Positions 1 through 64,000 of a DNA stretch of 64,000 nucleotides are shown here, one piece after another. Where the stretch lies: the NCBI GenBank assembly GCA_040753435.1, contig JBFMEN010000052.1:129-64128 (forward strand). The letters are read 5' to 3'. Below the pieces are notes generated by a model. The model was not told where the DNA came from. It saw nothing but the letters and a program-made list of their open reading frames with translations, and did not search any database. The DNA comes from Candidatus Omnitrophota bacterium (lineage in GTDB: Bacteria; Omnitrophota; Gorgyraeia; Zapsychrales; JANLHA01). How positions within the stretch are numbered: the stretch's first letter is position 1; every line of letters starts with the position of its first letter. The translations under genes were made by a program, and so were the position numbers.

Positions 1-3000
1 GCAGCGACAGCAGATCAGGCAATGATCGTCAACGCCCAGGCAGCGCAGGCGATCAAGGTAATGAAACCAACGGTCGTCGAAGCAACGATTGTTGAAGTTG
101 AGCCGACGATAAATAGAACAGCATTAAACGAAGATTTAAGGAAAGTTGAAGCGAATCCTTCGTTAATTGATGGTGCTGATGTTGAGACCCGACTTCCGGT
201 GTTAAGCCAGGCGTTGAAGAACCCGGCGGTAAATGAGGCCGTGATCGAAATAGCCCGGACGGTGGTGGCGGACGTGTTAACGGAGACATCGGAAGACGCA
301 GGCATGAGCGCCGCGCGCTTGAGGACCGTTTCTGATATGGCCGACCGGATCAAGAAAGGACAGCCTGTTCAGAATGTTTGGCGCGGCCGTGCCGTCGAAA
401 CGAAAATGGATGTTGCCCGGCAAACGTTGATCGAAGAGACAGCGGGAGACCAAGGTCTTTATGTTATTCCCGGTAAGGCCTTCTCAATGAAAAACATCGA
501 GACCTGGGTGCGCAATAATCCTGATACCGGAGTTTATATCGCCAATCTCAGTGAAGATCAGCCTTATGTCGAAAAAGTTACGGTGAATACGTCGAGCGGA
601 AATATTGAGCATCAACAGGTGGAAAAAATCAGTTCCGGGATAGTTCTCGTTTTAAGCGGTGCATTGAGTCCGCACAATATGGCCGCCCGAAGTCTTCACA
701 AAATGTACGACGGGTACGGCAAGGTGGTTTTCGATTCCAATTTCTCTATCGGAGATCGACAAACGGTTACGATGCAAGCCAGGCGGTCGCTTGTTATGGT
801 CAAGCCCGGGGATTCTATAGCTGTTCGCCAACTGGCGGTTGTTACAGGGTTAAGTGTTTCCGATATTAAAAAAGAGTTCAAGAAGTTCCAGGAAGATTAC
901 CAGAAAGCAAGGGAAGCCAAAGGCGTCTTGATGGCTGATGAATTGGAGGCGATTATTCCGGACGGATTGGCTGCGTCGATTAAAGATAATCAACAGGCCG
1001 CGGTAGTTTTAGCCGGAATGTCCGGCGTAGATCGGCGAGCATATCAAAAAATTTCATGGGTCGTTCCGGTCAAAGCAGAAAATGATGGATTGATTTTTAT
1101 TCGAAATGTTTATATCGAGACTGCGGCCCTCGACGGCAGCATGATTAAGGATGAAAGTCTCGGGGTTCTCGGGAAGGCGCTGGCCAGCTTAATTGAGCGC
1201 GGAGAAGATTTTGATGTTGTTCATCTCGTTGATCCAAGTACGGTTCAGACTAATGAAGCGATGATCAGAGAGACAGAAGATGGCATCAGGATTCTGGAAC
1301 TGGACCGCAATCTGTTTAATCGCGACGCACGGGGTCTTGTGAGTTATATTTCAGAAGAAATGAAACAGGGGGGTGGTTTCGTTTCGCAGAAAGTCGGCGA
1401 ATTGCTTTCAAGAATTTCGGTGACCCATGAAGAGGTGCATCAACCGGCTGCGGCTTTGATGAGAGACGGCGGAAAGGCTTTGGGTGTTTTGGAAACGCGT
1501 CCGATTTCCGCGGAAGATAACCTTAAACTGGTGAACGCCCAGGCTCAAAGAGCCGGGGAAGTTTTAGCGGGGACATCCGTTCCTCAGCCAGACCCATTCA
1601 TAAGGACAACACCTCCGGCTCTGCAATCACGAGCGGCTTCTGATCAATCTATGCTGCCGAAAATTTCAAAAGAAAACGCCGGGGATGCGGATGTCGTACA
1701 AACGGTAGTAGAAGGGCCTTCTTTCTCTGATGAGGCGATTCTGTCGGCATCAGAACAAAAAACGAAAATGCTTCAGGAGATTGTGACAGCGTTACCGGCA
1801 GAAGCGGCGAAAGAGACGATCGCTCGGACTAATCCGGAAGCTGATCAGCTGGCGATTGAGAGGGAATTGGAGGAGGTCGTTTCGTTAAGATTGCGGGGAG
1901 GACAAGAGTCGCCGGATGTCCCGGAACTGAACAAAGCGTTAAATGATGCGAAGATTCAGCAATCGGTCGCAATGCAATTCCGGAATCAAGTATCCGGAAC
2001 CGCCGAAGAATTGGCGGACAAGATTTCGGCGTCGTTGGAAAATATAGAAGAAGCTTTATCGGGAATCGAGAACGCGCCGGATCAGGAAACAGCGAAACAG
2101 GCGGCCGACAAACTCTGGACAAACGGCAATGCAATTGTGACATCTGTCCGTGGAGTGATGAGTAAATCAGGCGCGATCGGATGGCGGCTTGGTCAAACGT
2201 TGACTCGAGGAGGCGGAGGGATTCTTTCCAAATATGACGTGGCAGCGTCTGCCCAGGTTTTGGCGGGAGCTGGTATGTTTTTGGGTGTGGACCGGAATAA
2301 TGAAAAGAGCCGGACGGATGTCAGGAATGAGATCGCGCGATTGAAGAATACGGTTTCGTTATTAAGAAGCGCAAAGAATGAAGATATTCAGATGGGTTCT
2401 CATAATGGCATTCCGGTCATGTTGTTTGGAGAAGCGCCCTCTGCAAAAGAGATAAAAGTTGAGGTCACGGTTTCACGATCGGCTGACGTGAGTGTTCCTT
2501 CCGAAGAACAGATAAAAATACCTGATGACCAGGCGATACTGACGACGCACAGAGGGCTGCCAGACGGGGCAATGATCACTGGGCCGCAAACACGGGCGGT
2601 TCATGAGATCGTGAGAGCCTTCTTGCAGCCGAAGGCGGCGGAAGAAATAATTGTACGTGCCGGCGCCGGAATTAATCCCGAATCACTTAGAGACGATTTG
2701 GCGAGGGTTGCCTCGTCTGTAACAGTTTCCGGGGATGCAGAGACACCGGCGGCAGATCTTCCCGAATTGAATAAAGCCCTGGAGAGTGAAGATGTGCGGA
2801 AGGCCCTCGCCGTACAATTCAGGGATGACTCGGTCAGGATTGCTGAAGGAATTGCCGCGAACTCGATGAATTTGCTTGAAGAGATCGAGGCCGAATTTGA
2901 CGTGATTGAAAAAAGCGAAGATCTTGTGAGTGCGAAACAAGCTGCCGGGAAGATTTTGGGTTACAGCAAAGATTTAGCCTCGTCGGTTCAAAGTTTATCA

Positions 3001-6000
3001 AATAAACCCGACGGCATTGAGCGCGGGATCGGGAGAACGATTTCAAAAGGAGGGGCTTTTGCGAAACTGGATATCGTCAGTCGCACGCAGAGCCTCATGT
3101 ATGCGGTCGAATTTCTGCAAATGAAGAATTTCAGCGATGACCAGAAAGAAGATGTTCGAAATAAAATTCAAGAGCTGAAGAACACTGTTTCATTGTTGAA
3201 AAATCCGGGGGCGCAAGACATTCATCTCGGGCATTATCAGGGATATCCTGTTGTTGTCTTTGGCGAAATGCCGTTTGATTCGAGGATACGGCACCTGGCT
3301 ACAGTTTCAGTTTCTTCGGAAATTATTATACCGGCTGCAACTCCGACCGCATCATCATTGCGGGATGAGGCAATATTATCATCTGATTTATTAAGGGCAA
3401 CTGCCTGGACCGGGACGAGAAATTTAGGCTTGGGCAAGGCCCTGATGAAAGAAAAAGATTTATTTGGAGGGAACTGGGCGGCTCTGACGACGGGAAGCGG
3501 CTCCGGTATACCGGCGGATTCCGCCATGCTCTCTTTTGATGAGGCTTCGGTCCAATTTAAGGCAGCCAGGGAAAGATTGGGAGAGATCAGGGATACTGTC
3601 AAAAGAATGGACAGCGATTTTCCCAAGTGGCAGGAAGCGCTGAACGGATTGACCGCGAGGGGGCCGGTGACCGATCAATCCAGAAGAAATGCGCAAAACC
3701 TTGACGCAAAAATCAAGGGAGCTATCGGTAAGCGCATCAAGCTCGACTCTGAGGCAAGCGAGAGGCGTGAAGAACTGTTGACTGCGTCAAATGAAATGGT
3801 CAGGAGATATCTGGAAGGAAATGTTCCGGAGACTCGGGAGGCCTATGACTTGACGCGCGAAGCCGCACAGATTCTCGGCGAGCATGCGCCTGACAGCAGA
3901 GAAATTCAAAACAGGATGTCTCTCCTGAAGAAAGAAAAATCAGACCTCCTGGAAAAGAAGCGCTTGTTGATCGAAGAAAAAGTTTCGCTTGATCGCAGCG
4001 AAGTTTCGTCATTGAAGCAGCTTGAGACGGCGCGCAAGCTTGCGGATGCAATTGAAAAGGATATTGAGGACCAGGAAAGAACGGGACGGCCTGTAGATAC
4101 ATTATATGGGCAATGGGAGCTCGCGCTTGAGAAGGTTGATGCCGGGCAAAAAATGATTGATCAGATGCGAGCGGGGAAAGACCGGACGATCGGCGCGATC
4201 AAGGCCGTTGATAAGGAAATAAGGAGCCTGGAATTCAAAGCGAGTGAAGTCGGAGCCGCGCCGACAAAAGAATATTATCAGAGAATGGCGGCGGAGATTA
4301 GAAGTCTTGCGGTAAATACTAAAGATGAAGCCATCCTGGTCCCGGCAGGTGCGTCTGCTGCAGCAAGGGTTCCGGCAGGGCGAATTTCCATGTCCGAAGA
4401 AAAAGCCCTGAATCTTGCCGGAATGAATCCGGTTAGCCTCGCGGCAGAATTTACGGCAACGCCTGTTAATTTGTGGGATGGCGAAGTTATTTCCTATCGT
4501 GAAAAATCAGCAAGACTTGATTCCGATTTACAACGTCAACAAGCTGAAAAATTGGCGGGCGAGTTAAAAACTTCTTTTGGCGAGGCGCCGATTAACATTA
4601 ACGAATATCCCGCGCGGCTGATGTCTCTTGATAGCGGAGAAAGTCAATACCGCGGCATTATCAGCTTTGATGATGTTCTGGCCGATCTTGATGTCAATAA
4701 AGTGAATACGTTTATTGCGCAATTGAAGGGCGCCCCCGTTCAAGGGAAACTGGCGCTGGCAACCGGGGCGACGAGTTTGAGCACGGATGAACATATTGTT
4801 TTCGTTGCCCGGGAATCGAAAGATGTGGAAACAGCGCTAATGATCGCGCACGAAGTATTTAAGCATAATCCTGCCGATTTAACGGCGCCGGTCCGGATGG
4901 AGGTTAGCCAGGATACCCCAGACGGGTCTTATCGGGACTTTTTGGTGAATGAGCTGAAACAGTCGGCGAGGGCCGGAAAAGATTTTGATATCAATGAGGT
5001 GCGCAAAAAATTAACTTCTCTTAATATTGTGCCGCCGATTGATTTTGTTCCCCGCAAGGTTGCGGACGCTGATGCTGCTATGCTCACTCAGATTGACGGG
5101 ACGACCAGGGTGAAATTCGATGAAGAAAGAAAGGTGTTTCCTTTTGTTTCCGGATTGGCCGTTTCCGAAATCCGCGGCAGAAAACCTGATGACATTCAGT
5201 CGATCTGGGAGAAATACTTAAAGGCATTGTCAGAGCTGAGGTTTAAAGAGGCCAAAAACAGTTTGTCGAGTTTGAGGGCTTTGTCCAGATCAAAAAGGCA
5301 GGTTTATCAGGAGATCTTTTCGCCGCAGAATATCCAGCGGGAAATCGAATGGATAGAAAAGCTTGAGCGTGATGAACGGTATTCTGGATCAGTTAATTAT
5401 CTTGTTGAGAAGAGATTGAAGCCTTTTGATCAGGGGGATAGCGATCGCGCCCCTGATATGGCCTTTAATTCAAAAGTATTGAAAAGCAATCTGGATATGG
5501 TTCAAGATTTCTCAAGTGGGGTTAACGAAAAAACCGGACAAACGGTAAAGAATTACTTTTTTGACAAGCTGCGCGGCGATTTTGTCAGTCTCTTGAGAAA
5601 GACAAAAGAAGAAACAGATCAGGACGGCCTTGTTTTGAAGGATTTGGAACCGTATTTTGACGATATGCGGATTACGTCGAGAACCAGGTCTCTGCTGCGT
5701 ATTTACATTGCCTTAAAAGACAAGGATGAATTGATTACTTCGCAAGTTTTGGCGCGAGAATACGGATTTCCTGACGAAGATTTTGAAGGCTTGTCTTTGA
5801 ATGAAAAGAGTGCCAGAAAACTTGAAATTATCGATCAGGAACTGAAGCAGAACCGGCCGATGCTTTCATTTATTCAGGATTTTCACGTCGAAGATGAGGC
5901 CGCTGTCCATCAACGATATAAAGCACAACTTGAAGAATTAGATCGCGAGATTGCGGAGTTGATTATTGAGGAGAATCCGGAAATTAGTCGGTACGATGAT

Positions 6001-9000
6001 TATGTCCGTGCGGTTGCGGATTTTGTTCAGGTAAAGATTCCCGGAATTGTTAAGGTTCGATTAAAAGAGCCGGACATCGGGATGACGCCGAAAGAATTTT
6101 TCAAAATTAAAGAGGCCGGAGACGCTAAAGCAAGTCAGGTTCAGGTTCCTTTGAAATTTAGCGTTACCAGAGACGGGGAAGAAGAACAATGGAATTTGGC
6201 CGTCATTCCCCATAGGAACTGGGTTGATTTAACCCAATTACAGAGAGATATTCAGAGATCGAATATAAGAGGAAAGATTGAGAATTTCCTGAAGCGGAGA
6301 GAACATCCAGAGTTTGCCCAGGCTTATGGGGTAACGATTAAGCGGATTCTTTTTGATCGGCAGACCAGAATGTACGTCAGGATTTTCGAAGAAGAAAAAA
6401 CAATGGTAATTTTTGGATATGGGGCCACAAAAGATTTTAAAAATGGTCATGACCAAATAGATCTCAAGCTGATTGAATATACGAATCAATATCTTGGAGA
6501 TCCGATGTCTCCGAATGGAAGGAGGTCATTGGCAGATCTTGCTGTTGAACCGCTAATGGTTCCAGGCGATCGAGCGATGCTGACGGAAGAGGATTTCAAA
6601 GAAGGATTAGCCGCTGTCGTAAATGAATTCAATAAAAAGACCGGAGCCGTGCCTTATGTGGCTGTTATTTCAGGGAAAGCCTCTTCCGATGAAAAGATTT
6701 ATCAAATGGCCGTGGCCCAGGGGATGCGGCCGGCCGATCAGGTTATAAGCCAGGAGGAATACGTTCAGAATCCTTCAAGGATAACGAATATTGTTGTATT
6801 TAATGAAGCCTTAAGTGCGGTCATTCCGACAGCGAATCAAATTGATTCGATTAGAGAGGCGGCTGCAACAGCCGGAATGTCAAAGATTGCTGTTTCAGTC
6901 GTTTCTCCTGTTGTTTCTTGGGATGCGGTTGAAGGTGTTCGAGAGGTATTCGCAAATGATCTTACCGTAGAGGTTGTTCTTTATACTCCGCAGATTTCGC
7001 AGTCCCCAGCGGCAGAAATTGTTCAACAAAAGCCTGGGTCTCAGCAGGCGGTTATTTTTGAAAACACATTTGATCAGGGATCTTCAGGTGAACGTAAGGA
7101 CCGGAATGGCATAAGGAAAGCCTTGCCAGCGCTGGTGTTTGGAATCACTCTCTTGATTAATTCCGCTTTTATCGGGGTTCCGGCTGGGTCAGTTCATGCC
7201 GGCATGGTTGCGACCTCCGCTCCCAAGGTTGTTCAGCAGATGTCTGAACCTCCGCCGGTTGTTACTCCTGAAATGAGAACTGTTTCTGTCCTGTCCGATC
7301 AGGCAAAGCGCAAGGCCGATGAGATGGCCAGACAAGCGGAAAAAGTTCTGAAAGGTCAGACTGTCGGCGCGTCAGAACAGGCAGCCAGGAAGGCCAGGGC
7401 TGTCATAGAAAGGGCCGAAAAATCAGCACAAATTTCTACTCCGTCTATTATTGAGGAAGACAAGGCTGTTCTTCCTGGTCAAACCACGTTAGATTTTCTG
7501 GGTGAAGAAGATGCTAAACCGGCAACAACTCGTGAAATAATACCTGTCGAACCCATATTGGATGTCCCCGTCTTTAATATAATGGCGCCTTCTTTGAACC
7601 TTCCGATGGCGCCAGTTATGCCGTTAGCTTCTAATAAACAGAGTGATTGGACTCCTTTAACAGGAAGAGATTATAAAGCTATTCCTGTTTCAGCGCAGAA
7701 CCATGTTCCTGAACCTGCTGCAGAGCCTGATGGAGGTTCGGGTGATGGGACCGGTTCAACTAAAGCGGGCAACAAGGCAGGATCAACGCCATTTGTCCAG
7801 TTAGCACGGCAAATGCAGCCATTAACAAAAGATGCCCGGCTGGTTGATGAAAGCAATTTAAAAGAAACACAAGCCGATTTTATTCGAACAGATGGTGATA
7901 AAGCAAACAGAACTCGTTTTAATTCTTCTGGTACGAGTCCGACGATTTCTGTCTCTGTCGCCCTTTCCACAAAGGGTCAGACAGATGGAGCAGTAGAGTG
8001 GAACAGACTTGAAGAATCAAATGTTGTAACAGCAGTAGAAGGTGTTGTTTTTGAAAATGTGGCTAACTTGTTAAGTAGCAAAGCTTTAGTTAGAGCGGCG
8101 CTTAGCGAGGGAGAAGCAGGTGCGCAGACTGTATCTTTCGAGATGAAACTTGCGCAAGCAGTAGATACAGAAGCAGAAGTAGAAGTAATAGTAGCAAAAG
8201 GACAAAATGAGGTTGTTGGTGGAGCTTATGGTAGCGTAAGAACGGGTACGAAGCTTAATGGGGAAGAAACAGCAGCGTTGGCTGTGCGCTTTGGCGCAGA
8301 AAACACGCAAGTAGTAGAAACACATGTAGTAGAAGTGCCTGTTGAGACGGTTGTAAGAAGTAATCGTGGTAGAAGTAGTCGTTCTTTAGAGAATCCGAGC
8401 GTTGTAGCTATGATCCGGTCTTCAGATATATTGGAGGCAGGGGAGCTCATTGCGGAGGTTCTGATCAGTACAGTCAGTGCAGTTGTTGATGTTGTTAAAG
8501 GCGGCGTATTAGGTTCTAGAAGTGTACCCTCTAGCGATAGAGAGAATACATCTAGAGAACAAGCGTTACCTGTGGTTCTTATCGTGTGGAACTTGGCTGG
8601 CAATAAAGGATCCAAGGGTAAGAATCGAAAAGTAGTACGAGATGCTGCGATGATTGCTCAAGTGAAAGCTTGGGTTAAACATGCGGCAAAATATGCTGAG
8701 ACGGTTGTAAGAAGTATCGGTAGAAGTACTCGCTCTGCTGGAAACAAACGAGAAACAAGAAGTGCTCCTGCTGAATCTGATAGCAGTGATGCTGATGACG
8801 ATGCGGAAGGTTCTCGAAGTTTGGATTCCAATAAAGATGAAAGTGAAACAGTAAGTGGCAGAAAAGCATTGAGATCTGCCAAAGCTAATGTTCCTGAAGT
8901 TTATGCTGAAAAGCAAGAATTTAGGAATGTAACTGTTGAGAATAAATATAGAGAAGATACGAAGGAAGCTGAAGTAAAGGCTTCTGATAATCCTGAGTTG

Positions 9001-12000
9001 CGAAAAGAAAGAAAAGCAGCCCAGGATAAATCTCTACCACAAGTACCGGTTGTGAACATAACCAGAAGGATATCCGAGTCGAAAGATAAGGATATGAAGT
9101 TCTGGAAGTTTGTACGTGAAGCAATCGGTCAAGCCACAAAAGCATCTCAAGAGATCCTCAGAAGGATACGCGGTGCTTGGTTTGCGTTTGTAATCGAGAA
9201 AATCAAGTACAGTATCTCTATTCGTGCGTCCAATTCAGTAGAAAATAACATTAACCATAATATTCAAAAGAGCCCGATTGAAGGCGTCTTTGGCATTGCT
9301 AAAGCTGTCTTTAATCGGGCTTCTTGGTTTGTTGCTTCTAAACAACAAGCCGAAAACAAAGGAGGCGCAAAATGGTTATCGTCAATACTCGAAGGGCTGA
9401 AGACATTGAATTCAAGTATTTCCTTGAAATTCCACGCAGCAATTGCACGTTCTGCTCTTGCAGAGACAGGGGTACAGGCCGAAGCAAGCTATACCTTATC
9501 TTTACCACAGGTAACTTCAGGGTTTATGAAAGAAACGGGCTCAAAGGAACCTGGGAACGTGTTACTGAAGATGAGCAAAGACGAATCCATGCTTTCTTCA
9601 CCCAGGCAGCCTGCAGCAGACAAGTCCCTCATTTCAGCAACAACCGTTTCCAGGAAATCCTTAACCTCAACTAACGGTGAAGATGAGGAAAAAACGTCTT
9701 CATCAGAGCAATCCGAAAAAGCTCAAGATTCAGCCTCTGTTTCCAGAAAAGTCTTAACAGGCATATTCCTTGCCGTTGTCGCATTATCAGGCGCATTAAT
9801 GGCTATAGGAATGGGTACGGCTGAATTCTGGGCGATTTTCGCGATTGCTCTGATCAGCGGCGGCTTTATAGCCAGTCGAATTTTCAATGATATTAAAAAA
9901 TTCGAAGCCGAAAAACGAAGGCCTTCTGATAAAGATAAACAGAAGGAATTAAAGTCTAAATATGGACCAGTGTTCCAGGCCGTTAAGATTGAGGCTGCTT
10001 TGTCAGAAGCCGTTGCCCGGTTACATGCGGCGGCTGCTTTGGTTGATAAAGAGGAAGCAATCAATCTGCGCAAGCAGGCAAAGCTGATCGAAGACGGGCA
10101 ATACGAATCAGTGATTGATGAGCACGCTTCTTCAGAGGAAATCGTCAGCCTTCTTTTGACCATAGCCCTAAGGAAGGCAGGATTAAGCAAAGTTGATCAG
10201 ATGGTCCGCGATCTTATGCGGATTCAGGTAGAAGTTTCTGATGTTTTAGGGAAATACAGCCAAACATCAGTTAGCGGACAGGTACGGGAATATGTTCAAC
10301 ATGAATTTGGGTATGCGGTATCCGATGATATGTTGAGCAAGGCCAGATCCAGAGCCCGGAAAGTTTATGAATTGTTCCAGGGCCGTCTGCAGAAAACAGA
10401 AAAGCTTCTTAAGATCCTTCAGACTTTGGAGCAGCAGAGACAGGGAATTGAAGACAGGCAGAAAGCGTTTAATGCAAAGCATCCGAAACCCGTTTCCCGC
10501 GAGCTTAAACAGATCAAAAAGGAATACCAGAAGAGAGCCGTTGCGATTAATCGCAAAATCAACGCTGTTTCTAAAGATATTGAGTATTTGCGGCTGAACA
10601 CCCTGTTCGGTTCTTATTTAAGAATAATAATTACGGAAGTTGTCCGTGAAGCCCGTTTGCAGGCATTACGCGATCATGGAGAACAAGCTAACAGGCTTTT
10701 CGCTGCCAGGACCAGACTTGAGAAGCTTGAGAAAAAGACAGCCGGAAAGACAGGAAAAGCCAGGGCCGCTGTAGATGCCGAGATCATTGTCCTGAAAAAC
10801 GAGATTCGTATTCTGCAAAACGCGATCGATTCATTTGATGCCGAAACAGAAACGATGGCCGGGAAGGCCAGGAAGGATATCGCTAATGAATTCGGTCCTG
10901 TTGAAATGCCCGCGTCGGTTGAAACTCCTGTTCAAATGCTGGCCAAAGCCGCGGGGACCAGGGCTGAGAGGACTTATCTGCGGGGATTATGGTCCGAAAT
11001 TTCCGGCGAGACGATTGTTCCTGAAGAAGAAATCGAGGATGCCGGGGCAAAAGACTTTTTAAGCTGGAAGTTCCTCGCCCGGGTGTTCTCATTCGGATTA
11101 TTATTGAGCCTGGCCGCGCTTGCTGTCTTCCCGTCGGATGCCCAGGGACAGGATAACGATTCAGACGCGGATGAAAACAAAGCCGCCGATCCCTCTATCA
11201 GCAAAGTTGCAAAATCGTCCGCTTACGCAATGGCAGTTTCCATGATGCAACCGGATACTTCCGCCGATGAAAAATCACATTCCCGTTACGGGGAACCGCA
11301 AAAGCGCGGAGCCGAATCAGCCGGGAATCCCGGGCTTCAGGCCGGCAGCGCAATCCATTCTTACCGGGTCGTTGACGCTGTTTACCTTGATTTCGAGAAG
11401 GACGGCAAGAGCCTGAATATCGTTCAATCGAACGGCGAAGCGATGCCGGATATGATGACAGCTTATTTAGGAGAAGGAAACGAGGCGGATCAATTAGTTA
11501 TCGTTACTTCTGATGGAACGAATTTTGCGATCAATATCGAAAATATCTTGAGCGCGCGGGAGAAAGGCGAATTGTTCGTCTCGGTCCGCGACTCTGCTTC
11601 GCAGATTGCCACTATGCCCGTGGCTGCGCTTGCCGACGTACTGTCCGCCCTGGACGGCAGGACCGGAGCCGAAGCCGGAATGGTCTTTATTATCAACAAA
11701 AATTTGAAACAGGACGGCACACCTTTTGAAAAGACCTTGTTGAATTTACTCAGAGCGGTTGCCGGGAAAGAAGACAAACCTTTGATGAAGACAAGGTTTA
11801 CTTACTTCCCCGGGTTCAACGTTTCCCGTTTTGATCACGGCCGTGATTTCTCGGGCGACGTCAAATGCAGGCGCTTTGATGTGTCCGGGATGCTGGCTGA
11901 AATGGCCGGGGATGAATACCGTGTTAAATCCGGAATCAGCGGAAAAGTTGTTAATGTCGAGCGGAAAAAAGACGGGGTTGAGGTAACGGTCGCGGGAGAT

Positions 12001-15000
12001 GGCGGCAACCATGTTTATCGTGGCTTGAAAACTGCTTATGTTCAAAAGGGCGACAAGGTTAAACCTGATCAGAAGATCGGGCGCAGCAGCAATAAGGAAT
12101 CCGTGAAGCCGGTTGTCCTTACCCTGGAACAGAAGGTGCAGAAGGCGGAAAAGACGATTCAGAAGTTAAAAGAAGGCGCCAGGAAAGAAGAGGCGCGGGT
12201 CGAATCGTTTAACAGGAATTTTGAAGAAACAAAAGAAGCCGTTCAAATGTCTATTGACACGAAGGGAAGGATTTATGAAGACAAGGACGTAAAAGAAAGC
12301 GCCGGTAACTATACTTTAGCCCTTATTGGAGAAGAAGAGCAGACGCAGGACAATCAATTAAAGAATATTGAGACGCTGGTAAAGAACATGAATCCGGAGC
12401 AAGATGAAGATGGCGGCCTGCGGATCACTTTGGGACTTGCGCCTCAAGGCCAGGGATTCAGCGGGTCCATTCCGGGATTACAAACCAGGGTCGGCGGCTT
12501 TGAGTTGGGCGCGTCCAGCAAAAACGCATTTACTTCGACGAATGATATTTTCAATACCCTTGTCAAGCCGGACGAATTATTTAACGGAAGCATCGAAAGC
12601 GTAGTGGCAGGATCATTGTATGCCATGCATGTCGGGACGGAGTTCTGGAATTCAGCGATGAGGGAGAAACATCACGGCGACAGGCAGCATGGAATGATCG
12701 TCATGCCGAAACGCGGAGGACAGTGGGTCGCCTTACCGGTAAGCAAGATTGATACGGAAATCGCTGAGCGGCGCATCGTTCTTAACGACCAGGGCGAATA
12801 TAAATTTGTCGGCGATGATGTTCCCAATGAAACCTATGTTCAATTGGAAGACAACTGGTTTGAATTATACAGCGATGCCATTCGAAAACTTTTCGGTCGG
12901 ATGCCGCTTATCGGAAAGATGTTCGGCGATTATGACGCAGACACGGTTATTGAGCGTTACAAAAAGAATATGAATTTTTATATTCCGGGCGATATCGAGA
13001 GACTGTTCTATCTGAAGGCCCTGATGCGCTCCAAGGACAGCAAGGAGATCTGGAGAGTGCAGCGCAAAGGCGAATACCTGCACGGATATGTGTTTAATCA
13101 GGATAATCCCAAAGAAGTGCGCGAGTATTTCCGTACGCGCATTTTTGCAAAAGAACTGAAAGACTGGAGAGAGACCACTCCTGAAGGCCAGGCGATGACC
13201 GGCAACATGAACGATGGAGATGTCTTTGATTATCCTTCTATCGAGCGCTTGATCGCAAACGGCGAAGACGCCCGAAAGGCATCAATATACGGCGGCATCT
13301 TTGATCCGGTAGCGAACAAATTTATCGCTGTTCTGAGCGGCGGCCGCGTTCTTCCGGTGACCCATAATGTTCAATTGACCCTGAGAACCGACGACATCAT
13401 TCGTCTCGGCAAGACCGCGGAAACGGCTGTTGTGCCGATCCGTGTCGGACATTATCTGGATGATAAAAATACTCCGGCCTACGGGATCTTCATCGCAGGT
13501 ACTCAGAACGCGCTGCTTGATTTCTGGCTGAAATATGGAATCCAGCCCGAACAGTACAACAATGTTGCCGGCGTTATGAATGTTTACACTGTCCGCCAGG
13601 GCGATAATCAGGATTATCTTGAGCACGTCGGATATGAGGAAAGGCAGGAAGCTCCGGCCGAAAACGATTTTGTGAAGGTTCAGTATCGCGAAGAAAAGAA
13701 TATGCGCGGCGAAACCGTCAAGCTGCCGTTAATGCTGCAATACCAGGCTAAACAATCCAGGATTTCTTCAATACCGGCAGAACGCCATATTCCTGAAGGC
13801 ATGAAGGTCGTCGTCCTTGAGCCGGTAAAGAAAGACGGCAAGACGATTGCGACAAAGGTCGGGTTCTGGATTCCGAAACCGGGCAGGATGCCGGTCAAGA
13901 GATTTATCACCGAGACCCAGGTTTTCTATCAATTCGCCGGCGAACCTATGCCCGGGGATATCAGCGGATTCCTTGACGCGGGCGAGATCGATAAAGTCGA
14001 GCGCTTCTGGAATTTCGGCAGCGACAAGGAAAAGGTCGATTTGAAGCCGGTTTTTGACCGCAACGATCCAGAAGATCCGAAAAAGAAATTTACCAGGCTG
14101 GCCGTCTATGTTAATCCCGCGACCGGCAAGAAAGAGATTGCGGTTGTGGACTTCGGCGAAAACGCTCCGAAACTGGCTCCTGAAGTTCAGGAAAAGAATT
14201 ACTTCACAAAGAGCTCCGGATATGGCAACAGCAAGCCCGTGGACGGCGTTCCTGTCCTCGTCTCCGTCGAAAAACCGGTGCCGAACCTGGGGCCTTCTTC
14301 AGATGTCATGACGAACATCGTTAATAATCCATATATCAATGATCTTGAAACTTTAAAAGCAAAAATCACGGCGATTAAAGACTGGCCGGCATCTTTGAAG
14401 AACAACCTCATCGCACAGATTGAAAAGGTTCAGGCTCAGTCGCGCGAGATTGAAGCCCACAAAGACGGCTTCAAGGTTTACGGCAAAATCTACCAGACCA
14501 TGATCAAAGAGTTGAACCGCGCTTACCTGCAGGAAGGCCAGTTGTGGACTGAACGCGCCAGGCAGTTATTTGAGATGTTCAAGGAAGACGCCCAGATTGA
14601 TGTGTTGATGAGCTCCGGTGAAATGCTCATTAATGTCCTGAGAAATATTGCCGCCAGCAAGAACATGAAGCCCGAAGATTATGTTGCCATGCTTGAGGCG
14701 ACAGGGAACCTTGAGCAGGCTGTTTATCATGCGATTGGAGAGCATTATCTAATGAATATGGTCCTCGGAGATGACGCGTTTGAGACCTCACATGCCCGGC
14801 TGAAAGCCATCGATGACTATATTGCCAGACTTAACCTGGTCGGGATTGAACGTAGCACCTTGTTTGATACGGAACTGAAATTCGGAGAAAACGGCCGGAT
14901 CCAGAGCCTTGAACAGATCCTTGAATACAATGAGAGAAAGATTGATGAATTTGAAGCGATGAAGACGAACTTGCAGGACATGCTGGCAGCCCGGGACTAT

Positions 15001-18000
15001 TCAAATATGCTGGAAGAAGAGTCGTCCCTGCGCGCGGAGCGGGTTGCCGCGGAAGCGGATATCAAAGAGCTGACAATATTGATTGGCGGGCTTGAAAACG
15101 AGATCTTGCTCGCGGGAAGCAATGACGCGCTGGCGGCCGCGAGAGAAGAGCAGATCAGACTGGCCCGGGAACAAAAAGCTATTCTGGAGGACAGGATTGT
15201 AAATATCGATAAACAGCTTTGGATTTATGATGTTAAACGGATCAATCCGGAGCTGTATGAAGACGCCCTGAACCAGATGGCTTCCGAATTTATTACAAGA
15301 AGCATTGATCTTCTTGACAGAATGATCGCCTTGCAAAAAGAGCAGTCTGAATTCGCGGTCAGCTCAACAACCACTCCTGTTGTCGATTTCGGCGGGCTCG
15401 ACAATGTTTATCTCGTCGATCCGGCCAAGGCAAGGATATATGCCGGTCAATTATTGAGCGACGGCGAAAAAGAGATCGAGGGAATCAGGAAGGCGATGGA
15501 AGAGAACAAGGCTGTTTTAACTCCGGAAACGGTCTTGTTGTACGATCGTTATGTCAAAGAGTTCTTCCCGCTGCGCGATGCTTATGCCGCCGCCCTGAAA
15601 GAAGCGGCAAATGCCGTTACCTCGGGAGTTCCCGAAGATATTCTCGAAGCCCACAAGAAACTGGCTTTGGCTGAAAAAGCGATGGAGAGCAAACGCGAAG
15701 AAATCTTCGGGCAACTGGAACAACTGCTGGTTAACGGAAATTATTACACGCCGGAACACACTGCTGAAGTCATGAAATGGCTGACGTTCCAGAAAGAATT
15801 GGCGATTGAAGCCGCGAGAAAATTCTTCGCCCGGCGCGGCGCCAACAATCCTCATTTCCACTTGTTGAACGCCATGACAGCGATGGCCAGGACCAATATC
15901 GGGGCCGTTAATGCCGCCAGCGCCGTTCTTGACAAACGGATGGATTTAAAGAGCCTGGAGCGCGATGTCGAAAAAGAACAGCGCAAGTCGGTAGCCTTGA
16001 TCGCCGAATATAACAGGCAGCTCCAGGATCTTGAATCGCTGCTGAAGAATGCCGCCGGCAAGACGTCAACAACAAAGTTGTCGCCGGATCAGGAGAAAGA
16101 AATAAAGACATTTGTCCGTCGTTTCCACAAGGATGAGAATTCGGTTCAGGTCGTCGGGAGCCAGCTCTTCGTCAACGGGAAACCTGTTGACGAGGCCTGG
16201 ATGCCGAAGAACGGGCGAGTGACCCAGTTCATGTCGTCTGAATTTGCCAAGGGGCAGGACGGGGTTTCCAATCCTAACAGCATTGCCGCCTGGATCAACC
16301 GGAACACCGGAATCAACACATATGTAGTCACGACAAACGCGGGCGAGGGCGAAGCTGAAAAGCAGATCTTCTTTATTGAGGTGCCTTTGAGCAGGGATGC
16401 GATTAATAAATTCGAGCACACATTCGGGGCCGGGGTCGAACAGTCCGGAAGTTTTGAAGTCCATACTCCTGACGGCCAGGGCGAATATAAAGTCGAGCGA
16501 AGCCTGATCGGCGTGGACAGCATTACAAAGGTGGGCGACAGGATAGAGTTCAGCGTTGTGGCTTTTGGAAAATTATCCGCGGAAAAAGACGGGACGAACA
16601 CGGCCGCTTTGGCCGGCACGGTCACTTACTATATGACGGATGATAAAGAAAAAGGCGTTCGTCTGGTTGCCGATTTCGGGGCCGCCGCATCCAATAAAGA
16701 TTCAGGCGACATTGAAATGTTCGACAGGGAAGGAAGAAGCATGGGGACCACCTCGTTTGATACATTTGACAGCGCCAAATATCTGAAATTCAAATTCGTA
16801 AAGCCGGTTGCCGAAGGCGTTGCCGTCGGTCTTGGCGGAGAGATCATCAGAGAAGGGGATTTCTCGGGATTGATTAAGGGCGAACAGAAGATGTACCCGG
16901 TCACAAGCGTTGACATCGATCATATTTTGAATTCCGAGACGGCAAAAGCCAGGGCCGAATATGCCGCGCAACTCGCGGTGAAGGGTATTCCTGACAGCAA
17001 TAGAAAGCAGGAACTTTATAACCAGGTATATCAGCACGTTTTGAGCAAAGAACAAATCAGAATCAAGGCCTCACTGGAGCAGGCTCTCGGCTTTGATGTC
17101 ACCCGGTTCCAGGCAAGCGTCGGACGGGTTTGGGCCAGGTATCAACGGACGGAAGGGGCCCAGTCTTACGGAGCGGGAGCAGACATTATCGATAATGGAA
17201 CGGTAAACATGGGAGCAGGAGTCTCGGTCGATCGCTTTGGCAGGCCCAATGTTACGTTTAACGGCGGATACAATGACTGGCTTTCATTCAACGCAGGGTT
17301 CAACAGCCGCACTCCCGCCCTGGCGCTGACCGTCGATCTCTTTAAACTGGTCAGCGGTCTTGGCGGCGATACTGACAGCACTGCTTTGAAAGCGCTCCAG
17401 ACTTCTGATGAATTCGGCTTCCTGTTCGCGATGAGAAAGGCCGGGGTCGACAATCCTGAAGAGGTCGTCGGGGCCATTAAAGAGTTGCGCGAAGTGTTCC
17501 TGAAGGCGGGCAGCCTGGAGGAAGCCCTCGATCATGAGGCGGTCCGGCAGAGAGGGCTTGCCCAAATATTGCGCAAGGGTGAAGTGATCCGCGCCCTGGC
17601 CATCGTTGCCAATGGAGAAGAACAATATGTGAAACATGATATTAATGAGTTTCCGGAAGCTTTCAGAGCGACGCTGTCCGTGCCCGAAGAACACACTCCG
17701 CTTAAAGAAGTGGAGACAAAAGTGACGATGACGAAGGAAAGCGCGCGTCTTAACATGGATCATGTAAGGGAAGACAGGGACCTCTTTGATTCGCCCATCT
17801 ATACATATCAGGCCACGCTGAAAATGATGAGACTCGAAGCCGATATTCAAAATAACGATAATTTCACAAGCATCTTTAGGTTCATCGGCGATCTTCCCCA
17901 GGGCGGGAACAGGACCCAGAGGAGTTTCGCCCGGACTCTCGGCAGCCTGGATGAAAACGAAAGAAAAGAGCTTTCGATCCTGAAGGACGGCAGCCGCTAT

Positions 18001-21000
18001 GGCCTGAGGTTGACCCGTGGAGGAGAGACCAGGGTCCTTCCGCTTGGCGGAGATGACACCCTTGTGATCACTCCTGAAGACGCCGAGAAAGCCGGCATCA
18101 GAAATACGACGGGCTTGCCGATCATTGTTGAAGACAAATCCATTCTGATGAACGAACTGGCGGGCTATCTTGAAAAAGGCCAGGAGGGCTATTATATCGT
18201 TCCGGGAGAAGGAATTTTCGCGATTGAAGACAGGCATCTCAATGATGATTTGACTGATGGCAATGATCTGACTGACGGCGCCATCCCGTTTGTCGACAAA
18301 GATAATGACGGCGAAAATGATGTTGTAGTTGAATTCTCTCCCGGCGCCCTGGCCAGGGTTCATAAACTGCATAACCAGATCGTCGACGGCAAAGTGGTCT
18401 TCATGACGGATGATCAGGTGTTGTGGCGGCTGCTGATTGTTAGCCCGAAGGATGTTGCCCGTGCCGATATGGCAAAGAAGGGTCTGACTCCGCCGCAGAT
18501 CGAGGAAGAGGTCCGCAAGGCCAAACAGAGCCCGCTGGTTAACATGAAGAATTATGATCCGGAGATCAAGGCGCCTTATGTGCTGGTCACCAAAGCCACA
18601 GCGGACAAGATCAGAGAAAAGATTTCAGCCAATGAAAAGGTAGATTCGTTGCGCAAGAATCTGACCGGCGAGGGCGGGATGAAGAAATCAGTCAGGGCTG
18701 CGCATGTTGAAGCGGAAATTATCTCGGCGGTAAACGACAGCATGTTCAACGAAACCAAAAAGGCTTTGGAGAACGGCGTCGGATACAAGTTCCGGTCAAA
18801 GAATGTTTCGACAGACGCTGTTGATTGCAGTGGATGGGTAAGACATCTTCTCAAAAACGCGTCCGAAACTGTCAATTTCGTCTCCGGCGCCAGTATTTTT
18901 GATACCACAAACATGCCCGTTTATGCCGCGGGTATTATCGAACACATCGCGGCCATGGCTCCTCAACCGGTTCTTTCAAATGAAGAAATAAGCGTTGAAA
19001 ACATGAGAGAAGGCATGGTGGTTGGAATAGACACTGGCCGCAAGAGCTGGGATGCCGGCCGGGAACGGGGCATTGATCATATCGCGGTCGTTTTAAGAAA
19101 TCCGGATACCGGCGAGATGATCGTTTCGGAAAGCCGTTCACAAATGGGCGTTATGACAATGGGAGCCGAAGAATGGCTTGCGGAACAAAACGCGGAAGGT
19201 CACAAGCTTTTTGCCGTTAACTTATTTGTCCCGTTAGACAGAAGAGCGGTCAAGCAAGGATTTGAAGACAGAGTTCCGAAGGCCGGGGTCAGCGATTATC
19301 CCGGGACATCAAGCGCGTTTGAAACGAAGGCGGCAAAAATTGCTGTTGACCTCGGGATGAATCCGGACGACCTGATGTCTATCATGTCCTTTGAATCCGG
19401 GTTGAATCCGAAAGCCAGAAACAGGAACGGATCAGGGGCGACGGGCTTGATTCAATTCATGCCTTCTACAGCCAGGGATCTCGGCACGACAACCCAAGCC
19501 CTCGCCGCGATGTCGGACATTGAACAGCTGGATTTCGTTTATGAATATCTGAAGCCGTTCAGAGGACAATTAGGGACAATCGAAGACGCTTATATGGCTG
19601 TCCTTTATCCGAAAGCAGTCGGGCAGGGACCAGAGTATACGCTCTTTACCGAAGAGACGGCCGCTTATAGACAGAACAGGGGATTGGACATAGACAGGAA
19701 CGGCAGCATTACTGCCGGCGAAGCGGTTGACGTCATGCTTCGTGTCAGCAAGAACCGCAGAGTCCTGGGCGGTTTTGAAACATCTCTGCCGGTCAAGGCG
19801 GGACAGGTTTATGACCTTGCCGCGGTTCAGAGAAAAGGTATGATCGGGTATTCCGGCGAGTCGATTAGCAGCAAACAAGACGGGATGACTGCGGAAACTG
19901 TCGGGAATGAGGCTGAAGAATTATCGTCAACAGAGGCCGATCCGGCAGCAGAAGTCATGGAAGCGGAAAAAGACGTGACCGGGGCTGAATTGCGCAAAGA
20001 GCTGAAAACAAAAGAAAACGAGCTTGAGGCCGTCGAGCAGGAGATTTTGAAAGGACAAAACAGGAAGGCGCTTGAACAGGATGCCGGGGAGTTGAATGAT
20101 CGACGGAAAGAAGTTGATGATGAGATTAGATTGCTTGAGGAACAGTTGAGAAAAATTTCTCTAAACAGCCGCCAGGGGAACGCGCAGCCCGCCGGCGCTT
20201 CCGCCGCTATTGCCGGCATGGTTGGAGAATTGTTATCGCCGGCCTCCGCGTTCGCGCAGAACTCGCCGTCTGCCGACGCCAGCGCAGACGCGATCAGAGC
20301 CGAACTCGACAGGAAAGTTCCGGTTCGCGGGGTGACATATTCTCCGGTTCCAGAAGGCGGAGAGAAGATGGAAGGCATTAACTGGGATAATCATTTGAGC
20401 GACATCACCTTATTGAAACAGATGGGCGTTAATACGATCCGTACGTATTATCCGATCACATCGAAAAAATTCCTCGACGCTTTGGCGAAGAATAATATCA
20501 AGGCGATTGTTAATATTCCGAATTATGATGACCGAAGAGTTTCCGGTCCGGATATCAGTACCGGCACTTATAAAAATTATATTAAACAGTTTAAGGATCA
20601 TCCGGCCATCCTGATGTGGGAATTCGGTAATGAGTATAATTATCATCCGGAATGGTTTGGCGGAAATATCAATAACTGGTACAGGATTCTGGAAAATGCT
20701 GCGCAGACCGCGAAACAAATCGATCCGACCCGTAAAGTGGCAACGGCTCACGGCGAACTTCCGGATGCCGGTGCGGTTAAAATGGCTCCGTCAGTCGATG
20801 TCTGGGGAGTAAACGTATACAGAAACGGTGATCCGACGGAAATTTATGATGCCTGGAAGCGCATGCAGGCCGGCAATCAGATCAGGAAAGGACTTCAGTT
20901 ATATATTTCCGAAACGGGAACGGACGCTTTCGACAGCAGATTCGGCAGTGAAGATCAGAGAAATCAGGCAGAGACGGCCAGGCAGATCTGGCAGAACATT

Positions 21001-24000
21001 TTCGCAAAGGCCGATCCTCAAATCTTCCTCGGCGTGACATTTATGACATTCGCCGATGAATGGTGGAAGTCCGGGAACGCTTCGACGCATGATACGCACG
21101 GCTCCGATTTAAGCGTCTCCGGAGACGGCCAGACCAATGAAGAATGGTGGGGATTCGTCGATGTGAACCGTAATCCTCGCCGGGTTTTCGAAGAATTCAG
21201 GAAGTTGTGGGGCGGTTTGGGCGAAGAGAAGAAAGATCTTGATGCGATGTCGAAGGCCGGGATCGAGAAGAGACTGGAACAGTTAAAGGCCCAGCGCGCG
21301 GATCTGGTCAAACAACAGGCGGAAAAAGCGGCCGAGCTGAAGAAAACCGAGCCGGTTGATGTTTCCAGCCTTGAAGCCAAACAGCGGATACGGCAGACGC
21401 TCAGGGCTGAAATTGAGGACATTCGTCAGAAATTATCCGCCGAAGAAAGAGAAGCCCGGCCAATCATAGGCGAACCCGATGACGGCGACGAAGAAAAAAC
21501 TCCGTCCGCGGCTTACAGCATTCCCGCGGTTGAGGAGTTTATGCGGGATAAATTCGCTGTTCCCGGTGAAAACGGAATCGAATATCTCAGACAGGAAGAA
21601 GCCGAAGCGCTTTTAGGTAAAAAGCTTAACTGGGAGCCTGGAGATACAGCTGCTAGCGACTGGAAGTTAAAAAACAAGGCGGGGGAGATTATCGGATTAT
21701 CTCAGCAGCTGCTTGATCTTAGCGCGGCTTTCAAGGCAGGCAAGTTATATTATGATGCGAAGGGCAACTTCTCATATACAGGCAATCCGGAAGACAGGGT
21801 TGTCGCAACAATCAATAATAATATGCAATTCTTCCTTCCGTTCACGCCGAGGATGATTAAAGACTATCGTGAAAAAGGCATGTACCGGTTAGACCGGCAC
21901 GAAATATTTAAATTCAACACCAAGTATGTTTACTTCCTTGATAAGAATATGAACGATCGAGGCGACGAAGGCGAGTTTAAGTATAGTGACATTCAAGAAA
22001 AGGATGAAAAATTGCTGGCGCAGGGATACCAACCCTTAAGAACCGCCAAGGTCAAAAATATTCCGATCTATGATGAAGACGGAAACTTTACTGGAGAAGT
22101 TGATACAAAGGAATACCCGATTACGATGAATGATGAAGGCCGTGCGATTTTTGATCAATGGGACAACATTCTAAGAGGCGGCAGACAAGTCTGGCACGGA
22201 GGGCTGACGTTGGCTCCGATCGGCAAGAAGTCGTATGCGGATTTGGACGGCGGCGGCGAAAAGCTTGATGAAATAACTCCGAGAGCTGTCGATGCCGAGT
22301 TTATCAGAAAGGATTACAGAGAAACCGATAATAAATATGTTTATTACCAAATCCTCGAAATCCAGAACCGTTTTAACGGCGAAGTTCGTCAGGAAATTCA
22401 GAAGATTCGCAAAGATCCGGATCATCCTGGGACAAACTATTCACGGCTAGTGAGAAAATATGAAGGCGTCTACAAAAACGGCAGCTTTGTCCCGAGGAAG
22501 GTGACGGTTTTCGGTTACAACGGATTCCATAATGTCCCAAGTACATCAACGACATATTTCACAAATGGAGAGGGTGTCATCACGGATGCTAAAGGAAATA
22601 TTCTTGATGAGAAGGATTTGAAAACAGAGTTCGATTCTCGGGCAACGACATTGGAGAAAACAGAAGCAAAGAAAAATACCGAAGGCCACATTTTCTCTAA
22701 TATTGAAAATAAGACAATCAACTTGAGTCTGGAAGAAGAAAAGGATCGGCAAGGACGCGTGATCAGAACTGTCGAAGGTGATAAAGTTTCTACTTTGTTC
22801 TATGAAGGTCCGGCCGGCGCGATTGATCTTTCATACAAAGGCGAAACCCGCGTCAATGGAAGGCTGATTGATGAAAACCTTCTCTATTATGCCAGTGGCG
22901 ACCGGATTAAAGATATCAGTAAAGCGGATGTTTATAGATTATTTAACGGTGAACATATCATCTTTTATCGTGGTTACAAGTATTATCAGATTTCTTCTGA
23001 GGAAGGGGAAGAGGTAACCATTGCCGTTCCTTATCAGCAGATCAAGAACGCGAAAGGTCAGATTATCGAGACGCGTCTTGGAAGCGGGGAATGGGAAGAC
23101 TTTGCTCCGTCAGAAAAAGGCGCCAAATTGATGAGGCCGGGAGAGCCCTTCAGCAATACATACACGACCTATAGTTTCTACCTTGATGAACTGGGCAAAG
23201 GCGCTGTTCACTGTTTTGATTCGCCGGATGTCGCTATTAAGACAGTCCGGACAGTGACCCAAAACGGAGTCGAGGAGATCGAAGCTTTTGCCAACACGAC
23301 AAGGCTGGTGGATGGAATTATCCGTTATAAAACTAAGCGCGGGCTTGTTGAAGACAGCGTTAACCAAAAGTTTGCCCAGGCAGAAGATAAGCGCAAGTGG
23401 TTATTGGATTATTTGAAAGACAGCAAGCATGAAGGAGACATTCCTTTTGGATATATTATGGAATCCAAGGATGAACGCAAAGACGGCGAAGGGCAGCTTA
23501 AGATCCTTTTGACAGACGCCAGGGAATTCAATCAATTCGGGTTTCAGAAAGACGGCGCGATCAAGTACATTACATTCCTGGATTATCCGGCTAAAGGCGA
23601 TGACCGTGTTGTCATATCCAGTGTGACGTATGAAGTAAAGCGTGACGAAGGCGGGATCATAGAGGACAGGGGCGCATATGCGGATGAAAAACAGATCGTT
23701 ACGGATGGCAATTCCCGTATAGTGATTGCAACTGTACTCGAGATTAATCGTGAAGGCCGAGAGGTTGCGGTTAAAGTTCCGGTTATTGTGACCAGTACGC
23801 ATGATGAGAGGCGTTCCAAGCAGAGCATTACGAACCGCGCGGTAAGACTTGATGATGGACGACTGCTCGCTGAATTCCATACCGGCAAGCCCCTGCGTGA
23901 TAATAAATTAATCGTGCTCTTTAATGGTCAGCAGTTGCCGGTTTCAACTGAACGCATTGATTGTTTAACTATGAAAAAGGGAGAGCCTGTTTTTGAACAC

Positions 24001-27000
24001 GGTCTCGAATCGATTAAAAACCGTTCCGCCTATAAGGAACATAAAACCGTATTGATCAAGGGCGAAACCGCTAAATATTGGGTTTATGATATTGATGCTC
24101 GCGATCATGTTGAATGGGGCGTCTACTCTTTCCGTGATAATACGGCCTTTATGGATAATGAGTTTGTGGCAGGTCATCAGATAAGGAAGGAAGTGCCATT
24201 TATTCAATTTATGGATGAAAAACAGGCAGAGGCCGTTGCTCAACGTAATGGAACATTGTATGAGAACGACATGCCGCAATTCCGTAAAGACAACCGCTAT
24301 ACTCCGCGGGTTTATTTACCGCAAAGTGAAAAGTTCAGTTCTTGGGAGTTTATTGAAAATCAAATTAATCATGTTAAGCACAACAGCTTCAGCACTAATT
24401 TCTCCTTCCGATTGCTTGATACATGGCTGACGTCGTTTAGTTTTATCTTAGGCGGCCTTGTCGGTATTCCGATTCTGACACTGATGCTGCTGCGAATGAC
24501 ATCACTCTTTATGGAACTGGTGATGAGGATTTTTGTCACTAGCAGAAAGGATGTTGTGCTGGCTAAGACAGCCAGGTTGCGGTATCGGTTGAGCGAATAT
24601 ACCAGAAAGACGATTCATGGCGAGACGAAAGAAGTTGCCAATTCTCAAGCAGCGTCGTCGCAGACAGTGACCCGCAAGGAACTGGAGGTGTGGGTTAGAG
24701 ATTTCAATTATGAGAAAACGTTTATCGATTATCTGGAAAGCAGAATTAATAGTGATGAGTTTAAAGACAAGAGCAAAGAAGAAAAGAAAAGCTTTGTTGA
24801 GAAGAGAGTGCGTTTTTGGACTAACCTGATTTGGTATCACGCCGGGCTTGGAGGCCTTTTTGTCCATATGAAATCAGGTCAGATGTATCTATTCCGTAAA
24901 GGTTTCATCTTCACTCCAACTGAATTGAAGTTCTTGATTCGATATCATAATGAAAAGGGACAAGATGTTGAGAATTTCAAGCTGAGAAACGGCCAGACTT
25001 TAGGTGAGCTGATCGAAATGGATATTTTTAAAGCCCCGATCTCGTCTATGGTCCCAGATCAACAGAAGTATTTGATCGAAGATATTGTTGACCTTATCCG
25101 CGCATATCTCCAGGAAAAATATGAAGAGAAGCGGGATGTTCGGATTCTAAAATGGACGTTTAGTGTGCGCACCAAGTTTACACTTTTCAAATATCCGATG
25201 ACTCGGATTTGGTTTAATTTTGTTACTTATCCGTCTCTGATTTTGCGCGTGTTCACATCCCGTAAGGAATTTAATAATAAAAAACTGACTGACTCTGAAC
25301 AGGCCAAGCTGAAAGTAGCCCGGCGCTTCTGGATGACGGGATTGAGTGAGTGGTTGCTTTTGAATGCTGTCCTGATTTGGGCTTCCGTTTATTTTGGCTT
25401 CGGCATTATCGACGGCTGGGTTTTTGTCGGTTCGGCCCTGATTCTGGGATTGCACCTGAAGTTGTCGTTCCGCGGCATTTTCTACTTGAATTATACGGCG
25501 GCTGAAAGGGTGCTGTCCAGAATTATGAAATACCGCGAAGTCAGAACCATGAAAGATGTTCGTCGCGTACTGCCGGAAATTCTTGAAACAGACGAAGGCC
25601 GAGAATTCTTTAATGAGGCGATCAAGTGGCTGGCCTCCGAGGGCTCATACACACATCAGCCGTATATCTCAAAAGAAAAAGTAGAGTTATTGGAAGGTAT
25701 TCTGGATGGAACGAGAAACATTGATGAGCTGAAGACGCTTGATGGTCCGGAATCAGGAGCAGGTCAATTGTTCAATGTTAAGAAGATCGGCGATGCTGAA
25801 GCGGATCAGTATCTAATTAACTGGATTAATATGTATCTCATTGATCAGATCGATATTACCTCCGAAGATCAGGTCCATCCGTTCACCATCCAGCTTTCCG
25901 GGTTTAATGAATTTGCGCGGATACGTTTTAAGGTAAAGAGCAAGGAAGATCTGAAGGTGATGAGCCGTCAAGAGTTGGAAGCGCTCAAAGAAAACAAGGA
26001 GAGGTTTGACGAGTATGTTAAAAATTTAAGCAATGACCTTGATGCTTTGGTTAGCCGAGGCTCGGTCGGAGGTATGAAGGGGGTTTTCCTTGTAGAAACC
26101 AAGTTTACCCGCATTAAGAAAACCCATATGAATCAATGGCAGTATTTTCTTGAATCCTTGGCGGAAAAAGCCGGAAAGTCAATTCCTAAAGAAGAGTACA
26201 AAGAATTGCTTGCTGTGGAGACTTCTGCGGCAGAGACATGGAGAATTCTTAATAAATTATTCAATGAGGAGGCCGAAGAGGGCAAGAAGATTAAAAATAT
26301 CGATTTTCTCATGGAAGAATTTGCGAACTTCCGCACAGAGAACTATTACAAAACTATCATGACAACGTATCAGTCAATCATCCAGCGATATCGTGTCTTG
26401 GCGCGAAGATTATTGGCTAAGAAATATTCAATAAACCTAAAAGATGTCAGTGAAGACGAGATTAACAAATGGGTTCGTTCCAGGATTCAAATGACGGTTT
26501 ATATGGATGGAGGGGCTTTCCCAGAAGATTTGGCTGGGATTTGGGCTGAACATCAGGAGGACACTCTGGAAGGTGGTTTCCGATGGACATTCGATCACCA
26601 GAAGAATTTCATGCTTATCTGGGAGAAAGCGACAGGATTATCAGCAGGAACAGAGATAGAGAGAGAATCTCTGGGGAATCCGGGAAAGACAACTTGGGAA
26701 GATCTAAAGAAAGCACTATTGAATATTATTGAAAAAGAAGAAGTTGCGAAAAATAAGAAAGACGCATTAGTTAAACTAACAAAACAATATTATAGTAATT
26801 TTGCCACTCCAGAAAACCCGGGTGACATTGTGCTTATTCAGGGTAATTTCCCGTTAATGGGAACCAAGTTCAACGGATGGGCTCAGCGTAAACCTTACAC
26901 CAAACATGAGCTCATGTTCGCTCTTGACGTTGGTCATCGTATCACGATCGGTGATATGTGGGGCCTGCCTAATGAGTTCCGCAAGTTTGAGGATCCGAAG

Positions 27001-30000
27001 CTGGCCTGGCTCTCGTTTGATTACGCGACCTACGGCGAACGATGGGGCTGGGTGACCAAGATCACGGCTTTGTCTGAACATGGGTTCAATACGATTGTCC
27101 GCGCCGCTAAAGACCTGGTCGATACGGATGTGAATGTGGGTAAAGGTCTTATGAGAAAGAGCGCTTTTGATGATATGGCCGGCCGCGAATATACCTCTGA
27201 AGATACGGCCATGAGCAATAATCAAGTCCCGGCAGGCAAGCAGTCACACTACACCCACAAGATCCGCATCATGCAGTCGGTTGAAAAGACACAAATGGAG
27301 GCCCATGGGTTTATTACCCGTTTCGGTTCGTCAGTTGTTGAAATGTTGATCAGCGGCATTCCATATCAGAAGTTCCTGAGTTCAGCGGCTCACTGGACAG
27401 TCAAGCTCGGAACGCTGTTTAGCCACGGTTTTTATGTGAACGAGACCTGGATCATCTGGGCCAATATCGTAATGGTCATTGCCGCGTATTTTCTGCCGCT
27501 TAATATTTACGCTTACCTGGCATTGCCGTATTTCGGTATCGGGCTTGGTCTTTCTCTCGCTAACGCCATCAACGCCTCCGCGCAATCGCTTCATACATAC
27601 AGATTCGGATGGTTACGCGGTGCTGTTGTTTACTTCGCCTTCTTCTGGTTGTACCTTGCCTATTACACAGCCTTCATTCCGGTGCATGATCAGAAGGTAA
27701 TGGAAGGATTGAAGCGCCAGGTTATTTTCTCTCTCAGTCCGCGTATCAGTGATTCGATACGTCATCCTGCTAAAGAAGTTTATAAGCGCTTTAAGCCTTC
27801 GATTCAGAAGGGAATTATAATTTGGGCGTTCCTGCTGTTGGCGCCGTTCCATCCCGTGGCAACTGTTATTAATATTTTCTTCTTTACCATGACCTTAAGC
27901 TGGATCTTCGCGCCGTTCCTGTTTAACTACCATCCGAAGTTATTGGCACGAATAGGGCTGGGATTGAGAGATTCTGTTTTGGGAATCTGTTTCGCGTTAA
28001 AGGATATGCCCTTCGATTTATATGCAAGGGTTAAGAAAATGATAAATGACAAGAGGTTTAGAAAACTGGTTGCAAGGAAGGCAGAAGATAATAAAAATAA
28101 AAAAGAAATAAAAGAAATTTTTGCTAAGAAAGATCCGCTGATTTTTGCCAAAAAGATGAAAGAAAAGGCAGCAGAGATTTGGAATGGTTTGGAAACAAAA
28201 GAACAGATAATTGTTGAATTAAAGATGTGTGATACGGAGGGAAAAGCTATAAAAGGTCAGAAAGAAATGATGATCCGCAACTTCTTCTTTGAACTCGTTG
28301 ATCATATTGATCAAGATGGATTGCTGCGCGATGCCGGACAAGTTTTTGACCACGCCGAAGATGCAATCATGAAGCCGGAAGGCAGAGACGCCGGGAAAGA
28401 CGCGAAGAAAGGCTCTGATACAACGCTTCGTTCCTTCGCGCTTCCGGCTGCGCTGATCACCTATGGCATGACGACCGCCAACACCAACGTCGTCGCGGCC
28501 GGTCTCTTGAGCCTCATCGCCTTCGCCGCCTGGTTCGCGCTCAGGACTCCGCTCAGATCGTTCCGGTCGATGAGTTTTGTCAAAGCGCTCTTCTCCCAGT
28601 TCGCTTTCATTTATGAACAGGGGGTCCTCAAGATCCGCGTAGAGACGACCGGGGAAGCCGATGAGACCATTGCCCGGCAAGAGAAAGCGGCCAGGGAAGC
28701 CGAAGCGGCTTTACAGACAGCATTTGCTCAGCGCCGAACGGGATCATCGCCCGTCGGCTCCGTTGTTCACACATCTGCTTCTTCCAGGAAAGAGTTAGCC
28801 TTAAGGGTCTGGCGAGATTACTTTGAAGGAAAGGTCGGGCAGGATCCGGCCATGCTGGCCGAGGTAATTGAGCTTCTCAACGCCCAGCCGGAAGTCCGCG
28901 ACGCCGCCATGATCGCCGGACCCGACAGTGAATACAGCGAGTTCTGGAGAAACGCAGCCCGCAAGGCCGCTGAAGCCGCCACCGCCGCCCAGCCGGAAGA
29001 TGACGATCAGAATCAAGAAGATAGCCGCGTTGGGCACATTAATGCTGAAACCGAAAAAGCTTTTTCGATGGAACAATCCGATAACGCCATGGTGACTGAA
29101 TCTTCTGACATTGAGTCGGACAAGAGGACGCAGGCCAAGGTTCAAGAACCGCCAATCCTTGAAGGGTATAGAAAAATTTATGAGGAGATATACAAGAAAT
29201 CAATTTCGAGGCCGTTTGGAACTAATCCTGAAAATCCGGAATTGGCGACAGACTGGTTCTTGACCGAAGAAGCTGCACTGCCGCACTTTGCTATTTTTGT
29301 TAATCCCTCACCTGAACTTGCGCAAAAAATCTTGTCCATTCAGCAGGAGTTTTTCCTTCGGTTACCGCGATCGATACAGCAAAAATTCGTCCTTATACAG
29401 CCGCATGATTTCCATGTTACGTTTACAGGCGTAAACTTTTTTAATGAAGCAACTGATTCTGAAAAAGCAGTTCGGGCGGCAGCAGAGATTGTTCAGAAAA
29501 GACAGGGATTGACGCCGTTTGAGTTGAAGCGCATTGGGGTGTTTGAAGGCGGAGCTATTATGATTGAGGCCTATCCCAAATCTGATGAATCTTTGCGTGC
29601 CTTAACAGCAATTCATCAAGAGCTGCAGCGCTCCTTAAATCGACAACCGATGTTTGCCTTGCCGTTGTTCCATCTGACCCTTGGATATATAACGACGCGT
29701 CTGACACAGGAAGAACATCAAGAATTAGTAAACATTATTGAACAGTATCGAGGGGATTTTAATTTAGAGTTTGCTTTTGATAGAGCGATGACTTACAGAT
29801 GGGATATTGACCCCGATGTGAAATCGGGAAGAGCCGCGATAACAAAAGAGAAATTTTTTGATGTGAAAGAACTGTCTGTGATCGAGATCGGGAAAGAGAA
29901 TATCAAAAATGATTCAGAAAAGAATTTTAACAACGGTTCGACGGTTCTTTCCTTCGCGTTGCCGACCGCGGTGATCGCTGCCGGAATGACAACCGCCGAC

Positions 30001-33000
30001 ACCGGGGTCGTTGCCGCGGGCCTCTTGAGCCTCAGTGCTTTCGCCGCCTGGTTCGCGTTCAAGACTCCGTTGAGAACATTCAGCCCGTTGAGTTTTGCCA
30101 AAGCGCTTTTCTCCAAATTTGCCTTCATCTATGAACAGGGAGTCCTCAAGATTCGCGTTCAGACTTCCGGCAAAGTCGACCTGGCCGCCGATGAAGCCGA
30201 GCGCAATAAAGTGGACAACTCCATAGTATCTACAGCAACGCCTTCCATTAACAAACAAACGCCTGTCGGATCGGTCGTTCATACGTCCGCTTCGTCCAGA
30301 AAAGAGTTGGCCTTAAGGGTCTGGCGCGATTACTTTGAAGGAAAGGTCGAGCAGGATCCGTCCATGATGTCCGAAGTTATCGAGCTTCTTAACGCCCAGC
30401 CGGAAGTCCGCGACTCCGCTATGATGGCCGGACCTGACAGTGAATACAGCGAGTTCTGGAGAAATGTAGCACGAAAAGCGAAAGGCGAAGAGCGAACGGC
30501 GAAGAGCGAAACGCGAAAAGATGATTCAATATCGGCCGCCGCACCTGATGATGAAGAGATCAAAGGGGAAACGATTCCGGCTGCCACCAACACCGCCATT
30601 AACACAAACACTGACACAATCACTGACACTAACACTATTCCCTCCGACGCCGCGATGATTTCCGCGATTGAAGAAAATGCAGCCGCGCTCACCGCCCAGC
30701 CGAGGGTCATTATCGTTGCGGGCGTCTCCACCGCAGTCAAGAGCAGATGCATCAACAGTCTTCTTAAGGAATTTCAGGATCGGTTTATTTCGCCTCTCCC
30801 GGTCCGCGATCAATCCATGCTTTCGAAATTAAATTCTGTTGAGGCCGTGAGACCAGTCACTGCAGCGAACACTTCCGTGGCTGGAAACTCCAAAGGGACC
30901 GGGTCCGCGGCCTCGCCGATGATTACGGGAACGGACAAAGTTGAAATCAGCGTCGAGGCAAAGATTCTGCACAGGGCCGGTCAACTGCTCGCCGGACGGC
31001 CCGCGGCGCCGGATATTGATGAACTTGTTCGTTTGTTAATGAACGATCCGGTTGTCCTGAGTCTGGCCGGATCAATGGAAGCGGCCCGCCAGATCCTTGC
31101 CGCGATGAAGGAACCGTTGAGAAAGGTTCCGGAAAATAAAACCCGAAAGGTGGAACCTGTCGAGCGGACCGATGCGGAAAGATCTTTTGATTCTGCCCGC
31201 CGCGACCAAGCCATGGTCTCGCAGGTCGCGACCGGAATTGATAAAAATAATATTGTTCAATCGGACATAACGGAGGAAAGTCCATGGAAACATTCAATGA
31301 AATTCAGGTCCGAAGCGTCTTTGATGGAAGCGAGGGACGATTTGTGGCCGCCAGTTACGATGGATGGACCTACGAGTACAGGTTCTTTATTCATCAGAAC
31401 GGCGAGATCAAAGGAAGGACGTCCGGTGATTCCTGGGTCGACATCAGCTCAAACACGGCCGGGATCATCAGATCAAAGGTGGACCGGTATCTCGGATTTA
31501 ACCCGGAAGAACAGGACGCCTGAAACATTATTCACGCGGCTTTTGAAAATAAAGTCCCGGAGTGATGAGGCGGTGTTAAGTGATTTCAGGAGCTGGAGGA
31601 TCGAAGGGTTCAGACAGGCTCCCGGATACAAGATCCAAGAAACCGGCGGCGATGCAGCGATACTCGCGGACGGAAAAGAAAGAAAAGAGGGATTGTTTGA
31701 TCTGCGAGATCGCCTGGTAAGGGAATTGGGCGAGGTTTCAACTCTTCTGGAAAGGGTCCCTCCGGCCGTCAGCATTTTCGGCGGAAACAATAGCGGGGAA
31801 AAACTTTACCTGTTAAGTTCAATCCTGGGATTTAATTTGGCCCGGCGAGGGTTCACTCTTCGGACGGGAGGCGGACCTGGAGTTATGGAAGGTCCTCTTC
31901 TGGGCGCCATCCAGGCAAGAGGAGCCTCTCTCCCGGTTAAAATAAGACTTTCTGTCGCAAGAACGCTGCTGCCGTTCCTGAAGTACGTCCCGCCGTCTGT
32001 TTCTCAACGAATTCTGTCGGGGCAAAACCAGGGATTCAAGATATACATTCCCGACCAGCCGCTGAGTCCGCATGTCGAGATTCCAGCGCATTTCACGCAT
32101 TTTATTCCGAGAAAGATTTCGTTAATGCGTGCGGTTAAAGCGATCGTTGTTTTGTCCGGTGGTTTTGGGACATTAGACGAGCTTTTTGAGTCCATGCGGA
32201 CCGACGGGCATATCGTAGCCCTTCCCTTCTGGAAACCCGTTATTAAGCAGATTGAAAAAGCCTGGGCGAACCGCGGCTGGGGAGAGACGATATCAGAAGA
32301 GATTTCCTTCAGCGAGGACCCGGAAAAGAACGACGCCGGCGAGATCTCTGCTAACATTGTTGATCTGATTGGACAAATGGACTACGAATTCAATCAAAAG
32401 AATATGGAGCTTCCGTCCGATTTGAATTCATTAAAAGCGATGATCCGTGAAGCGCACCGGGCGCTGACCAGCTTGGCATCTTTCGAGAAGGGGATTGTTG
32501 TCGCGGGGAGTTCGAACCCTGCACATATTCATGAGATTGTAATTGCCCGGAAGCTTGGAGCGTGGGCGGCTAGAAACCAGATGCCGCTGCGCTTCGGCGG
32601 GACAGGCCCGGTCACAAAGGCCGCGATTGAGGGGATGGGAAGCTGGTATGGCCGGATTCAAGCCGTCCTCATAGATGAAGATACGGGCTGCTGCAGGGAT
32701 AAAGATGTTCTAAGGCAACTATATTGGAACGGTAAAGTTATTAAAACTATTGACCGGATCATCCATAAACTCTTGTTGAAGGAAAACGTCCTGGGTCATG
32801 TGATTTTCCCCGGGACGTGGGGAACCGTGGATCTTTTGACCGATATCATGGATGTGCGGCATATTCATTATTTCTCGAACAAGAGGGTCTGGCCCCAAAC
32901 GCCGCTGATTCTGGTTGGGAGAAGGTTCTGGAATCCGATCATGGAAACCGTTTTTCAAACTCTCGAGTCCTATTTCTCGCCGGGAGGCCGCGAGATTGTA

Positions 33001-36000
33001 CAGATTGTCGACACCAGCGATGAATTACTTGCGAGACTAAATATTCTTTCTCGGGGATCGAAGGTCTTTGCTCAAACGGCAGATCTCGCTGACGAAACGG
33101 CCGGGAGAGTTCGGCAGAACATCCGCGGCGATGCAGCGATACTCGCGGACGATAAAAATTCCCGGAACACAAACGGGCCTGGATCATTTGTTCATGAAAA
33201 ACAGATGGTATGGGAATATGGAAATTCTGAAATCATGACTTCCCGCGCTCGCCGTGCCCGGAGCTTCATCGGGGAAAACCTGCAGAGAATATTGAACAAT
33301 GGATTTTATCCGCGCCCGGCGAAGGTGGTCAATCTGGGATCCGGGTTGGGAGAGTTTTCGGCTTCGCTGGCGGAGCTTGTTCCGGTCAGGATGTTTGATG
33401 TCGACATAACAAACTTTGCCGGGAGACATAACAAGTCTGTTCCCTTTGTCCAGGCGGATGAAAGACCGTCAAACAGCACGGATTTTGATAAAGATGACGA
33501 CACGCTTGTCATTCTGAAAAGATCGGCGCGGGAATGGGCGCTGAAACAGAGAACGGGATCTCTGGTTCTGCGCGGAAAGGTCCTGCCCTATGCCTATGGA
33601 ATTGTTCTCCAAAAGCCGTTGACTCAAGAGAACCGATCGTCGGATCCTGCCATCGCCGGTAGTGAGAGGCAAGCCGGAACAGACGCGGGCCTTTCAGATC
33701 TTGAACAGAACGCGAAAGACCGGGCGATGTTGACGAAGGGAGAAGAGAACGGAAAAGACGCGGCGACCGGATCCGTTAAAGGGCAGCGGACCGCAGGTAA
33801 CGACAGAAAGAAGATTGCGCTGGCGCTGAAGCTTATCGAGAACCCGGATATCAATATCATTGCAAGGCTTTTTGATGATCCTGATGAGGAGGTCCGCATC
33901 CTTGCGTCGATTGCGGGGGCCCGCTTTGTTGTTCAAAACCTGCAGGAGCTGATTGCTCATCATCTGCGCAATCCATTAACCGGTATGGGAGGTTTTATCA
34001 ACAGGATAGGAAACAAGGTCTCCCGTCCGGCAGAAACAACCGGTCCTGAGGCGATTGATCCTGACGCGGATATTCAAAGAGCCGCCAGCAAAACCAGGAT
34101 TGCCGGCAAGACGGCAGAGATTATCGGTGCCATGACCGATATCGAAAAAGATTTAAACGAAATCTGCCTCTATCAGGAAGAACAGGATGAATCGGCGCTG
34201 GATGCGTCGGTTATTTTCCTGTCGGGAGCGCTCAATGTCCTTTCGGAAAAATTCATCGCCATGGAGGGTATGCTGCGTGAGTTAAACGCGCAGGTCCTGG
34301 AATTAACGGCTCAAACCGCGCCAGCTTATATTAAGGAGAACGAGTCGATCACGAGGGCGATGGAAACGATAAACAGGGAACGCGGCCGGATCAAAGAAAT
34401 ATTCGATTCGTTGAGAGCGATGTCGGAATACAAGGATTTGGATTTTACGGAAACCAGCGTCGCGGATGTGGAGGAAGAAATCTCCGGCCTTGAAACGGAC
34501 GGCGTCAGGGAAGGGGCTCCCCTGGCCAAAAGGATTCTTTATGTCGATCCCAGGATCAGGACAGGAGAAAAACGAGTGATGGCGCCGAGAGCGCTTAAGG
34601 AGATATTGCTCCACTTCTTTAAAAATGCCGCGGAAGCAAACGCGTCAAATATCGGCCTTGCCTTCCGCGAGGAAGGGCGGCGGCTTATTGTTGAAGTTCT
34701 GGATGACGGCTCGGGCATCTCTGAGGCCGACGCACAAAGGCTCTTTTTGCCGTTGTATTCGCGGCTTTACACCAGGTCTCTTTTCCTGAGCAGACTTCAG
34801 TCTTCATTAAAAGCGATGGAAGGTAATTTGTCCGTTGATATTGCCGGCGCGGATCTTATTAGAAAATATTTTAGTGAAGCCTGGCCGCAGCCCGGTATTC
34901 ATGCGGCGATTGCCAGGGCGGCAAGGGGCAGGGAGGAAGCCCAGGACATCCTCCGCGTTCTGGTTTTGCGCGAACTTAATTACGATCAGCTTGTTGATCT
35001 CCTTGAAGGGAAAGTCAAAAACGTCGCGGACGTCGCCGAAAAAATTATCCAGAAGAGAGTATCCGTCAGATATGGAAGGAAGACAGGCAGGGAGATCCTC
35101 GGGGAATTTACGAGAAGCATTCCCGATCTTTCCGATTTTGAAATTCTGGCGCTCCTGGAAGAATCGGCGCAGTGGATGCTTCCGTCCCAGGCATTCCGGG
35201 CGATGTTGGCCTTCGGGCTTCGCGAGCTTAAAGAAGCAGAGATCTTCACGGCGCTTTCCGTTCCTCAAATCAGGGAAAAGATTATAAACAGCGGCGGGAC
35301 CGTTGATGCAGTTGTCGGGAAAATCCAGGAGTTGAGGCAAGGCGTCGCCGGTTACCATACCCGCTTCATTCTTGAGTTTCCTTTGATTTTCGACGATCCG
35401 GAACTCGTCGTCAATCTTTATGAGATGTCGAAAAATATCAACTCGTTCCATAGCGTGACGCAGAGACTCTTCGCGGGAGGGGCCGCGGAAGATATCAAGC
35501 CCGGGGAAATCAGGGATGTTCTCGAGGACATCACGCTCTTTGTCGGAGAGAGATTTGATTTCGGCCTTCGGTATTACAGCGACGCTTCGCTCAAAGGCAG
35601 CGCTGTTTATGATGAGGTTGTTTCCCATTTATCCGCGTTGCAGGATCGGCTGGAAGACTATCGCCGCGGGATTCTCAAAGGCCGGCAGCAGCCTGTTTAT
35701 GAGCAGATGAAACTGCTCGAAGATTTGCTGTTAAGGACACTTTCATTCGGGAAAAGGGCGCTGGGATGGCATTACGGCAACTCCATGAATTCTATGACAC
35801 CGTTTAAGGACATTGAACGAAGCGTCTCTTTTGCCAAAGAGCTGCTAGGATTTTCCGGCATCGATACCGGCAGTCTGAAGATCAATCTTGAGTTCGAGGA
35901 AGGGGAGCTTCCATATATTCCTGTTTTCTCATATCCCGACATCATCATGACGATTATTGAAGAGCTTTTATCGGGAGGAGTGAAGCGTGGAAGCGCGACG

Positions 36001-39000
36001 GAGATAAACATCAGGGTCGGAATGAAAAAGAACATTCTGACCGTAGAGTTCTCGGATAACCGCAAGAAGGTTTCTTATATTGATCCGAAATGCATGTTTT
36101 TGCAGAGATCCATGGGGCGCGGGCGAGGGACGGGCTTTGGTATTTTTGCCCTTCGACGGATCGTTGAGGGCGTGCTCGGAACCATGAGCATCGAAAACAG
36201 GGGCGTGACGACCAAGTTTATCGTCAGTCTTCCGGTAAGCGCGCAGCCGGCCGTTCTCGGGCTGCCGTTGTCGAAACAGTCGGGCACTTACATGTTAAGC
36301 GGCGAAGATGCCCCGGTCAAGAAGGCGCTGGCCCGATACCTGTCCGGAGCGCTCGGTTTAAGGTATATCAACGCACGCTTCCTTGAAGAGGCGGTCATTT
36401 ATGTTCTGATCGAAGAATTGCTTTTGCCGGAAATAAAGAAGGCCGGAATCAGCATGGATAATGAAAACGCGATTGATGCGTTTATTACAGAGAAAATCAA
36501 CGAGATCGAAGATTTTGTCTCCGCTTATTTGAGAGAAGACGGTGTCGACTATAGCAGGGAACCGTTAAGGATCAAAATTCATGGAGAATACCGAAATAGT
36601 GAGGGGTTGTATCTGTCCGGAGTGTTGAAAGACGTCATTAAGGAATCTTACCGGCAGGATTCCGGAAGGAAAGTCATATTTGAAAGGGTCGTTCGAATGC
36701 CGTTCTTTAAGACATTGCTGGAAACATTTATGGTTGACGGGGGCGGGAAGATCCTTGAAAACGGAGGATTTAACGGGATCATTCTGCTCAACGGTGCGGT
36801 CATCGGAAACGGAGATCTTTTGGCCAAAAAAGAAAGCGGGGCGATCCGGTTACGCGTTGACGGTGAAAAGAAGAAAGGAACAGTCTCAAGGAAATTGACG
36901 GTCTGGGACGGGAATGAAACCGGAGTCTTTGCAGAAATTGATTTGAACGCGAAGAACAGAGAAAAGATCGCGGAGGCTGTTATTCATGCCCGGCAAAAAA
37001 TGGACGGGGCCATGCTGACGGGATTGCAGGAGAAGAGAGATGCGCAACCGGACAAGTCGACGGCGGCAATTTCTTCCGGTATTTCCGGTTCGCTTAAAGA
37101 TCAGGTGATTTTGGCTAATGGCGACAGGGCCATGATTGCCGAAGGTAACGATCCGGTATTTTCGCAGATTTTGACACCTTTTGAAAAAGAGAATGATGTC
37201 ATCGTTCCAAATGTTAAAACAGGACCTGCAATCAAGCTGATTTATCAAGTGGATCATATGACTATTTCCGGGATCGTAGGGTTGTCCGAAACCAGAGAGA
37301 CTACCGGAGATTTCTTGCTCATGTCCGGGACCACGGCGGTGCGTGAAACCAGGAAGCTTGCCAGAGATTCCTTCATGCCTTTTAATCGCAAGCTGGATCT
37401 CTGGACATATGCCCCTATCGGTCTCAACCCCGTTGGCAGATACAGGAACCGGGGCATCAGTGAGACATTTTTAGCCTGGCTGTCGTTGTTGGCGTTGAGA
37501 CAAGGCTTTGATGAAATTTCCTGCCGCACCAGAGGGGTTCATAACGCCTACGTCTTCCGGAAATTCTTTGCAGATAAAGTTGTCTTTCCGTCGGGTAAAA
37601 TAATTGACATGAAGTTTTTCCCCTATGCCCTGACCAAGGCTGATAACTCCCTGCTATGGAATAAAGATGCGTTTGAGTTTTTCGGTCGACCCAGGATACC
37701 TGCGAATGTTCATATGGCATGGGCTGATTACGCGATGATTGGTTCACAAAGAACAAATTTACCGTCGACCGATTTCCGAAAGTTCCTTCTTTCCCCCGCC
37801 ATCGAGACGCCTGTGCCGGATCAGGCTACGGTGAAAAACTTATCAGACAGCGAGCCGCGATCGGAATCCTCTTCCCGGGATAATGCTGTTCTTGGCGATG
37901 CAGAAGATGATACTGAGCCGAAATATTCTTTTGGCATCACAACCAGAGGCCCGGGAGTGAGACTGGCGGTCCCGGGCGCGCCTTATAACAGGACGGAAAA
38001 ACTTGCGGATTCGGCGATGGTTACGGAAAACACGAAGCCTTTTGTAAATGATTATGTTAATGAGGAAGGGATCCGCGACGATATTGATCGGGTTATATCT
38101 GCCCTGGACGGCCTTCTGCTCAGGGATTTCTGTTCGGACTGCATGAGGAAAAAGATGCTCGCCCTGCTTGATTATCGTGGTCCCGGGGCGAATCTCGTGC
38201 GTAAGGCCGTACGGCAGGCCGTGTATTCAGCAGCCGCGTCTCTGCAAAACGGGAAACAAACAAAGGCGTCGAAAATACTCGGGATTTCAGGCGAGATATC
38301 AGGTCTTTATGAGGTCGTTATCAAGCGCGGGACGACACTGGAAGGGATTTATTTAGGGGAACTCTCGGATGTGAACGGAATCATCCGGGTGGGCGGCGTG
38401 GCGGTCAAAGAATTCGACGCGATCAGCAATAATACGGTCTTTGAATTTAAGTTCCACCTGACCCTCAGAAAACTGTACCAGCAGGTTTTCGGAATCGATT
38501 CCGCCGGCGCGTCTCATTTAAAGATTATCCGCAAGGCCGGACGGTTCCATAACATCAGAAACATTGTTTATTTCGGCGAAGTGGACTACGGGTTTGTGTC
38601 CAGGGCGATCCATGCGTTCCTGGTGAACAGGCGTCATCTCTTGCCGCGCGTTAACATTGTGAACAAGGGGTTGTCGGTAAAGTTTTCGTTAAACGAAATT
38701 AATGACTTTTTAACGAGCGAAGACGTCCTGAAACTGGTTAATGAAGAATCACGGGCCCAGGGAGCCCGCCATTATCTCGGCGACGTGATCCGGGAAAGAA
38801 AGAATATTATTACAAGGGGGATTCGAAGATTTCAGAAGGAGTTGCCGGCGTCAGCGAAGTTCGATGTAATCATCGCGATGAGTAATGCGCCGAAAGATGT
38901 TTTGAAAGATATTTCGAAACTGAAGCAAAAAACGAAGAGGCGCGATCATGCCATGTTAGTCAGGGCGACCGGCGGCGATGGATTCATGAAAACTTTTGCG

Positions 39001-41643: not shown

Positions 41644-41649
41644 TTTTGA

Positions 41650-41890
41650 TGATTGGTCCGGGGGGGGGGTATGTTTATGGTGGTGAAAAAATTTAATGTA
41701 GAGACGTCTTGGCGGGATGTCTCCAGGCAAGAGGGTAATGGCGTCGTCGATGCAGAGATGACCCGGCGGGTCATCTCAAACGGCAATGAGTCGGTTCTTC
41801 CGACGGAGACGTCTCATCGGGACGGGGCACAGGAGATTGCTGGAAGGGAGACGTTGGGCAGGAGGAGTCTGAAACGGAACTTCAGTTGAT
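41650..41890. repeat. Palindrome-rich intergenic repeat element, copy 1, containing a G10 homopolymer at 41660-41669
   Basis: gatgattggtccgggg...gagacgtct/agacgtctc inverted repeats...atgacccggcgggtcatctcaaacggcaatgagtcggttcttccgacggagacgtctcatcgggacggggcac.ggagattgctggaagggagacg. The same string (about 90% identical) recurs at 55812-56050. Confidence 0.85.
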
Positions 41891-41976
41891 GGGTTATGGC
41901 GTATAGCCAGGAAGAAGATCTTGATGGTGTTACTGAGTGGATTAGAAAAAAACAATATTAAAGACTGGAGGAAAAA

Positions 41977-42039
41977 ATGATTAAGAAGCCGAATTTGAAA
42001 GGGCATGGCAAGGTTGAATCTTTATTAACATTATTTTAA
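41977..42039 (+). CDS. Small ORF (20 aa, MIKKPNLKGHGKVESLLTLF) with a strong RBS in the AT-rich leader of the paralog operon. It may be a leader peptide or spurious
   Basis: ggagg sits 8 nt upstream of ATG at 41977. The ORF lies in the 600-nt intergenic/promoter region before 42238. Confidence 0.2.
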   Translation: MIKKPNLKGHGKVESLLTLF

Positions 42040-42237
42040 CTAAATTTGTTATAAACATATGATTTTATTATATTTATATATTTTATTAAATTTGCCAATT
42101 TGTTCTATATCTTTTATACTTATATCAGAGAAAAAAAGAAATCTCCCGCTCTATTTCTTTCAATTCAAATCTGATTTTTATATATTTTGCGACTTGGGAA
42201 AGTTTATTTCTTACTATAAGAAGACGAGGAGAAACTA

Positions 42238-45200
42238 ATGAGACACCCTAAAAAGGCAAACACCTATAATTTTTTCCAACGGTTAGTTTCTGGTTTTTTA
42301 GTTTTTGTATTTAGCTTGGGAGTAACATTTCCTCCCGATATCGCTCGAGCTCAAATATTACCGGACCTTTTGTCGCCAGGAATGATGGTCTCTCAAAGCT
42401 CCGGTTATGCCCCTGTTTTAATCAAAGGCATTACCGTCCATCCTGAGAATCCGTTAGCGTTTGATTTTATTATAGATACAGGCGATTCTGGCATTGAACT
42501 TAAAAGTCAGAGGTTCAGGCAGGAATCCTTGCGTCTGGTGAAATACTTTTTGGCGTCGTTAACTGTTCCGGCTAATGAGCTTTGGGTTAACTTGTCTCCT
42601 TATGAAGAAGATCGAGTGATTCCCCAGTCTTTCGGACTGACAGAAATGGGCATCGATTTGCTGGCGCAAGATTATATGTTGAAGCAGTTGACAGCGAGTC
42701 TGACGTATCCGGAAGATGAACTCGGAAAGAAATTCTGGAAAAGGGTTTATGAGCGCGCTTATAAAGAGTTAGGAACAACTTCCGTACCTTTCGACAATTT
42801 TCATAAAGTTTGGATTGTGCCTCAGGAAGCACTGGTCTATCAGAAAGACAATCAAGCATTTGTTGTTCGTAACAAATTAAAAGTGATGATGGAGGAGGAT
42901 TATTACGCGTTTCGACGGGCGCATGGTTATGGGTATGATATAGAGAAAAAATCAGCAGAATCTGACAACAGGTTGACCAGACTTCAAGCTAAAGTGATGA
43001 GGGAAATCATCCTTCCTGAAATCGAGAAAGAGGTTAATGAGGGAAAGAACTTCGCTCAACTTCGTCAGATTTTTCAAAGCATGATTTTAGCCACCTGGTT
43101 TAAGAAGAATCTTAAGGAAAGTCTTCTCGGACAGGTATATGCGGATCAGAAAAAAGTTAAGGGTGTGGATGTTGACGATCCGCAAGTTAAAGAAGAAATC
43201 TACCGGCAGTATGTGAAGGCTTTTGAACACGGTGTTTATAACTATATTAAAGAAGATTATGATCCGAATTTTCAAAAGATTGTTCCTCGTCACTATTTTT
43301 CTGGAGGGGCTTATGGTGGGAACATGCCTGCTGTACAGCAAACAGTTTATGCCGGAACAAGGCAGGACACCGCAGCATTACGTAATGAAGTTGCTGATGT
43401 TATAGAGGGTGATGGCAAGATTGGTGATGCTTCTATTGTTTTAGCGGAAACAAAGAACGAGGCTGCCTCCATAGAGGAAAAGGCAAAGAAGTTTGCAGGC
43501 CAGGGTGATGCGGCGATGCTTTCGGAGTATAAACCGGTGGTCGTTGCCTTTGGCGGTCCTGACGGCGTATTGTTTGAGTATGACCGATGGCACAAGACAT
43601 CTTTCGAAGATGCGGTCACTTTTAACAAGTTTTTGCAACTGCTTAATAAAGGGGTTGATGTTGTTATTATCAGCGATCAACGTTATTTTGATTGGATGAA
43701 AATTCCCGATGAGGTTTTGGAGTACAAGTTGGTTGAATTAGTCAATAAAAAGAAACCTGAATTAGGCAAAGCTTTAAGCGCCCAAGGGTGGAACTTTAGT
43801 GATTCCCAAGCGTCGGAAGTGATCACAATAATAAACAACAACGAAAAAGATTTTTTGAATAGCTTGAAAGATTGGGGGGATCAGTCTAAAAAAATCCTTG
43901 AAATGGATCTGCGTCCTAACTTTGTTGAGTTGGTTCGAAAGAAGAATCCTGATCTGTTAACGAATCTTGTGGGGGAGAAAGGACTGAAAGCTCGACTTGT
44001 TGAGCCCCTGCGAAAAGCGGCACCAGGCGCATTACAAAATTTAACGGTATATGCGTCAGCAGGAACTTTTAAAATAACTTTTGATGAAAACGGTGAGGAA
44101 ATAGAGGATCGTTCTTATAATATCCGCAACTCTATGGATTCCCGAAGCGCCGAAAAGATAAAACAAGCTATTGAAGCTATTGTGAAGGAAGTGTATTGGA
44201 GCGATTATCAGAAGCGGCCTCATGATTACCGTGAGGCTTATCCTGCTTATACCTTTGAAGGGTATGAACCCCAGGTTGTCCTGCACAAGAATGGTGATTA
44301 TGTTCAGGGGTTGACTGTCTTGTATTTACCTTCAGCTTTACTTGGAGCTCATAATCCATCAGAAAATAAGGGCATAGGAGATATTAGGAAAAAAGTTTTT
44401 GAAGTTATTAAGGAGAGGCTTTCTAAAGAGATTCATCCGTATATATGGGCCCATGGGCAATATACTCAAAATATGCGCGGGATGGTTTCCATTGATCTCC
44501 GACGCAGGAACACCGGGAAGGATTTTGCTCTTCGGGAGTACATGATGGAAAAAGGGGTTCTACCATCACAGATAATATCCTTCTGGAGTTTGGATGAGTA
44601 TTCGGGTGATCAGCCAATGAGCTATGTTGAAGAGATTACTCGATTTATCAATTCAAAAAGACAGGGGGATGAATTTTTTAAATCGCTGGGGATAGGGTTA
44701 GGCGGTATTTACTACTGGCTTCATTTTCTTTTACAGAAACATCTTGGAAGTGTTAGCGAGATAGTGACCGCTTATAATGAAGAAACAGCCCGGCACCCAT
44801 CGTTAGTAGGAGCTAAAAAATATATTGAAGAGAGCAAAAATGGACAAAAGTTCCCAAGAGAAACAGAAGATGCCATAGAGAATCTTTATGAGATTTATCG
44901 AAGTTTTGCGTTGACATTTTCTGAGGCGCCTGCGCCCTGGACGGCTATTTATACAGAAGCCTTCGAATTATCTGATAAAGTGAAAGACGCATTGAATGAA
45001 TTTAGTGATGTGTTTTATAAAGTTGAGAGTGTTGAAAGTTTGTTCAAAGAGGCGGATATAATTTTTTACAAGAGGGATGTTGATTTTAAGACGTTTTACC
45101 AAGGGGTTGATCCTCGAGCCGCGCGAAACATTAATACCTTGCTAAAGGCCTATAACGGCGACGAAGAAAGACTTAAGAATGATGTGATAGCGGCTGCAAA

Positions 45201-47196
45201 TTCGATGAATATTAGTATAGCTAGGGTCTTGAGCGGCTACTATCAGGATCGGTACGTTTTTCGGTACAAAACTCCATTATTTGAAACGCTTAAATCAAGA
45301 GCGCCTCCGGTGGATTCGAAAGTTGTTTATTTAGGTGGTGGCGGTGTGGCCACGACAACTCTTCTTCAAAAATTTATGGAAAAAAAATTCAAAGAACTCG
45401 CCTGTATTATTTCTTCTTCTGATGATGGTGGATCTTCCAAAGACATTATGATGAGTTTGTTTAAGAGATTCGGATTTTATTTTATTCCCCCAGGGGATGA
45501 CGCAGGATTGAACATCTTTTTATCGAATGATAATTTTAAAATTTTTACACTATTCTGGTTGGAATCACAAGGAAAAGATCTTCCGGACGAGGTCTTAATT
45601 AGTGCCCAAAAGAAAGACCTCGGGAAATTTCGTATAACTGCGGATTCCATCTATCCGGCATGGAGAGAAAGAGTTTTAAAGGAACTGGAAGCATTGCGCG
45701 ATCCAGCGAAGAAACAAGAGATTGAGAAAGCACTGGCAAAGTCTTTGGGACTTGGTGAAATTAATATTGATTATAAGAGTCAACGCCACCTGGTATTTTT
45801 GACAAGTCTGCTGTCTTTGGGCGATCTTGTAGATCGAGACTTGGTTACCCCCGGGATTGTTGGTTTGAATAATGCCTCGACAGCGAATCTGCTGATGATA
45901 GGTGATGCATACGATTCCAGGGTTATTCGTGAAGGAATGCCGGTTGATAAAGATTCCAGACAGTTTCTTCTTCATCAAATGTTAGAGCTAGGAGATGCTC
46001 AGCCTGTTCCTGTAAGTTATGATTATGAGCGTAGCGCGTTGATTGCTTTTGATAAAGGCGGAGAGGTTCTTGAAACAACTCAGACCAGGATTACTGATAA
46101 GGCGCATAATAAGCTTACCCATGATCTTTATTTTTCTCATCGGACAGCAGAAGAGCGAATGAAGCGGTTTGATTCTTCAGATGATCAATCTTATCCCAAA
46201 GCAGCTCAAAAGGCTGTTGAGATTATCCAAAATTCAGAAATGCTGGTTTCAGGGAATGGATCATTGTGGACATCTTTGATGCCGGTTTTGATGTATAAGG
46301 ATGTGGCGCAGGCAGTACTTGATAAACGCGCAGAAGGAGCGCCTGTAGTGTTTATTGCGAAGATCAAGAGTGATTTGGAGACGGCCGCCATCAAAATGAA
46401 CGATTCAGGGGAAGCAGAGGTTTTGGAGCGAGATGGAAAATTAGTTCTTAATTTAGAGCAGATGAATCTTGTTGAGCAGCTGAAGGCCGTAGTTCGTCAT
46501 ATAAGACGTTCGGTCGGCAGGGATGATATTGAGCTTAAAGATGTTTTTTCCCATGCCATTATTGCGAATCTAAGCAAGGAGGCGATTCGGATTTTGAAAG
46601 AGAAAGAGAGTTTGACAGAAAAAGAGATTGGTGCCTTAAGAGAAGGTGGTGCCCAGGTAAGCAAGCTCCTGAAAGGGATTCAGCCTGTAGTTACTCAGGA
46701 AGAAAAAGAATATGTAATGAATCAGGGGTTGAAGATTATAGAAATCAGCGATAAGGATATCACTGGGATTGAAAAAGGGAAACCCTTGTATGATAACGAT
46801 AATTTATACGAGGTGTTAAAGAGTATTAAGCCTGAGGTCTTTGCTGATTCTGCCATGTTGACAAAAGAATCGTTACAGGTGACACCGGTAAAGGCCGGAG
46901 ATCAAAAAGCAGTAAAAACAGGGGGAGAGCAAGTCGGCGGTATTGATCTTAATCCGGACTATCTAGATCTTAGGATTAAGCGCGATGGAAATGGCGTGCC
47001 GCTTCCCATGTCTCAGCAATCTATTGAGCAACTGCGCCAGATCGATGGATTTCTGCCTGTGATTATTAATGTGACTCCGATCCAGAATTTTCCGATGGCG
47101 CTGGGTCTTGATGTGAGTTCTGAAAATGAGGATGGGACGACCAATAATCGTTTAAGCCATCTGGATGTCTTTGATAAGATGGCAAGGTTGAATTGA
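42238..47196 (+). CDS. Secreted modular paralog 1 (1652 aa): signal peptide, shared N-terminal domain, CofD/YvcK-like (UPF0052) core, shared C-terminal module
   Basis: RBS aggag is followed by ATG 42238. The N-terminal hydrophobic signal is LVSGFLVFVFSLGVTFPPDIARAQ. About 360 aa are homologous to the N-termini of the next two genes. VVYLGGGGVATTTLLQKF...LACIISSSDDGGSSKDIM...FIPPGDDAGLNIFLS (about 45320-45530) matches the YvcK/CofD GGGTG, DDGGSSG and PPGD motifs. The C-terminal module is GGIDLNPDYL...LPVIINVTPIQNFP. Confidence 0.9.
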   Translation: MRHPKKANTYNFFQRLVSGFLVFVFSLGVTFPPDIARAQILPDLLSPGMMVSQSSGYAPVLIKGITVHPENPLAFDFIIDTGDSGIELKSQRFRQESLRLVKYFLASLTVPANELWVNLSPYEEDRVIPQSFGLTEMGIDLLAQDYMLKQLTASLTYPEDELGKKFWKRVYERAYKELGTTSVPFDNFHKVWIVPQEALVYQKDNQAFVVRNKLKVMMEEDYYAFRRAHGYGYDIEKKSAESDNRLTRLQAKVMREIILPEIEKEVNEGKNFAQLRQIFQSMILATWFKKNLKESLLGQVYADQKKVKGVDVDDPQVKEEIYRQYVKAFEHGVYNYIKEDYDPNFQKIVPRHYFSGGAYGGNMPAVQQTVYAGTRQDTAALRNEVADVIEGDGKIGDASIVLAETKNEAASIEEKAKKFAGQGDAAMLSEYKPVVVAFGGPDGVLFEYDRWHKTSFEDAVTFNKFLQLLNKGVDVVIISDQRYFDWMKIPDEVLEYKLVELVNKKKPELGKALSAQGWNFSDSQASEVITIINNNEKDFLNSLKDWGDQSKKILEMDLRPNFVELVRKKNPDLLTNLVGEKGLKARLVEPLRKAAPGALQNLTVYASAGTFKITFDENGEEIEDRSYNIRNSMDSRSAEKIKQAIEAIVKEVYWSDYQKRPHDYREAYPAYTFEGYEPQVVLHKNGDYVQGLTVLYLPSALLGAHNPSENKGIGDIRKKVFEVIKERLSKEIHPYIWAHGQYTQNMRGMVSIDLRRRNTGKDFALREYMMEKGVLPSQIISFWSLDEYSGDQPMSYVEEITRFINSKRQGDEFFKSLGIGLGGIYYWLHFLLQKHLGSVSEIVTAYNEETARHPSLVGAKKYIEESKNGQKFPRETEDAIENLYEIYRSFALTFSEAPAPWTAIYTEAFELSDKVKDALNEFSDVFYKVESVESLFKEADIIFYKRDVDFKTFYQGVDPRAARNINTLLKAYNGDEERLKNDVIAAANSMNISIARVLSGYYQDRYVFRYKTPLFETLKSRAPPVDSKVVYLGGGGVATTTLLQKFMEKKFKELACIISSSDDGGSSKDIMMSLFKRFGFYFIPPGDDAGLNIFLSNDNFKIFTLFWLESQGKDLPDEVLISAQKKDLGKFRITADSIYPAWRERVLKELEALRDPAKKQEIEKALAKSLGLGEINIDYKSQRHLVFLTSLLSLGDLVDRDLVTPGIVGLNNASTANLLMIGDAYDSRVIREGMPVDKDSRQFLLHQMLELGDAQPVPVSYDYERSALIAFDKGGEVLETTQTRITDKAHNKLTHDLYFSHRTAEERMKRFDSSDDQSYPKAAQKAVEIIQNSEMLVSGNGSLWTSLMPVLMYKDVAQAVLDKRAEGAPVVFIAKIKSDLETAAIKMNDSGEAEVLERDGKLVLNLEQMNLVEQLKAVVRHIRRSVGRDDIELKDVFSHAIIANLSKEAIRILKEKESLTEKEIGALREGGAQVSKLLKGIQPVVTQEEKEYVMNQGLKIIEISDKDITGIEKGKPLYDNDNLYEVLKSIKPEVFADSAMLTKESLQVTPVKAGDQKAVKTGGEQVGGIDLNPDYLDLRIKRDGNGVPLPMSQQSIEQLRQIDGFLPVIINVTPIQNFPMALGLDVSSENEDGTTNNRLSHLDVFDKMARLN

Positions 47197-47286
47197 TTCA
47201 ATCTTTACTGGTATAGGGTAAAAAAGCGTTTTTAATTTAAATGATTCATTAAGAACACCAAAAACATTTTAGGGAGAATCTGTCTT

Positions 47287-49881
47287 ATGACATACAGAAG
47301 AACGAGAGCCTATAGGTTATTGTCAATGTGTTTAAGTTTGATCTTGGCGTTGTCCTTTTCGGTTCCGGTTCAGGCTCAAGGCACATTTTTAACCGGGCTC
47401 AATTTACCTGCTATCGGGACAAAAGTTGTTCCAAGTGCGGCTTATCATCCGCCACTTATGGCCGGAATGACAATTTATCCCGAAGATCCCTTGAAATTTG
47501 ACTTCATCGTCACAACGGGAGATGACAATCTGGAAGGAGAGGCGTTTAAGAAGGAGGCGCAGCGGTTGATTAACTATTTTCTGGCCACATTGACTGTCCC
47601 CGACGATGAAATGTGGGTTAATCTTTCTCCGTATGAAAAAGACCGCATTATTGCAGATGGTTTGGGGACGACGGAGATGGGTCGTGACATGCTCGTTCAA
47701 GACTATATATTGAAACAGCTGACTGCGTCATTAATGTATCCTGAAGAGGAATTAGGAGAAAAATTTTGGAAAAGGGTCTATGAAAAAACAAAGTCAAGAT
47801 TTGGCGCTACGGAAATTTCTGCGAACACCTTCAACAAAGTTTGGATTGTTCCGGAGGAAGCTGTTGTTTATGTGAATGGGGCGAATGTTTTTGTCAATAA
47901 AAGCCATCTTAAAGTAATGCTGGAGGAGGACTATTTGGCTCTGGAAAGCAATCAAGAGAGCACACGCCATGGCTTGGGACAGATGACAAAGGACGATATT
48001 GAGGCTATAAGTCAGGACGCCAAGGAAATCCTTAAGGAAATAATTCTTCCTGAAATAGAACGGGAGGTTAATGAGGGTAAAAATTTTGCAAACCTCCGCC
48101 AGATTTATTATTCAATGATATTGGCGACATGGTACAAGAAGAATTTAAAAAAGAGCATTCTGGGCAAGGTATACATTGATAAGAACAAGATTGACGGTAT
48201 CGATCTTGACGATAAAGACGTTAAAGAAAAAATCTATGATAGATATATCCAGGCGTTCAAGCAAGGTGTTTACAATTATATTAAAGAAGACTTTGATGAA
48301 AGGACACAGGAAGTGGTTCCAAGAAGATATTTTTCCGGCGGCCTCAGGGGACAAAAAGATGTTGTTGCGGGTAAAGATTTATCATCAACCGCTGAAATCT
48401 CCCGTGCGCAAAGAGGAGAAATTGGTGCCAGGAAAGTGGCGTTTAACGCAGAGTTAAAAAATCATGACGCAGCTATGTTAACCGATACAGTCATTCCCGC
48501 GGAGATGAAAGATGCCATGGTACGGGAGGGCGGCAAGGCCATACGAAATTTCCTTGGAGGGCTTGTTCCCTATGTTGGTAATCGTGAGAGTTCTCCTTTT
48601 GCTGATATCGCTAAAGTTGAGCCTTTATGGGAGGCGGCGCAAAAGTTTGAAGCCAATCCAGACAATTTTACGGATGAAAAGTTGATTCAAGAGAAGACGG
48701 GAATCCCCCGCATTGAATTGAGGGATTTGAACCCTGAAACAGGGGAAGTCGCGCAGGTCGCGATTATAGGTATTCCTGGGAATTACCGATCGGTTCCTCT
48801 GGAAGGCTTTCAATCAATCGATCAGGCAGATTCGTTGTCAATCAGAATGGGCGGTTTTATGACGCTTGAAGCGAATGTAGGAGGTGTCAATAAATCGTTA
48901 CCTTTAAACTATCTTGCCCAGCATTTCAATGAAATTCTTGACATGTTGGGATATACCCCGGGAACATATATTGATGCGCGTGCCACGCGAACAGTTATTG
49001 CAACGGACGGCGACGGGACATTATATGGCAAGCCAACGGCAACAGAAAATCCGATTTTAAATGATAGCGCTGCTTATGATAATTTAATGGAATATTTAAG
49101 GGTTGGCGGGTTTTATGTCTTAACATCAGGGAATGACATTCAATTGACAAGAGAAAGACTCCTGGCCGGCAGGGGGATACCTGTTGAAGTGCGAAACAGG
49201 TTTCTTATCGTTGGAAATGGCGGTGCGAATATGGGTTATTTAAATGCGAATGGCGATCTCGTCGAGATAGATCAATATAAACGTCAGTCATTGTTAGAAA
49301 ACAGTGCGGATGAAATTACGGATTTGGATGTCGTTTATGTGGGAGATGATGAAAAGCTGGCTGGTAATGATATGCCCGGGTTTAGAAAAGTCGGCCTGAG
49401 CCAGGCAATCAGCGTCTCCTCAAAAGATTTCCAGAATAATCCTGTGGAACTGCGCAAAAATTATATTGGTAATATGGAGCAAGGGACGAGTGCTTTATTT
49501 GGCGCAATTATTGCCCGGGTTAAACAGTCACCGTTTACGCCTCTTTTTGAGGAAAAGACGCTTCAATCAATTATCTTAAAAGCCCGGGAATCTTTTTCGA
49601 ACACGATTTACGACTCGGCTATGTTAGGGGAAGGATCATTGGCTGACCGTTCTGCCAAGAACGGCGGTATTGATTTTAATTCCAATAATATGAGACTTGA
49701 TGAAGTAGGGGATGAAATTGATTTTCAACTTGATGAAACAAGTTTAAAAAATATCGATGTGAATACCATTGAAGGGATCATTCCTATGATCATCAACATT
49801 ACGCCGATCGTTGATTTTTTCCCTCTTTTGAGTCGTGCAGAGGGGATAGTGGATGACCCGCAGTTGTCTGCGCGGAATTAA
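47287..49881 (+). CDS. Secreted modular paralog 2 (864 aa): signal peptide, shared N-terminal domain, HAD-superfamily phosphatase-like core, shared C-terminal module
   Basis: Signal peptide LLSMCLSLILALSFSVPVQAQG. The N-terminal domain is colinear with paralogs 1 and 3. HAD motif I is VIATDGDGTLYG (about 49005), motif II is YVLTSGN and motif IV is VVYVGDDEKLAGNDMPGF (about 49341). The C-terminal module is GGIDFNSNNMRLD...IIPMIINITPIVDFFP. Confidence 0.9.
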   Translation: MTYRRTRAYRLLSMCLSLILALSFSVPVQAQGTFLTGLNLPAIGTKVVPSAAYHPPLMAGMTIYPEDPLKFDFIVTTGDDNLEGEAFKKEAQRLINYFLATLTVPDDEMWVNLSPYEKDRIIADGLGTTEMGRDMLVQDYILKQLTASLMYPEEELGEKFWKRVYEKTKSRFGATEISANTFNKVWIVPEEAVVYVNGANVFVNKSHLKVMLEEDYLALESNQESTRHGLGQMTKDDIEAISQDAKEILKEIILPEIEREVNEGKNFANLRQIYYSMILATWYKKNLKKSILGKVYIDKNKIDGIDLDDKDVKEKIYDRYIQAFKQGVYNYIKEDFDERTQEVVPRRYFSGGLRGQKDVVAGKDLSSTAEISRAQRGEIGARKVAFNAELKNHDAAMLTDTVIPAEMKDAMVREGGKAIRNFLGGLVPYVGNRESSPFADIAKVEPLWEAAQKFEANPDNFTDEKLIQEKTGIPRIELRDLNPETGEVAQVAIIGIPGNYRSVPLEGFQSIDQADSLSIRMGGFMTLEANVGGVNKSLPLNYLAQHFNEILDMLGYTPGTYIDARATRTVIATDGDGTLYGKPTATENPILNDSAAYDNLMEYLRVGGFYVLTSGNDIQLTRERLLAGRGIPVEVRNRFLIVGNGGANMGYLNANGDLVEIDQYKRQSLLENSADEITDLDVVYVGDDEKLAGNDMPGFRKVGLSQAISVSSKDFQNNPVELRKNYIGNMEQGTSALFGAIIARVKQSPFTPLFEEKTLQSIILKARESFSNTIYDSAMLGEGSLADRSAKNGGIDFNSNNMRLDEVGDEIDFQLDETSLKNIDVNTIEGIIPMIINITPIVDFFPLLSRAEGIVDDPQLSARN

Positions 49882-49886
49882 ACACT

Positions 49887-52800
49887 ATGAAAAATCCCAA
49901 ATCAACAATTTACCGCGTAGTTTCTGCTTGTTTAATCGTTATTCTGGCAGTGACGCTTTCTGTCCCAGCTCAGGCTCAGAGCGCGCTTACCCCAAGCGTC
50001 ATCGAAGGGCTTAATCTGCCTGCTCCAGGGACAATGATTTCATTAAGTAGTGCCTACAACCCCCCTATAATCAAAGGCATCACCATTTATCCCGATAATC
50101 CATTGAAGTTTGATTTTATTGTTTCTCCTGGTGATGACAATCTTAAGGGTGATGCATTGAAGAAAGAAGCGGACAAGCTCATTAAATACTTTATGGCGTC
50201 TTTAACTGTTCCGGCCGATGAAATGTGGGTGAATCTTTCGCCGTATGAAAAAGATCGCATTATCGCAGATGGATTAAGCCAAACAGAATTAGGGCGGGAT
50301 TTGCTGGCCCAGGATTATATTCTCAAGCAGGTCACCGCTTCTTTAATGTATCCAGAAGAAAAGCTGGGAGATGATTTTTGGAAAATGGTTTACGCGAAAG
50401 CACAGGTTCAATTTGGCACGACGGAAATACCGGTGAACACATTTAATAAGGTTTGGATTGTTCCGGAGAAGGCGAATGTCTACGTTCATGGCAATAATAT
50501 TTTTGTTGTCGATAGCTATCTAAAAGTCATGTTGGAAGAGGATTACTTGGCATTAGAAACGAATTTGAAGCATGCTAATCATGGCGTGGGAATAATTCCT
50601 AAAGACCAAATAGAAGAAACCAGTGATGTATCTAGACAAGTCATTCGGGAAATCTTAATTCCAGAAATTGAGAAAGAAGTGAATCAGGGGAAGAATTTCG
50701 CAAGCCTAAGACAAATATTTAATTCTATGATCCTGGCGACTTGGTATAAGAAGAATCTGAAAGAAAGTTTGCTCGGACAGGTTTATGTGAATCAGAATAA
50801 AGTTGAGGGCGTTGACTTGAAGGATAAACAAGTTAAAGAAAAGATTTACAATCAATATGTGAAAGCGCTTGAAAAAGGGGTATTTGATTTTATCAGAGAG
50901 GATGATGACCCAATTGCGCAGGAAAGAATCCCGAGGAGATATTTTTCTGGTGGAATTCAAGGAGCTGATAATGTAGGGGAAAGGATTATGTCTTATGCGG
51001 AAATAGAAAAGGTTTTTGTTGGGGATGAAGCGCTGATTACTGTTGAACTAAGAAATCCTAAAAATCCAAGTGAAAGATTGGTTGATACCGGCGCAACAAT
51101 GAAGAAGCTGTGGACGAAAATAAAAAAAATAAGCGTTAGTGACAACGACAGATGGTTTTTGAGAGACGGAAATTTATCTCATTGGGAACAAATTATTGAT
51201 GGTCAGGTTGAGTTTGATAAAGAAAAAATGGTTATAACTTTTAGCGTAGGAAACAATAAAGGAGAAACTCAGAGAATAAGCGTAAAGGTTAAAAAAGTTG
51301 TTAGTAAAAATGAGATTGTCAAAGGTGCACATCTAGAAGCTGGAGCGCTTAGGTTTCTGGGCGTGGCTGATTGGTATGATACTAAATTTCAGGGAGAAAC
51401 AGTTTTGCTGGAAGAAAATCCTTATAATATCAACTATATTTCTACAGATAGCATAATTGGCGTCTCAGAATTTTTATTTCAAAACGAGCCTTCTTCGATC
51501 GCTTATCCTATCATTGAAACAGCAATAAAAAGCGATCGAAAGTTTTTTGCCCAAGCTGCAAATCGGAGCGGTGATGAAGTTCGCGGCTGGATATCGAAAG
51601 CCCTTGGGTATTTCCCTTTTCAATCGTTGGATTGGGAAAGTGTACCCAAACAGTTTCTTGCTAAAGCATTAGCCAGAAATGAATTAACCAGATATGAAAA
51701 CATTCTAAGACTCGAAGATGTCTTATTCGCCGGCCAAATCGATGTCAATGAAAAGACAAATTCGAATGCAAAAGCGTTGTTTAGCTTAAATCCAGTACGA
51801 CGCTTAAGAGCATATATGGCGCTTAAACAAACGAATGACTTGGAAGAAGCAAAGCTATTGAAGGAAATGTATCCAAGGGCGAGTATTGCTATGAAAAAAT
51901 TAGTTCGTTTTTTATTCTATTGGGTTACCAGAGAGGAAGCGATGGTTACAGGCGAATATTACGGAATAACAAGGAAAGGAAACAGTCGGCTGAAAGATAC
52001 GAAGGAAAGATTGGATCAGTTATTGCCGACCTTGTTGGAACGATTTCCGAATGAAGTATTGAGGATACGTGATGAAGGTGTATCAACAGGAACTCTTTCT
52101 GAAAATCTTTTTCGTCATGTCGCCTCAAAGACAAAAGAATTTAAATATATTGCTACTGATTTGGTTACAAAGTTGATTTATATTACGAATTCAGAAAAGG
52201 GATATACGGCCGTTTTTACCGATGAACAAGATGGCCATACGGATAATTTTATTCAGATTAAACAGGGTAACCGAATTTATACTCCTCAAGGAGTAAATAG
52301 AGTTGTTCGTGTTCTGGGGGAAGACGCTGCGTCGTTTACCGCAGAGGTTCGGAGTGCGTTTGAAATGTATAAACAAGAAGGTGGATTATCAGATAAGTAT
52401 GTGACTGAAGAAGTTGGGCTTTTTGATTTTGAAGTCGAAAAATTAGCAAAGACTGATGAGCGCTTTGAGTTGTCTCAACATAACATCTTCCAAAAAGTGC
52501 CGACTCAAGAGCAGGGGCATTTAACAATACTTTCAAATGTATTAGTTCCTACTTATTATAGCCAGAGTGAATTAGTTGAGGGTATTAAGTCTGCGGGGTT
52601 AAATACGGTCGAAGGTGGTTTGGTGTTGGTCATTAATGAATCATATCTTGGAACTGGTCTTGGACCTGTATCAGACGGTATTTATGTTCATCCTTTTTCA
52701 GTTTTTGAAAGAAGAGGAAATCAGCTAGTTCGCCTATTTTTTTCTTCGATAGGACCACAAAAAGGATTTAATCGCGCCATGAAGGCTGAGGACATAGAAA

Positions 52801-53036
52801 GTGTAAACTTGGGAGACAGGGAGGTTATTAGTAGTGACGTTGGAGGCATTGACTTAAATTCTAACAATTTAGAACTAAATGTTCAGGGTGATGAGGTAAA
52901 GATGAGCCCTTATCCCGGAATTTTAAATGAAATTTCCGTTAATGGATTTGTTCCCGTTATCATTGATGTCGCTCCAATTTCAAACGTTCCAATATTACTT
53001 GGTATTCAATCAGTTGAAACCACCGGCGTTAGATAA
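49887..53036 (+). CDS. Secreted modular paralog 3 (1049 aa): signal peptide, shared N-terminal domain, divergent middle with a methyltransferase-like motif, shared C-terminal module
   Basis: It starts 5 nt after the stop of the previous gene (translational coupling). Signal peptide VVSACLIVILAVTLSVPAQAQS. The N-terminal domain is conserved (ITIYPDNPLKFDFIVSPGDDNLKGDALKKEADKLIKYFMASLTVPADEMWVNLSPYEKDRIIADGL...). VLRIRDEGVSTGTLSENLF...KYIATDL (about 52060-52170) resembles SAM-MTase motifs I and II. The C-terminal module is GGIDLNSNNLELN...FVPVIIDVAPISNVP. Confidence 0.9.
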   Translation: MKNPKSTIYRVVSACLIVILAVTLSVPAQAQSALTPSVIEGLNLPAPGTMISLSSAYNPPIIKGITIYPDNPLKFDFIVSPGDDNLKGDALKKEADKLIKYFMASLTVPADEMWVNLSPYEKDRIIADGLSQTELGRDLLAQDYILKQVTASLMYPEEKLGDDFWKMVYAKAQVQFGTTEIPVNTFNKVWIVPEKANVYVHGNNIFVVDSYLKVMLEEDYLALETNLKHANHGVGIIPKDQIEETSDVSRQVIREILIPEIEKEVNQGKNFASLRQIFNSMILATWYKKNLKESLLGQVYVNQNKVEGVDLKDKQVKEKIYNQYVKALEKGVFDFIREDDDPIAQERIPRRYFSGGIQGADNVGERIMSYAEIEKVFVGDEALITVELRNPKNPSERLVDTGATMKKLWTKIKKISVSDNDRWFLRDGNLSHWEQIIDGQVEFDKEKMVITFSVGNNKGETQRISVKVKKVVSKNEIVKGAHLEAGALRFLGVADWYDTKFQGETVLLEENPYNINYISTDSIIGVSEFLFQNEPSSIAYPIIETAIKSDRKFFAQAANRSGDEVRGWISKALGYFPFQSLDWESVPKQFLAKALARNELTRYENILRLEDVLFAGQIDVNEKTNSNAKALFSLNPVRRLRAYMALKQTNDLEEAKLLKEMYPRASIAMKKLVRFLFYWVTREEAMVTGEYYGITRKGNSRLKDTKERLDQLLPTLLERFPNEVLRIRDEGVSTGTLSENLFRHVASKTKEFKYIATDLVTKLIYITNSEKGYTAVFTDEQDGHTDNFIQIKQGNRIYTPQGVNRVVRVLGEDAASFTAEVRSAFEMYKQEGGLSDKYVTEEVGLFDFEVEKLAKTDERFELSQHNIFQKVPTQEQGHLTILSNVLVPTYYSQSELVEGIKSAGLNTVEGGLVLVINESYLGTGLGPVSDGIYVHPFSVFERRGNQLVRLFFSSIGPQKGFNRAMKAEDIESVNLGDREVISSDVGGIDLNSNNLELNVQGDEVKMSPYPGILNEISVNGFVPVIIDVAPISNVPILLGIQSVETTGVR

Positions 53037-53401
53037 AAAATAGCTGATGTTTTTGGAACTCTTCAGGAACAAATATATAATTTCTATATTTCTATGTCAT
53101 CTTTCCAATGAAAACTTCCTGAGTTCAAACGGCAATTCCCAAAAATATAAAATTTGACTTAATTTGAAGGTGGATAGGCCGGCTCCCTTGGGGGTTTGAG
53201 TCCTACAAATATAAATCTCCTTGCCTAAATTCATGAATTTTTCTATGATATACGAACATTTTTTATAAATTTTTATTATGGCCATCTCGCAGCTTCCGTC
53301 TTGGCGGATTATCTTGTAGACGGAGCAGACGGCTGCTAGCAAACAAAAGGCCTTTTGGGATTGTGAGTTTTGAGTTAACGACCGGCTAAAAAGGAGCTGA
53401 A

Positions 53402-54352
53402 ATGTACAGACCACAAATACGCGTTTTTGATTGCACCATTCGGGATGGCGGACTGATGAATAATCATTTGTTTGATCATGATTTTGTGCGTGCGGTTTAT
53501 CAGGGCTTGTCCGAAGCCGGTGTGGATTACGTGGAATTGGGGTATAAAAATTCCAAGGAACTATTTTCGCCGGAGGAATACGGCGCCTGGAAATTTTGTG
53601 AGGACGAGGAAATTTTTAAAATTACCGACGGCGTTGAAAACGGAGCCAGGGTTTCGGTCATGGTCGATATCGGCCGGGTCAGGATGGAAGACGTCAAGCC
53701 GAAAAGCCAGAGTCCGGTCGATATGATTCGGGTCGCGTGCTATGTTAAAGAAGTGGACAAGGCGATCGTTATGGTTAATGAGTTTCATGACAAGGGATAT
53801 GAAACCACGATCAACATCATGGCGATTTCCCGTGATCAGGGGCCGGAACTGGAAGCGGCGCTGCATCAGATCGAAAAAGAAAGCAGGGCCGACGTGGTTT
53901 ATATCGTCGACAGCTTTGGATATTTCTATCAGGAGAACATCGAGTATCTTGTTAAATTATACAAGGGTATCATGAAAACGCGTGAGATTGGTTTTCACGG
54001 GCACAATAACCAGCAGCTTGCCTTCGGGAACACAATCGAAGCGATCATTCACGGCGCGAATTATCTGGACGCCACGGTTTACGGGATTGGCCGGGCGGCA
54101 GGGAATTGTCCTCTTGAGCTTTTGATCGGGTTTTTAAAAAATCCGAAATTTGATATTCGTCCCATTCTCGATCTTATCTCAACGCGGTTTGTTCCTCTTC
54201 GTGAGCAGATCGAGTGGGGATACATTATTCCTCACGCGATCGCCGGAATGCTCAACGAGCATCCCCGCGCGGCCCTGGCCCTGCGCAAGACTGAACGTAA
54301 AGAAAATTACAGGGACTTTTATGAAAGCCTGACGAATACGGGACTGGATTAA
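53402..54352 (+). CDS. HMGL-like (DRE-TIM metallolyase) aldolase family protein, 4-hydroxy-2-oxovalerate-aldolase-like
   Basis: RBS aaggag. N-terminus RVFDCTIRDGG matches the TLRDG motif. GFHGHNNQQLAFGNTIEAIIHGANYLDATVYGIGRAAGNCPLE matches the HxHNxxGxAxANxLxAxxAGAxxVDxTxxGxGxxAGNxxLE signature. Confidence 0.85.
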   Translation: MYRPQIRVFDCTIRDGGLMNNHLFDHDFVRAVYQGLSEAGVDYVELGYKNSKELFSPEEYGAWKFCEDEEIFKITDGVENGARVSVMVDIGRVRMEDVKPKSQSPVDMIRVACYVKEVDKAIVMVNEFHDKGYETTINIMAISRDQGPELEAALHQIEKESRADVVYIVDSFGYFYQENIEYLVKLYKGIMKTREIGFHGHNNQQLAFGNTIEAIIHGANYLDATVYGIGRAAGNCPLELLIGFLKNPKFDIRPILDLISTRFVPLREQIEWGYIIPHAIAGMLNEHPRAALALRKTERKENYRDFYESLTNTGLD

Positions 54353-54384
54353 ATTTAGCACATGCGACGCCCGAAGAGTATCTC

Positions 54385-54447
54385 TCCTGGTTAGCAGCAA
54401 AGATTATTGTGATGCGGCTCCGGAGAATCTGGTGGGGCTTTGGGGTT
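54385..54447. repeat. Upstream duplicate of the pilin gene 3' end (partner at 54944-55003)
   Basis: ggttagcagcaaagattattgtgatgcggctccggagaatctggtggggct matches ggttagcagcaaagattattgtgatgttccggagaatttggtgggact inside the pilin CDS. Translated in the pilin frame, the upstream copy gives LVSSKDYCDAAPENLVGLWGF, matching the pilin C-terminus RSVSSKDYCDVPENLVGLGFG. Confidence 0.8.
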
Positions 54448-54493
54448 TTAAAATATAGCAGGAAAGAAAACGCCTGATGAACAGCAAAATAAT

Positions 54494-55048
54494 ATGAAAA
54501 ATGGGTTCACATTATTAGAGCTGGTTATTGTCGTCATCATTATCGGGGTATTGGCCTCGCTGGCCTTGCCGCGGATGGTTTCAATGATTGAGGGATCGCG
54601 TTCTGCGGAGGCGATTTCAGCGCTGACGTCAATTCGCAGCGCGTTGGAGCGGTATTACCTGATGCATCCGGGTGAGGAGGTCTTTGCATCTTCAGACCAG
54701 ACGGAGACTTTTGAAATGCTGGGACTGGATGATCCCGGATCTTCACCCGGGTCGAATTTTGGTTACCTGGCAAGTATTAGTATGATAGGCGGTGAAGCGT
54801 CTTTTTTTTCTGCGGCAGTGCGTAATTATAACAATAATGGCAGTCCTTATAGTGGGGCACTTTTATTGGAAAATATTAATTTTATTTATTTGGGAGTCAA
54901 TGAGACAATGATCGCCTTGTGCGGGTTTGGAAATTTCAGATCGGTTAGCAGCAAAGATTATTGTGATGTTCCGGAGAATTTGGTGGGACTCGGGTTTGGA
55001 ACCGTCTCAACGATCACTGCGCTCGGATATCTTGCCACGAATATGTAG
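54494..55048 (+). CDS. Type IV pilin / pseudopilin-like protein (prepilin-type N-terminal cleavage/methylation domain)
   Basis: N-terminus MKNGFTLLELVIVVIIIGVLASLALP. It has the G|FTLLE class III signal with Glu+5 and a hydrophobic alpha1 helix. The C-terminal Cys pair (LCGFG...DYCDV) is typical of the pilin D-region. Confidence 0.85.
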   Translation: MKNGFTLLELVIVVIIIGVLASLALPRMVSMIEGSRSAEAISALTSIRSALERYYLMHPGEEVFASSDQTETFEMLGLDDPGSSPGSNFGYLASISMIGGEASFFSAAVRNYNNNGSPYSGALLLENINFIYLGVNETMIALCGFGNFRSVSSKDYCDVPENLVGLGFGTVSTITALGYLATNM

Positions 55049-55098
55049 GGTGGTGAAGAACCTTCCCGAAAACCGGGCTTAGTCTGAAATAAAGCGCC

Positions 55099-55728
55099 AT
55101 GAAAATTCAGGACTTTAAAAACCTTCCTATCCTCGGGATTCTTCGCGGAATTTCTACCGGAGAGATTTCTCCTGTTGTTGAAACCTGTGTTTTGTCCGGT
55201 CTGAAAACGATCGAGATTACCATGAATACCGACGGCGCTCCCACCCTGATAAAAAAAATGATTCAGGAAGCCGCGGGGAGATTGACTATCGGCGCCGGAA
55301 CGGTGTTGTCGGTCGAAGATGCTCAAAAAGCAAAAGATGCAGGCGCGGCATTTATCGTTGCTCCCAATCTTAATCCTGGCGTCGCTGATTTTTGCAAAAA
55401 ACAAAGACTTCTTTTTTTCCCCGGCGCGTTAACCCCCGGGGAGATTTTTCAGGCCTGGGAGGCCGGCGCCGCCATGGTCAAAGTTTTTCCTTCCGGTTTC
55501 TTCGGCCCGGAATATTTTAAAGAGATCAAGGGGCCGTTTAATCAAATCGAACTTCTTGCCTGCGGCGGGGTTAATGCTGATAATATCGGCGAGTTTTTCC
55601 GCTGCGGCGCATCTGCCGTTGCCTTCGGCGCGAGTGTGTTTAAAAAAGAATGGCTGCGGGAAAAATCTTTCGACAAGATCGGGAATGAGATTCAGAAATT
55701 GGTAAAGGCGTATCAGAATCGTGCGTAG
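55099..55728 (+). CDS. eda: 2-dehydro-3-deoxyphosphogluconate (KDPG) / 4-hydroxy-2-oxoglutarate aldolase
   Basis: LPILGILRG...GLKTIEITMNT...IGAGTVL...AGAAFIVAPN...FFPGALTPGEI...AMVKVFPSG (Schiff-base Lys)...GPF...LLACGGV. The match is colinear with Eda family signatures. Confidence 0.92.
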   Translation: MKIQDFKNLPILGILRGISTGEISPVVETCVLSGLKTIEITMNTDGAPTLIKKMIQEAAGRLTIGAGTVLSVEDAQKAKDAGAAFIVAPNLNPGVADFCKKQRLLFFPGALTPGEIFQAWEAGAAMVKVFPSGFFGPEYFKEIKGPFNQIELLACGGVNADNIGEFFRCGASAVAFGASVFKKEWLREKSFDKIGNEIQKLVKAYQNRA

Positions 55729-55806
55729 AGACGAGGCGATGCCTGCCTGTAGGCTGGCCTCGTCTATACAGGTGAGCAATTTTTAAAAACATAAAATATA
55801 AAAATC

Positions 55807-55840
55807 CCCGGATGATGATTGGTCCGGGGTTTTTTTGTGA
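55807..55840 (+). terminator. Rho-independent terminator after eda
   Basis: aaaatccccggatgatgattggtccggggttttttt has the stem ccccgga/tccgggg followed by T7. Confidence 0.7.
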
Positions 55841-56050
55841 GTTGTACGGAGACATCCCCTGCCGGCAGGCGGGCCAGCCTACCGGCAGGCGACGGGACGT
55901 CTTCAGGCAAGAGGGCAATGGCGTCGATGTAGAGATGACCCGGCGGGTCATCTCAAACGGCAATGAGTCGGTTCTTCCGACGGAGACGTCTCATCGTGAC
56001 GGGGCACGGGAGATTGCTGGAAGGGAGACGTCCCATCGGGACGTCTCTAC
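55812..56050. repeat. Palindrome-rich intergenic repeat element, copy 2 (direct orientation relative to copy 1)
   Basis: gatgattggtccgggg...caagagggcaatggcgtcg...atgacccggcgggtcatctcaaacggcaatgagtcggttcttccgacggagacgtctcatcgtgacggggcacgggagattgctggaagggagacgtcccatcgggacgtctc. It contains several gacgtc-centred palindromes. Confidence 0.85.
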
Positions 56051-56180
56051 ATGGGGATAAACGAACCCTTGTCGAAAATTCATCATGAATAATCCGGCGA
56101 ATTGGGGAAGGGATGAAATGTATCGGAAAATGCAGAGACGCGGCATGGTTTGGCTTGGCTCACCATAAATTGCCTCGTCT

Positions 56181-57995
56181 CTACGTACGAAGAAACTGTT
56201 TATCCAGAAAATCAGATGTGATTTCAACGACCACCGGCCGGCCGTGCGGACACGTAAATGGATCGCGGCATTGTAAAAGTTGTTCGCGCTGGAATTCAGC
56301 CTGTTGACGGTTTAAAGGATCGCCGGCCATGACAGAAGCGCGGCAGGCGCGCCGGGCGATCGATTCATGATCAACCCGTGAAATTTGGCCGCCGGCGAGA
56401 AGTTCGCGCACGGCATCAATGGGATTTTTAATCAGGGCAGGATGGCTTTGGATAGCGATAGTTTCATCGTCGAACTGGTTTGTATCAAATCCCAGGGCCG
56501 ACAGCTCCTGCTGATTATCGCGCCATGACAAAAGATCTTGCGGAGATGCTTTAAGCAAATATGGCGCCAGCAGATTTTGAACTTCAAGCCGGCTTTCCTT
56601 AAGTTGGACGATGAATTGTTCAAACATAATCCTTTCCTGTGCGGCATGCTGATCGACAACCAGGAGATTTTTTCCGGTTTCAAAGAAAATATATTTGTTC
56701 ATAAAGCTGCCGACATAGACAGAGCTGCCCAATTTATCTTTTAATGTCTGCCGTTTCTGTTGAAACAAAAGTCCGGTAAAATCTTCGGCTGTCTGGTCCT
56801 GCGGATAGGAATATTGTTCGGTCAAGGGCTGTTGCTGCTGTGAAGTGAAAAATTCATCGGCGGTCTTTTCGAAAACAGCCTCCTGTTTTCCGCGTTCCTT
56901 AATGGCCTCATCGATCATCCGGCGTATTCCCGGACGGGGCGAGTCTTTGGAATTCTCCAGCGGCTCCCAGATCTGCTTAGGTTTTCCGGCGCTCATTAAC
57001 GCCCCTTCGCATATGCGGCGCAACAACTTCCCGAGCTCCTGCTCGTCTCTGATTTTAACCTCGCGTTTGGTAGGATGGATATTGACATCAATATCTTTGG
57101 GAGGCATATCGATCATGAGGCAGAAGAACGGATGATGCCTCGGCGGAAGGATCAGGCGGTAAACATCATTCAGGTGAAATGAAATGTTTTTGTTTTCAAC
57201 GGGTCGTCCATTGATGAAAATAAACTGAAGGTCGCGTTTGGCGCGGATGATGTTGATGTCCCCCAGGATCATGCGGACACCAGTTCCCTGTTCTGAAAAT
57301 TCACGGGATGTTTCAAGTAAAAATTTTTCTTCAAGATTTAACACGTCCGCGATCCTGGCCTTGAGATCCGCCAAAGGTTCCAGATTCAGAATGTTTTTCC
57401 TGTCACTCATTAACTGAAAGCGGCATTCGGGATTGAGAAGGGTGTAGGGAATGACGGTATTCAGGATTTGCTTAATTTCGCCCGAGTCGGATTTTAAGAA
57501 TTTTTTTCTGGCAGGCGTATTGAAAAAAAGCTCTTTGACCTCGATTTCAGTTCCGTCGTGCAAAGAACAGGGCGAGAGGTTTAGCTGCTCTCCTCCCCGC
57601 ATGTGAATTTCCCAACCCGAGCCGGTTTTTGGGCCGCGTTCCTGTTCATTTGATCTGCTGCGAAGAATGATGTCGGAGACGGCACAAATGCTGTAAAGGG
57701 CTTCTCCCCGGAAACCCAGCGAATGGATATCGAATAAATCTTCCGCGGACCGGATCTTGCTGGTGGAATGACGGAGGAAAATCTTTGTCATATCCTCTTC
57801 TGCTATTCCGGCGCCGTTGTCCTTGACCCTGATTAACTTTTTCCCGCTGTCTTCAAGTTCTATCGAGATTGAATTCGCGCCCGCATCGATTGAATTCTCG
57901 ATCAATTCCTTTATAACGGAAGCGGGACGGTCAATGACCTCGCCGGCGGCGATCTTGCTGATAATGTCAGGCGTGAGAATATTAATTTTTGGCAT
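56181..57995 (-). CDS. mutL: DNA mismatch repair protein MutL
   Basis: The track ORF is 56181..58079 (-). The canonical N-terminus MPKINILTPDIISKIAAGEVIDRPASVIKELIENSIDAGA starts at the Met encoded 57993-57995, so the true start is probably there. GHKL ATPase motifs are DNGAGI and GFRGEAL. The C-terminal dimerisation region is present. Confidence 0.93.
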   Translation of the reverse strand: MPKINILTPDIISKIAAGEVIDRPASVIKELIENSIDAGANSISIELEDSGKKLIRVKDNGAGIAEEDMTKIFLRHSTSKIRSAEDLFDIHSLGFRGEALYSICAVSDIILRSRSNEQERGPKTGSGWEIHMRGGEQLNLSPCSLHDGTEIEVKELFFNTPARKKFLKSDSGEIKQILNTVIPYTLLNPECRFQLMSDRKNILNLEPLADLKARIADVLNLEEKFLLETSREFSEQGTGVRMILGDINIIRAKRDLQFIFINGRPVENKNISFHLNDVYRLILPPRHHPFFCLMIDMPPKDIDVNIHPTKREVKIRDEQELGKLLRRICEGALMSAGKPKQIWEPLENSKDSPRPGIRRMIDEAIKERGKQEAVFEKTADEFFTSQQQQPLTEQYSYPQDQTAEDFTGLLFQQKRQTLKDKLGSSVYVGSFMNKYIFFETGKNLLVVDQHAAQERIMFEQFIVQLKESRLEVQNLLAPYLLKASPQDLLSWRDNQQELSALGFDTNQFDDETIAIQSHPALIKNPIDAVRELLAGGQISRVDHESIARRACRASVMAGDPLNRQQAEFQREQLLQCRDPFTCPHGRPVVVEITSDFLDKQFLRT

Positions 57996-58110
57996 GGTTT
58001 TAATTTTTAAAGGAAAAAGGAAATGCGAAAAGTGAAAAAATTTAAGGTTTGAAATCGCCTTGTCATTCGAAAGATGCATTTAAAGTGAAACGATTTTTAA
58101 ACAAGACAAG

Positions 58111-60708
58111 TTATTTGCGATTGGTTTTTTCGCTTTTCGTTCTTTCCCTTTCGCTTTTCGTTTTTAATAGGTTTAAAAAAGTCAGCGCCTCCAGAGGCGT
58201 CATGGTGTTTAAGTCGGCTGCTTCGATTTGTTTTTTTAACTCTTCAGCCACCGGGTCTCCTGGATGTAAAAATAAATCAAACTGGGGGTTTTGGGCTTCC
58301 TGATCCGTTGCCCCGACGGCCCCCCGGACGTCCTGGCTCCACTCGAGCTTTGTTAAAATCTTTTTTGCCCTTAAAATGATCGGTTGAGGGATGCCGGCGA
58401 GTTTGGCGACATAAATCCCGTAACTGTCGTCAGTCCCTCCCGGAACGATTTTATGCAAAAAAACAATTTGATCTTCCCATTCTTTCACGGCCACGTTATA
58501 GTTTTTTACCCCCGGGAGATCTTCGGCAAGAGCTGTTAATTCATGAAAATGAGTGGCAAATAAAGTCCGCGCTTTCGTCTGGTGCAGATATTCGGCAAGG
58601 GCCCAGGCCAGGCTAAGCCCGTCACAGGTAGACGTCCCCCGTCCGATTTCATCAAGGATTACAAGACTGCGGTCAGTGAGATTGTTGATAATGTCCGCCA
58701 TCTCGTTCATTTCCACCATAAATGTGCTTTGGCCTTTGGCGATGTCATCATGCGCCCCGATCCTGGTAAAGATTTTGTCGACGCAGCCGATTGTGGCAGA
58801 GGTCGCAGGAATGTAACTCCCCATTTGGGCCAGGATAACAAGAATCGCGGTCTGGCGGATATACGTGGATTTACCGGCCATATTCGGGCCTGTCAGAATG
58901 ACAAGATGATTCTCTGCGCGATCGAGCAGCGTATCATTCGGGACAAACGGAGTGTCGAGTCTTTTTTCGACGACAGGATGACGGCCGTCTTTGATATCGA
59001 TAACGGTCGTATCATTGATATCCGGAGCTGTGTAGCCGGCAAGGCCTGATAAAACGCTCAATGAGTACAAGGCGTCGACTTGTCCCGCCTGCCTGGCGAA
59101 TTCATGAAGAGCGTCGCTTTGTTCAAGGATCCGGGCGCGAAGCCGGAGTATGATTTCATCCTCGATCTTCAAAATCCGGTCCTGGGCGTTGAGGATTTTG
59201 TCTTCATATTCTTTAAGTTCCTGGATGATAAAACGCTCTCCGTTAACCAGGGTTTGTTTGCGAATATAGTTCTGGGGAACGGCGGCAAGATTGGCTTTGG
59301 TAATTTCAATATAATATCCGAAGATCTTGTTAAATCCGACCTTCAGGGAATTAATGCCTGTCCGTTGAATTTCTTTCTGCTGGAAATTTCTCAGCCATTC
59401 CCGTCCGTGTTCCTGAATCTCGCGCAGCTCGTCCAGCTCGGCATTATATCCTTTATGAATGACCTTGCCTTCGTGCTTTGTGAGCGGCATATCCGGATTA
59501 ACGGCTTTTTCCAGGAGGGAACGAAGATCCTCAATGTCATTGATCCGGAAAAGATTGTTATCTGTTTCAACATTTTTCAGGATTTCCCGTAACTCGGGAA
59601 TGAGATTCAGGGCGTTACGCACCGATAAAATGTCTTTGGGATTGATATAGCCGCATGATAAACGTGAAATACTCTTTTCGAGATCAGGCATTCGGCTTAA
59701 AGTTTCCCGAAGCCTTTTACAGGCATGCGAATTATTTTTTAATACGGTCACGGCATCCTGTCGATTGAGGATCGCGGCCGGCTCCCTGAGCGGATGAAGA
59801 AGCCAGAATTTCAATGTTCGTTTACCGACAGGAGAAAGGGTGTTATTGATCGTTTCGAAAAGGGATTCGATTTCAAGACCGTAAACGGCTGCCGGCGAGA
59901 TATAAGCGTAATCTGAATCGGAATAAAGGGATATCCGGTCGACATGACGCAGCGGCTGCCGGTTCATTTGTTTCAGATATTCGAGAAGGGCGCCGCAGCT
60001 TGATACCGCCGTTCGCATATCCTGGATCCCGAATCCGTGCAGATTAGCAAGGCGGAAATGTTCCCTCAGATTTTTGTCCGCAATCTCCGCGTTAAAGCAC
60101 CAGTCCTCATGGGCGGTTAACATAAGATGTTTTGTTTTGAAGCGGGGATGATTGACAAAAAGCTTTTTGATCTTTTCATCAAAGGAAATTGGATAAATAC
60201 ACTCATAAACAGGAAGCCGGGAAAGGATTTCCAGGCATTGACGGATATCGCGATATTGATTGGTGTAAATGGTCCCTGTTGCCGGATCGATAAAGGCAAT
60301 GCCTGTTTCCTTTTCTCCCGGACTGAGACATAAAAGATATCGGGTATCGGAGGACTGCTCATCCAGATATGTCCCGCTGGAAATAACCCGGATAACGTCA
60401 CGCCTGACAATATCTTTTGCTAACGCAGGATCCTCAACCTGTTCACAAATAGCGACTTTTAATCCTGATTTGATCAACCTGGCAATGTAATTATCGGCGG
60501 CATGGTAAGGGATACCGCACATGGGAACATTGGATGGGCCCTTTCCGCGGGAAGTCAGGACAAGATCGAGCAGACGGCTGGCGGTTTTAGCGTCCTCATA
60601 AAACATTTCATAGAAATCACCAAGGCGGAAAAACAAAATGCAATCATTGTGCCTTGCTTTGATCTGCCGGTACTGCTTCAGCATCGGGGTTTCTGTTTCA
60701 ACAGGCAT
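58111..60708 (-). CDS. mutS: DNA mismatch repair protein MutS
   Basis: N-terminus MPVETETPMLKQYRQIKARHNDCILFFRLGDFYEMFYEDA is the mismatch-binding domain. The Walker A motif is GPNMAGKSTYIRQ and the ABC signature is ILDEIGRGTST. The gene lies immediately upstream of mutL on the same strand. Confidence 0.95.
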   Translation of the reverse strand: MPVETETPMLKQYRQIKARHNDCILFFRLGDFYEMFYEDAKTASRLLDLVLTSRGKGPSNVPMCGIPYHAADNYIARLIKSGLKVAICEQVEDPALAKDIVRRDVIRVISSGTYLDEQSSDTRYLLCLSPGEKETGIAFIDPATGTIYTNQYRDIRQCLEILSRLPVYECIYPISFDEKIKKLFVNHPRFKTKHLMLTAHEDWCFNAEIADKNLREHFRLANLHGFGIQDMRTAVSSCGALLEYLKQMNRQPLRHVDRISLYSDSDYAYISPAAVYGLEIESLFETINNTLSPVGKRTLKFWLLHPLREPAAILNRQDAVTVLKNNSHACKRLRETLSRMPDLEKSISRLSCGYINPKDILSVRNALNLIPELREILKNVETDNNLFRINDIEDLRSLLEKAVNPDMPLTKHEGKVIHKGYNAELDELREIQEHGREWLRNFQQKEIQRTGINSLKVGFNKIFGYYIEITKANLAAVPQNYIRKQTLVNGERFIIQELKEYEDKILNAQDRILKIEDEIILRLRARILEQSDALHEFARQAGQVDALYSLSVLSGLAGYTAPDINDTTVIDIKDGRHPVVEKRLDTPFVPNDTLLDRAENHLVILTGPNMAGKSTYIRQTAILVILAQMGSYIPATSATIGCVDKIFTRIGAHDDIAKGQSTFMVEMNEMADIINNLTDRSLVILDEIGRGTSTCDGLSLAWALAEYLHQTKARTLFATHFHELTALAEDLPGVKNYNVAVKEWEDQIVFLHKIVPGGTDDSYGIYVAKLAGIPQPIILRAKKILTKLEWSQDVRGAVGATDQEAQNPQFDLFLHPGDPVAEELKKQIEAADLNTMTPLEALTFLNLLKTKSERERTKSEKTNRK

Positions 60709-60852
60709 AAGGCAATTATGAAATCACAAAATGGGAGGCAAATATTTGATTTTGCCGGCATTCCGGATTCATTTTAAGAATAAGGGGTTGAAATTTGCGC
60801 CTATCATACCATAAAAAGAGAAAAAGAGGAAACAACAAAGATAGCGTACAGG

Positions 60853-60881
60853 TTGAATTAAAAACAGCCCGATGATATAAT
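60853..60881 (+). promoter_or_regulatory. Near-consensus sigma70 promoter (TTGAAT, 17 nt spacer, TG-n-TATAAT) for the downstream + strand gene
   Basis: ttgaat at 60853-60858, tgatataat at 60873-60881 (extended -10), RBS aaggaagg before ATG 60925. It sits in the 216-nt divergent intergenic region shared with mutS. Confidence 0.55.
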
Positions 60882-60924
60882 CCATTTAAATTTAATAAGT
60901 TATAATTTTAAAAAAAGGAAGGTC

Positions 60925-62307
60925 ATGAATCCTTTTAATACCAGTAAGGTTGGGATATTTGAATGGGCAGTATTTGTCTGTTGCTTTCTTTTTTTGACCG
61001 GTAACTGTCTCGCTCAAAAAAGTTTGGTGGCGGAGGACCTGATCAGAAGCGGAAAAAAATATTATGAAAACGGGTATCATGATAAAGCCATCCATCAATT
61101 CAGCAAAGCGCTTCTGATTGAGCCGAAAAATCAGGAAGCACTGGAATATTTAGGAAAAATGGGTTTAAGCGGCGGCGTTTATGGCCAACCGGAATCTCAA
61201 CTGGACAAGATTCATGAATTGAGCGAGGAAATAGCGGCCTATCAGACCCGGGTAGGGGAGTTGAGCGATCAGCAGGACGCTCTTTCGCTGCATCTTCAGG
61301 AAGAGAAACAGCGGTTGGAAAATCTTATTATTGAAAAAGAACGCGAAAAAGAACTTTTATTGAATGATCATGAAGAACTGCGGGCTGTAGCTGAAATGAA
61401 GCTGAAAGAACAGCAGGAACAGCTGGCCGTTTTAGCAGCAAGCGAAGAGGCGAAAACCCGGGAAATAGTCAAGCTGCATACAAATTTATATTCCCTCAAA
61501 AATGAGTTAAGCGGAGGACTCGACGAACTTATTAATAAAAAACAGGAAATGGAACAGATCAGGATTGAATTCGAACAATATAAAAAAGATGAGGAATCCG
61601 CGGAGAAAGAATACCGTCAGGTTCAGATGAATATCGAACAAGAGCGGCTGGCTCTTGAAAAAGAGAGGGATGACTTGAAACATGAGGTGTTTACGGTCGA
61701 GAACGATAAACAACAAAAGATGAAAGCATTTGAGGATGTTCTGCGACAAAAAAATGCTGAACTCTTTTTGGAGAAAAATAAATCTGTCGCTAATTCTTAT
61801 GAATTGGCGAAACAGCGGCAGAATGTCCTTGATTTACGCACTAAACTGGAAAGTCTCCGGCAGGAGAAAAGCCGGCTTTCGCAGGAATCAGACGATCTGA
61901 AAGAGCAGATACATAAAATAAAATTGGCAAAGAAGCAAACCCCTGTCAAAATCAATGGCGATCAGTGGATTGATCATATAAAACGGCAGGATGACATAAT
62001 TGTTAATTTAAAGAGCCGGCTGATTATCCTTAAAGACGAAGTCGCTTCTTTTGCTGAAAGCGATAATAGCGGGCAGGTCCTGGAACTGACGAATCAAATC
62101 GAATCTTTGAAAAAAGAAATCCAGGAGAAGGAAGAAGAACTTAAATTTTCAGGGCAAAAGCAGGATATGCTGAAAATGAGGCTGGAAGAACACCAGAAAC
62201 GCTTAAAGATTGTCGACGAAATGATTCGTGAAAAGGAAGAGCACATTCTTTTCCTTGAAGAACAGGTGGGCCTTTATTCCAACGCCCCCGTTTATGGGGA
62301 GAAATAA
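60925..62307 (+). CDS. Secreted/membrane-anchored TPR plus long coiled-coil protein
   Basis: N-terminal hydrophobic segment WAVFVCCFLFLTGNCLA. TPR-like segment YYENGYHDKAIHQFSKALLIEPKNQEALEYLGKMG. About 350 aa follow with heptad-rich E/K/Q/L composition. Confidence 0.75.
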   Translation: MNPFNTSKVGIFEWAVFVCCFLFLTGNCLAQKSLVAEDLIRSGKKYYENGYHDKAIHQFSKALLIEPKNQEALEYLGKMGLSGGVYGQPESQLDKIHELSEEIAAYQTRVGELSDQQDALSLHLQEEKQRLENLIIEKEREKELLLNDHEELRAVAEMKLKEQQEQLAVLAASEEAKTREIVKLHTNLYSLKNELSGGLDELINKKQEMEQIRIEFEQYKKDEESAEKEYRQVQMNIEQERLALEKERDDLKHEVFTVENDKQQKMKAFEDVLRQKNAELFLEKNKSVANSYELAKQRQNVLDLRTKLESLRQEKSRLSQESDDLKEQIHKIKLAKKQTPVKINGDQWIDHIKRQDDIIVNLKSRLIILKDEVASFAESDNSGQVLELTNQIESLKKEIQEKEEELKFSGQKQDMLKMRLEEHQKRLKIVDEMIREKEEHILFLEEQVGLYSNAPVYGEK

Positions 62308-62311
62308 ATCG

Positions 62312-63064
62312 ATGAGTTTTGACAGAGAAGCTATCATTCAAAAAATAAATGACTTGATGCAGCGCTCTTTGACTGCCCAGCAAGTTTATGAATGGGCCCT
62401 GAGCGCGGCGCTAACAGCAGATTTTGAAGATTTTTCAGAGAAAGATGCGGTGGGCAGCAAAGCCATCAAAATGCTGGTGGATATAAATGAGGATCGGAAG
62501 GTTAGTGATCATGAGCTGAAAGTCCTGGAATATTATCGGCAGTGTCTTGGCGGAAAACGCGAGTTTCGCGATTCTTGCAGCGAAGAGGATCTTCCCGATG
62601 TGGATCCGGCCATATTGCTTAAATGGAAGGACGCTCAAGCTCCTGCATTGGAAATGGAGACTAAAACAACCAGGGATAAAATCCTTCACCAACTACGGAT
62701 TTATGTCTATGTCTATGCCAGTTTTCTTTTATTTATTAATTTAGCCATGCTTGTGGCTCTGGGAGGGCCATGGTCTGATAAACGCTCTGAAGCGATCATG
62801 ACTTTCCCTTTTTTTATTTATGGGCTTTTTTTGCTGTTGCCCATGGGAGTTATCTCCGGCGCCAGGATGTTTTTGGCATCAATGCCGTTATTTATTATGG
62901 GAATGGCTTATTTTTGGTTTAAGTTTTTTCAGACTTTATTTTTCCTCCCTGTTCATTGGGGAAATTTATTCATGTATTTTTTTATGGGAGCAATCCCCGC
63001 ATCAATGGCTGTCGGGCTTTTGGTTTATGAAAAGTTTATGAAGAATAAGCAAGCCGCCGACTGA
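62312..63064 (+). CDS. Polytopic inner-membrane protein of unknown function
   Basis: The track ORF 62228..63064 overlaps the upstream gene. ATG at 62312 lies 5 nt after the upstream TAA and gives MSFDREAIIQKINDLMQRS... C-terminal half has at least 4 TM helices (IYVYVYASFLLFINLAMLVALGG, FPFFIYGLFLLLPMGVISGA, MPLFIMGMAYFWFKFF, LFMYFFMGAIPASMAVGLLVY). Confidence 0.65.
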   Translation: MSFDREAIIQKINDLMQRSLTAQQVYEWALSAALTADFEDFSEKDAVGSKAIKMLVDINEDRKVSDHELKVLEYYRQCLGGKREFRDSCSEEDLPDVDPAILLKWKDAQAPALEMETKTTRDKILHQLRIYVYVYASFLLFINLAMLVALGGPWSDKRSEAIMTFPFFIYGLFLLLPMGVISGARMFLASMPLFIMGMAYFWFKFFQTLFFLPVHWGNLFMYFFMGAIPASMAVGLLVYEKFMKNKQAAD

Positions 63065-63080
63065 CAGTCAGGAGAGTATA

Positions 63081-63446
63081 ATGGGAAAGAAAATTTTAAT
63101 TATAGAAGATGATCAGGATATCGTGAGCCTTCTTGAATACAGGCTGATTTCCCAGGGATATGAAGTTTTGACCGCATTTGACGGCGCCAAGGGTTTGGAA
63201 CTGGCGAAAAACGCGATGCCTGACCTGATCACGCTGGATATTAATTTACCCGAAGTCAACGGATTCACGGTCTGCAGCATGCTCAAAGCAGATGAAGTTT
63301 ATCACTCCATCCCCATTATTGTCATTACCGCTAGAGACGGGTATGCGGACAACGTTTTTGATGAAACGGTCAAGCCTGAGGCGTATGTGACAAAGCCGTT
63401 TGATATGAATGAATTAATTGAGAAGATTGAAGCTCTGATCCATTAA
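63081..63446 (+). CDS. Single-domain CheY-like response regulator (receiver domain)
   Basis: RBS aggaga. KILIIEDDQDIVSLL...PDLITLDINLPEVNGF...IPIIVITARDGYADNV...YVTKPFDMNEL has the receiver Asp pair (EDD), the phospho-acceptor Asp in LDINLP, and the T and K positions. Confidence 0.9.
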   Translation: MGKKILIIEDDQDIVSLLEYRLISQGYEVLTAFDGAKGLELAKNAMPDLITLDINLPEVNGFTVCSMLKADEVYHSIPIIVITARDGYADNVFDETVKPEAYVTKPFDMNELIEKIEALIH

Positions 63447-63513
63447 TACCACGAATGCGTTTCTTTCGGCTGTCTGCAGACGGACAGGCTTGATGCTTCG
63501 AAGTTTGGGACTT

Positions 63514-63990
63514 GGTTTTTATTATGCGTCTTACTTTCTTAGGTTTGGGTTGGGAGCAGCTTGGGCTCGCCCAGCTTTCCGCAATTGCCCGGGAACACGG
63601 GCACCAGACCGGCCTTGCTTTCAGCGCCGGTCTTTTTAATGATCGTTATAATTTACACATCCCTCTTCTTGCCGCCTGTTTTAATGATGACGCCGATGTC
63701 GTTTCAGAAATCATCCGTCAGAAACCCGATGCCCTCGTTTGTTCGCCTTTAACTTCCACATATCAATGGACGCTTGAGATTGTTAAAGAAGTCCGTCTTG
63801 TACTGCCGGGAGTGAAAACGATTTTCGGCGGAGTTCATGTCAGCGCCGTCCCCGAGCGGGTTATCTTGCGGGATGAGGTTGATTATCTTTGTGTCGGGGA
63901 GGGGGATCGTGCCTTCCTGCGAATCCTTGAAGCTGTTTCCAGGAACGGATCGCAGACGCCGATTGAAAATGTCTGGTTTAAAACTTCTGG
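63514..63990 (+). CDS. B12-binding-domain radical SAM-like protein, N-terminal part (3' end outside window)
   Basis: The frame from ATG 63514 is open to the window end: MRLTFLGLGWEQLGLAQLSAIAREHGHQTGLAFS...KTIFGGVHVSAVPERVILRDEVDYLCVGEGDRAFLRILEAV. It matches the cobalamin-binding domain signature GG.H.S..PE..L....DY...GEGE..F of class B radical SAM enzymes. The track ORF 63561..63752 is in a different frame. Confidence 0.6.
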
Positions 63991-64000
63991 CGGCGCCGTG

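Follow-up and report, generated by a model that had tools for sequence, protein, structure and literature searches.

The phylum Omnitrophota comprises ultra-small predatory and episymbiotic bacteria. ORFs of more than 20 kb are found in most of the Omnitrophota genomes surveyed (77 of 116 Velamenicoccia and 20 of 23 Omnitrophia; Seymour et al. 2023, PMC10066038), and 5,761 proteins of at least 10 kaa have been catalogued, the longest of them 147,155 aa (Nielsen & Lui 2026, bioRxiv 10.64898/2026.06.07.730766). The giants of this phylum include the "Archaeovorin" or multi-enzyme class (West-Roberts et al. 2023, bioRxiv 10.1101/2023.11.21.568195; Nielsen & Lui 2026, bioRxiv 10.64898/2026.06.07.730766), typified by the 39,678-aa Velamenicoccus archaeovorus protein; attack on the prey cell wall is the proposed role of the class, for which post-translational cleavage has also been proposed. 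The groups that propose cleavage of Omnitrophota giants state that the cleavage points are not known, which has blocked structure prediction by parts and functional interpretation, and we found no junction or cleavage motif in the published accounts that we examined. A puzzle in this literature is that glycolytic enzymes within the giants are predicted to be extracellular.

Here we describe a giant gene in a window of 64,000 nt (the whole stretch of DNA analysed, which contains no N) together with a short peptide motif, readable from sequence at the module boundaries, that may show where giant proteins are cut. A sequence-only reading of this DNA had reported an uninterrupted ORF of at least 41.6 kb, open at the window edge, and had argued that it was a real giant gene that could not have arisen by chance; both claims held. 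Frame 0 is free of stops from nt 1 to the stop codon at 41641-41643, giving 13,880 sense codons (the next longest open frame in the window has 1,658), and with a stop probability of 0.0545 per random codon, the log10 probability of such a run is about -338. When codon usage was trained on MutS, MutL, eda, the HMGL aldolase and a response-regulator gene (63081-63446), frame 0 scored best for coding in every one of 27 successive 1.5-kb segments of the giant; the two alternative frames carried 15 to 61 stops per segment.

A long frame can also be an artefact, produced by in-frame chimeric metagenome assembly or left by a decaying, unexpressed pseudogene. The sequence derives from a short-contig MAG, GC content and GC3 are uneven along the giant (0.43-0.53, with GC3 at 0.28 in nt 7501-9000) and the protein is nearly without homologs, all of which would be consistent with such an origin. 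We nonetheless consider it highly improbable: besides the length of the open frame and its uniform coding signal, a single peptide motif recurs in frame towards both termini and also in neighbouring genes, other large Omnitrophota proteins have a collinear central core, and there are no long exact repeats to seed misjoins. The only DNA repeats lie at 28.4-30.5 kb and at 39.3-41.3 kb and are local duplications that have diverged to 87% identity or less, and the sequence-level data give no hint of collapse or chimerism in the assembly.

The ORF is open at its 5' edge. Its first ATG, at nt 22, would give a protein of 13,873 aa, but the Met that it encodes belongs to a junction motif, DQAMI (aa 5-9), and for this reason we conclude that it is not the start codon and that the gene runs on upstream, as the earlier reading had thought probable. 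The source contig of 74,257 nt leaves room for at most 10,257 nt (~3,400 codons) ahead of this edge. Judging from the locus tags of its neighbours (AB1650_0651x), the giant is probably NCBI locus AB1650_06505. We found no Rfam matches in the window and no convincing terminator 3' of the giant.

The MutS of the window is 100% identical to MEW5895398.1 ("Candidatus Omnitrophota bacterium"), and MutS and four more window proteins are identical to the Omnitrophota MAG entries MEW5895390-98. Named organisms among the top 120 MutS relatives are nearly all Omnitrophota/Omnitrophica, with one partial match labelled Bathyarchaeia, and the sole homolog of the giant's C-terminal 5,000 aa comes from Ca. 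Orphnella occulta, also a member of the Omnitrophota. By its MutS and neighbours and by the taxonomy of its homolog, the giant thus lies in an Omnitrophota genome, and at 41,643 nt and 13,880 codons it exceeds the size at which genes of this phylum are counted as giant (ORF >20 kb or protein of at least 10 kaa). These data confirm that the giant gene is real, that it is truncated at its 5' end and that it comes from an uncultured Omnitrophota bacterium. The earlier remark that genes of this size have been reported in only a few lineages, Omnitrophota among them, was right as to lineage, but the rarity that it implies is not supported, given the survey counts cited above; this ORF is at the small end of a class known in thousands of cases, and the junction motif is the new part.

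The protein consists of three kinds of part, namely a motif-free lytic stretch between transmembrane (TM) segments, a membrane core, and N- and C-terminal module arrays:

nt 1-41643, + strand: giant ORF, 5'-truncated, stop-free and coding in frame 0 throughout
nt 13-8655 (aa 5-2885), + strand: N-terminal array of motif-delimited modules without Pfam matches
aa 5, 577, 843, 855, 1122, 1173, 1442, 1691, 2190 and 2881: the ten junction sites of the N-terminal array
nt 7123-11127, + strand: TM candidates at aa 2375-2393, 3251-3292 (two) and 3691-3709, from a crude Kyte-Doolittle scan
nt 11893-12168 (aa 3965-4056), + strand: LytM/M23-like domain (Pfam 28.1 bits against a gathering threshold of 28.7; 3uz0_B, E 9e-4)
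nt 18784-19176 (aa ~6262-6392), + strand: weak NlpC/P60-like cysteine peptidase signature (E 0.052, below threshold)
nt 19309-19725 (aa 6437-6575), + strand: SLT-type lytic transglycosylase (9udh_A, E 7e-34; Pfam SLT, 36-37 bits)
nt 20320-21195 (aa ~6774-7065), + strand: GH-A clan TIM barrel, GH2_C/GH158-like, from Pfam and PDB matches
nt 22621-28020 (aa ~7541-9340), + strand: conserved membrane core, collinear with P0001 (Ca. Orphnella occulta)
nt 28843-41640 (aa 9615-13880), + strand: C-terminal array, its modules delimited by seventeen junction sites
aa 9803-9935, in the C-terminal array: 2H phosphoesterase module
aa 10589-11012, in the C-terminal array: two LOG/SLOG domains
in the C-terminal array: methyltransferase-like segment, a weak match
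aa 11318-12079, in the C-terminal array: double histidine kinase (HisKA + HATPase_c, twice)
aa 12991-13784, in the C-terminal array: four tandem copies of a ~210-aa unit

Dozens of recognisable domain motifs had been read into this frame, and HMM annotation of the translation had been proposed as a check. Run on the 13.9-kaa translation, that search did recognise domains, but only about ten are detectable in Pfam or PDB, and most of the protein is without any match. The C-terminal array further holds several modules without recognised identity; the giant has ~15 such modules, one of which (aa 12670-12981) is a possible PD-(D/E)xK module. Array modules are lineage-specific, resemble cytoplasmic enzymes in type and have nearly no homologs elsewhere; the 2H module alone matches P0001, weakly.

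A crude hydropathy scan gave about 13 hydrophobic 19-mers (Kyte-Doolittle of at least 1.6), so that the protein is predicted to have the multiple TM segments of the described giants. The candidate at aa 3691-3709 resembles a signal anchor and sits just before the lytic region, and the same kind of scan gave no TM segment from aa ~3710 to 8145. Within this stretch, the LytM-like domain is probably non-catalytic, as judged from its sequence: the HxxxD/HxH motif was not seen, and its best PDB match is SpoIIQ. The NlpC/P60-like signature reads D-C-S-G-W-V ... D-H-I-A-V-V, and the SLT domain has both the catalytic E-S motif and a GLIQF motif; it also matches a phage internal protein (9k2v_E, E 3e-11). 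The GH-A TIM barrel is common to other large Omnitrophota proteins. Because of the nature of its substrates, this lytic set must work outside the cytoplasm. The membrane core that follows is collinear with many further proteins of 1-8 kaa, and a search with it matched 137 representative proteins, 25 of them below 1e-30. Its multi-TM module (aa 8885-9340) has a weak Glucan_synthase match (PF02364, E 0.007). An AF2 model of the conserved multi-TM module, built from a 2-sequence alignment, reached a pLDDT of 31.5, too low for use.

Set beside the Archaeovorin class, the giant is alike in its phylum, its ORF of more than 40 kb, its multiple TM helices, its few annotated domains and its near-unique sequence. 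SLT, glycoside hydrolase, HATPase_c and Lysine_decarbox/LOG domains occur in both repertoires; the giant also has the LytM-like domain and, as a weak match, the methyltransferase. It differs in being small (13.9 kaa) and in its lack of detected C39, S8, HEAT, GT5, GT1 and NUDIX domains; the divergent SecA_DEAD or preprotein-binding domain of most full-length Omnitrophota giants was not matched in the 13.9 kaa present, and an upstream location is possible. An N-terminal C39 or S8 peptidase close to a signal peptide and a T2SS-like locus upstream are further described traits of Omnitrophota giants, in a region that for this gene lies beyond the window edge. There is no PF00404 or PF18884 match either, so that the many dockerin and TSP3 repeats of dockerin-type giants were not detected. 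The majority of Omnitrophota giant genes have PilZ genes immediately downstream, whereas the giant is followed directly by three paralogs of an N-domain family (below), aldolase genes, mutL and mutS.

The array modules are separated by a six-residue peptide, D-x-A-[M/I]-[L/I/V]-[T/S/A/G], which the sequence-only reading had noticed as a DQAM(I) junction motif at the first ATG. The motif is real: D-x-A-M-[ILV] occurs 21 times in the giant against 0.41 expected, and D.AML was the most over-represented k-mer of the giant in an unbiased scan (p = 1.6e-17), while MutS controls showed no enrichment. We count 27 sites in the giant and four in the downstream paralogs, 31 in the window; about 7 of the 27 are not independent, as they sit in units duplicated within the protein. 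No site falls inside a Pfam envelope, and the segments that the motif delimits correspond one-to-one with distinct domain types. Duplicated modules of the giant are bounded by junction sites, as in the N-terminal array, where they flank the two copies of a ~270-aa module (aa 587-834 and 863-1112). A central stretch of 6.7 kaa is without the motif. According to the crude hydropathy scan, the site at aa 2881 may lie across the membrane from the other sites.

The fourth position of the motif is encoded by ATG at 25 of the 31 sites, and the start chosen by the gene caller, nt 22, is itself a motif Met. Both observations would fit a single-frame operon, in which each motif Met is an internal translation start and separate proteins arise without cleavage. 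However, no stop codons lie between the modules, the other six sites have Ile (ATA, ATT or ATC), and a Shine-Dalgarno-like signal was found at 4 of 20 motif ATGs compared to 33 of 302 other in-frame ATGs, which is no difference. The D and A before the Met and the aliphatic and small residues after it are conserved as amino acids, whereas synonymous codons are free to vary at D, A and L; this indicates selection of the motif at the amino-acid level and led us to reject a nucleotide-level signal or a relic RBS. In other genomes, moreover, equivalent positions are occupied by S-S-P-[IV] or D-x-A-V-L, which contain no Met. With no Shine-Dalgarno excess, with Ile variants and with Met-less dialects, we rejected internal starts and give them almost no credence.

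The same motif dialect is used by the giant and by the genes just downstream of it:

nt 42238-53036, + strand: three tandem paralogs of 1652, 864 and 1049 aa

Each paralog consists of a Sec signal peptide, a conserved N-domain, a junction motif, a variable cargo (CofD in the first, of 1652 aa), a second junction motif and a C-module ("GGIDLNP...PVIINITPI"). A pilin-like gene flanked by two aldolase genes, one HMGL-like and the other eda, comes next, then mutL and mutS. The paralogs are members of an undescribed and very large family of Omnitrophota proteins with Sec signals, whose variable cargo consists of cytoplasmic-type enzymes (PGK, PGI, PGM, PPDK, ACAD, CofD and kinases). The link of the giant to this family bears on the puzzle of the predicted extracellular glycolytic enzymes in giants. 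Its N-domain spans ~330 aa with the signatures WVNLSPYE..., KVWIVPE... and ...YFSGG, and its C-module ("GGIDLNP...PVIINITPI..LLG") is present in 51 of 57 complete members; neither has a match in Pfam, NCBIfam or PDB.

Across the family, as in the paralogs, the motif stands after the N-domain and again 5-35 aa ahead of the C-module. Its density per 1000 aa was 0.59 + 0.35 in 104 family ORFs, compared to 0.008 + 0.041 in 212 neighbouring non-family ORFs, and longer family proteins have more junction sites. In L052, complete ACAD, PPDK and PGM enzymes are tightly bracketed by junction sites, which for PGM lie 17 aa ahead of and 13 aa past its envelope. In ORF864 (the 864-aa paralog, nt 47287-49881), both junction sites (aa ~394-399 and ~776-781) fall in segments with pLDDT < 50 that are flanked by confidently folded parts.

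Equivalent family positions can instead carry one of two alternative dialects, S-S-P-[IVL] or D-x-A-V-L (the latter recognised by inspection in three genomes). The dialects are genome-specific, with one dialect per genome in 13 of 15 genomes, and concordance between dialect and N-domain subfamily was 31/53, against 0.55 expected by chance. Uniformity within a genome combined with independence of N-domain subfamily suggests a trans-acting reader. About half of the family ORFs have neither dialect, and a pooled k-mer enrichment for a third dialect in members without both motifs gave only residual N-domain sequence. No gene family that might encode the reader recurs beside family genes in 84 loci. 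P0001, the closest large relative of the giant, has neither dialect, and among large proteins that share the membrane core, enrichment was seen for the SSP dialect alone, in 4 of 81.

We also asked whether the giant itself belongs to this secreted cargo family. It has the junction motif at module boundaries, as family members do, and lacks their C-module by HMM. The N-domain HMM likewise gave no match in aa 1-13880, the true N-terminus being upstream of the window, and none of the giant's modules was found as cargo in the family. By eye, a segment near the giant's end ("EGIDLKEP...FIPVSTTP", aa ~13790-13835) looked like a degenerate C-module; we rejected this candidate because the HMM did not match it. 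The giant is at most a candidate member of the family.

Taken together, the placement and conservation of the junction motifs suggest that they are probably processing sites. With moderate confidence, we favor a model in which the giant is a membrane-anchored multi-module protein for predation or episymbiosis that is cut at its junction motifs by a trans-acting factor. This genome-specific factor would read the motif and would most likely be an endopeptidase; cleavage would split the polyprotein into a membrane-anchored lytic core and some 25 released modules, which may work at or within the target cell, either as effectors or as accessory enzymes, while the lytic stretch (aa ~3710-8145) would attack the envelope of prey or host. 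More tentatively, D-x-A-[M/V/I]-[L/I/V]-[small], with S-S-P-[I/V/L] as its alternative, could be the processing code of Omnitrophota giant and multi-cargo proteins in general. A genome-specific endopeptidase would then cut the products of single ORFs, from 1 kaa to above 14 kaa in size, into exported enzymes and effectors (among them glycolytic enzymes, kinases and LOG and 2H domains) with their site of action at or within the cell of the prey or host.

The giant might instead work uncut, as a membrane-anchored multi-enzyme scaffold or "coat" with D-x-A-M-[LIV] and S-S-P-[IV] as non-cleaved linker motifs. Such motifs could dock a partner, chaperone or secretion component, be modified in their SSP form (for example by glycosylation or phosphorylation) or mark boundaries that aid independent folding. 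Domain searches found no candidate protease in the window part of the giant (no C39, S8 or C80 match), and none was identified in family neighbourhoods; the literature mostly treats Omnitrophota giants as intact and membrane-anchored, and peptides have been detected across the V. archaeovorus giant. Location in predicted disordered linkers would suit any short linear motif, and a genome-specific dialect fits any co-evolving binding partner, protease or not. We still judge an uncut giant unlikely: the motif flanks cargo at both ends, between the conserved N-domain and C-module, and it hugs the termini of complete enzymes and splits tandem copies of one unit, a layout expected of polyprotein processing or the removal of sorting domains. 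Docking, in addition, would leave unexplained why there is one copy per boundary and none within the 6.7-kaa core. The motif makes the question of cleavage points testable, and the link between the giant and the Sec-signal cargo family suggests that members of the phylum may generally rely on exporting enzymes toward their host.

Several known systems offer parallels. The paralogs resemble proteins with T9SS C-terminal domains, autotransporter passengers and PEXEL or RxLR effectors in combining variable cargo with a signal peptide, with conserved modules at the termini and with a boundary motif, and by this analogy their junction motif could be the point at which sorting modules are removed. 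In contrast to these systems, the N-domain and C-module have no Pfam, NCBIfam or PDB match and the motif is repeated many times in one protein; a T9SS is not known from Omnitrophota.

In viral polyproteins, a short lineage-specific consensus peptide is read by a dedicated protease, as at picornavirus 3C and potyvirus NIa sites. The giant is similar in that distinct, independently folding proteins are joined in one ORF with a short conserved peptide between them. Unlike them, it is a cellular chromosomal gene near mutS, mutL and eda, it has no identified protease module, and a large central region is free of sites.

MARTX toxins of Vibrio carry unrelated effector modules between conserved ends, joined by unstructured linkers and released by proteolysis at a recognition site in which a small residue follows an aliphatic P1 residue (Leu). 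This Leu-small site resembles the ...M-[L/I/V]-[T/S/A/G] of the giant, which differs in having no detected Peptidase_C80 (CPD), RTX or glycine-rich repeats or T1SS context; Sec signal peptides are found on its small relatives, and the giant itself has many TM segments and a cell-wall-lytic core. The likeness is an analogy in possible working and not one of membership. Compared to the Archaeovorin class, finally, the giant is set apart by a defined junction motif that ties it to a secreted cargo family. If the junction motif is indeed such a general processing code, giant genes would be bacterial polyproteins, and the junction code would split them in silico into functional units.

The giant ORF (the giant) runs stop-free in frame 0 of the plus strand from window nt 1 to a stop codon at 41641-41643, comprising 13,880 sense codons and eight times the length of the next longest open frame in the window. 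At a stop probability of 0.0545 per random codon, calculated from window base composition, such a run would occur by chance with a probability of ~10^-338, bearing out the claim of the sequence-only reading that the frame exceeds chance. When coding potential was scored with a codon-usage model trained on housekeeping genes of the window (mutS, mutL, eda, and the HMGL aldolase and response-regulator genes), frame 0 was the best coding frame in 27/27 consecutive 1.5-kb segments, with 15-61 stops per segment in each of the other two frames. DNA repeats in the window are limited to diverged local duplications (≤87% identity), and there are zero N bases. At the level of sequence (repeats, N bases and coding frame), we saw no sign of chimeric assembly, contiguity being provable only by read mapping. 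The stop-free run, coding scores and repeat scan effectively exclude an assembly artefact as the source of the long frame, and the giant is a real Omnitrophota giant gene.

The frame is still open at the 5' edge of the window. Its first ATG (nt 22) encodes the Met of DQAMI (aa 5-9, counting from nt 1), a junction motif that recurs internally throughout the protein; this rules the ATG out as the start and means that the gene extends upstream, as had been suspected from the sequence alone. At most 10,257 nt of the 74,257-nt source contig lie outside the window.

The flank of the giant gene encodes MutS, MutL, KDPG aldolase, an HMGL-like aldolase, a pilin-like protein and a response regulator, which indicates a bacterial chromosome. 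The MutS matches MEW5895398.1 ('MAG: Candidatus Omnitrophota bacterium') at 100% identity, and almost all of its top 120 relatives that carry a name are Omnitrophota/Omnitrophica. Four further window proteins are identical to MEW5895390-93 (locus tags AB1650_0651x); judged from this numbering, the giant should be AB1650_06505. The sequence is already in GenBank and, as a giant ORF, is one more member of a known phenomenon. The supposed rarity of such genes did not hold up: ORFs of >20 kb occur in 77/116 Velamenicoccia and 20/23 Omnitrophia genomes (Seymour et al. 2023, PMC10066038). Giant proteins of up to 85,804 aa have been predicted (West-Roberts et al. 2023, bioRxiv 10.1101/2023.11.21.568195), and the longest has 147,155 aa (Nielsen & Lui 2026, bioRxiv 10.64898/2026.06.07.730766), so the giant is a typical, fairly small member. 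Pilin and T2SS-like genes have been described near giant genes (West-Roberts et al. 2023); here, a small gene encoding a prepilin-type N-terminal methylation motif (PF07963) lies between two aldolase genes (window 54494-55048, plus strand).

Two local features of the giant gene also stood out. Window 7501-9000 (plus strand, aa ~2500-3000) has a GC3 of 0.28 vs 0.42-0.61 elsewhere and a negative codon-usage score, yet frame 0 is still best there; the sequence is low-complexity and charged, and the module may be of foreign or recent origin. Antisense to the giant is a 446-codon stop-free frame (window 17284-18624, minus strand), with more of 160-270 codons elsewhere within the gene, probably by-products of sense-strand codon bias.

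Domain annotation of the translation, proposed in the sequence-only reading, succeeded in part: eight domain entries were detected, and most of the protein matched nothing.

Domains and transmembrane candidates of the giant (plus strand)
aa 3965-4056 (window 11893-12168): LytM/M23-like, just below Pfam gathering score; best PDB match, SpoIIQ degenerate LytM domain
aa ~6262-6392: NlpC/P60-like, weak (E 0.05); D-C-S-G...H signature present
aa 6437-6575: SLT lytic transglycosylase, strong (9udh_A, E 7e-34)
aa ~6774-7065: GH clan-A TIM barrel, GH2_C/GH158-like
aa 9803-9935: 2H phosphoesterase (Pfam 2_5_RNA_ligase2, 26 bits, just below the 27-bit cut-off)
aa 10589-11012: two LOG/SLOG domains (5zi9, E 3e-13)
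aa ~11084-11150: methyltransferase-like, weak
aa 11318-12079: HisKA and two HATPase_c (Pfam HATPase_c, 58 bits)
aa 2375-93, 3251-92 (two), 3691-3709, 8146-64, 8452-84 (two), 9151-9304 (four), 9496-9514, 10002-20: transmembrane candidates, hydropathy scan

The hydropathy scan gave ~13 transmembrane candidates, a candidate topology in which all cell-wall enzymes fall within a 4.4-kaa transmembrane-free stretch (aa 3710-8145) following a signal-anchor-like segment. The giant carries a cell-wall-lytic set, with SLT strongly supported, in a long transmembrane-free stretch. From its substrates, and in agreement with the published model, we infer that this region lies outside the cytoplasm and acts on the wall of a prey or host cell. 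The LytM/M23-like domain apparently lacks the HxxxD and HxH metal ligands, so it is probably non-catalytic, with a binding or regulatory role rather than that of a peptidase.

A profile of the multi-transmembrane module (aa 8900-9330) retrieved 137 representative proteins, mostly of 1-8 kaa, and BLAST showed aa ~6770-7080 and ~7540-9340 of the giant to be collinear with many of them. These regions form a conserved membrane core common to the giant and other large proteins. The arrays flanking it had no homologs, except that the 2H module weakly matched P0001, a large protein of Ca. Orphnella occulta. Among 5.8 billion proteins, the C-terminal 5,000 aa gave one significant match, a 4,371-aa protein of Ca. 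Orphnella occulta (Omnitrophota). One 312-aa module with junction sites on both sides and no Pfam match (aa 12670-12981, window 38008-38943, plus strand) has, by eye, a possible PD-(D/E)xK-nuclease-like signature (EFDAIS...VFEFKF).

The junction motif, noticed in the sequence-only reading as DQAM(I), proved to be strongly enriched. D-x-A-M-[ILV] occurs 21 times in the giant vs 0.41 expected, rising to 27 vs 1.4 when Ile may replace the Met, and an unbiased k-mer scan returned D.AML as the most over-represented pattern of all (11 vs 0.15, p = 1.6e-17). At 28/30 sites the motif is followed by T, S, A or G. Site density is 1.5 per 1000 aa, with sites confined to aa 1-2900 and 9600-13600 and none in the central 6.7 kaa. 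No Pfam envelope contains a site, and the delimited segments correspond one-to-one to domain types (2H, two LOG, methyltransferase-like, double histidine kinase and unknowns). Sites at aa 577, 843/855 and 1122 bound a duplicated pair of ~270-aa modules, and each of four ~210-aa C-terminal units starts with DQAML or a degenerate copy; with ~7/27 sites in duplicated units, roughly 20 contexts are independent. Codons at the conserved positions track gene-wide usage (GAT:GAC 20:11, all four GCN, mixed Leu codons), and such free codon use alongside conserved residues indicates selection on the peptide, not the DNA. This free use, together with a test for Shine-Dalgarno-like signals, effectively excludes internal translation initiation at the motif Met.

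The same dialect, or form of the motif, is found in three neighbouring genes that are paralogs of one another.

Window 42238-53036, plus strand: three tandem paralogs of 1652, 864 and 1049 aa (MEW5895390-92)

Each comprises, in order, a Sec-type signal peptide, a conserved ~330-aa N-domain, a linker with D-x-A-M-L, variable cargo (either CofD or GDP-galactose-phosphorylase-like), another D-x-A-M-L with linker, and a ~70-aa C-module ('GGIDLNP...PVIINITPI..LLG'). A further paralog with this layout is a 1938-aa ORF found in synteny on a related contig. Neither terminal module matched Pfam or NCBIfam, and the N-domain had no relative in the PDB. In an AlphaFold model of the 864-aa paralog (66-sequence alignment), pLDDT was 80-97 in the N-domain, 85-93 in part of the C-module, and below 50 in the segments holding both motif sites, for which no docking was predicted. 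A gap of 594 nt (window 41644-42237) separates the giant's stop from the first paralog, and we found no plus-strand terminator-like hairpin in it. A promoter-like TTGCCA-17-TATACT lies at window 42092-42120; promoter-like sites around this gap number 4 vs 1.6 +/- 1.2 from shuffles, which is weak evidence.

A profile search with the N-domain recovered at least 1,410 proteins, and confirmed genome loci number at least 580; essentially all are from Omnitrophota, with several copies per genome. This apparently undescribed family carries very diverse cargo (HAD, methyltransferase, PGK, PGI, protein kinase, M48 peptidase, ankyrin). In complete ORFs starting with the N-domain, 51/57 end in the C-module; complete members have a median of 1,637 aa and a maximum of 3,717 aa, and nine more, each >3,650 aa, remain open beyond the 10-kb flank. 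The motif occupies two positions, in the linker that follows the N-domain and within 5-35 aa ahead of the C-module, as either D-x-A-M-[LIV]-[small] (35 vs 1.6 expected) or S-S-P-[IVL] (36 vs 1.9); the corresponding counts in 120 control Omnitrophota MutS proteins were 4 vs 2.2 and 0 vs 1.7. Across 104 family ORFs, motif density per 1000 aa was 0.59 + 0.35 sites; for 212 non-family ORFs next to them it was 0.008 + 0.041, and no ORF in this second group had two or more sites. Site number rises with protein length, up to 10 in 3.7 kaa. At one locus (L052:9177-20276, plus strand), an ORF of >3,700 aa, still open, encodes the N-domain, complete acyl-CoA dehydrogenase, pyruvate-phosphate dikinase, phosphoglucomutase and onward; its 10 sites lie only between enzymes, bracketing phosphoglucomutase 17 aa before and 13 aa after the Pfam envelope. 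Another (L056:10001-21151, plus strand) is a complete ORF of 3,717 aa that carries aldo-keto reductase, PfkB and HATPase domains, 7 sites and the C-module. In both, cytoplasmic-type enzymes follow a Sec signal peptide. The family, otherwise specific to Omnitrophota, is also present at 50-59% identity in many TPA MAGs titled 'uncultured Planctomycetales bacterium' (loci L006, L007, L010, L012, L017, L023 and others); these bins are probably taxonomically mislabelled.

A single dialect was used in 13/15 genomes with at least four sites. The dialects are D-x-A-M-[LIV] in SMAG_U7936, OFTM38 and the window's genome, S-S-P-[IVL] in USDV_maxbin.135, ERP119705_co25_244 and SRP128015_co1_466, and a third form, D-x-A-V-L-[small], in CA_2019_TPBF_141, HKST-UBA13 and HK-STAS-OMNI-4. 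How similar the N-domains of two genomes are does not predict their dialect (nearest-neighbour concordance 31/53 vs 0.55 by chance), so within-genome paralogs of different subfamilies converge on one motif. Such convergence is what a genome-specific trans-acting reader would give and, with the lack of predicted docking, speaks against a cis-acting reader role for the N-domain. Collectively, these results show that the giant has arrays of unrelated modules separated by a peptide-selected, family-specific junction signal with genome-specific dialects. Other large Omnitrophota proteins sharing the membrane core have strongly over-represented short motifs of their own ('QTSS.RK' x8 in P0256, 'LGGW' and 'LFD.LG' x7 each in P0341, 'G.GHP' x6 in P0281, 'DN.GR' x6 in P0306), which may be repeat-domain signatures or further junction dialects.

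The junction signal could mark where the protein is processed, in which case the giant would be a polyprotein. Supporting this is the layout, with sites at every boundary, hugging the termini of complete enzymes and separating tandem units, and cargo bracketed between conserved terminal modules. Pointing the other way, we found no protease candidate for the motif: the giant had no matches to C39, S8 or C80 peptidase domains, its LytM domain looks inactive, the N-domain shows neither a fold relative nor any invariant His, Cys or Ser, and no gene family recurs next to family genes. About half of the family also lacks a recognisable motif, and the giant has no match to the family C-module. We consider the main rival, in which the motif would serve as a linker or docking element and stay uncleaved, rather unlikely. 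Actual cleavage at the motif strikes us as possible, at somewhat under an even chance, and we propose only tentatively that the junction code is a bacterial polyprotein processing code.

Nowhere do Nielsen & Lui (2026) mention cleavage, motifs, junctions or linkers, and we found no description of the junction code or the secreted cargo family in the literature searched. Together, the two make an open question on giant proteins directly testable. The module-and-site layout of the giant, for which cleavage is our proposal, is organised like viral polyproteins and MARTX toxins. Inter-effector sites of MARTX toxins have an aliphatic P1 and a small P1', a pattern that the junction motif of the giant resembles in placing an aliphatic residue before a small one.

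Follow-up and report, generated by a model that had tools for sequence, protein, structure and literature searches.

A giant ORF and three exported paralogs in an Omnitrophota chromosome

The window analyzed here, a stretch of 64,000 nucleotides, is Candidatus Omnitrophota chromosome and contains a giant open reading frame (ORF) and three paralogous genes, p1 to p3, in a locus flanked by MutS, MutL, KDPG aldolase and an HMGL-like gene, with a pseudopilin gene 1.5 kb downstream. The giant ORF (nt 1 to 41643, + strand) runs uninterrupted for at least 13,880 aa, and its 5' end lies beyond the window. The Pfam domains that we identified in it (M23, SLT, GH2, 2'-5' RNA ligase, SLOG/LOG and HATPase) each occur once or twice, and the protein is largely free of internal repeats. 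A Kyte-Doolittle scan found 8-11 hydrophobic 19-mers, which are predicted to be transmembrane (TM) helices; this crude hydropathy measure is silent on whether the motif-bearing stretches described below share one compartment.

The three paralogs, all on the + strand, are 49-59% identical to one another across aa 1-400, and each has a Sec signal peptide and the invariant columns of a shared N-domain. As the N-terminus of the giant protein is beyond the window, these findings pertain to p1-p3 alone. In p1 (1652 aa, nt 42238 to 47196), the signal peptide and N-domain (to nt 43308) are followed by the hexapeptide DAAMLS (nt 43507), a cargo region that includes a CofD-like domain, the hexapeptide DSAMLT (nt 46846), and a C-module (nt 46930 to 47133). 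The same order is found in p2 (864 aa, nt 47287 to 49881), with the N-domain extending to nt 48342, DAAMLT at nt 48466, cargo, DSAMLG at nt 49612 and the C-module at nt 49657 to 49872. The third paralog, p3 (1049 aa, nt 49887 to 53036), has an N-domain to nt 50954 and a C-module (nt 52836 to 53021) and contains no strict copy of the motif, with merely a degenerate NRAMK at the junction ahead of the C-module. A C-module HMM built on 102 homologues matched p2, p1 and p3 with E values of 6e-27, 5e-23 and 4e-21, respectively. A Candidatus Omnitrophota MAG at NCBI encodes a protein with 100% identity to p2.

These paralogs belong to a phylum-wide, very large and undescribed Omnitrophota family, for which we found no published name. 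It comprises about 10,400 clusters at 50% identity, and all 79 of the 79 related loci that we examined are from Omnitrophota MAGs, some of them labelled Planctomycetales. Its members share a layout consisting of a Sec signal peptide, an N-domain of ~320 aa (signature WVNLSPYE ... IPRKYFSGG, with which the domain ends), a variable cargo and a C-module of ~70 aa (signature GGID(F/L)NP ... PVIINITPI), and modules are visibly shuffled among its proteins. The N-domain, present in all members, contains the invariant polar residues S114, D134, D139, K143, K184 and E260 and a nearly invariant H228. It had no match in Pfam, NCBIfam or PDB sequences, and Foldseek searches of its fold against PDB and BFVD returned nothing significant. 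We hereafter refer to this group as the carrier family.

A short motif recurs in the giant protein, p1 and p2

The sequence-only reading of this DNA had drawn attention to a D-x-A-M-L-T-like motif at module boundaries of the giant protein and two paralogs, and a direct count supports this. The pattern D-x-[AS]-M-[LIVM] occurs 31 times in these three proteins (27 copies in the giant ORF and two each in p1 and p2), and the 29 copies with L, I or V at the last position compare with 0.76 ± 0.85 expected (maximum 4) in 300 residue shuffles, the check that had been proposed for recurrence above chance. The narrower pattern D.AML[TSG] was seen 13 times against 0.02 by shuffling. The remaining five reading frames of the same DNA contained 0, 0, 0, 1 and 1 matches, and there were none in seven housekeeping ORFs of the window (2,944 aa). 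The positions that had been reported proved accurate to within 1-6 nt, both for the four paralog copies listed above and in the giant ORF (DQAMIV at nt 13, DSAMLS at 3517, DAAMLT at 5071, DRAMLT at 6568 and 33718, DGAMLT at 37003 and DQAMLT at 40072).

Within the giant ORF the motifs fall into two parts. An N-proximal part (nt 13 to 9597, + strand) carries motifs of 15-18 nt each that start at nt 13, 1132, 1642, 2563, 3517, 5071, 6568, 8641 and 9580, and a C-proximal part (nt 28843 to 40650, + strand) carries 18, starting at nt 28843, 28900, 29080, 30355, 30412, 30646, 30808, 31204, 33718, 37003, 37123, 37726, 38008, 38944, 39364, 40000, 40072 and 40633. Between them is a motif-free central block (nt 9751 to 28542, aa about 3251-9514, + strand) whose edges are predicted TM helices and which contains the cell-wall hydrolase domains M23, SLT and GH2. 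No motif lies within aa 3199-9614, compared to about 23 expected from the density outside (P = 8e-11), and we found no alternative enriched motif within the block.

As the giant ORF is mostly non-repetitive, most motif copies are independent of one another. We considered and rejected spread by repeat duplication, since shared copies are confined to the C-terminal repeats and one duplicated TM unit. In the C-terminal repeats the motif occupies a fixed place in a conserved repeat context that is not obviously a free linker. EEDQAMLG had been said to open every one of these repeats, which does not hold for the fourth (about nt 41104-41127), where the sequence reads EEDQEILG.

The codons of the motif vary at all synonymous positions (GAT/GAC, all four GCN, CTN/TTR), and the flanking bases are unconserved. 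Together with the restriction of the motif to the coding frame, this free synonymous variation indicates selection at the protein level. A signal acting on DNA or translation, such as a recombination hotspot or att-like scar, an internal start at the motif ATG, or 2A-like ribosomal skipping, would account for the clear shuffling of modules and for the Met in the motif; we nonetheless consider it the least probable of the explanations weighed here. The codon variation and unconserved flanks speak against the recombination hotspot that the sequence-only reading had raised. SD-like 4-mers precede 17% of motif ATGs and 16% of other in-frame ATGs, internally initiated products would run on to the end of the ORF, and the second motif described below contains no Met. 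We therefore rejected the hotspot and internal-start versions on the basis of the codon variation and the lack of SD enrichment.

At the protein level, the residues flanking the motif are unconserved and its second position is permissive: among 310 instances we counted A 53, S 43, Q 33, R 28 and N 25 times, and within the window Q 8, A 6, S 5, G 3 and R 3 times. This tolerance bears on whether the motif could be a sequon for post-translational modification in linkers, for example by O-glycosylation, for which the Bacteroidetes sequon D-(S/T)-(A/I/L/V/M/T) provides a lineage-specific example. A short, linker-located, lineage-specific motif on exported proteins would fit such a role, as would the Ser-rich character of the second motif. 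Yet position 2 is not limited to S or T (S 43/310, A 53/310), the invariant D, A, M and L carry no modifiable hydroxyl, and the strict placement of one motif per junction is unlike that of glycosylated linkers. We rejected a sequon of the Bacteroidetes type, which requires Ser or Thr at position 2, and regard modification in general as very improbable.

The motif lies in linkers between whole enzymes

The paralogs had been described as carrying the motif just after the N-domain and just before the C-module, and we measured it 67 aa (p1) and 42 aa (p2) past the YFSGG that ends the N-domain and 28 aa (p1) and 15 aa (p2) ahead of the C-module. In an AF2 model of p2, the N-domain (residues 40-330) and C-module (790-850) were predicted at pLDDT 85-98, and both motifs were within segments of pLDDT < 50 (350-405 and 772-783). 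We also modeled giant aa 10200-11399, in which the motifs at 10216, 10270, 10402 and 11240 were all outside the confident core; low pLDDT near three of the giant-ORF motifs may simply stem from a thin alignment. Within its inter-motif interval, the tandem LOG/SLOG module (nt 31678 to 33018, aa 10560-11006, + strand) alone forms a confidently folded core, and its similarity to a homologue, P0121, ends no more than 19 aa from the flanking DQAML motifs of that protein, which lie 19 aa ahead of the aligned region and 14 aa beyond it. We found no homologues of giant aa 11190-12385. Disorder propensity was higher at motif flanks than at random sites (p = 7e-4).

Larger relatives of these proteins place the motif with respect to recognizable enzymes. 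None of 80 motifs was inside a Pfam enzyme span, compared to 13.3 expected (P = 6e-8). In one such relative, L049, an acyl-CoA dehydrogenase (residues 485-855) is enclosed by motifs at 446 and 1022, a pyruvate phosphate dikinase (1064-2097) by motifs at 1022 and 2512, and phosphoglucomutase I-IV (2966-3472) by motifs at 2949 and 3485. Enzymes are bracketed in the same way in three others (L011, L019 and L076). Across the carrier family, motif density is 16-fold that of 694 neighboring ORFs, and about half of the members contain no strict motif, showing degenerate D-x-A-x-x forms only. We conclude that the motif really marks joints between enzymes in the giant protein and in thousands of related exported proteins, and that it signals junctions at the protein level, in the linkers that separate independently folding modules, which are often entire enzymes.

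The giant ORF uses the same junction code as the carrier family. Its C-terminus had a by-eye likeness to a degenerate C-module ('KEGIDLKEP...IFPVMFIPVSTTPV'), which we rejected when it failed the HMM test (score -0.1); the C-module of the family is therefore a feature that we do not find at the C-terminus of the giant protein.

Two mutually exclusive junction codes

In other genomes a chemically unrelated motif, S-S-P-[VI] (B type), takes the place of D-x-A-M-L (A type) at the same joints. At the two junctions of the family we observed SSP[VIML] 69 times compared to 3.4 expected. When both junctions of a protein were typed, 12 proteins were A/A, 16 were B/B and 1 was mixed (p = 2.5e-7). Genomes were similarly uniform, with A:B counts of, for example, 33:1, 26:1 and 18:0 versus 0:13, 0:10 and 0:9, and an independent set contained 23 A-only, 13 B-only and 1 mixed. 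An unbiased k-mer enrichment per genome returned both motifs and the local variants D.AVL, D.ALL and N.AML as top patterns. The sole S-S-P-V of the giant ORF (nt 28744 to 28755, aa 9582, + strand) is 33 aa upstream of a DPAMLA.

Motif type followed the genome and not the relatedness of the N-domain. Concordance within genomes was 39/43, and the nearest N-domain neighbor from another genome shared the motif type in 33/58 cases, which equals chance. As the two codes are mutually exclusive, genome-specific and independent of N-domain relatedness, these comparisons point to a genome-specific factor that reads the motif in trans. The uniformity of motif type per genome could also stem from organismal phylogeny.

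The genome-wide exchange of two unrelated motifs at the same junctions also bears on whether the motif is a purely structural mark that nothing reads, for instance one that caps a helix or stiffens the linker. A low-confidence AF2 model of giant-ORF sequence, in which one motif precedes a helix and another ends one, and the fixed motif position in the C-terminal repeats are compatible with such a role; the swap itself, the unconserved flanks and the low pLDDT of the segments involved are not easily accommodated by it, and we give this explanation very little weight.

We also asked if the conserved N-domain, or the C-module, could itself be a protease for its own chain. Its presence in all members, its invariant polar residues and a fold unlike anything solved would suit an enzyme of this kind. 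Against this, N-domain similarity does not predict motif type, no N-domain or C-module column cleanly separates A from B proteins, and searches of Pfam, NCBIfam and PDB sequences gave no match to a peptidase family. Autoproteolysis, one of the possibilities offered by the sequence-only reading, gains no support, as M23 is the only protease domain that a Pfam search detected in the giant ORF and p1-p3 and as conserved columns do not track motif type; we judge it quite improbable.

A candidate processing site in polyprotein-like exported proteins

The bracketing of whole enzymes, and a different motif at the same joints elsewhere, suggest where giant proteins may be cut. We favor, at a confidence somewhat short of even, the proposal that the motif is an endoproteolytic processing site of a polyprotein-like exported protein. 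A putative protease encoded elsewhere in the genome would recognize [S/G/A]-D-x-A-M-L-[S/A/G/T], or S-S-P-[V/I] in other lineages, and its cuts would separate the N-domain carrier, each cargo enzyme and the C-module of the exported chain from one another, much as a viral polyprotein or MARTX toxin is cut. For the giant ORF, such cutting would free about 25 pieces from both flanks, with sizes of roughly 20-1,100 aa, and would leave intact the membrane-embedded block of about 6,400 aa that has no motifs and carries the cell-wall hydrolases. Of the functions suggested in the earlier reading, polyprotein processing is thus the one we prefer, given the low-confidence linkers, the bracketing of enzymes, the protein-level constraint and the genome-wide motif swap, and set against the fact that our searches found no protease for the role. 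We found no conserved protease neighbor beside family genes at the 79 loci; the commonest neighbor clusters (response regulators, histidine kinases, ABC ATPases and similar) each occurred in at most 11/47 genomes.

The main rival to a processing site is a secretion or recognition tag, that is, an uncleaved docking motif at which a partner specific to each genome (part of a secretion or translocation system, a chaperone or a scaffold) binds each linker, so that modules are, for example, handed singly through an export machine or organized on the surface. The evidence for a trans-acting genome-specific reader and the placement in linkers fit docking equally well, and it gains from the Sec signal peptides of p1-p3, the downstream pseudopilin gene and the T2SS-like genes that the literature places near giant genes. 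A tag, however, need not flank both sides of every enzyme, including the site ahead of the C-module, and our analysis identified no partner. Aldolase, TIM and acyl-CoA dehydrogenase, all embedded in these chains, are obligate oligomers when free-living, and docking would leave them tethered; their presence among the cargo makes a single uncut chain hard to reconcile. We therefore consider docking, including both of these possible roles, unlikely, and retain proteolytic processing as the favored explanation.

We extend this, with still less confidence, to a broader proposal: Omnitrophota may make a large share of their enzyme-like proteins as Sec-targeted chromosomal polyproteins (0.6 to >14 kaa, perhaps also those >100 kaa). 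Each chain would start with a single conserved carrier domain, and a co-evolving protease would cut it at a five-residue code specific to the genome. If true, cells would here have their own version of the polyprotein strategy of RNA viruses, the code would give a rule for parsing giant proteins into functional units, and one could predict what episymbionts or predators release at or into their hosts.

Comparison with known systems

Polymorphic toxins use demarcation motifs (VENN in CdiA, PxxxxDPxGL in Rhs proteins) that occur once, inside a conserved domain. There, as here, a short motif stands between a delivery region that is conserved and C-terminal cargo that varies; our motif differs in having up to 27 copies, unconserved flanks and a type that switches between genomes. 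The window proteins contain no DP.GL and one chance VENN (aa 3080) with no supporting Pfam domain. In cyanobactin precursors, PatE cores are flanked by short conserved protease sites that are read by separately encoded proteases. The likeness is in hypervariable cassettes with a short conserved recognition sequence on either side, whereas a cassette here is an entire folded enzyme of 100-1,500 aa instead of a 6-8-residue peptide, and the same motif stands on both sides.

MARTX toxins have conserved N- and C-terminal regions that flank swappable effectors, and their cysteine protease domain cuts after Leu before small residues. The carrier family likewise combines a conserved head and a conserved tail with modular cargo that varies, and M-L-[S/A/G/T] in the A type looks like a site of the Leu|small-residue kind. 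In contrast, the cargo here is largely metabolic enzymes and a second, unrelated motif operates in other genomes. We detected no Peptidase_C80 in the giant ORF or paralogs (Pfam, E <= 0.01), and found no GG.G.D nonapeptide cores, glycine-rich repeats, repeat Pfam matches or T1SS neighbors.

Viral polyproteins are cut at sites such as the Q|G of picornavirus 3C or those of potyvirus NIa. The present system shares with them a lineage-specific short linear motif in linkers between complete proteins and one very long ORF. It differs in its cellular chromosomal setting, adjoining MutS and MutL, in the Sec export of its proteins and in that cleavage is here a proposal. Nor did we find an in-chain protease: Pfam gave only the M23 peptidoglycan peptidase, and the family profile had no PDB sequence match. 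We found no viral genome context, and Foldseek against BFVD gave no significant match.

Giant or very long multi-enzyme proteins have been described in Omnitrophota (West-Roberts et al. 2023, bioRxiv 10.1101/2023.11.21.568195; Nielsen & Lui 2026, bioRxiv 10.64898/2026.06.07.730766). These preprints ask whether such proteins function as a single chain or undergo cutting; in one of the two, the cleavage points are called unknown. Term searches of both preprints found no junction motif, with one preprint containing neither 'motif' nor 'cleavage', and section 8 of Nielsen & Lui 2026 (10.64898/2026.06.07.730766) describes no N-domain/C-module carrier family and no S-S-P-V code. Our literature searches likewise turned up neither the motif nor any bacterial polyprotein processing in this phylum. 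The giant ORF resembles these proteins in phylum, in being a single ORF of >10 kaa with TM helices, in having many unrelated enzyme domains of which none dominates, in its cell-wall hydrolases and in a pseudopilin or T2SS-like gene nearby. For Omnitrophota giant proteins, the junction code offers directly testable candidate cut sites and a sequence rule for dividing proteins that exceed the reach of modeling into pieces suited to structure prediction, and the mutual exclusion of D-x-A-M-L and S-S-P-V makes it feasible to screen for their reader by comparative genomics.

A recurrent motif under protein-level selection

The giant ORF occupies nt 1-41643 of the plus strand as an uninterrupted frame of at least 13,880 aa with an open left end, and is followed on the same strand by three paralogs, p1 (42238-47196), p2 (47287-49881) and p3 (49887-53036). 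A sequence-only reading had claimed that a D-x-A-M-L-T motif recurs at module junctions in these proteins, and our regular-expression scan bore out its motif coordinates within a few bases. We found 29 instances of D-x-[AS]-M-[LIV] in the giant ORF and p1-p3 (31 when M is also permitted in the last position), compared with 0.76 ± 0.85 (maximum 4) in 300 residue shuffles, and 13 instances of the stricter D.AML[TSG] compared with 0.02 expected from residue shuffles. The five other frames of the same DNA contain 0, 0, 0, 1 and 1 instances, and none was found in seven downstream housekeeping ORFs (2,944 aa). As self-comparison showed the giant ORF to be mostly non-repetitive, the exceptions being its C-terminal repeats and one duplicated unit, most instances are independent. 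p3 contains only a degenerate NRAMK.

Across 28 motif instances, Asp is encoded by GAT or GAC, Ala by codons with all four third bases and Leu by CTN or TTR, and the nucleotides on both sides are unconserved. SD-like 4-mers precede 17% of motif ATG codons and 16% of other in-frame ATGs. The free codon variation and unconserved flanking bases rule out a recombination hotspot, one of the readings first offered, and the lack of SD-like enrichment rules out an internal translation start. We consider any DNA- or translation-level signal very improbable.

Pfam domains in the central part of the giant ORF include SLT and GH2, plus a weak M23 peptidase match (below Pfam's cut-off); those in its C-terminal part include SLOG/LOG and HATPase, plus a weak 2'-5' RNA ligase-like match (also below cut-off). 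p1 carries a CofD-like domain (Pfam), and p2 has the same sequence as a hypothetical protein from a Candidatus Omnitrophota MAG. Chromosomal genes lie downstream of the paralogs (an HMGL-like enzyme, a pseudopilin, KDPG aldolase, MutL and MutS). The pseudopilin-type gene (54494-55048), which encodes an N-terminal methylation motif, follows the paralogs at a distance of 1.5 kb; T2SS-like genes have been described near Omnitrophota giant genes. Cysteine is strongly depleted across 1-53036, with 20 among the giant ORF's 13,880 residues (0 in the first 3,250 aa) and one apiece in p1, p2 and p3. GC content is mosaic when 42001-54000 is compared with 1-42000 (0.39-0.43 in the paralog genes versus 0.43-0.53 across 2-kb windows of the giant ORF), and GC skew is positive over the entire window, even across the minus-strand MutS and MutL genes.

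The motif brackets whole enzymes in a large protein family

All three paralogs have a predicted Sec-type signal peptide, an N-domain of ~320 aa that terminates in IPRKYFSGG (49-59% identity) and a C-module of ~70 aa, GGID(F/L)NP...PVIINITPI (HMM E = 4e-21 to 6e-27); the C-terminus of the giant ORF did not match the C-module HMM. Of 10,384 cluster representatives (50% identity) matched by the family profile, 6,767 reached E <= 1e-30. Nearly all source-named members and nearly all of 79 genome loci are attributed to Omnitrophota. The cargo varies per member and includes phosphatases, DnaJ, Macro, kinases, methyltransferases and glycosyltransferases, among others. As the longest complete members reach 5,312 aa and many in the genome loci continue past 3,700 aa until the retrieved DNA stops, the N-domain heads very long proteins too. 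In the AF2 model of p2 this domain is mostly helical with two long beta-hairpins (pLDDT above 90). It had no match in Pfam, NCBIfam or PDB sequences, and a Foldseek search of PDB and BFVD with its AF2 model returned no significant match. This is a very large, undescribed family of ~10,400 protein clusters.

The original observation holds far past the window. We counted 89 motifs in 120 homologues, compared with 6.0 expected; they cluster to either side of the cargo, 1-77 aa past YFSGG and 57-105 aa short of the C-terminus. In the p2 model, the N-domain (40-330) and C-module (790-850) have pLDDT 85-98, and both motifs (394-398 and 776-780) fall within segments of pLDDT <50. A model of giant ORF aa 10200-11399, limited by a thin alignment, has a tandem LOG module (10561-11050) as its sole confident core, with all four motifs outside it and that at 11240 in a long coil. 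In the homologous protein P0121, copies of DQAML at 282 and 766 flank a 46%-identical counterpart of this module (aligned region 301-752). By TOP-IDP, sequence flanking the motifs of the giant ORF has a higher disorder propensity than randomly chosen sites (p = 7e-4).

The clearest evidence for placement comes from larger relatives, in which enzymes are bracketed by consecutive motifs. In a member from relative locus L049, motifs at 446 and 1022 flank acyl-CoA dehydrogenase (Pfam span 485-855), those at 1022 and 2512 flank pyruvate phosphate dikinase (1064-2097), and those at 2949 and 3485 flank phosphoglucomutase I-IV (2966-3472). OGFr_N in L019 (2802-2966) lies between 2773 and 2997, and malate synthase, isocitrate lyase, class-I aldolase and TIM in L011 and L076 likewise lie between consecutive motifs. 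None of 80 motifs in seven proteins falls inside a Pfam enzyme span, compared with 13.3 expected (P = 6e-8). As multi-domain enzymes are left unsplit, the motif marks protein-level rather than domain-level joints. Successive motifs are a median of 219 aa apart (interquartile range 116-436).

These members (L049 9165-20276, L011 9977-21067, L076 1338-9872 and L019 9917-21208) come from other Omnitrophota genomes and place complete central-metabolism enzymes behind a Sec signal peptide and N-domain, among them the acyl-CoA dehydrogenase, pyruvate phosphate dikinase, phosphoglucomutase, aldolase, TIM, malate synthase and isocitrate lyase mentioned above; the enzymes are apparently cytoplasmic ones in exported-type proteins. 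The layout of L049 resembles that of the window, with the tail of a very long family protein (3-9131; 16 D-x-A-M-L in 3,043 aa) directly followed by a second family gene (9165-20276; 10 motifs).

A second, mutually exclusive code

In homologues without D-x-A-M-L (A-type), S-S-P-[VIML] (B-type) is often found at the same two junctions (69 versus 3.4 expected). The two junctions of a protein match in type (12 A/A, 16 B/B, 1 A/B, 0 B/A; Fisher p = 2.5e-7), and the choice within one genome is nearly absolute, with A:B counts of 33:1, 26:1, 18:0 and 7:0 in A-using genomes and 0:13, 0:10, 0:9, 0:9 and 0:8 in B-using genomes. Unbiased per-genome k-mer enrichment returned both motifs as top patterns, together with the local dialects D.AVL, D.ALL and N.AML, and an independent set of 73 representatives contained 23 A-only, 13 B-only and 1 mixed. 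Motif density in family proteins exceeds that in 694 neighbouring ORFs 16-fold for A and about 4-fold for B. The logos are [S/G/A]-D-x-A-M-L-[S/A/G/T] and [S/A/V/G]-S-S-P-[V/I]-[S/G/A], with no conservation outside; that such sequences are modification sequons is a reading to which we give little weight. In a few proteins the two codes are adjacent, one residue apart (SSPISDNAML and SSPVSDNAML in P0024 and P0059, homologues of p2).

Same-genome paralogues are spread across the N-domain tree, and 39 of 43 typed pairs agree. Agreement in type with the closest N-domain relative in another genome is at chance level (33 of 58 cases), and no column separating A from B type was found in the N-domain or C-module. 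The code thus belongs to the genome and not to the gene lineage, the pattern expected from a shared reader acting in trans. We consider it improbable that the N-domain cuts its own chain.

Motif layout and a possible role in processing

The motif is wholly absent from giant ORF aa 3199-9614, where outside density predicts ~23 (P = 8e-11). This block of ~6,400 aa is flanked by predicted TM helices, carries cell-wall hydrolases and separates two motif-rich flanks. A unit of ~190 aa is duplicated (28384-28968 and 29908-30480; aa 9462-9656 and 9970-10160; 61-87% identity), and in both copies a double motif comes after a predicted TM helix: DPAMLA and DAAMIA, in that order, in the first, DPSMMS and DSAMMA in the second. 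The giant ORF's only SSPV is also in the first copy. A separate duplication lies at 1759-3231 (aa 587-799 versus 863-1077, 35% identity), its copies separated by a junction motif at aa 855.

Four tandem repeats of ~210 aa (38989-41352, 36-66% identity) lie at the C-terminus. EEDQAMLG had been read in every repeat; three carry it at a fixed internal place (VVRT.V.REEDQAML), and the fourth reads EEDQEILG, with a degenerate DQEIL. Here the motif is in a conserved context and not a free linker.

The junction signal is thus short, under protein-level selection and located in linkers, where it brackets whole folding units in modular proteins predicted to be exported, and it has at least two interchangeable, genome-specific forms. 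Of the interpretations first offered, we tentatively favor an endoproteolytic processing site, while holding its chances to be somewhat below even. A protease encoded elsewhere would cut the chain into carrier, cargo enzymes and C-module, and the motif-free block of the giant ORF would stay whole as one membrane machine. Such processing would account for the layout of motif-rich flanks around a motif-free block. Aldolase, TIM and acyl-CoA dehydrogenase are obligately oligomeric, and cutting the chain into pieces would allow such cargo enzymes to function. Against processing, no protease other than the weak M23 match was found in the giant ORF or paralog chains or in the neighbourhood of family genes, and about half of family members have degenerate motifs only. 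A docking or recognition motif that acts without cleavage is an unlikely, though appreciable, alternative. A purely passive linker element appears quite improbable.

Comparison with known systems

Giant multi-enzyme proteins of Omnitrophota are an already described class (bioRxiv 10.1101/2023.11.21.568195; 10.64898/2026.06.07.730766). Term searches of these two preprints found no mention of the junction motif, and none is mentioned in section 8 of Nielsen & Lui (bioRxiv 10.64898/2026.06.07.730766). One of the two raises the question of cleavage and describes analysis as blocked by missing cleavage-point information. The motif makes this question, whether the giant proteins are cut or not, testable, and its analysis brings to light a protein family that is very large and had not been described.

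The logic of the motif is like that of viral polyprotein sites, but here without a chain-encoded protease or a viral context. It is also like that of MARTX inter-effector linkers, although the MARTX CPD domain and RTX repeats were not found here, and like that of cyanobactin recognition sequences. By analogy, the motif may act as a polyprotein junction code, yet one outside the viral polyprotein, MARTX and cyanobactin families.

Follow-up and report, generated by a model that had tools for sequence, protein, structure and literature searches.

A divergent NlpC/P60-like peptidase, an SLT-type lytic transglycosylase and a clan GH-A glycosidase in a giant, predicted membrane-anchored protein of an Omnitrophota bacterium

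The window, by which we mean the whole stretch of 64,000 nucleotides that was analyzed, contains a giant ORF (22..41643, + strand; 41.6 kb), which carries all of the domains described here and whose translation in the ORF listing runs to 13,873 aa with a single, terminal stop. The gene neighbors encode housekeeping proteins (MutS, MutL and an aldolase); a KDPG aldolase gene lies 13 kb downstream of the giant gene, and a type IV pilin-like gene is nearby. A preliminary description of this DNA had placed three different glycan- or wall-degrading domains consecutively in the giant protein. Indeed, all of the motifs quoted there are in frame in this one ORF, as is the motif GATGLIQFMPSTA, and the domains, delimited with purpose-built HMMs (aa 6233-6411, aa 6421-6579 and aa 6763-7065), follow one another in a single reading frame over about 2.5 kb. 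They are not strictly contiguous: while only 9 residues link the peptidase to the transglycosylase, a 183-aa linker (19759..20307, + strand; assigned by sequence reading and composition) separates the transglycosylase from the glycosidase. This linker, partly coiled-coil as judged by eye only, consists of a heptad-like Glu/Lys/Leu-rich stretch and then an Ala-rich hydrophobic piece, AIAGMVGELLSPASAFAQ, immediately before the glycosidase.

The most N-terminal of the three domains (aa 6233-6411; 18718..19254, + strand) had been described as an NlpC/P60- or CHAP-like Cys-His peptidase. Its own match to the Pfam family NLPC_P60 falls short (E 0.19 in context; E 0.006 and 17 bits for the domain alone, compared to a cut-off of 23), but of 20 members of its family, 15 have NLPC_P60 as their best-scoring Pfam family. 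An exhaustive phmmer search yielded 333 homologs at E <= 1e-3 (170 at E <= 1e-10), the profile of which finds E. coli MepS/Spr as its first match in PDB and reaches 94% probability in hhalign. The predicted triad comprises Cys6269 in DCSGWV (nt 18826-18828), His6353 in GIDHIAVV (nt 19078) and Glu6370; in an alignment of 140 homologs, the Cys is retained by all but one (139/140), the His is invariant, and E, Q or H always occupies the third position (140/140). The family-level comparisons support the prediction of a Cys-His peptidase, as a divergent member of the NlpC/P60 superfamily; the AlphaFold model of the domain, with a pLDDT of 38, and its Pfam score below the cut-off count against the predicted fold. 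Among 53 full-length homologs, the partner domains include the effector-type modules T6SS_VgrG3-like_C (12/53) and XVIPCD (5/53), as well as PG_binding_1 (7/53) and Phage_lysozyme2 (5/53), and an SLT domain is also found on 14 of 150 homologs, in both domain orders. XVIPCD proteins are T4SS effectors that kill bacteria (PMC6536674).

The second domain (aa 6421-6579; 19282..19758, + strand) proved to be the SLT-type lytic transglycosylase that had been proposed, with a score of 35.5 bits against Pfam PF01464 (cut-off 21.3) and a match to PDB 9udh_A at E 3.4e-36. It also matches 9k2v_E, the ejection protein of cyanopodophage A4, over 83 residues (E 2e-13). We found 1,378 homologs with 45-61% identity, and all 30 sequences compared retain the catalytic Glu6458 (SFESGLNP; nt 19393-19395). 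Thus, the likeness to phage and secretion-system proteins suggested by the preliminary description holds for the peptidase-SLT pair, given the VgrG3-like, XVIPCD and phage tail lysozyme partners and the 9k2v match.

The third domain (aa 6763-7065; 20308..21216, + strand) is a clan GH-A (beta/alpha)8 glycosidase, as proposed, with 35.8 bits against Pfam PF02836 (cut-off 21) and 1,860 homologs at E <= 1e-3. The acid/base Glu6871 is part of an Asn-Glu motif (Asn6870-Glu6871 in EFGNEYNY; Glu at nt 20632-20634), and the nucleophile is Glu6964 in YISETG (nt 20911-20913). In all three domains, the catalytic residues are intact and occupy (almost) invariant family positions in the homolog alignments. 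The closest solved relatives of the glycosidase belong to GH158, GH2 and GH157; the best, GH158 (E 6.6e-14), matches only in strands 2-6, and no solved structure exceeds 23% identity. The domain could not be placed in a CAZy family, and the databases searched yielded no characterized member of this exact family. Stand-alone homologs of 330-430 aa share 39-53% identity over >90% of the domain. In Tenacibaculum, Eudoraea and Ancylomarina, they have GH16, GH17, GH30 and MFS genes for neighbors; the Algoriphagus locus looks alike in gene order, but there only the MFS gene among those neighbors has a Pfam match. Such clusters resemble the laminarin-utilization loci known from marine Flavobacteriia. 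Since the stand-alone relatives reside in laminarin-type clusters, this domain probably acts on beta-1,3-glucan and not on murein, in keeping with its best solved relative, GH158, which is a beta-1,3-glucan enzyme. The idea of three cell-wall enzymes is therefore upheld for the peptidase and the SLT domain, and probably does not extend to the glycosidase.

The hydropathy profile of the giant protein, with 10 or more strongly hydrophobic segments, supports its membrane anchoring, which had also been claimed previously. Two of these segments appear to bound an exported region. The first (aa 3684-3705; 11071..11136, + strand; Kyte-Doolittle peak 2.12) is signal-anchor-like, with K/R on its N-terminal side and the acidic stretch PSDAQGQDNDSDADEN on its C-terminal side, while the second (aa 8131-8153; 24412..24480, + strand) is a Kyte-Doolittle peak followed by the K/R-rich stretch TSRKDVVLAKTARLRYR; a hydropathy scan of the 4,425 aa between them (aa 3706 to aa 8130) found no hydrophobic helix. 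The orientation of both helices, with aa 8131-8153 running out-to-in, was assigned by the positive-inside rule. Thus, based on the charge bias of the two bounding helices, we infer that aa 3706-8130, with all three hydrolase domains, lies outside the cytoplasm, a topology predicted from hydropathy and charge bias only; self-consistent parity for the upstream helices (aa 2368, a hairpin at aa 3237/3260 and aa 3684) requires one further, weak helix.

Other features of the sequence would agree with an exported location. The segment includes an M23/LytM-like region (aa 3966-4036; 11917..12129, + strand; 26.7 bits against PF01551, cut-off 28.7), which is probably catalytically degenerate and has no HxH motif visible in its sequence, while the nucleotide-related domains (2H, SLOG/LOG and HATPase_c) follow only after the C-terminal helix cluster; we counted this arrangement in favor of export. 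We likewise counted the low Cys content, 4 residues in 4,425 aa, one of them the predicted nucleophile Cys6269. Moreover, the glycosidase family is secreted, judging by the T9SS sorting domains on many stand-alone homologs. In a diderm cell, the space outside the cytoplasm is the cell's own periplasm; we identified no mechanism for crossing the producer's own outer membrane.

Giant ORFs in Omnitrophota MAGs are collinear in parts with this one, and the related loci include 23 other giant ORFs, mostly from such MAGs, that also contain the glycosidase. In none of these 23 does either the peptidase or the SLT family occur within 10 kb on either side of the glycosidase. One related locus (L016) is collinear on both sides and has a piece similar to the AIAGMVGELLSPASAFAQ stretch ahead of the glycosidase, but lacks the two domains. 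The peptidase-SLT cassette is probably a lineage-specific addition to a scaffold common to Omnitrophota giant proteins.

We consider that the best explanation, in which our confidence stands about midway, is a tethered extracytoplasmic peptidase-SLT-glycosidase set that digests the envelope of a host or prey cell. In this model, three catalytically competent domains would be displayed on aa 3706-8130 of a giant protein anchored in the inner membrane, and the peptidase and SLT domains would act as one murein-cutting cassette, the SLT domain cleaving the MurNAc-GlcNAc glycan strand via Glu6458 and the peptidase cleaving the stem peptide or cross-link via Cys6269, His6353 and Glu6370. The shared scaffold would already bear the conserved GH-A domain, a retaining beta-glycosidase (Glu6871, Glu6964) acting probably on beta-1,3-glucan, and the long tether would let the enzymes break down, locally at the site of contact, the polymers that make up the envelope and matrix of the bacterium serving as host or prey. 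The cassette is related to T6SS/T4SS effectors with antibacterial action and to an ejection protein of a phage, which suggests an offensive pedigree. Overall, the interpretation in the preliminary description is partly supported.

Dedicated transglycosylases and peptidases open the cell's own wall in T4SS (VirB1), in flagella and in Gram-positive conjugation systems. A tentative alternative, possible though on the unlikely side, is that the cassette cuts a local gap in the producer's sacculus for the exported segment, a pilus or a secretion apparatus. The predicted location of the domains is the producer's periplasm, with a tether to the inner membrane, peptidoglycan synthesis is intact in Omnitrophota, and the pilin-like gene is at hand; in addition, fusion of a lytic transglycosylase to a C40 (NlpC/P60) domain is regularly annotated on conjugative plasmids, SLT domains accompany the peptidase family as noted above, and VirB1 is an SLT protein for T4SS biogenesis (PMC6536674). 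However, since 23 related giant ORFs do without the cassette, it is not needed for export of such proteins; moreover, the peptidase family is most often partnered by effector modules (VgrG3-like C-terminal domain, XVIPCD) and not by assembly proteins, and the adjacent beta-glucanase-like domain is left unexplained. Both attack on another cell and opening of the producer's own wall are compatible with the sequence.

We regard as improbable a role in nutrient scavenging, in which surface-held enzymes digest murein fragments and beta-glucans from the environment or necromass for uptake and living cells are not attacked. The catabolic role of the stand-alone glycosidases in laminarin-type loci, the reduced metabolism of Omnitrophota and the carbohydrate-import genes near giant genes fit such a role, but where lytic transglycosylase-NlpC/P60 pairs of this family are known, it is in effectors and penetration devices, not in catabolic loci, and no transporter or sugar-catabolic gene adjoins the giant gene in the window except the KDPG aldolase gene. 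Murein hydrolases together with 2H, SLOG/LOG and HATPase_c in one polypeptide are reminiscent of polyvalent proteins from phages and conjugative elements. This mix of domains and the degenerate look of the M23-like region could point to a mobile-element polyvalent protein, the hydrolases of which serve conjugative or phage-like transfer of DNA or protein, or to non-functional relics of domain accretion. We consider this very improbable, given the intact catalytic residues, the retention of the predicted nucleophile in a protein that otherwise avoids Cys, the housekeeping flanks in a window that contains neither integrase nor relaxase nor phage genes, and the homologous giant ORFs across many Omnitrophota MAGs.

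Among the closest known systems are, for the peptidase, T6SS (VgrG3-like) and Xanthomonadales T4SS X-Tfe (XVIPCD) effectors, which carry the same divergent NlpC/P60-like family (27-45% identity, E down to 7e-37), typically paired with a glycan cleaver (VgrG3-like C-terminal domain, phage lysozyme, SLT or glucosaminidase). These effectors act on murein in the periplasm (PMC6536674), as predicted here. In contrast, they are soluble, machine-injected proteins of 300-2,600 aa, recognized via VgrG, PAAR or XVIPCD modules, whereas the domains here are internal to a membrane-anchored giant protein in which domain searches found no VgrG, PAAR, XVIPCD or other delivery domain, and we found no immunity gene. 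Conjugative lytic transglycosylase/C40 (NlpC/P60 or CHAP) peptidases, annotated on Enterococcus and Bacillus plasmids, similarly join a glycan cleaver and a cysteine peptidase in one membrane-anchored polypeptide and bring a large apparatus through murein. We take TraG of pIP501 and PrgK of pCF10 to be examples. They differ in that they have only a few hundred residues, target the donor's own wall, usually place SLT before the peptidase (here the peptidase comes first) and use canonical rather than divergent NlpC/P60 or CHAP domains.

The SLT domain belongs to the same subfamily as the C-terminal lytic transglycosylase of the cyanopodophage A4 internal protein (PDB 9k2v; PMC12002296), the match including the catalytic Glu and the GLIxF motif, and in both cases a large structural protein would bear the enzyme to the target's wall; the phage protein, however, is viral, packaged in the capsid, delivered via the tail and without a peptidase or GH-A partner. 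The glycosidase shares its clan GH-A barrel, Asn-Glu motif and Glu nucleophile with GH158/GH157 beta-1,3-glucanases and the uncharacterized 'GH2 TIM-barrel-only' proteins of Bacteroidota laminarin-type loci, but occurs within a giant protein, not as a secreted stand-alone enzyme.

Methanosaeta, an archaeon, to our knowledge lacks murein. It is the prey of the only cultured relative described in the literature on Omnitrophota giant proteins, and an archaeal prey counts against a reading as attack on bacterial walls.

The protein as a whole resembles the Omnitrophota giant proteins ('Archaeovorins' and related proteins of at least 10,000 aa; West-Roberts et al. 2023, bioRxiv 10.1101/2023.11.21.568195; Nielsen & Lui 2026, bioRxiv 10.64898/2026.06.07.730766) in its very long single ORF, its many transmembrane helices, its HATPase_c domain, a frequent module in their catalog, and the collinearity of the glycosidase and flanking stretches with giant ORFs in Omnitrophota MAGs. 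At 13,873 aa, it is far shorter than the 46 type giant proteins (>30,000 aa), and SecA-DEAD, C39, glycosyltransferase, methyltransferase, NUDIX and dockerin domains were not found in it; the peptidase-SLT cassette in turn sets it apart from the related giant ORFs examined (0/23). Embedded glycosyl hydrolase and peptidase domains, cell-wall-degrading domains including SLT ('a less common domain'), and predation with degradation of prey cell walls have already been reported or proposed for these proteins (West-Roberts et al. 2023; Nielsen & Lui 2026), while neither paper mentions an NlpC/P60-like domain of the T6SS/T4SS-effector type. The trio in the predicted exported part fits the published idea that giant proteins digest the envelopes of other cells.

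The interval nt 22-41643 (+) is a single uninterrupted ORF that encodes a giant protein of 13,873 aa, and the feature at nt 18760-21200 corresponds to aa 6247-7060 of this protein. The preliminary description had quoted motifs of a Cys-His peptidase, a lytic transglycosylase and a glycosidase, and upon translation we found all of them in one frame of the giant ORF. Using HMMs built from homologue alignments to set the domain limits, we placed the NlpC/P60-like peptidase at aa 6233-6411 (nt 18718-19254, +), the SLT transglycosylase at aa 6421-6579 (nt 19282-19758, +) and the GH-A barrel at aa 6763-7065 (nt 20308-21216, +), each delimited by its own HMM and each present in one copy in the giant protein. 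The peptidase and SLT domains, which we refer to together as the cassette, are separated by only 9 residues; the linker from the SLT domain to the glycosidase is 183 aa long, rich in Glu, Lys and Leu, and coiled-coil-like as judged by eye. The residues that had been named as catalytic (the Cys, the SLT Glu and the two glycosidase Glu) all lie at invariant or near-invariant positions in the homologue alignments. Antisense ORFs inside the region (e.g., 19827-20378, minus strand) were taken as chance ORFs within the 41.6-kb coding frame.

The NlpC/P60-like assignment was initially the weakest of the domain calls. Members of this superfamily (MEROPS C40) adopt a papain-like alpha+beta fold and have the catalytic His on a beta-strand, with a third polar residue (His, Glu, Gln or Asn) further downstream. 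PF00877 scored 12.1 bits (E 0.19) in context and 17.0 bits with the domain alone, below the gathering cut-off of 23 bits, and when 20 family members were scanned singly, NLPC_P60 was listed at E ≤ 1 for 15 (best E 1.6e-4) and reached the cut-off for none. With the peptidase domain alone as query, neither phmmer against PDB sequences nor a word-indexed search gave a match, and when the query was extended to include the SLT region, the word-indexed matches fell in the SLT part alone. Exhaustive phmmer was required to find the family, yielding 333 homologues at E ≤ 1e-3, 170 of them at ≤ 1e-10 (best E 7e-37, 43% identity). The motif region reads GVGYKFRSKNVSTDAVDCSGWV, with the Cys in D-C-S-G and a G-x-x-Y-x-x-G stretch ahead of it. 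Across 140 aligned domains, His6353 is conserved in all 140, Cys6269 in 139, Asp6268, Tyr6255 and Gly6376 in 137 each, Ser6270 and Ser6371 in 135 each, and Gly6271 in 134, while at position 6370 the aligned domains have Glu (71), Gln (66) or His (3). When the family profile was compared to the PDB, the top three matches were E. coli Spr/MepS (E 3.5e-4); hhalign against E. coli MepS gave 94% probability across the Cys motif, and a relaxed hhalign aligned the remainder of the domain in the same order. In a manual register, MepS HVGIY...HASTSSGV pairs with HIAVV...ESRSQMGV, with low hhalign confidence at HASTSSGV/ESRSQMGV, and the predicted triad by this manual reading is Cys6269-His6353-Glu6370, with an insertion of ~45 aa after the Cys helix. 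A single-sequence AlphaFold2 model of the domain was unusable (pLDDT 38). We accept the domain as a predicted member of a divergent branch of the NlpC/P60 superfamily, outside the Pfam family as delimited. The original proposal of an NlpC/P60- or CHAP-like Cys-His peptidase therefore stands at the level of the superfamily, based on the Cys/His conservation and the MepS match, but not at that of PF00877 itself.

The call of an SLT-type lytic transglycosylase proved sound: PF01464 scored 35.5 bits against a cut-off of 21.3. The family has one catalytic Glu in an E-S/T motif and, after it, a motif of the G-L-x-Q-F type; here, an alignment of 30 sequences shows no exception at Glu6458 (in FESG), the catalytic residue, or at G60, L61, Q63 and F64 of GLIQF. 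The closest solved relative is PDB 9udh_A ('lytic transglycosidase'; E 3.4e-36 over 139 residues) and the second is 9k2v_E ('internal protein'; E 2e-13), from a structure that is part of the cyanopodophage A4 pre-ejectosome (PMC12002296). A large protein database holds 1,378 homologues of this domain (45-61% identity among the matches listed), mostly of 200-650 aa, with fusions to PG_binding_1, peptidase M74, LysM, VanY, M23 or CHAP. Judged by its sequence, the domain is a genuine member of the family-1 lytic transglycosylases. Family-1 lytic transglycosylases act by lytic rather than hydrolytic cleavage and give 1,6-anhydro-MurNAc products.

To place the peptidase among its relatives, we scanned 53 full-length homologues against Pfam for partner domains, and found T6SS_VgrG3-like_C in 12, PG_binding_1 in 7, XVIPCD and Phage_lysozyme2 in 5 each, SLT in 4, and Glucosaminidase and the Gp5 trimerisation domain in 1 each; with our own SLT profile, an SLT domain was found in 14 of the best 150 peptidase homologues, in either order. 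XVIPCD is the secretion signal of bacteria-killing T4SS effectors in Xanthomonadales, most of which are predicted to act on murein in the periplasm, as glycohydrolases, transglycosylases or peptidases (PMC6536674). Moreover, in a tblastn search of plasmids with MepS, 'bifunctional lytic transglycosylase/C40 family peptidase' was a recurrent annotation on Gram-positive plasmids. Based on these partner domains and plasmid annotations, we conclude that a glycan cutter together with a peptidase of this divergent family is a known two-enzyme murein-breaching unit; such paired units mostly serve antagonism and penetration devices. Thus, the suggested link to phage and secretion-system wall-penetrating proteins is borne out, both by the VgrG3-like_C, XVIPCD and Phage_lysozyme2 partners of the peptidase relatives and by 9k2v as a relative of the SLT domain. 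The giant protein nevertheless differs from T6SS and X-T4SS effectors, in that the homologues carry delivery or recognition modules, whereas Pfam detected no VgrG, PAAR, Gp5 or C-terminal XVIPCD anywhere in the giant protein.

The AlphaFold2 model of the glycosidase domain (pLDDT 88.4, pTM 0.89) is an eight-fold beta/alpha barrel in which N111/E112 (Asn6870/Glu6871) come right after strand 4 (104-109) and E205 (Glu6964) ends strand 7 (200-206); all three residues are invariant in 36 of 36 aligned sequences. An acid/base Asn-Glu behind strand 4, together with a nucleophile Glu that closes strand 7, is the signature of clan GH-A (4/7 superfamily), and the domain as modelled shows it, in agreement with the initial clan assignment. 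PF02836 (GH2 TIM barrel) scored 35.8 bits against a cut-off of 21. In CAZy, GH2 enzymes proper have N-terminal sugar-binding and immunoglobulin-like domains before the TIM barrel. Pfam found no GH2_N or GH2 Ig domains in the giant protein or in the stand-alone homologues, and the glycosidase domain starts directly after the linker. The top solved relative of the family profile is GH158 (E 6.6e-14, positions 63-200 only), followed by GH2 enzymes and then by GH157 (E 3.5e-7, positions 25-287, full length); identity to the GH158/GH157 structures is 19-23%, and no CAZy family is assignable. Membership of GH5 or GH72, for which the preliminary description had proposed HMM searches, was dropped, as was activity on murein or chitin: GH158, GH2 and GH157 are closest, and GH72 and GH17 both fell under their Pfam cut-offs.

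Directly upstream of the glycosidase, we noted an Ala-rich hydrophobic stretch (nt 20206-20260, +; aa 6729-6746) that ends in ASAFAQ, like a signal-peptide cleavage region; L016, a related locus from a species-level scan, has a similar Ala-rich hydrophobic piece at the same place. This stretch may be the relic signal peptide of a once stand-alone secreted glycosidase.

We found 1,860 homologues of the glycosidase. Most of the top 120 stand alone as proteins of ~300-470 aa, with 39-53% identity over 84-100% of the domain and in many cases a T9SS sorting domain, and the named sources are mostly Bacteroidota, with some Kiritimatiellales and Puniceicoccaceae. The stand-alone homologue lies within a GH17/GH30/MFS-transporter gene block in Tenacibaculum (with a GH16 gene in addition), Eudoraea and Ancylomarina. 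Gene order looks the same in Algoriphagus, where among those neighbours the MFS gene only has a Pfam match, and two further genomes with a stand-alone homologue have no GH17/GH30/MFS context. We take the block to be akin to the laminarin-utilisation loci of marine Flavobacteriia. The clusters in four Bacteroidota loci with stand-alone homologues (L031, L032, L034 and L036) also all keep an unannotated protein of ~1,130-1,153 aa with no Pfam match, which is upstream of the GH17-like gene and the GH-A homologue in three of the four and further upstream in L036. The substrates of GH158 are beta-1,3-glucans (PMC13195107). Based on the relatives and on the gene neighbourhoods of the homologues, we take the domain for a retaining beta-glycosidase that probably has beta-1,3-glucan as its substrate and is probably not a murein enzyme. 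Thus, the picture of cell-wall enzymes holds for the peptidase and SLT domains, which by family target murein, whereas the glycosidase is likelier to act on beta-1,3-glucan.

Hydropathy analysis revealed at least 10 hydrophobic helices in the giant protein, consistent with the membrane anchoring proposed from first inspection; strong helices lie at aa 2368, at a 3237/3260 hairpin and at aa 3684, the next at aa 8131, and a cluster extends up to aa 10013. The helix at aa 3684-3705 is signal-anchor-like, preceded by K/R residues and leading into an acidic stretch, and the helix at aa 8131-8153 is followed by a K/R-rich stretch. Applying the positive-inside rule to both bounding helices, we infer that the intervening 4,425 aa (aa 3706-8130) lie outside the cytoplasm, although the helices upstream do not add up to a consistent parity. 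Export of this segment agrees with the presence of an M23-like region and all three hydrolases within it, with the placing of the 2H-phosphoesterase-like, SLOG/LOG and HATPase_c modules beyond the final cluster of helices, and with the secretion of many stand-alone glycosidase homologues. We also count the scarcity of Cys as agreeing with export: there are 20 Cys in 13,873 aa (0.14%), none before aa 3949 and four in the segment, one of which is the predicted nucleophile Cys6269; the Cys content of HMGL, aldolase, MutL and MutS in the window is 1.3-1.9%. The M23/LytM-like region (nt 11917-12129, +; aa 3966-4036) fell short of its cut-off (26.7 versus 28.7 bits), and by eye it lacks an HxH motif; it was rejected as a fourth active wall enzyme and is probably a non-catalytic LytM-type module.

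The C-terminal third (~29400-36250, +; aa 9798-12072) contains cytoplasm-type modules, with a 2H-like stretch below cut-off, SLOG/LOG (PF03641 and PF18306) above cut-offs, and HATPase_c PF02518 above cut-off in two stretches, with PF13589 below. A hydrophobic module of ~55 aa occurs twice (nt 28432-28600 and 29950-30120, +; aa 9471-9527 and 9977-10032), in the pattern SFALP…GMTTA…VVAAGLLSL.AFAAWFA…TPLR.F…SF.KALFS.FA; the copies are ~500 aa apart and bracket the 2H-like region.

A one-genome-per-species scan yielded 28 related loci, all via the glycosidase domain (37-62% identity) and most in MAGs labelled Omnitrophota or 'uncultured Planctomycetales'. In 23 of the 28, the glycosidase falls within a very long ORF or one spanning all of the locus DNA examined, and collinearity with other stretches of the giant protein was found upstream (L016), downstream (L001 and L002) and into the helix cluster (L019, L026 and L027). 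No peptidase or SLT family was detected within ±10 kb at any of the 28 loci; L016 matches both flanks, with ~235 aa where the giant protein has ~700, and a metagenome collection queried with aa 6100-6420 gave no close relatives. We rejected the three-domain arrangement as a conserved module of Omnitrophota giants, as the glycosidase alone is common to them. Most simply, the glycosidase would belong to a scaffold common to these giants and the cassette would be a gain of this lineage, with loss being possible. The absence of the cassette from the 23 related giant ORFs suggests growth by capture of ready-made effector modules. One locus, L026 (Omnitrophota MAG JAAEQW010000102.1), has two GH-A copies ~1,000 aa apart (ORF aa 1957-2247 and 3244-3534), so the domain can be duplicated within such proteins.

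The genes downstream in the window include those for an HMGL-like protein, KDPG aldolase, MutL and MutS, and because these are housekeeping genes, we conclude that the window is chromosomal. An exact look-up of this MutS gave no match. Right after the giant gene are three large ORFs (42238-47196, 47287-49881 and 49887-53036, all +; 1,652, 864 and 1,049 aa) with lower GC (~0.39-0.43), 0.06-0.12% Cys, signal-peptide-like N-termini and alike mature starts (…LNLPAPGT…SSAYNPP…), the second and third having a hydrophobic C-terminal tail; Pfam gave no matches on the three except for a CofD-like stretch in the first. One possibility is that their products are secreted and work as partners with the giant protein. 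A 184-aa protein encoded at 54494-55048 (+) begins with a prepilin-type N-terminal methylation motif (MKNGFTLLELV…), as in a type IV pilin or T2SS pseudopilin, and secretion and pilus genes have been reported near giant genes in the literature. A G10 homopolymer (41660-41669) lies 17 nt past the stop codon of the giant gene, and GAGACGTC occurs twice (41701 and 41806) in the ~600-nt AT-rich spacer before the next gene, with four copies window-wide. Scans of the window for tRNA and Rfam families gave no matches.

We have thus found three intact catalytic domains, each with its family context, co-located in a long segment free of TM helices. If this segment is exported, the enzymes would act while tethered to the producer: the SLT domain would cleave murein glycan strands, the peptidase would cleave stem peptides or murein cross-links, and the GH-A domain would hydrolyse a beta-glucan. 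We give about even chances to a bacterial partner or prey as the target, because the cassette has relatives among effectors, related giants do without it, and the published framework for such proteins points this way. The predicted location in the producer's periplasm, as well as precedents from conjugation and T4SS, would instead fit a cassette that opens the producer's own sacculus, a possibility to which we give distinctly less weight. Tethered scavenging of nutrients seems quite unlikely, and a mobile-element protein or relic very improbable.

Within the preferred reading of a bacterial partner or prey, a more specific version would make the giant protein a weapon complete in itself, tethered and dependent on contact, with a murein-lysing toxin cassette captured from T6SS/T4SS-type effectors beside a beta-glucanase on a doubly anchored loop; the cassette is just past the midpoint (57-64% along) of the 4,425-aa exported loop. 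We regard this version as speculative and unlikely as it stands, but if it were true, a neighbour's envelope would be attacked without a released or injected effector, unlike in the numbered secretion systems or with CDI/Rhs toxins.

In Omnitrophota, giant proteins have been described that contain glycosyl hydrolases and peptidases and, more rarely, SLT domains, and degradation of the prey cell wall has been proposed for them; the giant protein of V. archaeovorus is more abundant in cells attached to prey, and this sole cultured relative preys on an archaeon (West-Roberts et al. 2023, bioRxiv 10.1101/2023.11.21.568195). The murein-specific cassette argues for an interaction of the present lineage with bacteria. 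The archaeal prey of the cultured relative is not known to contain murein. Few known proteins are longer than the Omnitrophota giants, which have hardly been tested. The three sub-domains, of 160-300 aa with clear catalytic residues and clear predicted substrates, are short enough to be expressed and assayed, although the protein as a whole is intractable, and they make the published hypothesis of cell-wall degradation by giant proteins directly testable.

In a survey of 916 proteins of at least 10,000 aa, the frequent families include a peptidase module as well as HATPase_c (Nielsen and Lui 2026, bioRxiv 10.64898/2026.06.07.730766). Neither in this survey nor in West-Roberts et al. (2023) did we find an effector-type NlpC/P60-like domain, an SLT of the phage-ejection-protein subfamily tightly paired with it, or an indication that the conserved GH-A domain is a beta-1,3-glucanase relative. 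These points are incremental additions to a general idea that is already published, and the surprise is moderate. Compared to the Archaeovorin type (>30,000 aa), the giant protein is shorter, at 13,873 aa, and the Archaeovorin set of SecA-DEAD plus glycosyltransferase, methyltransferase and NUDIX domains was not found in it with Pfam. Archaeovorins are encoded by Omnitrophota genomes and have numerous transmembrane helices; the giant protein has at least 10 hydrophobic helices, and giant ORFs of Omnitrophota MAGs are the nearest relatives of its glycosidase domain and of its collinear stretches, giving an Omnitrophota genome as its probable source. Thus, given its length and the missing domain set, we conclude that it is not an Archaeovorin in the strict sense, but is a member of the wider class.

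Follow-up and report, generated by a model that had tools for sequence, protein, structure and literature searches.

A 2H phosphoesterase-like domain between two copies of a duplicated hydrophobic module in a giant protein of an Omnitrophota bacterium

The 64,000-nucleotide stretch of DNA analysed here (the window) comes from an uncultured Omnitrophota bacterium and encodes a giant membrane protein with multiple enzyme domains. In it, an apparently intact, although divergent, 2H phosphoesterase domain with both catalytic H-x-T motifs is enclosed by two copies, M1 and M2, of a module with a hydrophobic region (Table 1). We infer, with a probability of roughly 0.55, that this part of the protein acts as a cyclic or 2'-5' phosphodiesterase, tethered to the membrane by a hydrophobic hairpin anchor on either side.

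Table 1. Positions of the giant open reading frame (ORF), the module copies and the 2H domain in the window
Feature	Position (nt)	Strand	Residues (aa)	Remarks
Giant ORF	22-41643	+		13,873 aa from the first ATG; contains all features below
Module copy M1	28387-28992	+	9456-9657	
M1 hydrophobic region	28429-28548	+	9470-9509	RSFALPAALITYGMTTA-NTN-VVAAGLLSLIAFAAWFAL
M1 conserved core	28747-28977	+	9576-9652	86.5% nucleotide identity to M2 core
Acidic low-complexity linker, M1 to 2H domain	28978-29280	+	9653-9753	
2H phosphoesterase domain	29281-29796	+	9754-9925	~170 aa
First motif, H-V-T-F	29413-29424	+	H9798, T9800	
Second motif, H-L-T-L	29671-29682	+	H9884, T9886	
Module copy M2	29911-30507	+	9964-10162	Same build as M1
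M2 hydrophobic region	29947-30066	+		
M2 core	30259-30489	+		
M3-M6, four diverged tandem copies	38971-41376	+	12984-13785	C-terminus
M3	38971-39621	+		
M4	39625-40251	+		
M5	40282-40866	+		
M6	40897-41376	+		

The length of the giant protein is a lower bound, since its reading frame is open from nt 1 and the gene may therefore begin upstream of the window. Elsewhere in the ORF, Pfam domains for an M23 peptidase, SLT, a GH2 TIM barrel, two SLOG/LOG, HisKA and two HATPase_c were found, the SLOG/LOG and histidine-kinase-like domains being downstream of the 2H domain, and there are at least 13 hydrophobic segments. No close relative of the whole protein was present in the libraries searched. For MutS, the best matches were Omnitrophota MAGs (58-63% identity), with the next phyla at 47% or less, which assigns the bacterium to Omnitrophota.

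The M1 module begins with a basic flank, followed by the hydrophobic hairpin, an amphipathic stretch and a VLKIRVxTxGxxD motif; after a variable linker, it continues with a VGSVVHTS motif and a helical core ending in SEFWRNAARKA. The core contains DPAML and DAAMI, and a helical bundle of ~65 residues is predicted for its last part and just beyond (about aa 9590-9654). The earlier note had described two near-identical copies about 1.5 kb apart, each with a hydrophobic helix and a conserved segment. A repeat finder recovered both copies as two blocks of direct repeats, 28423-28661/29941-30179 (79% nucleotide identity, spacing 1518) and 28748-28967/30260-30479 (87%, spacing 1512). Hydropathy peaks (aa 9488-9509 in M1 and 9994-10014 in M2, Kyte-Doolittle ≥ 1.88) and the segment SSRKELALRVWRDYFEGKV...EVIELLNAQPEVRD...GPDSEYSEFWRN are present in both. 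The duplication is thus real, but "near-identical" was too strong. Nucleotide identity is only 78% over the hydrophobic half, against 86.5% over the core. As proteins, aa 9456-9649 and aa 9964-10153 share 67.5% of their residues over 194 aa (E 1.7e-89), far above what chance would give, and neither the internal linker of 26-28 codons nor the outer flanks can be aligned.

The core is the best preserved part, with 92% identity between the two copies at the protein level. In both conserved blocks dS is about 0.66, while dN/dS is 0.24 in the hydrophobic block and 0.07 in the core, so the duplication is old and both copies have been held by purifying selection since their divergence. The duplicated unit is the module alone, and the enclosed 2H segment is single; M1 and M2 would derive from an old intragenic duplication of the module by itself.

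M1 and M2 are also not a unique pair: four further diverged copies (M3-M6) are found in the same protein, in tandem with no cargo between them. These share WLKIRVxTxGxxD, SVVRT[ST]V..EEDQAML..W..YY.GK and HPEKYSEWF[RK]KLA, and a profile built from M3-M6 only recovered both M1 (i-E 2e-3) and M2 (i-E 1e-4). None of the four has a clear transmembrane (TM) segment. The module had no match in Pfam, NCBIfam or PADLOC, its structural model gave a best E of 3.7 against the PDB (Foldseek), and one relative was found outside the giant protein, P0005 (E 9e-4, 39% identity). The ~190-aa module is an undescribed, lineage-specific domain family, of which selection has maintained six copies in one protein.

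For the segment between M1 and M2, the earlier note had pointed to the HVTF and HLTL motifs and assigned it to the 2H family, which our searches bear out. The 2H superfamily is defined by two H-x-[ST]-x motifs in one domain of ~170-200 aa (PMC5283653); here the two H-x-T motifs are 86 residues apart, with hydrophobic residues at their x positions. When the domain was scanned alone, it matched PF13563 with 28.8 bits (E 1.5e-6), above the curated cut-off of 27, while inside a 4.7-kaa chunk the score was only 22.2 bits. Four homologs, the only relatives found among 1.84 billion representative proteins, were combined with the domain into a profile, which matched the solved archaeal LigT-like structures 2fyh_A (E 1.1e-8) and 1vdx_A (PH0099, E 1e-6) with both HxT motifs aligned, and the AKAP7_NLS-domain chain 6hiv_DQ (E 4e-4). 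Each homolog independently matches a 2H-clan Pfam family. The HxT histidines, whose variability among homologs would have refuted the assignment according to the earlier note, are invariant in the alignment of these five sequences, a small sample, as are the threonines (H64, T66, H150 and T152).

The domain is a superfamily member only, not a LigT/ThpR orthologue, because no NCBIfam family was matched at E ≤ 10. With the domain alone, phmmer found no match among solved structures at E ≤ 10. The single-sequence AF2 model has a pLDDT of 51, and its Foldseek matches are meaningless; in our reading, the order of secondary-structure elements in this low-confidence model is compatible with a 2H fold.

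Analogy with LigT/ThpR, CPDase and AKAP7-type enzymes suggests that the domain should hydrolyse a cyclic phosphate, 2',3'-cyclic or other, or else a 2'-5' phosphodiester, carried on a nucleotide, an RNA end or a ribose derivative. In the homologs, the fusion partners or neighbours are sugar-phosphate enzymes (HAD, PGM/PMM, a trehalose operon), and a non-nucleotide cyclic phosphate is therefore also a possible substrate.

How the domain would be placed depends on the hydrophobic regions of M1 and M2. In M1, basic residues are present on both flanks of this region; the N-flanks of M1 and M2 have 4 and 2 basic residues (net +1 and 0), and the C-flanks are net positive (+3/0 and +2/0). We propose that the region is a two-helix membrane hairpin, so that each module would consist of this hairpin and an amphipathic segment, followed by two conserved motifs of strand-like character, LKIRVxTxG and GSVVHTS, with a small bundle of helices at the end. 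As the modules are homologous and have the same charge pattern, they would be inserted in the same orientation, most likely with an even number of spans each. The 2H domain would then be pinned to the membrane at both ends by M1 and M2, and would share one face of it, probably the cytoplasmic one, with the SLOG/LOG and histidine-kinase-like domains further downstream.

An unlikely, but the most credible, alternative is that each module crosses the membrane once: M1 would take the chain across, so that its core and the 2H domain come to lie in the periplasm or outside the cell, and M2 would return it. As part of scavenging, the enzyme would then act on nucleotides with cyclic phosphates, or on RNA fragments, from the cell's surroundings or its prey. 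In favour of a single span, M1's first hydrophobic segment has only about 15-18 residues with a mean hydropathy of about 1.3, AF2 models it as a 10-residue helix, and the usual hydropathy threshold is passed by a single segment in each module. The homologs P0001, P0002, P0004 and P0007 begin with signal-peptide-like hydrophobic segments, a hint that the 2H subfamily may act outside the cytoplasm; the giant protein also carries cell-wall-degrading domains that must work outside the cell, and prey degradation and uptake have been proposed for Omnitrophota giants in the literature. However, such a loop would split two cores with 92% identity and a dN/dS of 0.07 between compartments, would give homologous modules with like flank charges opposite orientations, and would place the +3 C-flank outside, in breach of the positive-inside rule. 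Also against the loop are the clear two-segment hairpin (20 + 28 residues) of P0005 at the homologous place and the location of M3-M6 in a C-terminal region that has no TM segments and includes kinase-like domains.

Another, distinctly improbable explanation is that the 2H-like domain has become inactive and its fold has been kept for binding or as a scaffold, as in some 2H relatives. Two positions after the second HxTL motif, many LigT enzymes carry a basic residue, a place where this subfamily has Tyr or Phe (HLTLGY), and the second domain copy in P0004 has lost the second His. Against this, both H-x-T motifs are intact here and invariant in five of the six homologous domains, the P0004 copy being the exception, and the domain exceeds the PF13563 cut-off.

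The least probable explanation is that the 2H segment was recently inserted between duplicated targets, or is a unit that can be excised in frame by recombination between M1 and M2: both repeat offsets are multiples of 3, so that recombination would leave an intact hybrid module, and the longest exact matches are 29, 24 and 22 nt, but the event is old by its dS with both copies under purifying selection, no inverted repeats were found by the repeat finder, no recombinase or transposase had a Pfam match in the scanned neighbourhood, and six-frame translation of the window gave only the one 2H copy. The repeats, moreover, code for functional modules, which are also found in tandem with nothing between them. 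A recent or mobile cassette is therefore not supported, and the earlier suggestion of a repeat-flanked cassette arising by duplication or recombination has weak support, from the duplication of the module without the enclosed segment and from a contrast in composition. At 0.40 (7th percentile of the ORF), GC3 in the 2H segment is much lower than in M1 (0.69) and M2 (0.63), which suggests a different history for this segment and a mosaic origin, although GC3 is uneven along the entire ORF (0.24-0.69).

Compared with LigT and other archaeal and bacterial 2'-5' RNA ligase-like 2H proteins (PF13563, PF02834; PDB 1VDX/1VGJ, PH0099, and 2FYH; E. coli LigT, PMC5283653), the domain is of the same size, and its two H-x-T-x motifs are in register with those of the archaeal proteins. 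The chemistry would be expected to be the same, namely two-histidine hydrolysis of a cyclic phosphate or 2'-5' phosphodiester. In contrast to the standalone LigT, the domain forms part of a chain that is at least 13,873 aa long, and its subfamily has its own signature, HxTLG[YF]...L[TS]xEE, besides the HAD, PGM/PMM and trehalose gene context of its relatives. The AKAP7/AKAP18 central domain and other eukaryotic or viral 2H proteins (PF10469, which P0004 also matches) are far weaker relatives than archaeal LigT, and there is no sign of 2'-5' oligoadenylate biology in this bacterium. The 2H domain of AKAP7 is likewise a module within a larger protein.

The host protein resembles the 'Archaeovorin'-type giants in being an ORF of more than 10,000 aa from an Omnitrophota genome, with many hydrophobic segments and with cell-wall hydrolase, HATPase_c and Lysine_decarbox/LOG domains. 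Among the 13,873 aa that the window covers, no Pfam match at E ≤ 0.01 was found for SecA-DEAD, dockerin, HEAT or TPR, although the N-terminus may lie beyond the window. Many TM helices, repeated domains and frequent HATPase_c and Lysine_decarbox domains have been described for Omnitrophota giants (West-Roberts et al. 2023, bioRxiv 10.1101/2023.11.21.568195; Nielsen & Lui 2026, bioRxiv 10.64898/2026.06.07.730766), but a 2H/LigT domain and the ~190-aa module are mentioned in neither report. Domain repetition within a protein, without recent tandem duplication at the nucleotide level, is the reported rule in these giants, and the repetition of M1-M6 agrees with it.

A short linker motif, D-x-A-M-L (D-x-A-M-L-[TS], at the heart of the module), was strongly enriched, with 11 occurrences observed against 0.13 expected (17 against 0.56 for D.A[MI]L), and it is constrained as a peptide and not as DNA. 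Two large secreted proteins encoded nearby also carry it, and P0005, the sole outside homolog of the module, has it five times. The linkers of P0004, another large protein, are marked by a related motif, D-x-A-A-[IVLM]-G. DNAMV and DAAMI are found in the linkers that come after the two modules; the linker between M1 and the 2H domain has one D-x-A-M-V site (DNAMV, nt 29080-29094).

It is conceivable, but quite unlikely, that the module and the D-x-A-M-L-[TS] kernel act as punctuation in the very large proteins of this lineage, being recognition sites for a dedicated factor such as a protease that cuts the giant polyprotein into enzymes tethered to the membrane. If the cleavage reading were true, the 2H domain bracketed by M1 and M2 would be released as its own unit. 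Sites of processing or assembly marked in this way would supply the information on cleavage points that is missing for Omnitrophota giants according to West-Roberts et al. (10.1101/2023.11.21.568195), and whether such a protein acts as one chain or as many pieces would become testable by N-terminomics.

To summarise, the M1-2H-M2 arrangement is a real but fairly ordinary domain duplication in such giants, and it serves mainly to confirm duplicated domains and membrane punctuation as regular features of Omnitrophota giant proteins. The 2H domain would extend the list of enzymes carried by these giants with nucleotide or cyclic-phosphate processing.

By sequence comparison, the domain enclosed by M1 and M2, the two internal copies of a membrane-anchor module in the giant protein, is a member of the 2H superfamily and passes the sequence-based tests for it. 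When aa 9734-9971 was scanned alone, PF13563 (2_5_RNA_ligase2) was matched with 28.8 bits (E 1.5e-6; curated cut-off 27), a score that drops to 22.2 bits when the domain is scanned inside a 4.7-kaa chunk. An exhaustive phmmer search with aa 9440-10170 against 1.84 billion representative proteins returned five matches in all, the query protein itself not among them, and four of these, P0001-P0004, are homologs of the 2H domain. Each of the four independently matches a 2H-clan Pfam family (LigT_PEase, 2_5_RNA_ligase2, AKAP7_NLS or 2H-phosphodiest), and the H-x-T motifs, H9798/T9800 and H9884/T9886, are invariant across the alignment. Among solved structures, the five-sequence profile matched two LigT-like proteins of Pyrococcus, 2fyh_A (E 1.1e-8) and 1vdx_A (E 1e-6), whose FHIT and AHITLG align with the two motifs, as well as an AKAP7_NLS protein (E 4e-4). 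The 2H phosphoesterase proposed in the earlier note is therefore upheld by the PF13563 score above cut-off and the matches to LigT-like structures, and its two histidines are constant in the five-sequence alignment.

The 2H segment gave no match by phmmer to PDB sequences, none in NCBIfam and none in a word-indexed search of 5.8 billion clusters, in which the 2H profile found P0002 alone. Structure prediction did not confirm the fold: the AF2 single-sequence model reached pLDDT 51 and Foldseek against the PDB returned noise only, although the strand/helix order of the model fits the 2H fold. The domain is predicted to share its mode of action with LigT-type 2H phosphoesterases, but it failed the LigT/ThpR orthology test; judged from these relationships, it is a new, very sparsely populated subfamily and not a LigT/ThpR orthologue. 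PADLOC matched neither the 2H domain nor the SLOG region nor the module, which leaves a defence-system reading unsupported.

This sparse subfamily is repeatedly linked with sugar-phosphate enzymes. The 2H domain is fused to a HAD phosphatase/hydrolase in P0001 and to PGM/PMM in P0003, while P0002 (L082 10001-11020) adjoins a trehalose operon, OtsA/OtsB/TreT; HIT-like regions were recognised in P0004 by reading of its sequence. Because relatives are fused to or lie beside HAD, PGM/PMM and trehalose genes, a sugar or ribose cyclic phosphate stands equal to nucleotide/RNA as candidate substrate. The 2H domain adjoins nucleotide-binding SLOG/LOG domains, a hint that this section of the giant protein serves nucleotide processing.

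The flanking module is undescribed and so far known from two proteins only. Self-comparison of the giant protein revealed four further copies in tandem at the C-terminus (M3-M6), which are 24-27% identical to M1/M2 and 36-74% among themselves, and a profile built from M3-M6 only recovered M1 (i-E 2e-3), M2 (1e-4) and nothing else from the six-frame translation of the window. The common motif order is [WV]LKIRVxTxGxxD, a variable linker, SV[VI][RH]T[ST] and a helical part carrying W..[YF][YF].[GA]K and ...[YF].E.[WF][FW]. A hydrophobic region precedes these motifs in M1/M2 and is missing in M3-M6. The sole relative among the 1.84 billion representatives is P0005, a fragment of 1,421 aa whose 4.3-kb MAG contig is labelled Acidobacteriota; it has a clear two-segment TM hairpin at the place corresponding to the hydrophobic region. 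Pfam, NCBIfam and PADLOC contain no match to the module, a word-indexed search of 5.8 billion clusters with the module alignment found nothing, and pattern scans of GTDB genomes and JGI metagenomes gave no relatives. An AF2 model of M1 from a 7-row alignment reached pLDDT 55 overall and was confident only in the last ~65 residues, a small helical bundle (pLDDT 76-84); Foldseek found nothing similar to the model. VGSVVHTS resembles the G|SVVV autoproteolysis site of SEA domains, but this link had no supporting match and is dropped.

In each of M1 and M2 the hydrophobic region can be read as two stretches, of ~18 and 18 residues, with a polar turn between them (NTN or DTG). The charges on its C-flank are +3/0 (M1) and +2/0 (M2), and its N-flank has 4 (M1) and 2 (M2) basic residues but net charges of +1 and 0. 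M1 and M2, being homologous and alike in charge pattern, should take one orientation in the membrane and, because no other TM segment lies between them, we infer an even number of spans in each, i.e. a hairpin; the hairpin of P0005 supports this topology. Under this topology a single face of the membrane, probably the cytoplasmic face, would carry the six module cores and the 2H domain together with the SLOG and kinase-like domains downstream, and the 2H domain would be tethered at either end. Alternatively, each module could span the membrane once, and the 2H domain would form a loop outside the cytoplasm. A single span is favoured by the short first hydrophobic segment and by the N-termini of several 2H homologs, which look like signal sequences, whereas the near identity of the M1 and M2 cores speaks against it.

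The earlier note had described M1 and M2 as near-identical copies flanking the HxT motifs. The repeats and the motifs between them are in place, and both copies have the hydrophobic stretch and the peptide it quoted, but "near-identical" was an overstatement: the protein alignment of aa 9456-9649 with aa 9964-10153 has 67.5% identity over 194 residues (E 1.7e-89), and nucleotide identity is 78-87%. The two direct-repeat blocks reported by the repeat finder, which reported no inverted repeats, were also seen in the MAFFT DNA alignment. In a codon-level comparison, the hydrophobic half (80 codons) showed 78% nucleotide identity, dS 0.66 and dN/dS 0.24, and the core (74 codons) 86.5%, 0.66 and 0.07, while identity was at random level in the internal linker (26-28 codons) and both outer flanks. 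This pattern indicates that the duplication is old, was one event and left both copies functionally constrained.

The earlier note had also suggested, from the repeat-flanked catalytic cassette, module insertion by duplication or recombination. Cassette insertion is favoured by the in-frame repeats, their exact matches of 29, 24 and 22 nt and the GC3 contrast (0.401 in the 2H segment, 0.692 in M1 and 0.633 in M2). However, a dS of 0.66, purifying selection on both copies, the failure to find an inverted repeat or, by Pfam in the scanned neighbourhood, a recombinase, the single 2H copy in the window and the occurrence of the module in tandem without cargo all argue against a recent or mobile cassette, and the segment is not read as one. 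The GC3 of M1 is the highest of any 180-codon window of the giant ORF, and GC3 ranges from 0.24 to 0.69 along its whole length (mean 0.52, sd 0.078; 0.28 at aa 2501-3000), so that mosaic composition is general in this ORF; it could result from mosaic origin or from GC-biased conversion between repeats. The enclosed segment shows no similarity to the stretch preceding M1 or to the one following M2; it follows that only the module was duplicated, and the idea of a larger duplicated unit comprising module and cargo was rejected. The M1-2H-M2 arrangement is thus read as ordinary domain accretion and duplication, which Nielsen & Lui (10.64898/2026.06.07.730766) report to be the rule in Omnitrophota giant proteins.

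Features of the giant ORF and of the neighbouring paralogues
Feature	nt	aa of giant ORF	Strand	Remarks
Giant ORF	22-41643			13,873 aa
M1	28387-28992	9456-9657		
2H domain		9754-9925		
HVTF	29413	9798		
HLTL	29671	9884		
M2	29911-30507	9964-10162		
Direct-repeat block 1	28423-28661 / 29941-30179			79% identity, spacing 1518
Direct-repeat block 2	28748-28967 / 30260-30479			87% identity, spacing 1512
M3-M6		12984-13785		
M23 peptidase-like		~3966-4036		Pfam, below cut-off
SLT/lysozyme		~6444-6492		Pfam
GH2 TIM barrel		~6785-7053		Pfam
1,3-beta-glucan synthase component PF02364	~27760-27933	~9247-9304		Pfam, sub-threshold (E 0.0035, 16 bits); just 5' of M1
Two SLOG/LOG (Lysine_decarbox, LDcluster4)	31765-33039	~10582-11005		Pfam; directly 3' of M2
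HisKA + two HATPase_c	33952-36237			Pfam; HisKA weak, below cut-off; downstream of M2
D-x-A-M-L-[TS] sites, e.g.	22+3(aa-1)	1166, 1684, 2183, 9608, 11233, 12328, 12975, 13115, 13327, 13351, 13538	+	
DNAMV	29080-29094		+	Linker after M1
DAAMI	30646-30660		+	Linker after M2
Further internal duplication	1897-2502 / 2731-3336	626-827 / 904-1105		36.8% identical over 204 aa, E 3e-36
D-[EQ]-A-I-L		836, 1115		Shortly after the end of each 626-827 / 904-1105 copy
Paralogue 1	42238-47196		+	1652 aa; CofD-like region
Paralogue 2	47287-49881		+	864 aa
Paralogue 3	49887-53036		+	1049 aa

The M1-2H-M2 region is wholly within one ORF, whose frame is open from nt 1 of the window (13,880-aa fragment, frame +0, in the six-frame translation), so the gene may start upstream and the protein may exceed 13,873 aa. 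Omnitrophota have already been described as having giant proteins that combine many TM segments with several enzymes and include HATPase_c and Lysine_decarbox domains (West-Roberts et al., 10.1101/2023.11.21.568195; Nielsen & Lui, 10.64898/2026.06.07.730766); neither paper mentions 2H domains or the module. The weak PF02364 match sits within a multi-TM block, aa 9137-9326, and the large TM-rich region of aa ~8100-9300 may form membrane machinery resembling a glycosyltransferase. Genes downstream include MutL, MutS, KDPG aldolase and a pilin-like protein. The MutS is 58-63% identical to those of seven MAGs, 6 of which are labelled Candidatus Omnitrophota, with everything else at or below 47%, which assigns the window to an Omnitrophota bacterium. 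Scans of the window for tRNA and Rfam families found none. Also downstream, three consecutive paralogues each have a signal peptide and a common N-terminal domain (…LNLPxPG…YxPxLIKGITIYPDNPLKFDFI…YFLASLTVPxxExWVNLSPYEKDR) that is present in P0004 as well; of the three, two carry a TM segment at the C-terminus.

A short motif, D-x-A-M-L, recurs in the giant ORF 11 times against 0.13 expected, and the wider D.A[MI]L 17 times against 0.56; it is also found inside module cores. Its third codon positions vary freely, and the constraint therefore acts on the peptide. On the same ground, and because the sites have no common upstream sequence, the idea of a signal in the DNA (for instance a Shine-Dalgarno sequence with an internal start) was rejected. 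None of the 24 D.[AS]M[LIV] sites falls within aa 3188-9607 (nt ~9583-28842), a central stretch making up 46% of the protein (probability by chance about 4e-7); all lie in the first ~3,200 aa or the last ~4,300 aa. The motif-free part carries the M23, SLT and GH2 domains, i.e. the cell-wall hydrolases. The flanks of the sites are slightly more polar than background. DAAML/DSAML occurs twice in each of the first two neighbouring large secreted proteins (paralogues 1 and 2), D-x-A-M-L five times in P0005, and a related linker motif, D-x-A-A-[IVLM]-G, 8 times in P0004 against 0.35 expected. At the seven MutS loci that are closest (Omnitrophota-type), the ORFs had no D.A[MI]L site. West-Roberts et al. 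(10.1101/2023.11.21.568195) state that missing information on cleavage points blocked their analysis; D-x-A-M-L may be a candidate recognition or processing (cleavage) site in the giant protein.

Follow-up and report, generated by a model that had tools for sequence, protein, structure and literature searches.

The interval between positions 31770 and 36240 of the 64,000-nucleotide stretch analyzed here (the window) is probably a three-module stretch of the tail of a multi-pass Omnitrophota giant protein, in which a tandem LOG unit is followed by a small alpha/beta domain and a pair of histidine-kinase-like cores that appear to be pseudokinases. Each module is flanked by a short linker motif, D-x-A-[IM]-L, an unexpected result of the analysis. 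The protein belongs to the giant/long proteins described for the Omnitrophota and represents a new example of these, not a new kind.

The Giant Protein and Its Probable Topology

The interval lies wholly inside an open reading frame on the forward strand (positions 22–41643) that encodes 13,873 residues and contains no stop codon, as judged from both the ORF list and the translation, in agreement with the initial annotation, which had placed all of its domains within one giant multi-enzyme protein. The syntenic locus in a relative contains an ORF of 33,383 residues. Elsewhere in the ORF, Pfam identified SLT and GH2 TIM barrel domains, together with Peptidase_M23 and 2H phosphoesterase matches that were both below cut-off. 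The MutS encoded in the window matches a protein of a Candidatus Omnitrophota MAG at 100% identity, and the giant gene itself is chromosomal and adjoins housekeeping genes, an arrangement conserved in relatives.

A hydropathy scan revealed hydrophobic segments with a positive-inside pattern, consistent with a multi-pass membrane protein. The middle part (7,127 residues), which is bounded by hydrophobic segments and carries the M23, SLT and GH2 domains, would face outward. The interval belongs to the C-terminal ~3,860 residues, a probably cytoplasmic tail in which no hydrophobic segment occurs. The scan was crude and the membrane-pass count ambiguous, so that an extracellular tail is possible; domains that depend on ATP and NMPs would be hard to explain outside the cell. 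Such domains have also been read as cytoplasm-facing in the literature on Omnitrophota giant proteins (bioRxiv 10.1101/2023.11.21.568195; bioRxiv 10.64898/2026.06.07.730766).

The protein shares with these giants (the "Archaeovorin" type and a catalog of 916 proteins) its phylum, multiple predicted membrane passes, a length above 10,000 residues, cell-wall hydrolase domains (M23 below cut-off, SLT, GH2-like), a sequence that is mostly Pfam-free, and a tail without hydrophobic segments that bears HATPase_c, Lysine_decarbox and possibly a methyltransferase. Three Dockerin-type examples, quoted at 30,000 residues or more, exceed it in length (bioRxiv 10.1101/2023.11.21.568195), and it differs in that our domain search of the ORF found no glycosyltransferase, NUDIX, SecA-like or C39 domain. 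A sensor-kinase core in a giant protein had been considered highly unusual, a view that does not hold within this protein class, as West-Roberts et al. (2023, bioRxiv 10.1101/2023.11.21.568195) place both HATPase_c and Lysine_decarbox in the top 20 domains by frequency for giant proteins of this phylum, and PF02518 and the methyltransferase PF08241 are reported in 136 and 137 Pfam-positive long proteins, respectively, within one co-occurrence module (bioRxiv 10.64898/2026.06.07.730766). In the searched text of these papers the domains are listed, and the tandem LOG unit, the motif state of the kinases and the linker motif are not analyzed.

A Tandem LOG Module With One Complete Active-Site Motif Set

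Module 1 spans 493 residues between linker motifs (aa 10544–11037) and contains two consecutive LOG domains, as initially annotated, with all four of the motifs quoted for them in place on the forward strand and in frame. LOG#1, a type II-like domain (31747–32330, forward strand), has GGGPGVMEG at nt 31867–31893 and SGGFGTLDE, which contains E10720, at nt 32155–32181. LOG#2, a LOG-like domain (32524–33081, forward strand), has FGGTGPV at nt 32593–32613 and FPGTWGTVD at nt 32806–32832. Pfam confirmed both, with LDcluster4 (E = 9.2e-13) and Lysine_decarbox (E = 1.8e-8) matches for LOG#1 and a Lysine_decarbox match (E = 3e-7) for LOG#2. That both are enzymes is tenable only for the first, which retains the whole catalytic set.

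LOG#1 aligns over its full length with ordinary type II LOG enzymes, and its matches in the PDB include 5zi9 (1.6e-16) and 5wq3 (4.2e-15). The catalytic Arg and Glu defined for LOG enzymes (PMC5379747) are intact (R10697-K10698 and E10720), and R10697, G10713/G10714/G10716 and E10720 are each invariant in 60 of 60 family members, with T10717 present in 59 of 60. The domain resembles CgLOGII (5WQ3) and TtLOGII (1WEK), which are among its best PDB matches, in its GGGxGxM motif and Arg-Lys pair, and its SGGFGTLDE is nearly identical to PGGFGTLDE of CgLOGII, including the Asp of hexameric type II proteins (PMC5379747). Unlike these enzymes, LOG#1 has an insertion of ~30 residues after the glycine loop, is fused in-chain to a second, inactive LOG domain and resides in a giant protein rather than in a free hexamer; its TIGR00730 score, 66 bits, falls short of the cut-off of 96.

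LOG#2 matches PDB 9us2 (1.8e-4), in which PGGFGTLDE is aligned to PGTWGTVDL. Both catalytic residues are replaced, the Arg by H10915 and the motif Glu by L10938 (FPGTWGTVDL), and family members mostly share the first change, with His in place of the Arg in 51 of 60, whereas just 24 of 60 retain the Glu. As judged from these residues, LOG#2 is a conserved, catalytically dead LOG paralog. LOG enzymes convert a nucleoside 5′-monophosphate to free base and ribose 5-phosphate, and the free enzymes form a homodimer. All residues known to be required for this chemistry are present in LOG#1, which is predicted to hydrolyze NMPs, and the pair may reproduce the LOG homodimer within one chain, giving one active site per module.

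The tandem LOG unit is, by sequence comparison, a portable building block of many very long proteins. A search with it gave 957 matches at E ≤ 1e-3, and both domains were spanned in 59 of the best 150; the ~430-residue pair is thus present in at least 59 proteins, many of 4–7 kaa and several from Omnitrophota, to which the closest named relatives belong. It also occurs free-standing, as a protein of 430–610 residues. One such homolog (P0022, 453 residues) aligned over residues 19–441 and is close in size to the motif-bounded module. The nucleosidase PpnN (YgdH), which acts on ordinary NMPs, likewise has a LOG fold with extra domains alongside, but the similarity is weak (PDB 6gfl and 9hs1, ~2e-3; NF038390, 2.2e-8, with a score of 33 against an equivalog cut-off of 450 bits) and in PpnN a single LOG domain is flanked on each side by an unrelated domain.

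The block could also be read as a nucleotide-signaling conflict (defense/toxin) system, in which the SLOG/LOG domains would sense or degrade a signal, a 2H domain process it and the kinase transduce it. The N-terminal half of LOG#1 does score best with the SLOG cluster 4 model (LDcluster4, above), and a 2H-like domain is located ~2 kb upstream (2_5_RNA_ligase2, 2.4e-5, below its own cut-off). However, a PADLOC defense search of five segments of the 2H-to-kinase region gave no match, LOG#1 aligns along its whole length with ordinary type II enzymes, there was no sign of a cyclase, an effector or a SAVED/CARF-type partner, a hydrophobic segment lies between the 2H domain and the LOGs, and the context is that of a conserved chromosomal gene beside housekeeping genes. 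Together these observations weakly refute a conflict system, which we consider very improbable.

A Small Alpha/Beta Domain

Module 2 (aa 11037–11233, 196 residues) is a small alpha/beta domain of unproven identity. A class I (Rossmann-like) methyltransferase pattern can be discerned by eye at 33244–33621 on the forward strand (VVNLGSGLG, then FDVDI, FVQAD and TLVIL). The methyltransferase-like fold annotated here nevertheless found no backing, as there was no Pfam match at E ≤ 1, no NCBIfam match and no PDB sequence match at E ≤ 10, and a single-sequence AlphaFold (AF2) model had a mean pLDDT of 36 with a beta-alpha-beta pattern only. Neither this module nor module 3 had relatives in the protein and metagenome searches that were run.

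Two Degenerate Histidine-Kinase-Like Cores

Module 3 (aa 11233–12328, 1,095 residues) consists of two histidine-kinase-like cores in tandem. In both, a Bergerat ATP-binding domain comes after a helical DHp-like region, and each has lost different catalytic motifs. In core 1 the DHp-like region (33886–34428, forward strand) is predicted to form four long helices, the first of which holds the H-box AHHLRNPLT (nt 33955–33981, forward frame; H11313); in a single-sequence AlphaFold run with an overall pLDDT of 42, residues 13–193 were helical at pLDDT ~50–83. HATPase_c #1 (34585–34870, forward strand) exceeded the Pfam cut-off (E = 7.2e-7, 30.1 bits vs. 26.4) over profile positions 3–80 of 111 only, with weak NCBIfam matches, almost all to sensor kinases (e.g., AtoS, 2e-7), that were all far below their cut-offs. 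Core 2 has DHp-like helices at 35590–35937 (forward strand), recognized by eye from sequence and spacing and lacking profile support, and the second HATPase_c-like domain previously noted is real: HATPase_c #2 (35938–36240, forward strand; E = 3.6e-7, 31.1 bits), which like the first only narrowly passed the Pfam threshold, covers profile positions 4–109 of 111, a full-length Bergerat-type domain, and has a DcuS/MalK family match in NCBIfam (5.2e-6, below cut-off).

The annotated H-box and HATPase_c core was thus recovered in its motifs and ATPase domains, and HisKA itself was found only below threshold (E = 0.006, 17.1 bits vs. a cut-off of 26.9, over 19 residues). A single match to H.[LIVM][RK].P[LIVM] is present in the 13,873 residues, compared with 0.05 expected from shuffles, and its location upstream of an HATPase_c domain raises it above chance. 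It aligns His-to-His with KinB (3d36) and 3a0r; the alignment with CpxA starts at residue 144. From its sequence, AHHLRNPLT is a real HisKA-like H-box.

Could module 3 be a working histidine kinase, in which HATPase_c #1 phosphorylates H11313 (or HATPase_c #2 phosphorylates H11869) and the phosphate is handed on to an orphan receiver, so as to control the neighboring enzymes? Like the HisKA sensor kinases KinB (3D36), 3A0R and CpxA (4BIZ), the module has an xHxLRNPLT H-box in an alpha-helical region and a downstream Bergerat domain with N and G1 boxes (FKNAAEA; DDGSGI, nt 34702–34719, forward frame), and HATPase_c #2 keeps a G2 box (GRGTGFGI) that aligns to that of KinB. Receiver domains are, in addition, reported in 105 Omnitrophota long proteins (bioRxiv 10.64898/2026.06.07.730766).

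Against these resemblances stand several departures from HisKA kinases. An acidic residue (Glu/Asp) is typical at H+1, where module 3 has His, and the His-to-N-box distance is typically ~105–116 residues, whereas H11313 is 222 residues from the N box, about twice as far. The second DHp-like helix of core 1 (LRELNAQV) has R11419 116 residues before the N box, which we take to be the canonical phospho-acceptor position, occupied here by Arg. The candidate His of core 2, H11869 (VVSHLSALQ), is 117 residues before the N-box position. HATPase_c #1 lacks the G2 box (LYTRSLF instead), and in HATPase_c #2 the Mg-binding N-box Asn is replaced (ELLSGGVKRG) and G1 is reduced to DNRKK. There is also no sensor domain, and a Pfam scan of the giant ORF found no receiver.

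A CheY-like gene at 63081–63446, suggested as the cognate response regulator, does encode a true receiver (E = 6e-24). However, 21 kb separate it from the end of the giant ORF, with MutS and MutL in between, and in two relatives it also adjoins MutS, whatever flanks its other side; with this distance and constant place it shows no sign of a partnership with the giant gene. On balance a working kinase is unlikely, and the proposal that the core regulates or energizes the other modules is doubtful, because both cores are degenerate. We do not think that they form a classical two-component sensor; more plausibly they would be pseudokinases that bind nucleotides or provide a scaffold, with a weak, non-canonical kinase as the upper limit. 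Because HATPase_c #1 retains the N-box Asn and the G1 box, and H11313 belongs to a well-formed H-box, a degree of kinase or ATPase activity may persist.

A Linker Motif at the Module Boundaries

The first D-A-A-I-L (nt 31651–31665), upstream of the LOG domains, and the one that follows them (nt 33130–33144) are each within a copy of a 32-nt direct repeat (31646–31677 and 33125–33156, forward strand). The copies are identical at 30 of 32 positions, and the window contains two exact matches to the 27-nt core (0 expected). D-R-A-M-L (33718–33732, forward strand) separates the methyltransferase-like and kinase-like modules and D-G-A-M-L (37003–37017, forward strand) closes the latter.

It is possible, though unlikely, that the giant ORF encodes a polyprotein in which these motifs are sites for a cytoplasmic processing or docking factor, and that the block yields, or is organized as, a 493-residue tandem LOG enzyme, a 196-residue small domain and a 1,095-residue double pseudokinase. 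The strict motif occurs 17 times in the protein (0.54 expected), and there are 22 occurrences in the reading frame of the giant ORF vs. at most one in each other frame, with differing codons. The copies lie in linkers rich in Gly, Ser, Asp and Lys that immediately flank the domains, the units they bound match free-standing homologs in size, and none is present in the 7,127-residue middle part (probability ~5e-6 by our own arithmetic, if placement were uniform). Their positions are kept in two relatives (P0001 and the 1,938-residue L085 protein), and the motif is enriched in an ortholog (L087; 4 vs. 0.1 expected). Cleavage of such proteins has been proposed by West-Roberts et al., who state that the cleavage points are unknown (bioRxiv 10.1101/2023.11.21.568195). 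Conversely, no protease of matching specificity was found, the one peptidase domain detected being M23, in the part read as outward-facing; in the C-terminal ~210-residue repeats the motif belongs to the conserved repeat itself instead of an evident linker; more distant giant proteins with tandem LOG domains show no enrichment of it; and the same counts would be expected of a conserved helix cap or of a linker prone to recombination. A polyprotein would be compatible with the roles we favor for the individual units.

Returning to our preferred explanation, that of a three-module stretch of a giant protein's tail, relatives carry other nucleotide-handling modules at comparable tail or tandem-LOG-neighboring positions: Ham1-like and histidine phosphatase domains in one, and NUDIX, PRPP-synthetase-like and phosphoribosyltransferase domains in another. 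Because of these substitutions, the tail resembles a series of exchangeable enzymes for nucleotide processing that would be tethered to the membrane.

A single giant reading frame holds the entire block

The block at nt 31770-36240 lies wholly inside a single ORF on the forward strand (nt 22-41643) that runs stop-free for 13,873 aa, which bears out the view of the initial annotation that all of its domains belong to one giant multi-domain protein; the motifs quoted there were likewise all found in place. An artefactual origin of this ORF was ruled out by the 41.6 kb of open frame together with several independent domain matches. Pfam identified an SLT domain near nt 19350 and a GH2-type TIM barrel at nt 20570-21180, as well as matches below cut-off to Peptidase_M23 near nt 11920 (25.8 bits, cut-off 28.7) and to a 2H phosphoesterase at nt ~29410-29800 (24.9 bits, cut-off 27), and returned no match over most of the length of the protein. 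Cysteine accounts for only about 0.1% of its residues.

A crude hydropathy scan placed hydrophobic segments between aa 2366 and aa 10014 and, beyond these, only one marginal peak at aa 13210; the first 2,366 residues have neither a hydrophobic segment nor a signal peptide. Together with the distribution of positive-inside charges, the scan suggests a predicted layout in which the N-terminal 2,367 aa are inside, the M23/SLT/GH2 part is outside and the tail after aa 10014 is again inside. An inside tail would suit ATP- and nucleotide-dependent domains, and such modules have likewise been read as cytoplasm-facing (bioRxiv 10.64898/2026.06.07.730766). The protein also contains an internal duplication of 194 aa with 67.5% identity, at aa 9456-9649 (nt ~28387-28968) and aa 9964-10153 (nt ~29911-30480); in each duplicate there is a hydrophobic helix that resembles a transmembrane segment (VVAAGLLSL.AFAAWFA), and the 2H phosphoesterase domain lies between the two.

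The other genes of the window are ordinary chromosomal ones, encoding MutS, MutL, a KDPG aldolase, an HMGL-like enzyme and a pilin-like protein. A 74-kb NCBI contig encodes a 100% identical match to the MutS, labeled "MAG: Candidatus Omnitrophota bacterium", and all other named proteins among the 120 MutS matches listed are from Omnitrophota/Omnitrophica, with one exception labeled Bathyarchaeia. These matches place the organism in the Omnitrophota, a phylum noted for giant genes (West-Roberts 2023, bioRxiv 10.1101/2023.11.21.568195). The giant protein shares with the Archaeovorin type of that study its Omnitrophota origin, multiple predicted transmembrane segments and cell-wall-degrading domains; Archaeovorins, however, reach tens of thousands of residues and consistently have glycosyltransferases, methyltransferases, NUDIX and SecA-like or C39 domains, and Pfam detected no member of these families in the ORF of 13,873 aa at E<=0.01.

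The tandem LOG domains form a portable unit

Both LOG domains gave Pfam matches above cut-off, as had been expected from their motifs. LOG#1 (nt 31747..32330, +) matched LDcluster4 (E=9.2e-13, 48.5 bits, cut-off 26.3) and Lysine_decarbox (E=1.8e-8, 35.1 bits, cut-off 27), and LOG#2 (nt 32524..33081, +) matched Lysine_decarbox (E=3e-7, 31.1 bits, cut-off 27); the stricter TIGR00730 subfamily cut-off was missed (66 vs. 96.35). LOG enzymes act as dimers, and their catalytic Arg and Glu are fully conserved across LOG subgroups (PMC5379747). The motif set of LOG#1 is complete, comprising SGGFGTLDE with E10720 as well as R10697. In an alignment of 60 sequences, R10697, E10720 and each of G10713, G10714 and G10716 are conserved in 60/60, and T10717 in 59/60. 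SGGFGTLDE is almost the same as the corresponding CgLOGII sequence, PGGFGTLDE, and the type II LOGs 5wq3 and 1wek were among the best PDB matches of LOG#1. In LOG#2 the Arg position is occupied by H10915, with His in 51/60 of the aligned sequences, and the Glu position by L10938, with Glu retained in just 24/60. Because both catalytic residues are replaced, LOG#2 does not look like a competent member of the family; it is a LOG fold by homology and is predicted to be catalytically incompetent.

An exhaustive phmmer search (query nt 31720-35319, 1.84 billion representative proteins, E<=1e-3) returned 957 matches. For 150/150 of the best 150 the best match fell inside the LOG pair, and 59 of them spanned both LOG domains. 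About half of these 59 two-domain relatives are proteins or fragments longer than 1,000 aa, the longest having 7,260 aa, and the remainder stand alone as proteins of roughly 340-990 aa, with 430-610 aa in most cases. Named tandem-LOG relatives come from Candidatus Omnitrophota (36% and 35% identity), Elusimicrobiota, Chlamydiota and Myxococcota. The closest (P0001) shares 46% identity across 454 aa that take in both LOG domains and the linker between them, and it was the sole match when the whole block was used in a word-indexed protein search. A genome scan with the tandem-LOG alignment (pattern FGTLDELF) found, among the matches listed, ordinary single LOG genes at 26-36% identity and no giant-gene relative. 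The two LOG domains make up a conserved, well-delimited and portable unit, in which one active site is predicted to be live and the other dead. We infer that the pair imitates the LOG dimer within one chain, with one live active site.

The MAG that encodes P0001 (locus L001; GCA_035477245.1, DATIKT010000045.1) carries the NCBI label Candidatus Bathyarchaeia archaeon. As the same label is attached to a MutS (P0178) with 72% identity to that of the window, the comparison suggests that the Bathyarchaeia-labeled relative is a mis-binned Omnitrophota sequence.

A methyltransferase-like module and two incomplete kinase-like cores

As a whole the initial annotation was partly confirmed, but its methyltransferase-like domain (nt 33244..33621, +) gained no statistical support. 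The motif-like patterns seen by eye are present, VVNLGSGLG corresponding to motif I (GxGxG) and FDVDI to the acidic end of strand 2; these are short and non-specific, and the module had no match in Pfam at E<=1, in NCBIfam or in PDB sequences at E<=10. With a Methyltransf_11 domain from Omnitrophota as the seed, local jackhmmer recovered the seed alone and did not reach the module, and a single-sequence AlphaFold model (mean pLDDT 36) was too poor for fold comparison.

Downstream lie two tandem histidine-kinase-like cores, each consisting of DHp-like helices and an HATPase_c domain. Both proposed HATPase_c domains were recovered by Pfam over the cut-off of 26.4 bits, the first with 30.1 bits (E=7.2e-7) and the second with 31.1 bits (E=3.6e-7). 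A single HATPase split by a large insertion was ruled out as the source of the two matches, since the second alone covers profile positions 4-109 of 111. The HisKA core fared less well, with its H-box present and aligned but with the HisKA profile below cut-off (E=0.006, 17.1 bits, cut-off 26.9, 19 residues matched only) and the motif set incomplete. We do not consider the H-box to be a chance match, because its pattern is unique in the protein (one occurrence in 13,873 residues, 0.05 expected) and lies upstream of an HATPase_c domain; AHHLRNPLT aligns His to His with SHEIRNPLT of KinB and AHEIRNPIT of 3a0r.

HisKA kinases have a Glu or Asp directly after the phospho-acceptor His, and the distance from this His to the N-box Asn is usually ~105-116 aa. 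Core 1 departs from them in both respects: H11313 of AHHLRNPLT is followed by a second His, and its distance to the N box is 222 aa (H11313-N11535), with Arg11419 (LRELNAQV) at 116 aa. In core 2 the H-box is a poor one (VVSHLSALQ, H11869) and the distance to the N-box position is 117 aa. Judged from alignments to solved kinases and residue positions, core 1 has kept the N-box Asn and the G1 box (DDGSGI) and is missing the G2 box (LYTRSLF), whereas core 2 has Gly in place of the Asn, a glycine-free G1 box (DNRKK) and an intact G2 box (GRGTGFGI). Thus, the full set of N, G1 and G2 boxes found in HisKA kinases is present in neither core. A single-sequence AlphaFold model of the kinase-like module was too poor for fold comparison (mean pLDDT 42); its sole moderately confident feature is a group of four long helices at residues 13-193 (block-mean pLDDT about 50-83), which would fit a DHp with an inserted helical hairpin. 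The NCBIfam matches of this part were almost all sensor kinases, all far under their cut-offs. PDB sequence searches with the helical region between the two ATPase domains and with the tail of the module gave no significant match, and a SAVED-domain PDB match at E=0.22 was dismissed as noise.

Relatives of this part of the block were sought in several ways. None of the best 150 of the 957 phmmer relatives (query to nt 35319) resembled the block in its methyltransferase-like, DHp, HATPase or inter-domain segments, and when nt 33151-36400 served as the query of a word-indexed search covering 5.8 billion protein clusters, no homologue was recovered. A scan of JGI metagenomes for the kinase-like module yielded 54 pattern matches, none of them related. 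A separate metagenome scan with the back-translated pattern THF[IV]PRK[IM]SL yielded three loci, none related by tblastn.

Pfam detected no Response_reg domain in the giant ORF. The CheY-like ORF at nt 63081-63446 is a true stand-alone receiver (Pfam E=6e-24) and the only one in the window, 21 kb from the giant ORF. This gene is equally placed in two relatives (loci L085 and L086), one or two unannotated ORFs from MutS, and this synteny identifies it as a neighbor of MutS and not as a partner of the giant gene, a role for which it had been pointed out as a candidate. The domains themselves had been recognized well in the initial annotation. With no receiver in the ORF and incomplete motif sets in both cores, the signaling competence attributed to the block was overrated, and we conclude from the motif states that the cores are probably pseudokinase-like or at best non-canonical modules. 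The suggested link to conflict systems was also too strong, as PADLOC returned no matches in five segments covering nt 29200-37002. Nor is a kinase core in a giant protein as rare as had been supposed, since HATPase_c is recorded as a frequent domain there: in Omnitrophota giant proteins, HATPase_c and Lysine_decarbox belong to the 20 most frequent domains (West-Roberts 2023), and in long proteins methyltransferase and HATPase_c form a co-occurrence module (bioRxiv 10.64898/2026.06.07.730766). Because the literature already records these domains and their co-occurrence, the block is a further example of catalogued HATPase_c/LOG/methyltransferase-type domains in Omnitrophota giant proteins and not a new signaling system. 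The new details are that the LOG pair, with one site predicted to be live and one dead, is portable, that the two kinase-like cores have decayed in complementary ways, and that a linker motif is present.

Related loci and apparently interchangeable modules

In a relative with a MutS 66% identical to that of the window (L086 19759-22574; GCA_022711395.1, JAKLFA010000005.1), a called gene of 33,383 residues adjoins HMGL-like and aldolase genes, which is the syntenic position. Giant genes therefore appear to have a conserved place at this locus, and their division into ORFs differs from one genome to another. In a second relative, with a MutS 72% identical (L087), a protein of >5,154 aa ends in the C-terminal repeats of the window ORF (38-52% identity), and its tail has Ham1-like and histidine-phosphatase domains in place of the LOG and kinase modules. 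An Omnitrophota protein, P0002, has NUDIX, PRPP-synthetase-like and phosphoribosyltransferase domains in addition to LOG domains. The nucleotide-handling enzymes in these proteins appear to be interchangeable modules that stand beside the LOG pair or replace it.

The C-terminus of the giant protein is made up of repeats with a period of ~210 aa (aa 12990-13777, nt ~38989-41350) and 37-62% identity among copies. Several of these hold the linker motif in the form VVRT.VAREEDQAML..AW..YY; the repeat also occurs in P0001 and ends the L087 orthologue. The three large downstream ORFs (nt 42238-47196, 47287-49881 and 49887-53036) each match a 1,938-aa protein of a relative (L085 14546-20362) over its N-terminal ~370-450 aa (45-52% identity) and C-terminal ~100 aa, and by this likeness they look like paralogues. 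The ORF at nt 42238-47196 also carries a CofD-like domain; Pfam had no other match in any of the three.

A linker motif at module boundaries of the giant protein

The sequence D-A-A-I-L occurs directly before LOG#1 and again directly after LOG#2. In its general form, D-x-A-[IM]-L, the motif is present 17 times in the giant ORF, where 0.54 copies are expected from composition, an enrichment of about 30-fold. The strict copies are at aa 570, 836, 1115, 1166, 1435, 1684, 2183, 9608, 10544, 11037, 11233, 12328, 12975, 13115, 13327, 13351 and 13538. Across the window, 22 copies are in the reading frame of the ORF and at most one is in each other frame. The copies differ in their codons, and selection on the motif therefore acts at the protein level; action at the DNA level was ruled out on the same ground. 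A 7,127-aa middle (aa 2480-9608), which contains M23, SLT and GH2, is free of the motif, and the chance of this under uniform placement is about 5e-6 (0.486^17).

Within the tail, the motif bounds one unit with the tandem LOG (aa 10544-11037), one with the methyltransferase-like module (aa 11037-11233) and one with both kinase-like cores and about 250 aa (aa 11233-12328). The LOG unit so bounded is approximately the same size as the free-standing tandem-LOG proteins. Two copies each are found in the downstream ORFs at nt 42238-47196 and 47287-49881, P0001 has three, two of which flank its tandem LOG, and the 1,938-aa protein of L085 has one at the equivalent place. The orthologous tail in L087 has four copies, vs. 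0.1 expected; no enrichment was found in more distant tandem-LOG giant proteins. The motifs that flank the tandem LOG in the window lie in a 32-nt direct repeat (nt 31646-31677 and 33125-33156, 30/32 identical) that brackets the 1,479-nt tandem LOG module exactly. Between nt 31000 and nt 37500 no other direct repeat reaches 18 nt. The 27-nt exact core of the repeat occurs at these two sites only, and the tandem LOG of L001, the closest relative, is not flanked by it.

Post-translational cleavage has been proposed for giant proteins, with the cleavage points stated to be unknown (West-Roberts 2023). The motif is a candidate boundary signal, be it for processing, docking or recombination. A fuller reading, to which we give rather little credence, is that the motif is a lineage-specific recognition signal that divides this Omnitrophota giant protein and its large neighbors into functional units. 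It would mark processing or docking sites, would be confined to the parts read as cytoplasmic, and would double as the seam for swapping enzyme modules such as the tandem LOG, which has the 32-nt direct repeat on either side here.

Degenerate cores such as these mean that domain catalogues labeling such regions "signal transduction" may overstate signaling capacity, and the predicted live/dead LOG pair leads to a specific hypothesis of how one giant chain could accommodate an enzyme that is obligately dimeric. The linker motif provides candidate module boundaries, the lack of which was noted in the 2023 study with regard to structure prediction as well as to cleavage. The finding would gain interest if the motif marks real processing sites: were the recognition-signal reading true, the block would be three separate products, and whether and where giant proteins are cut would become directly testable.
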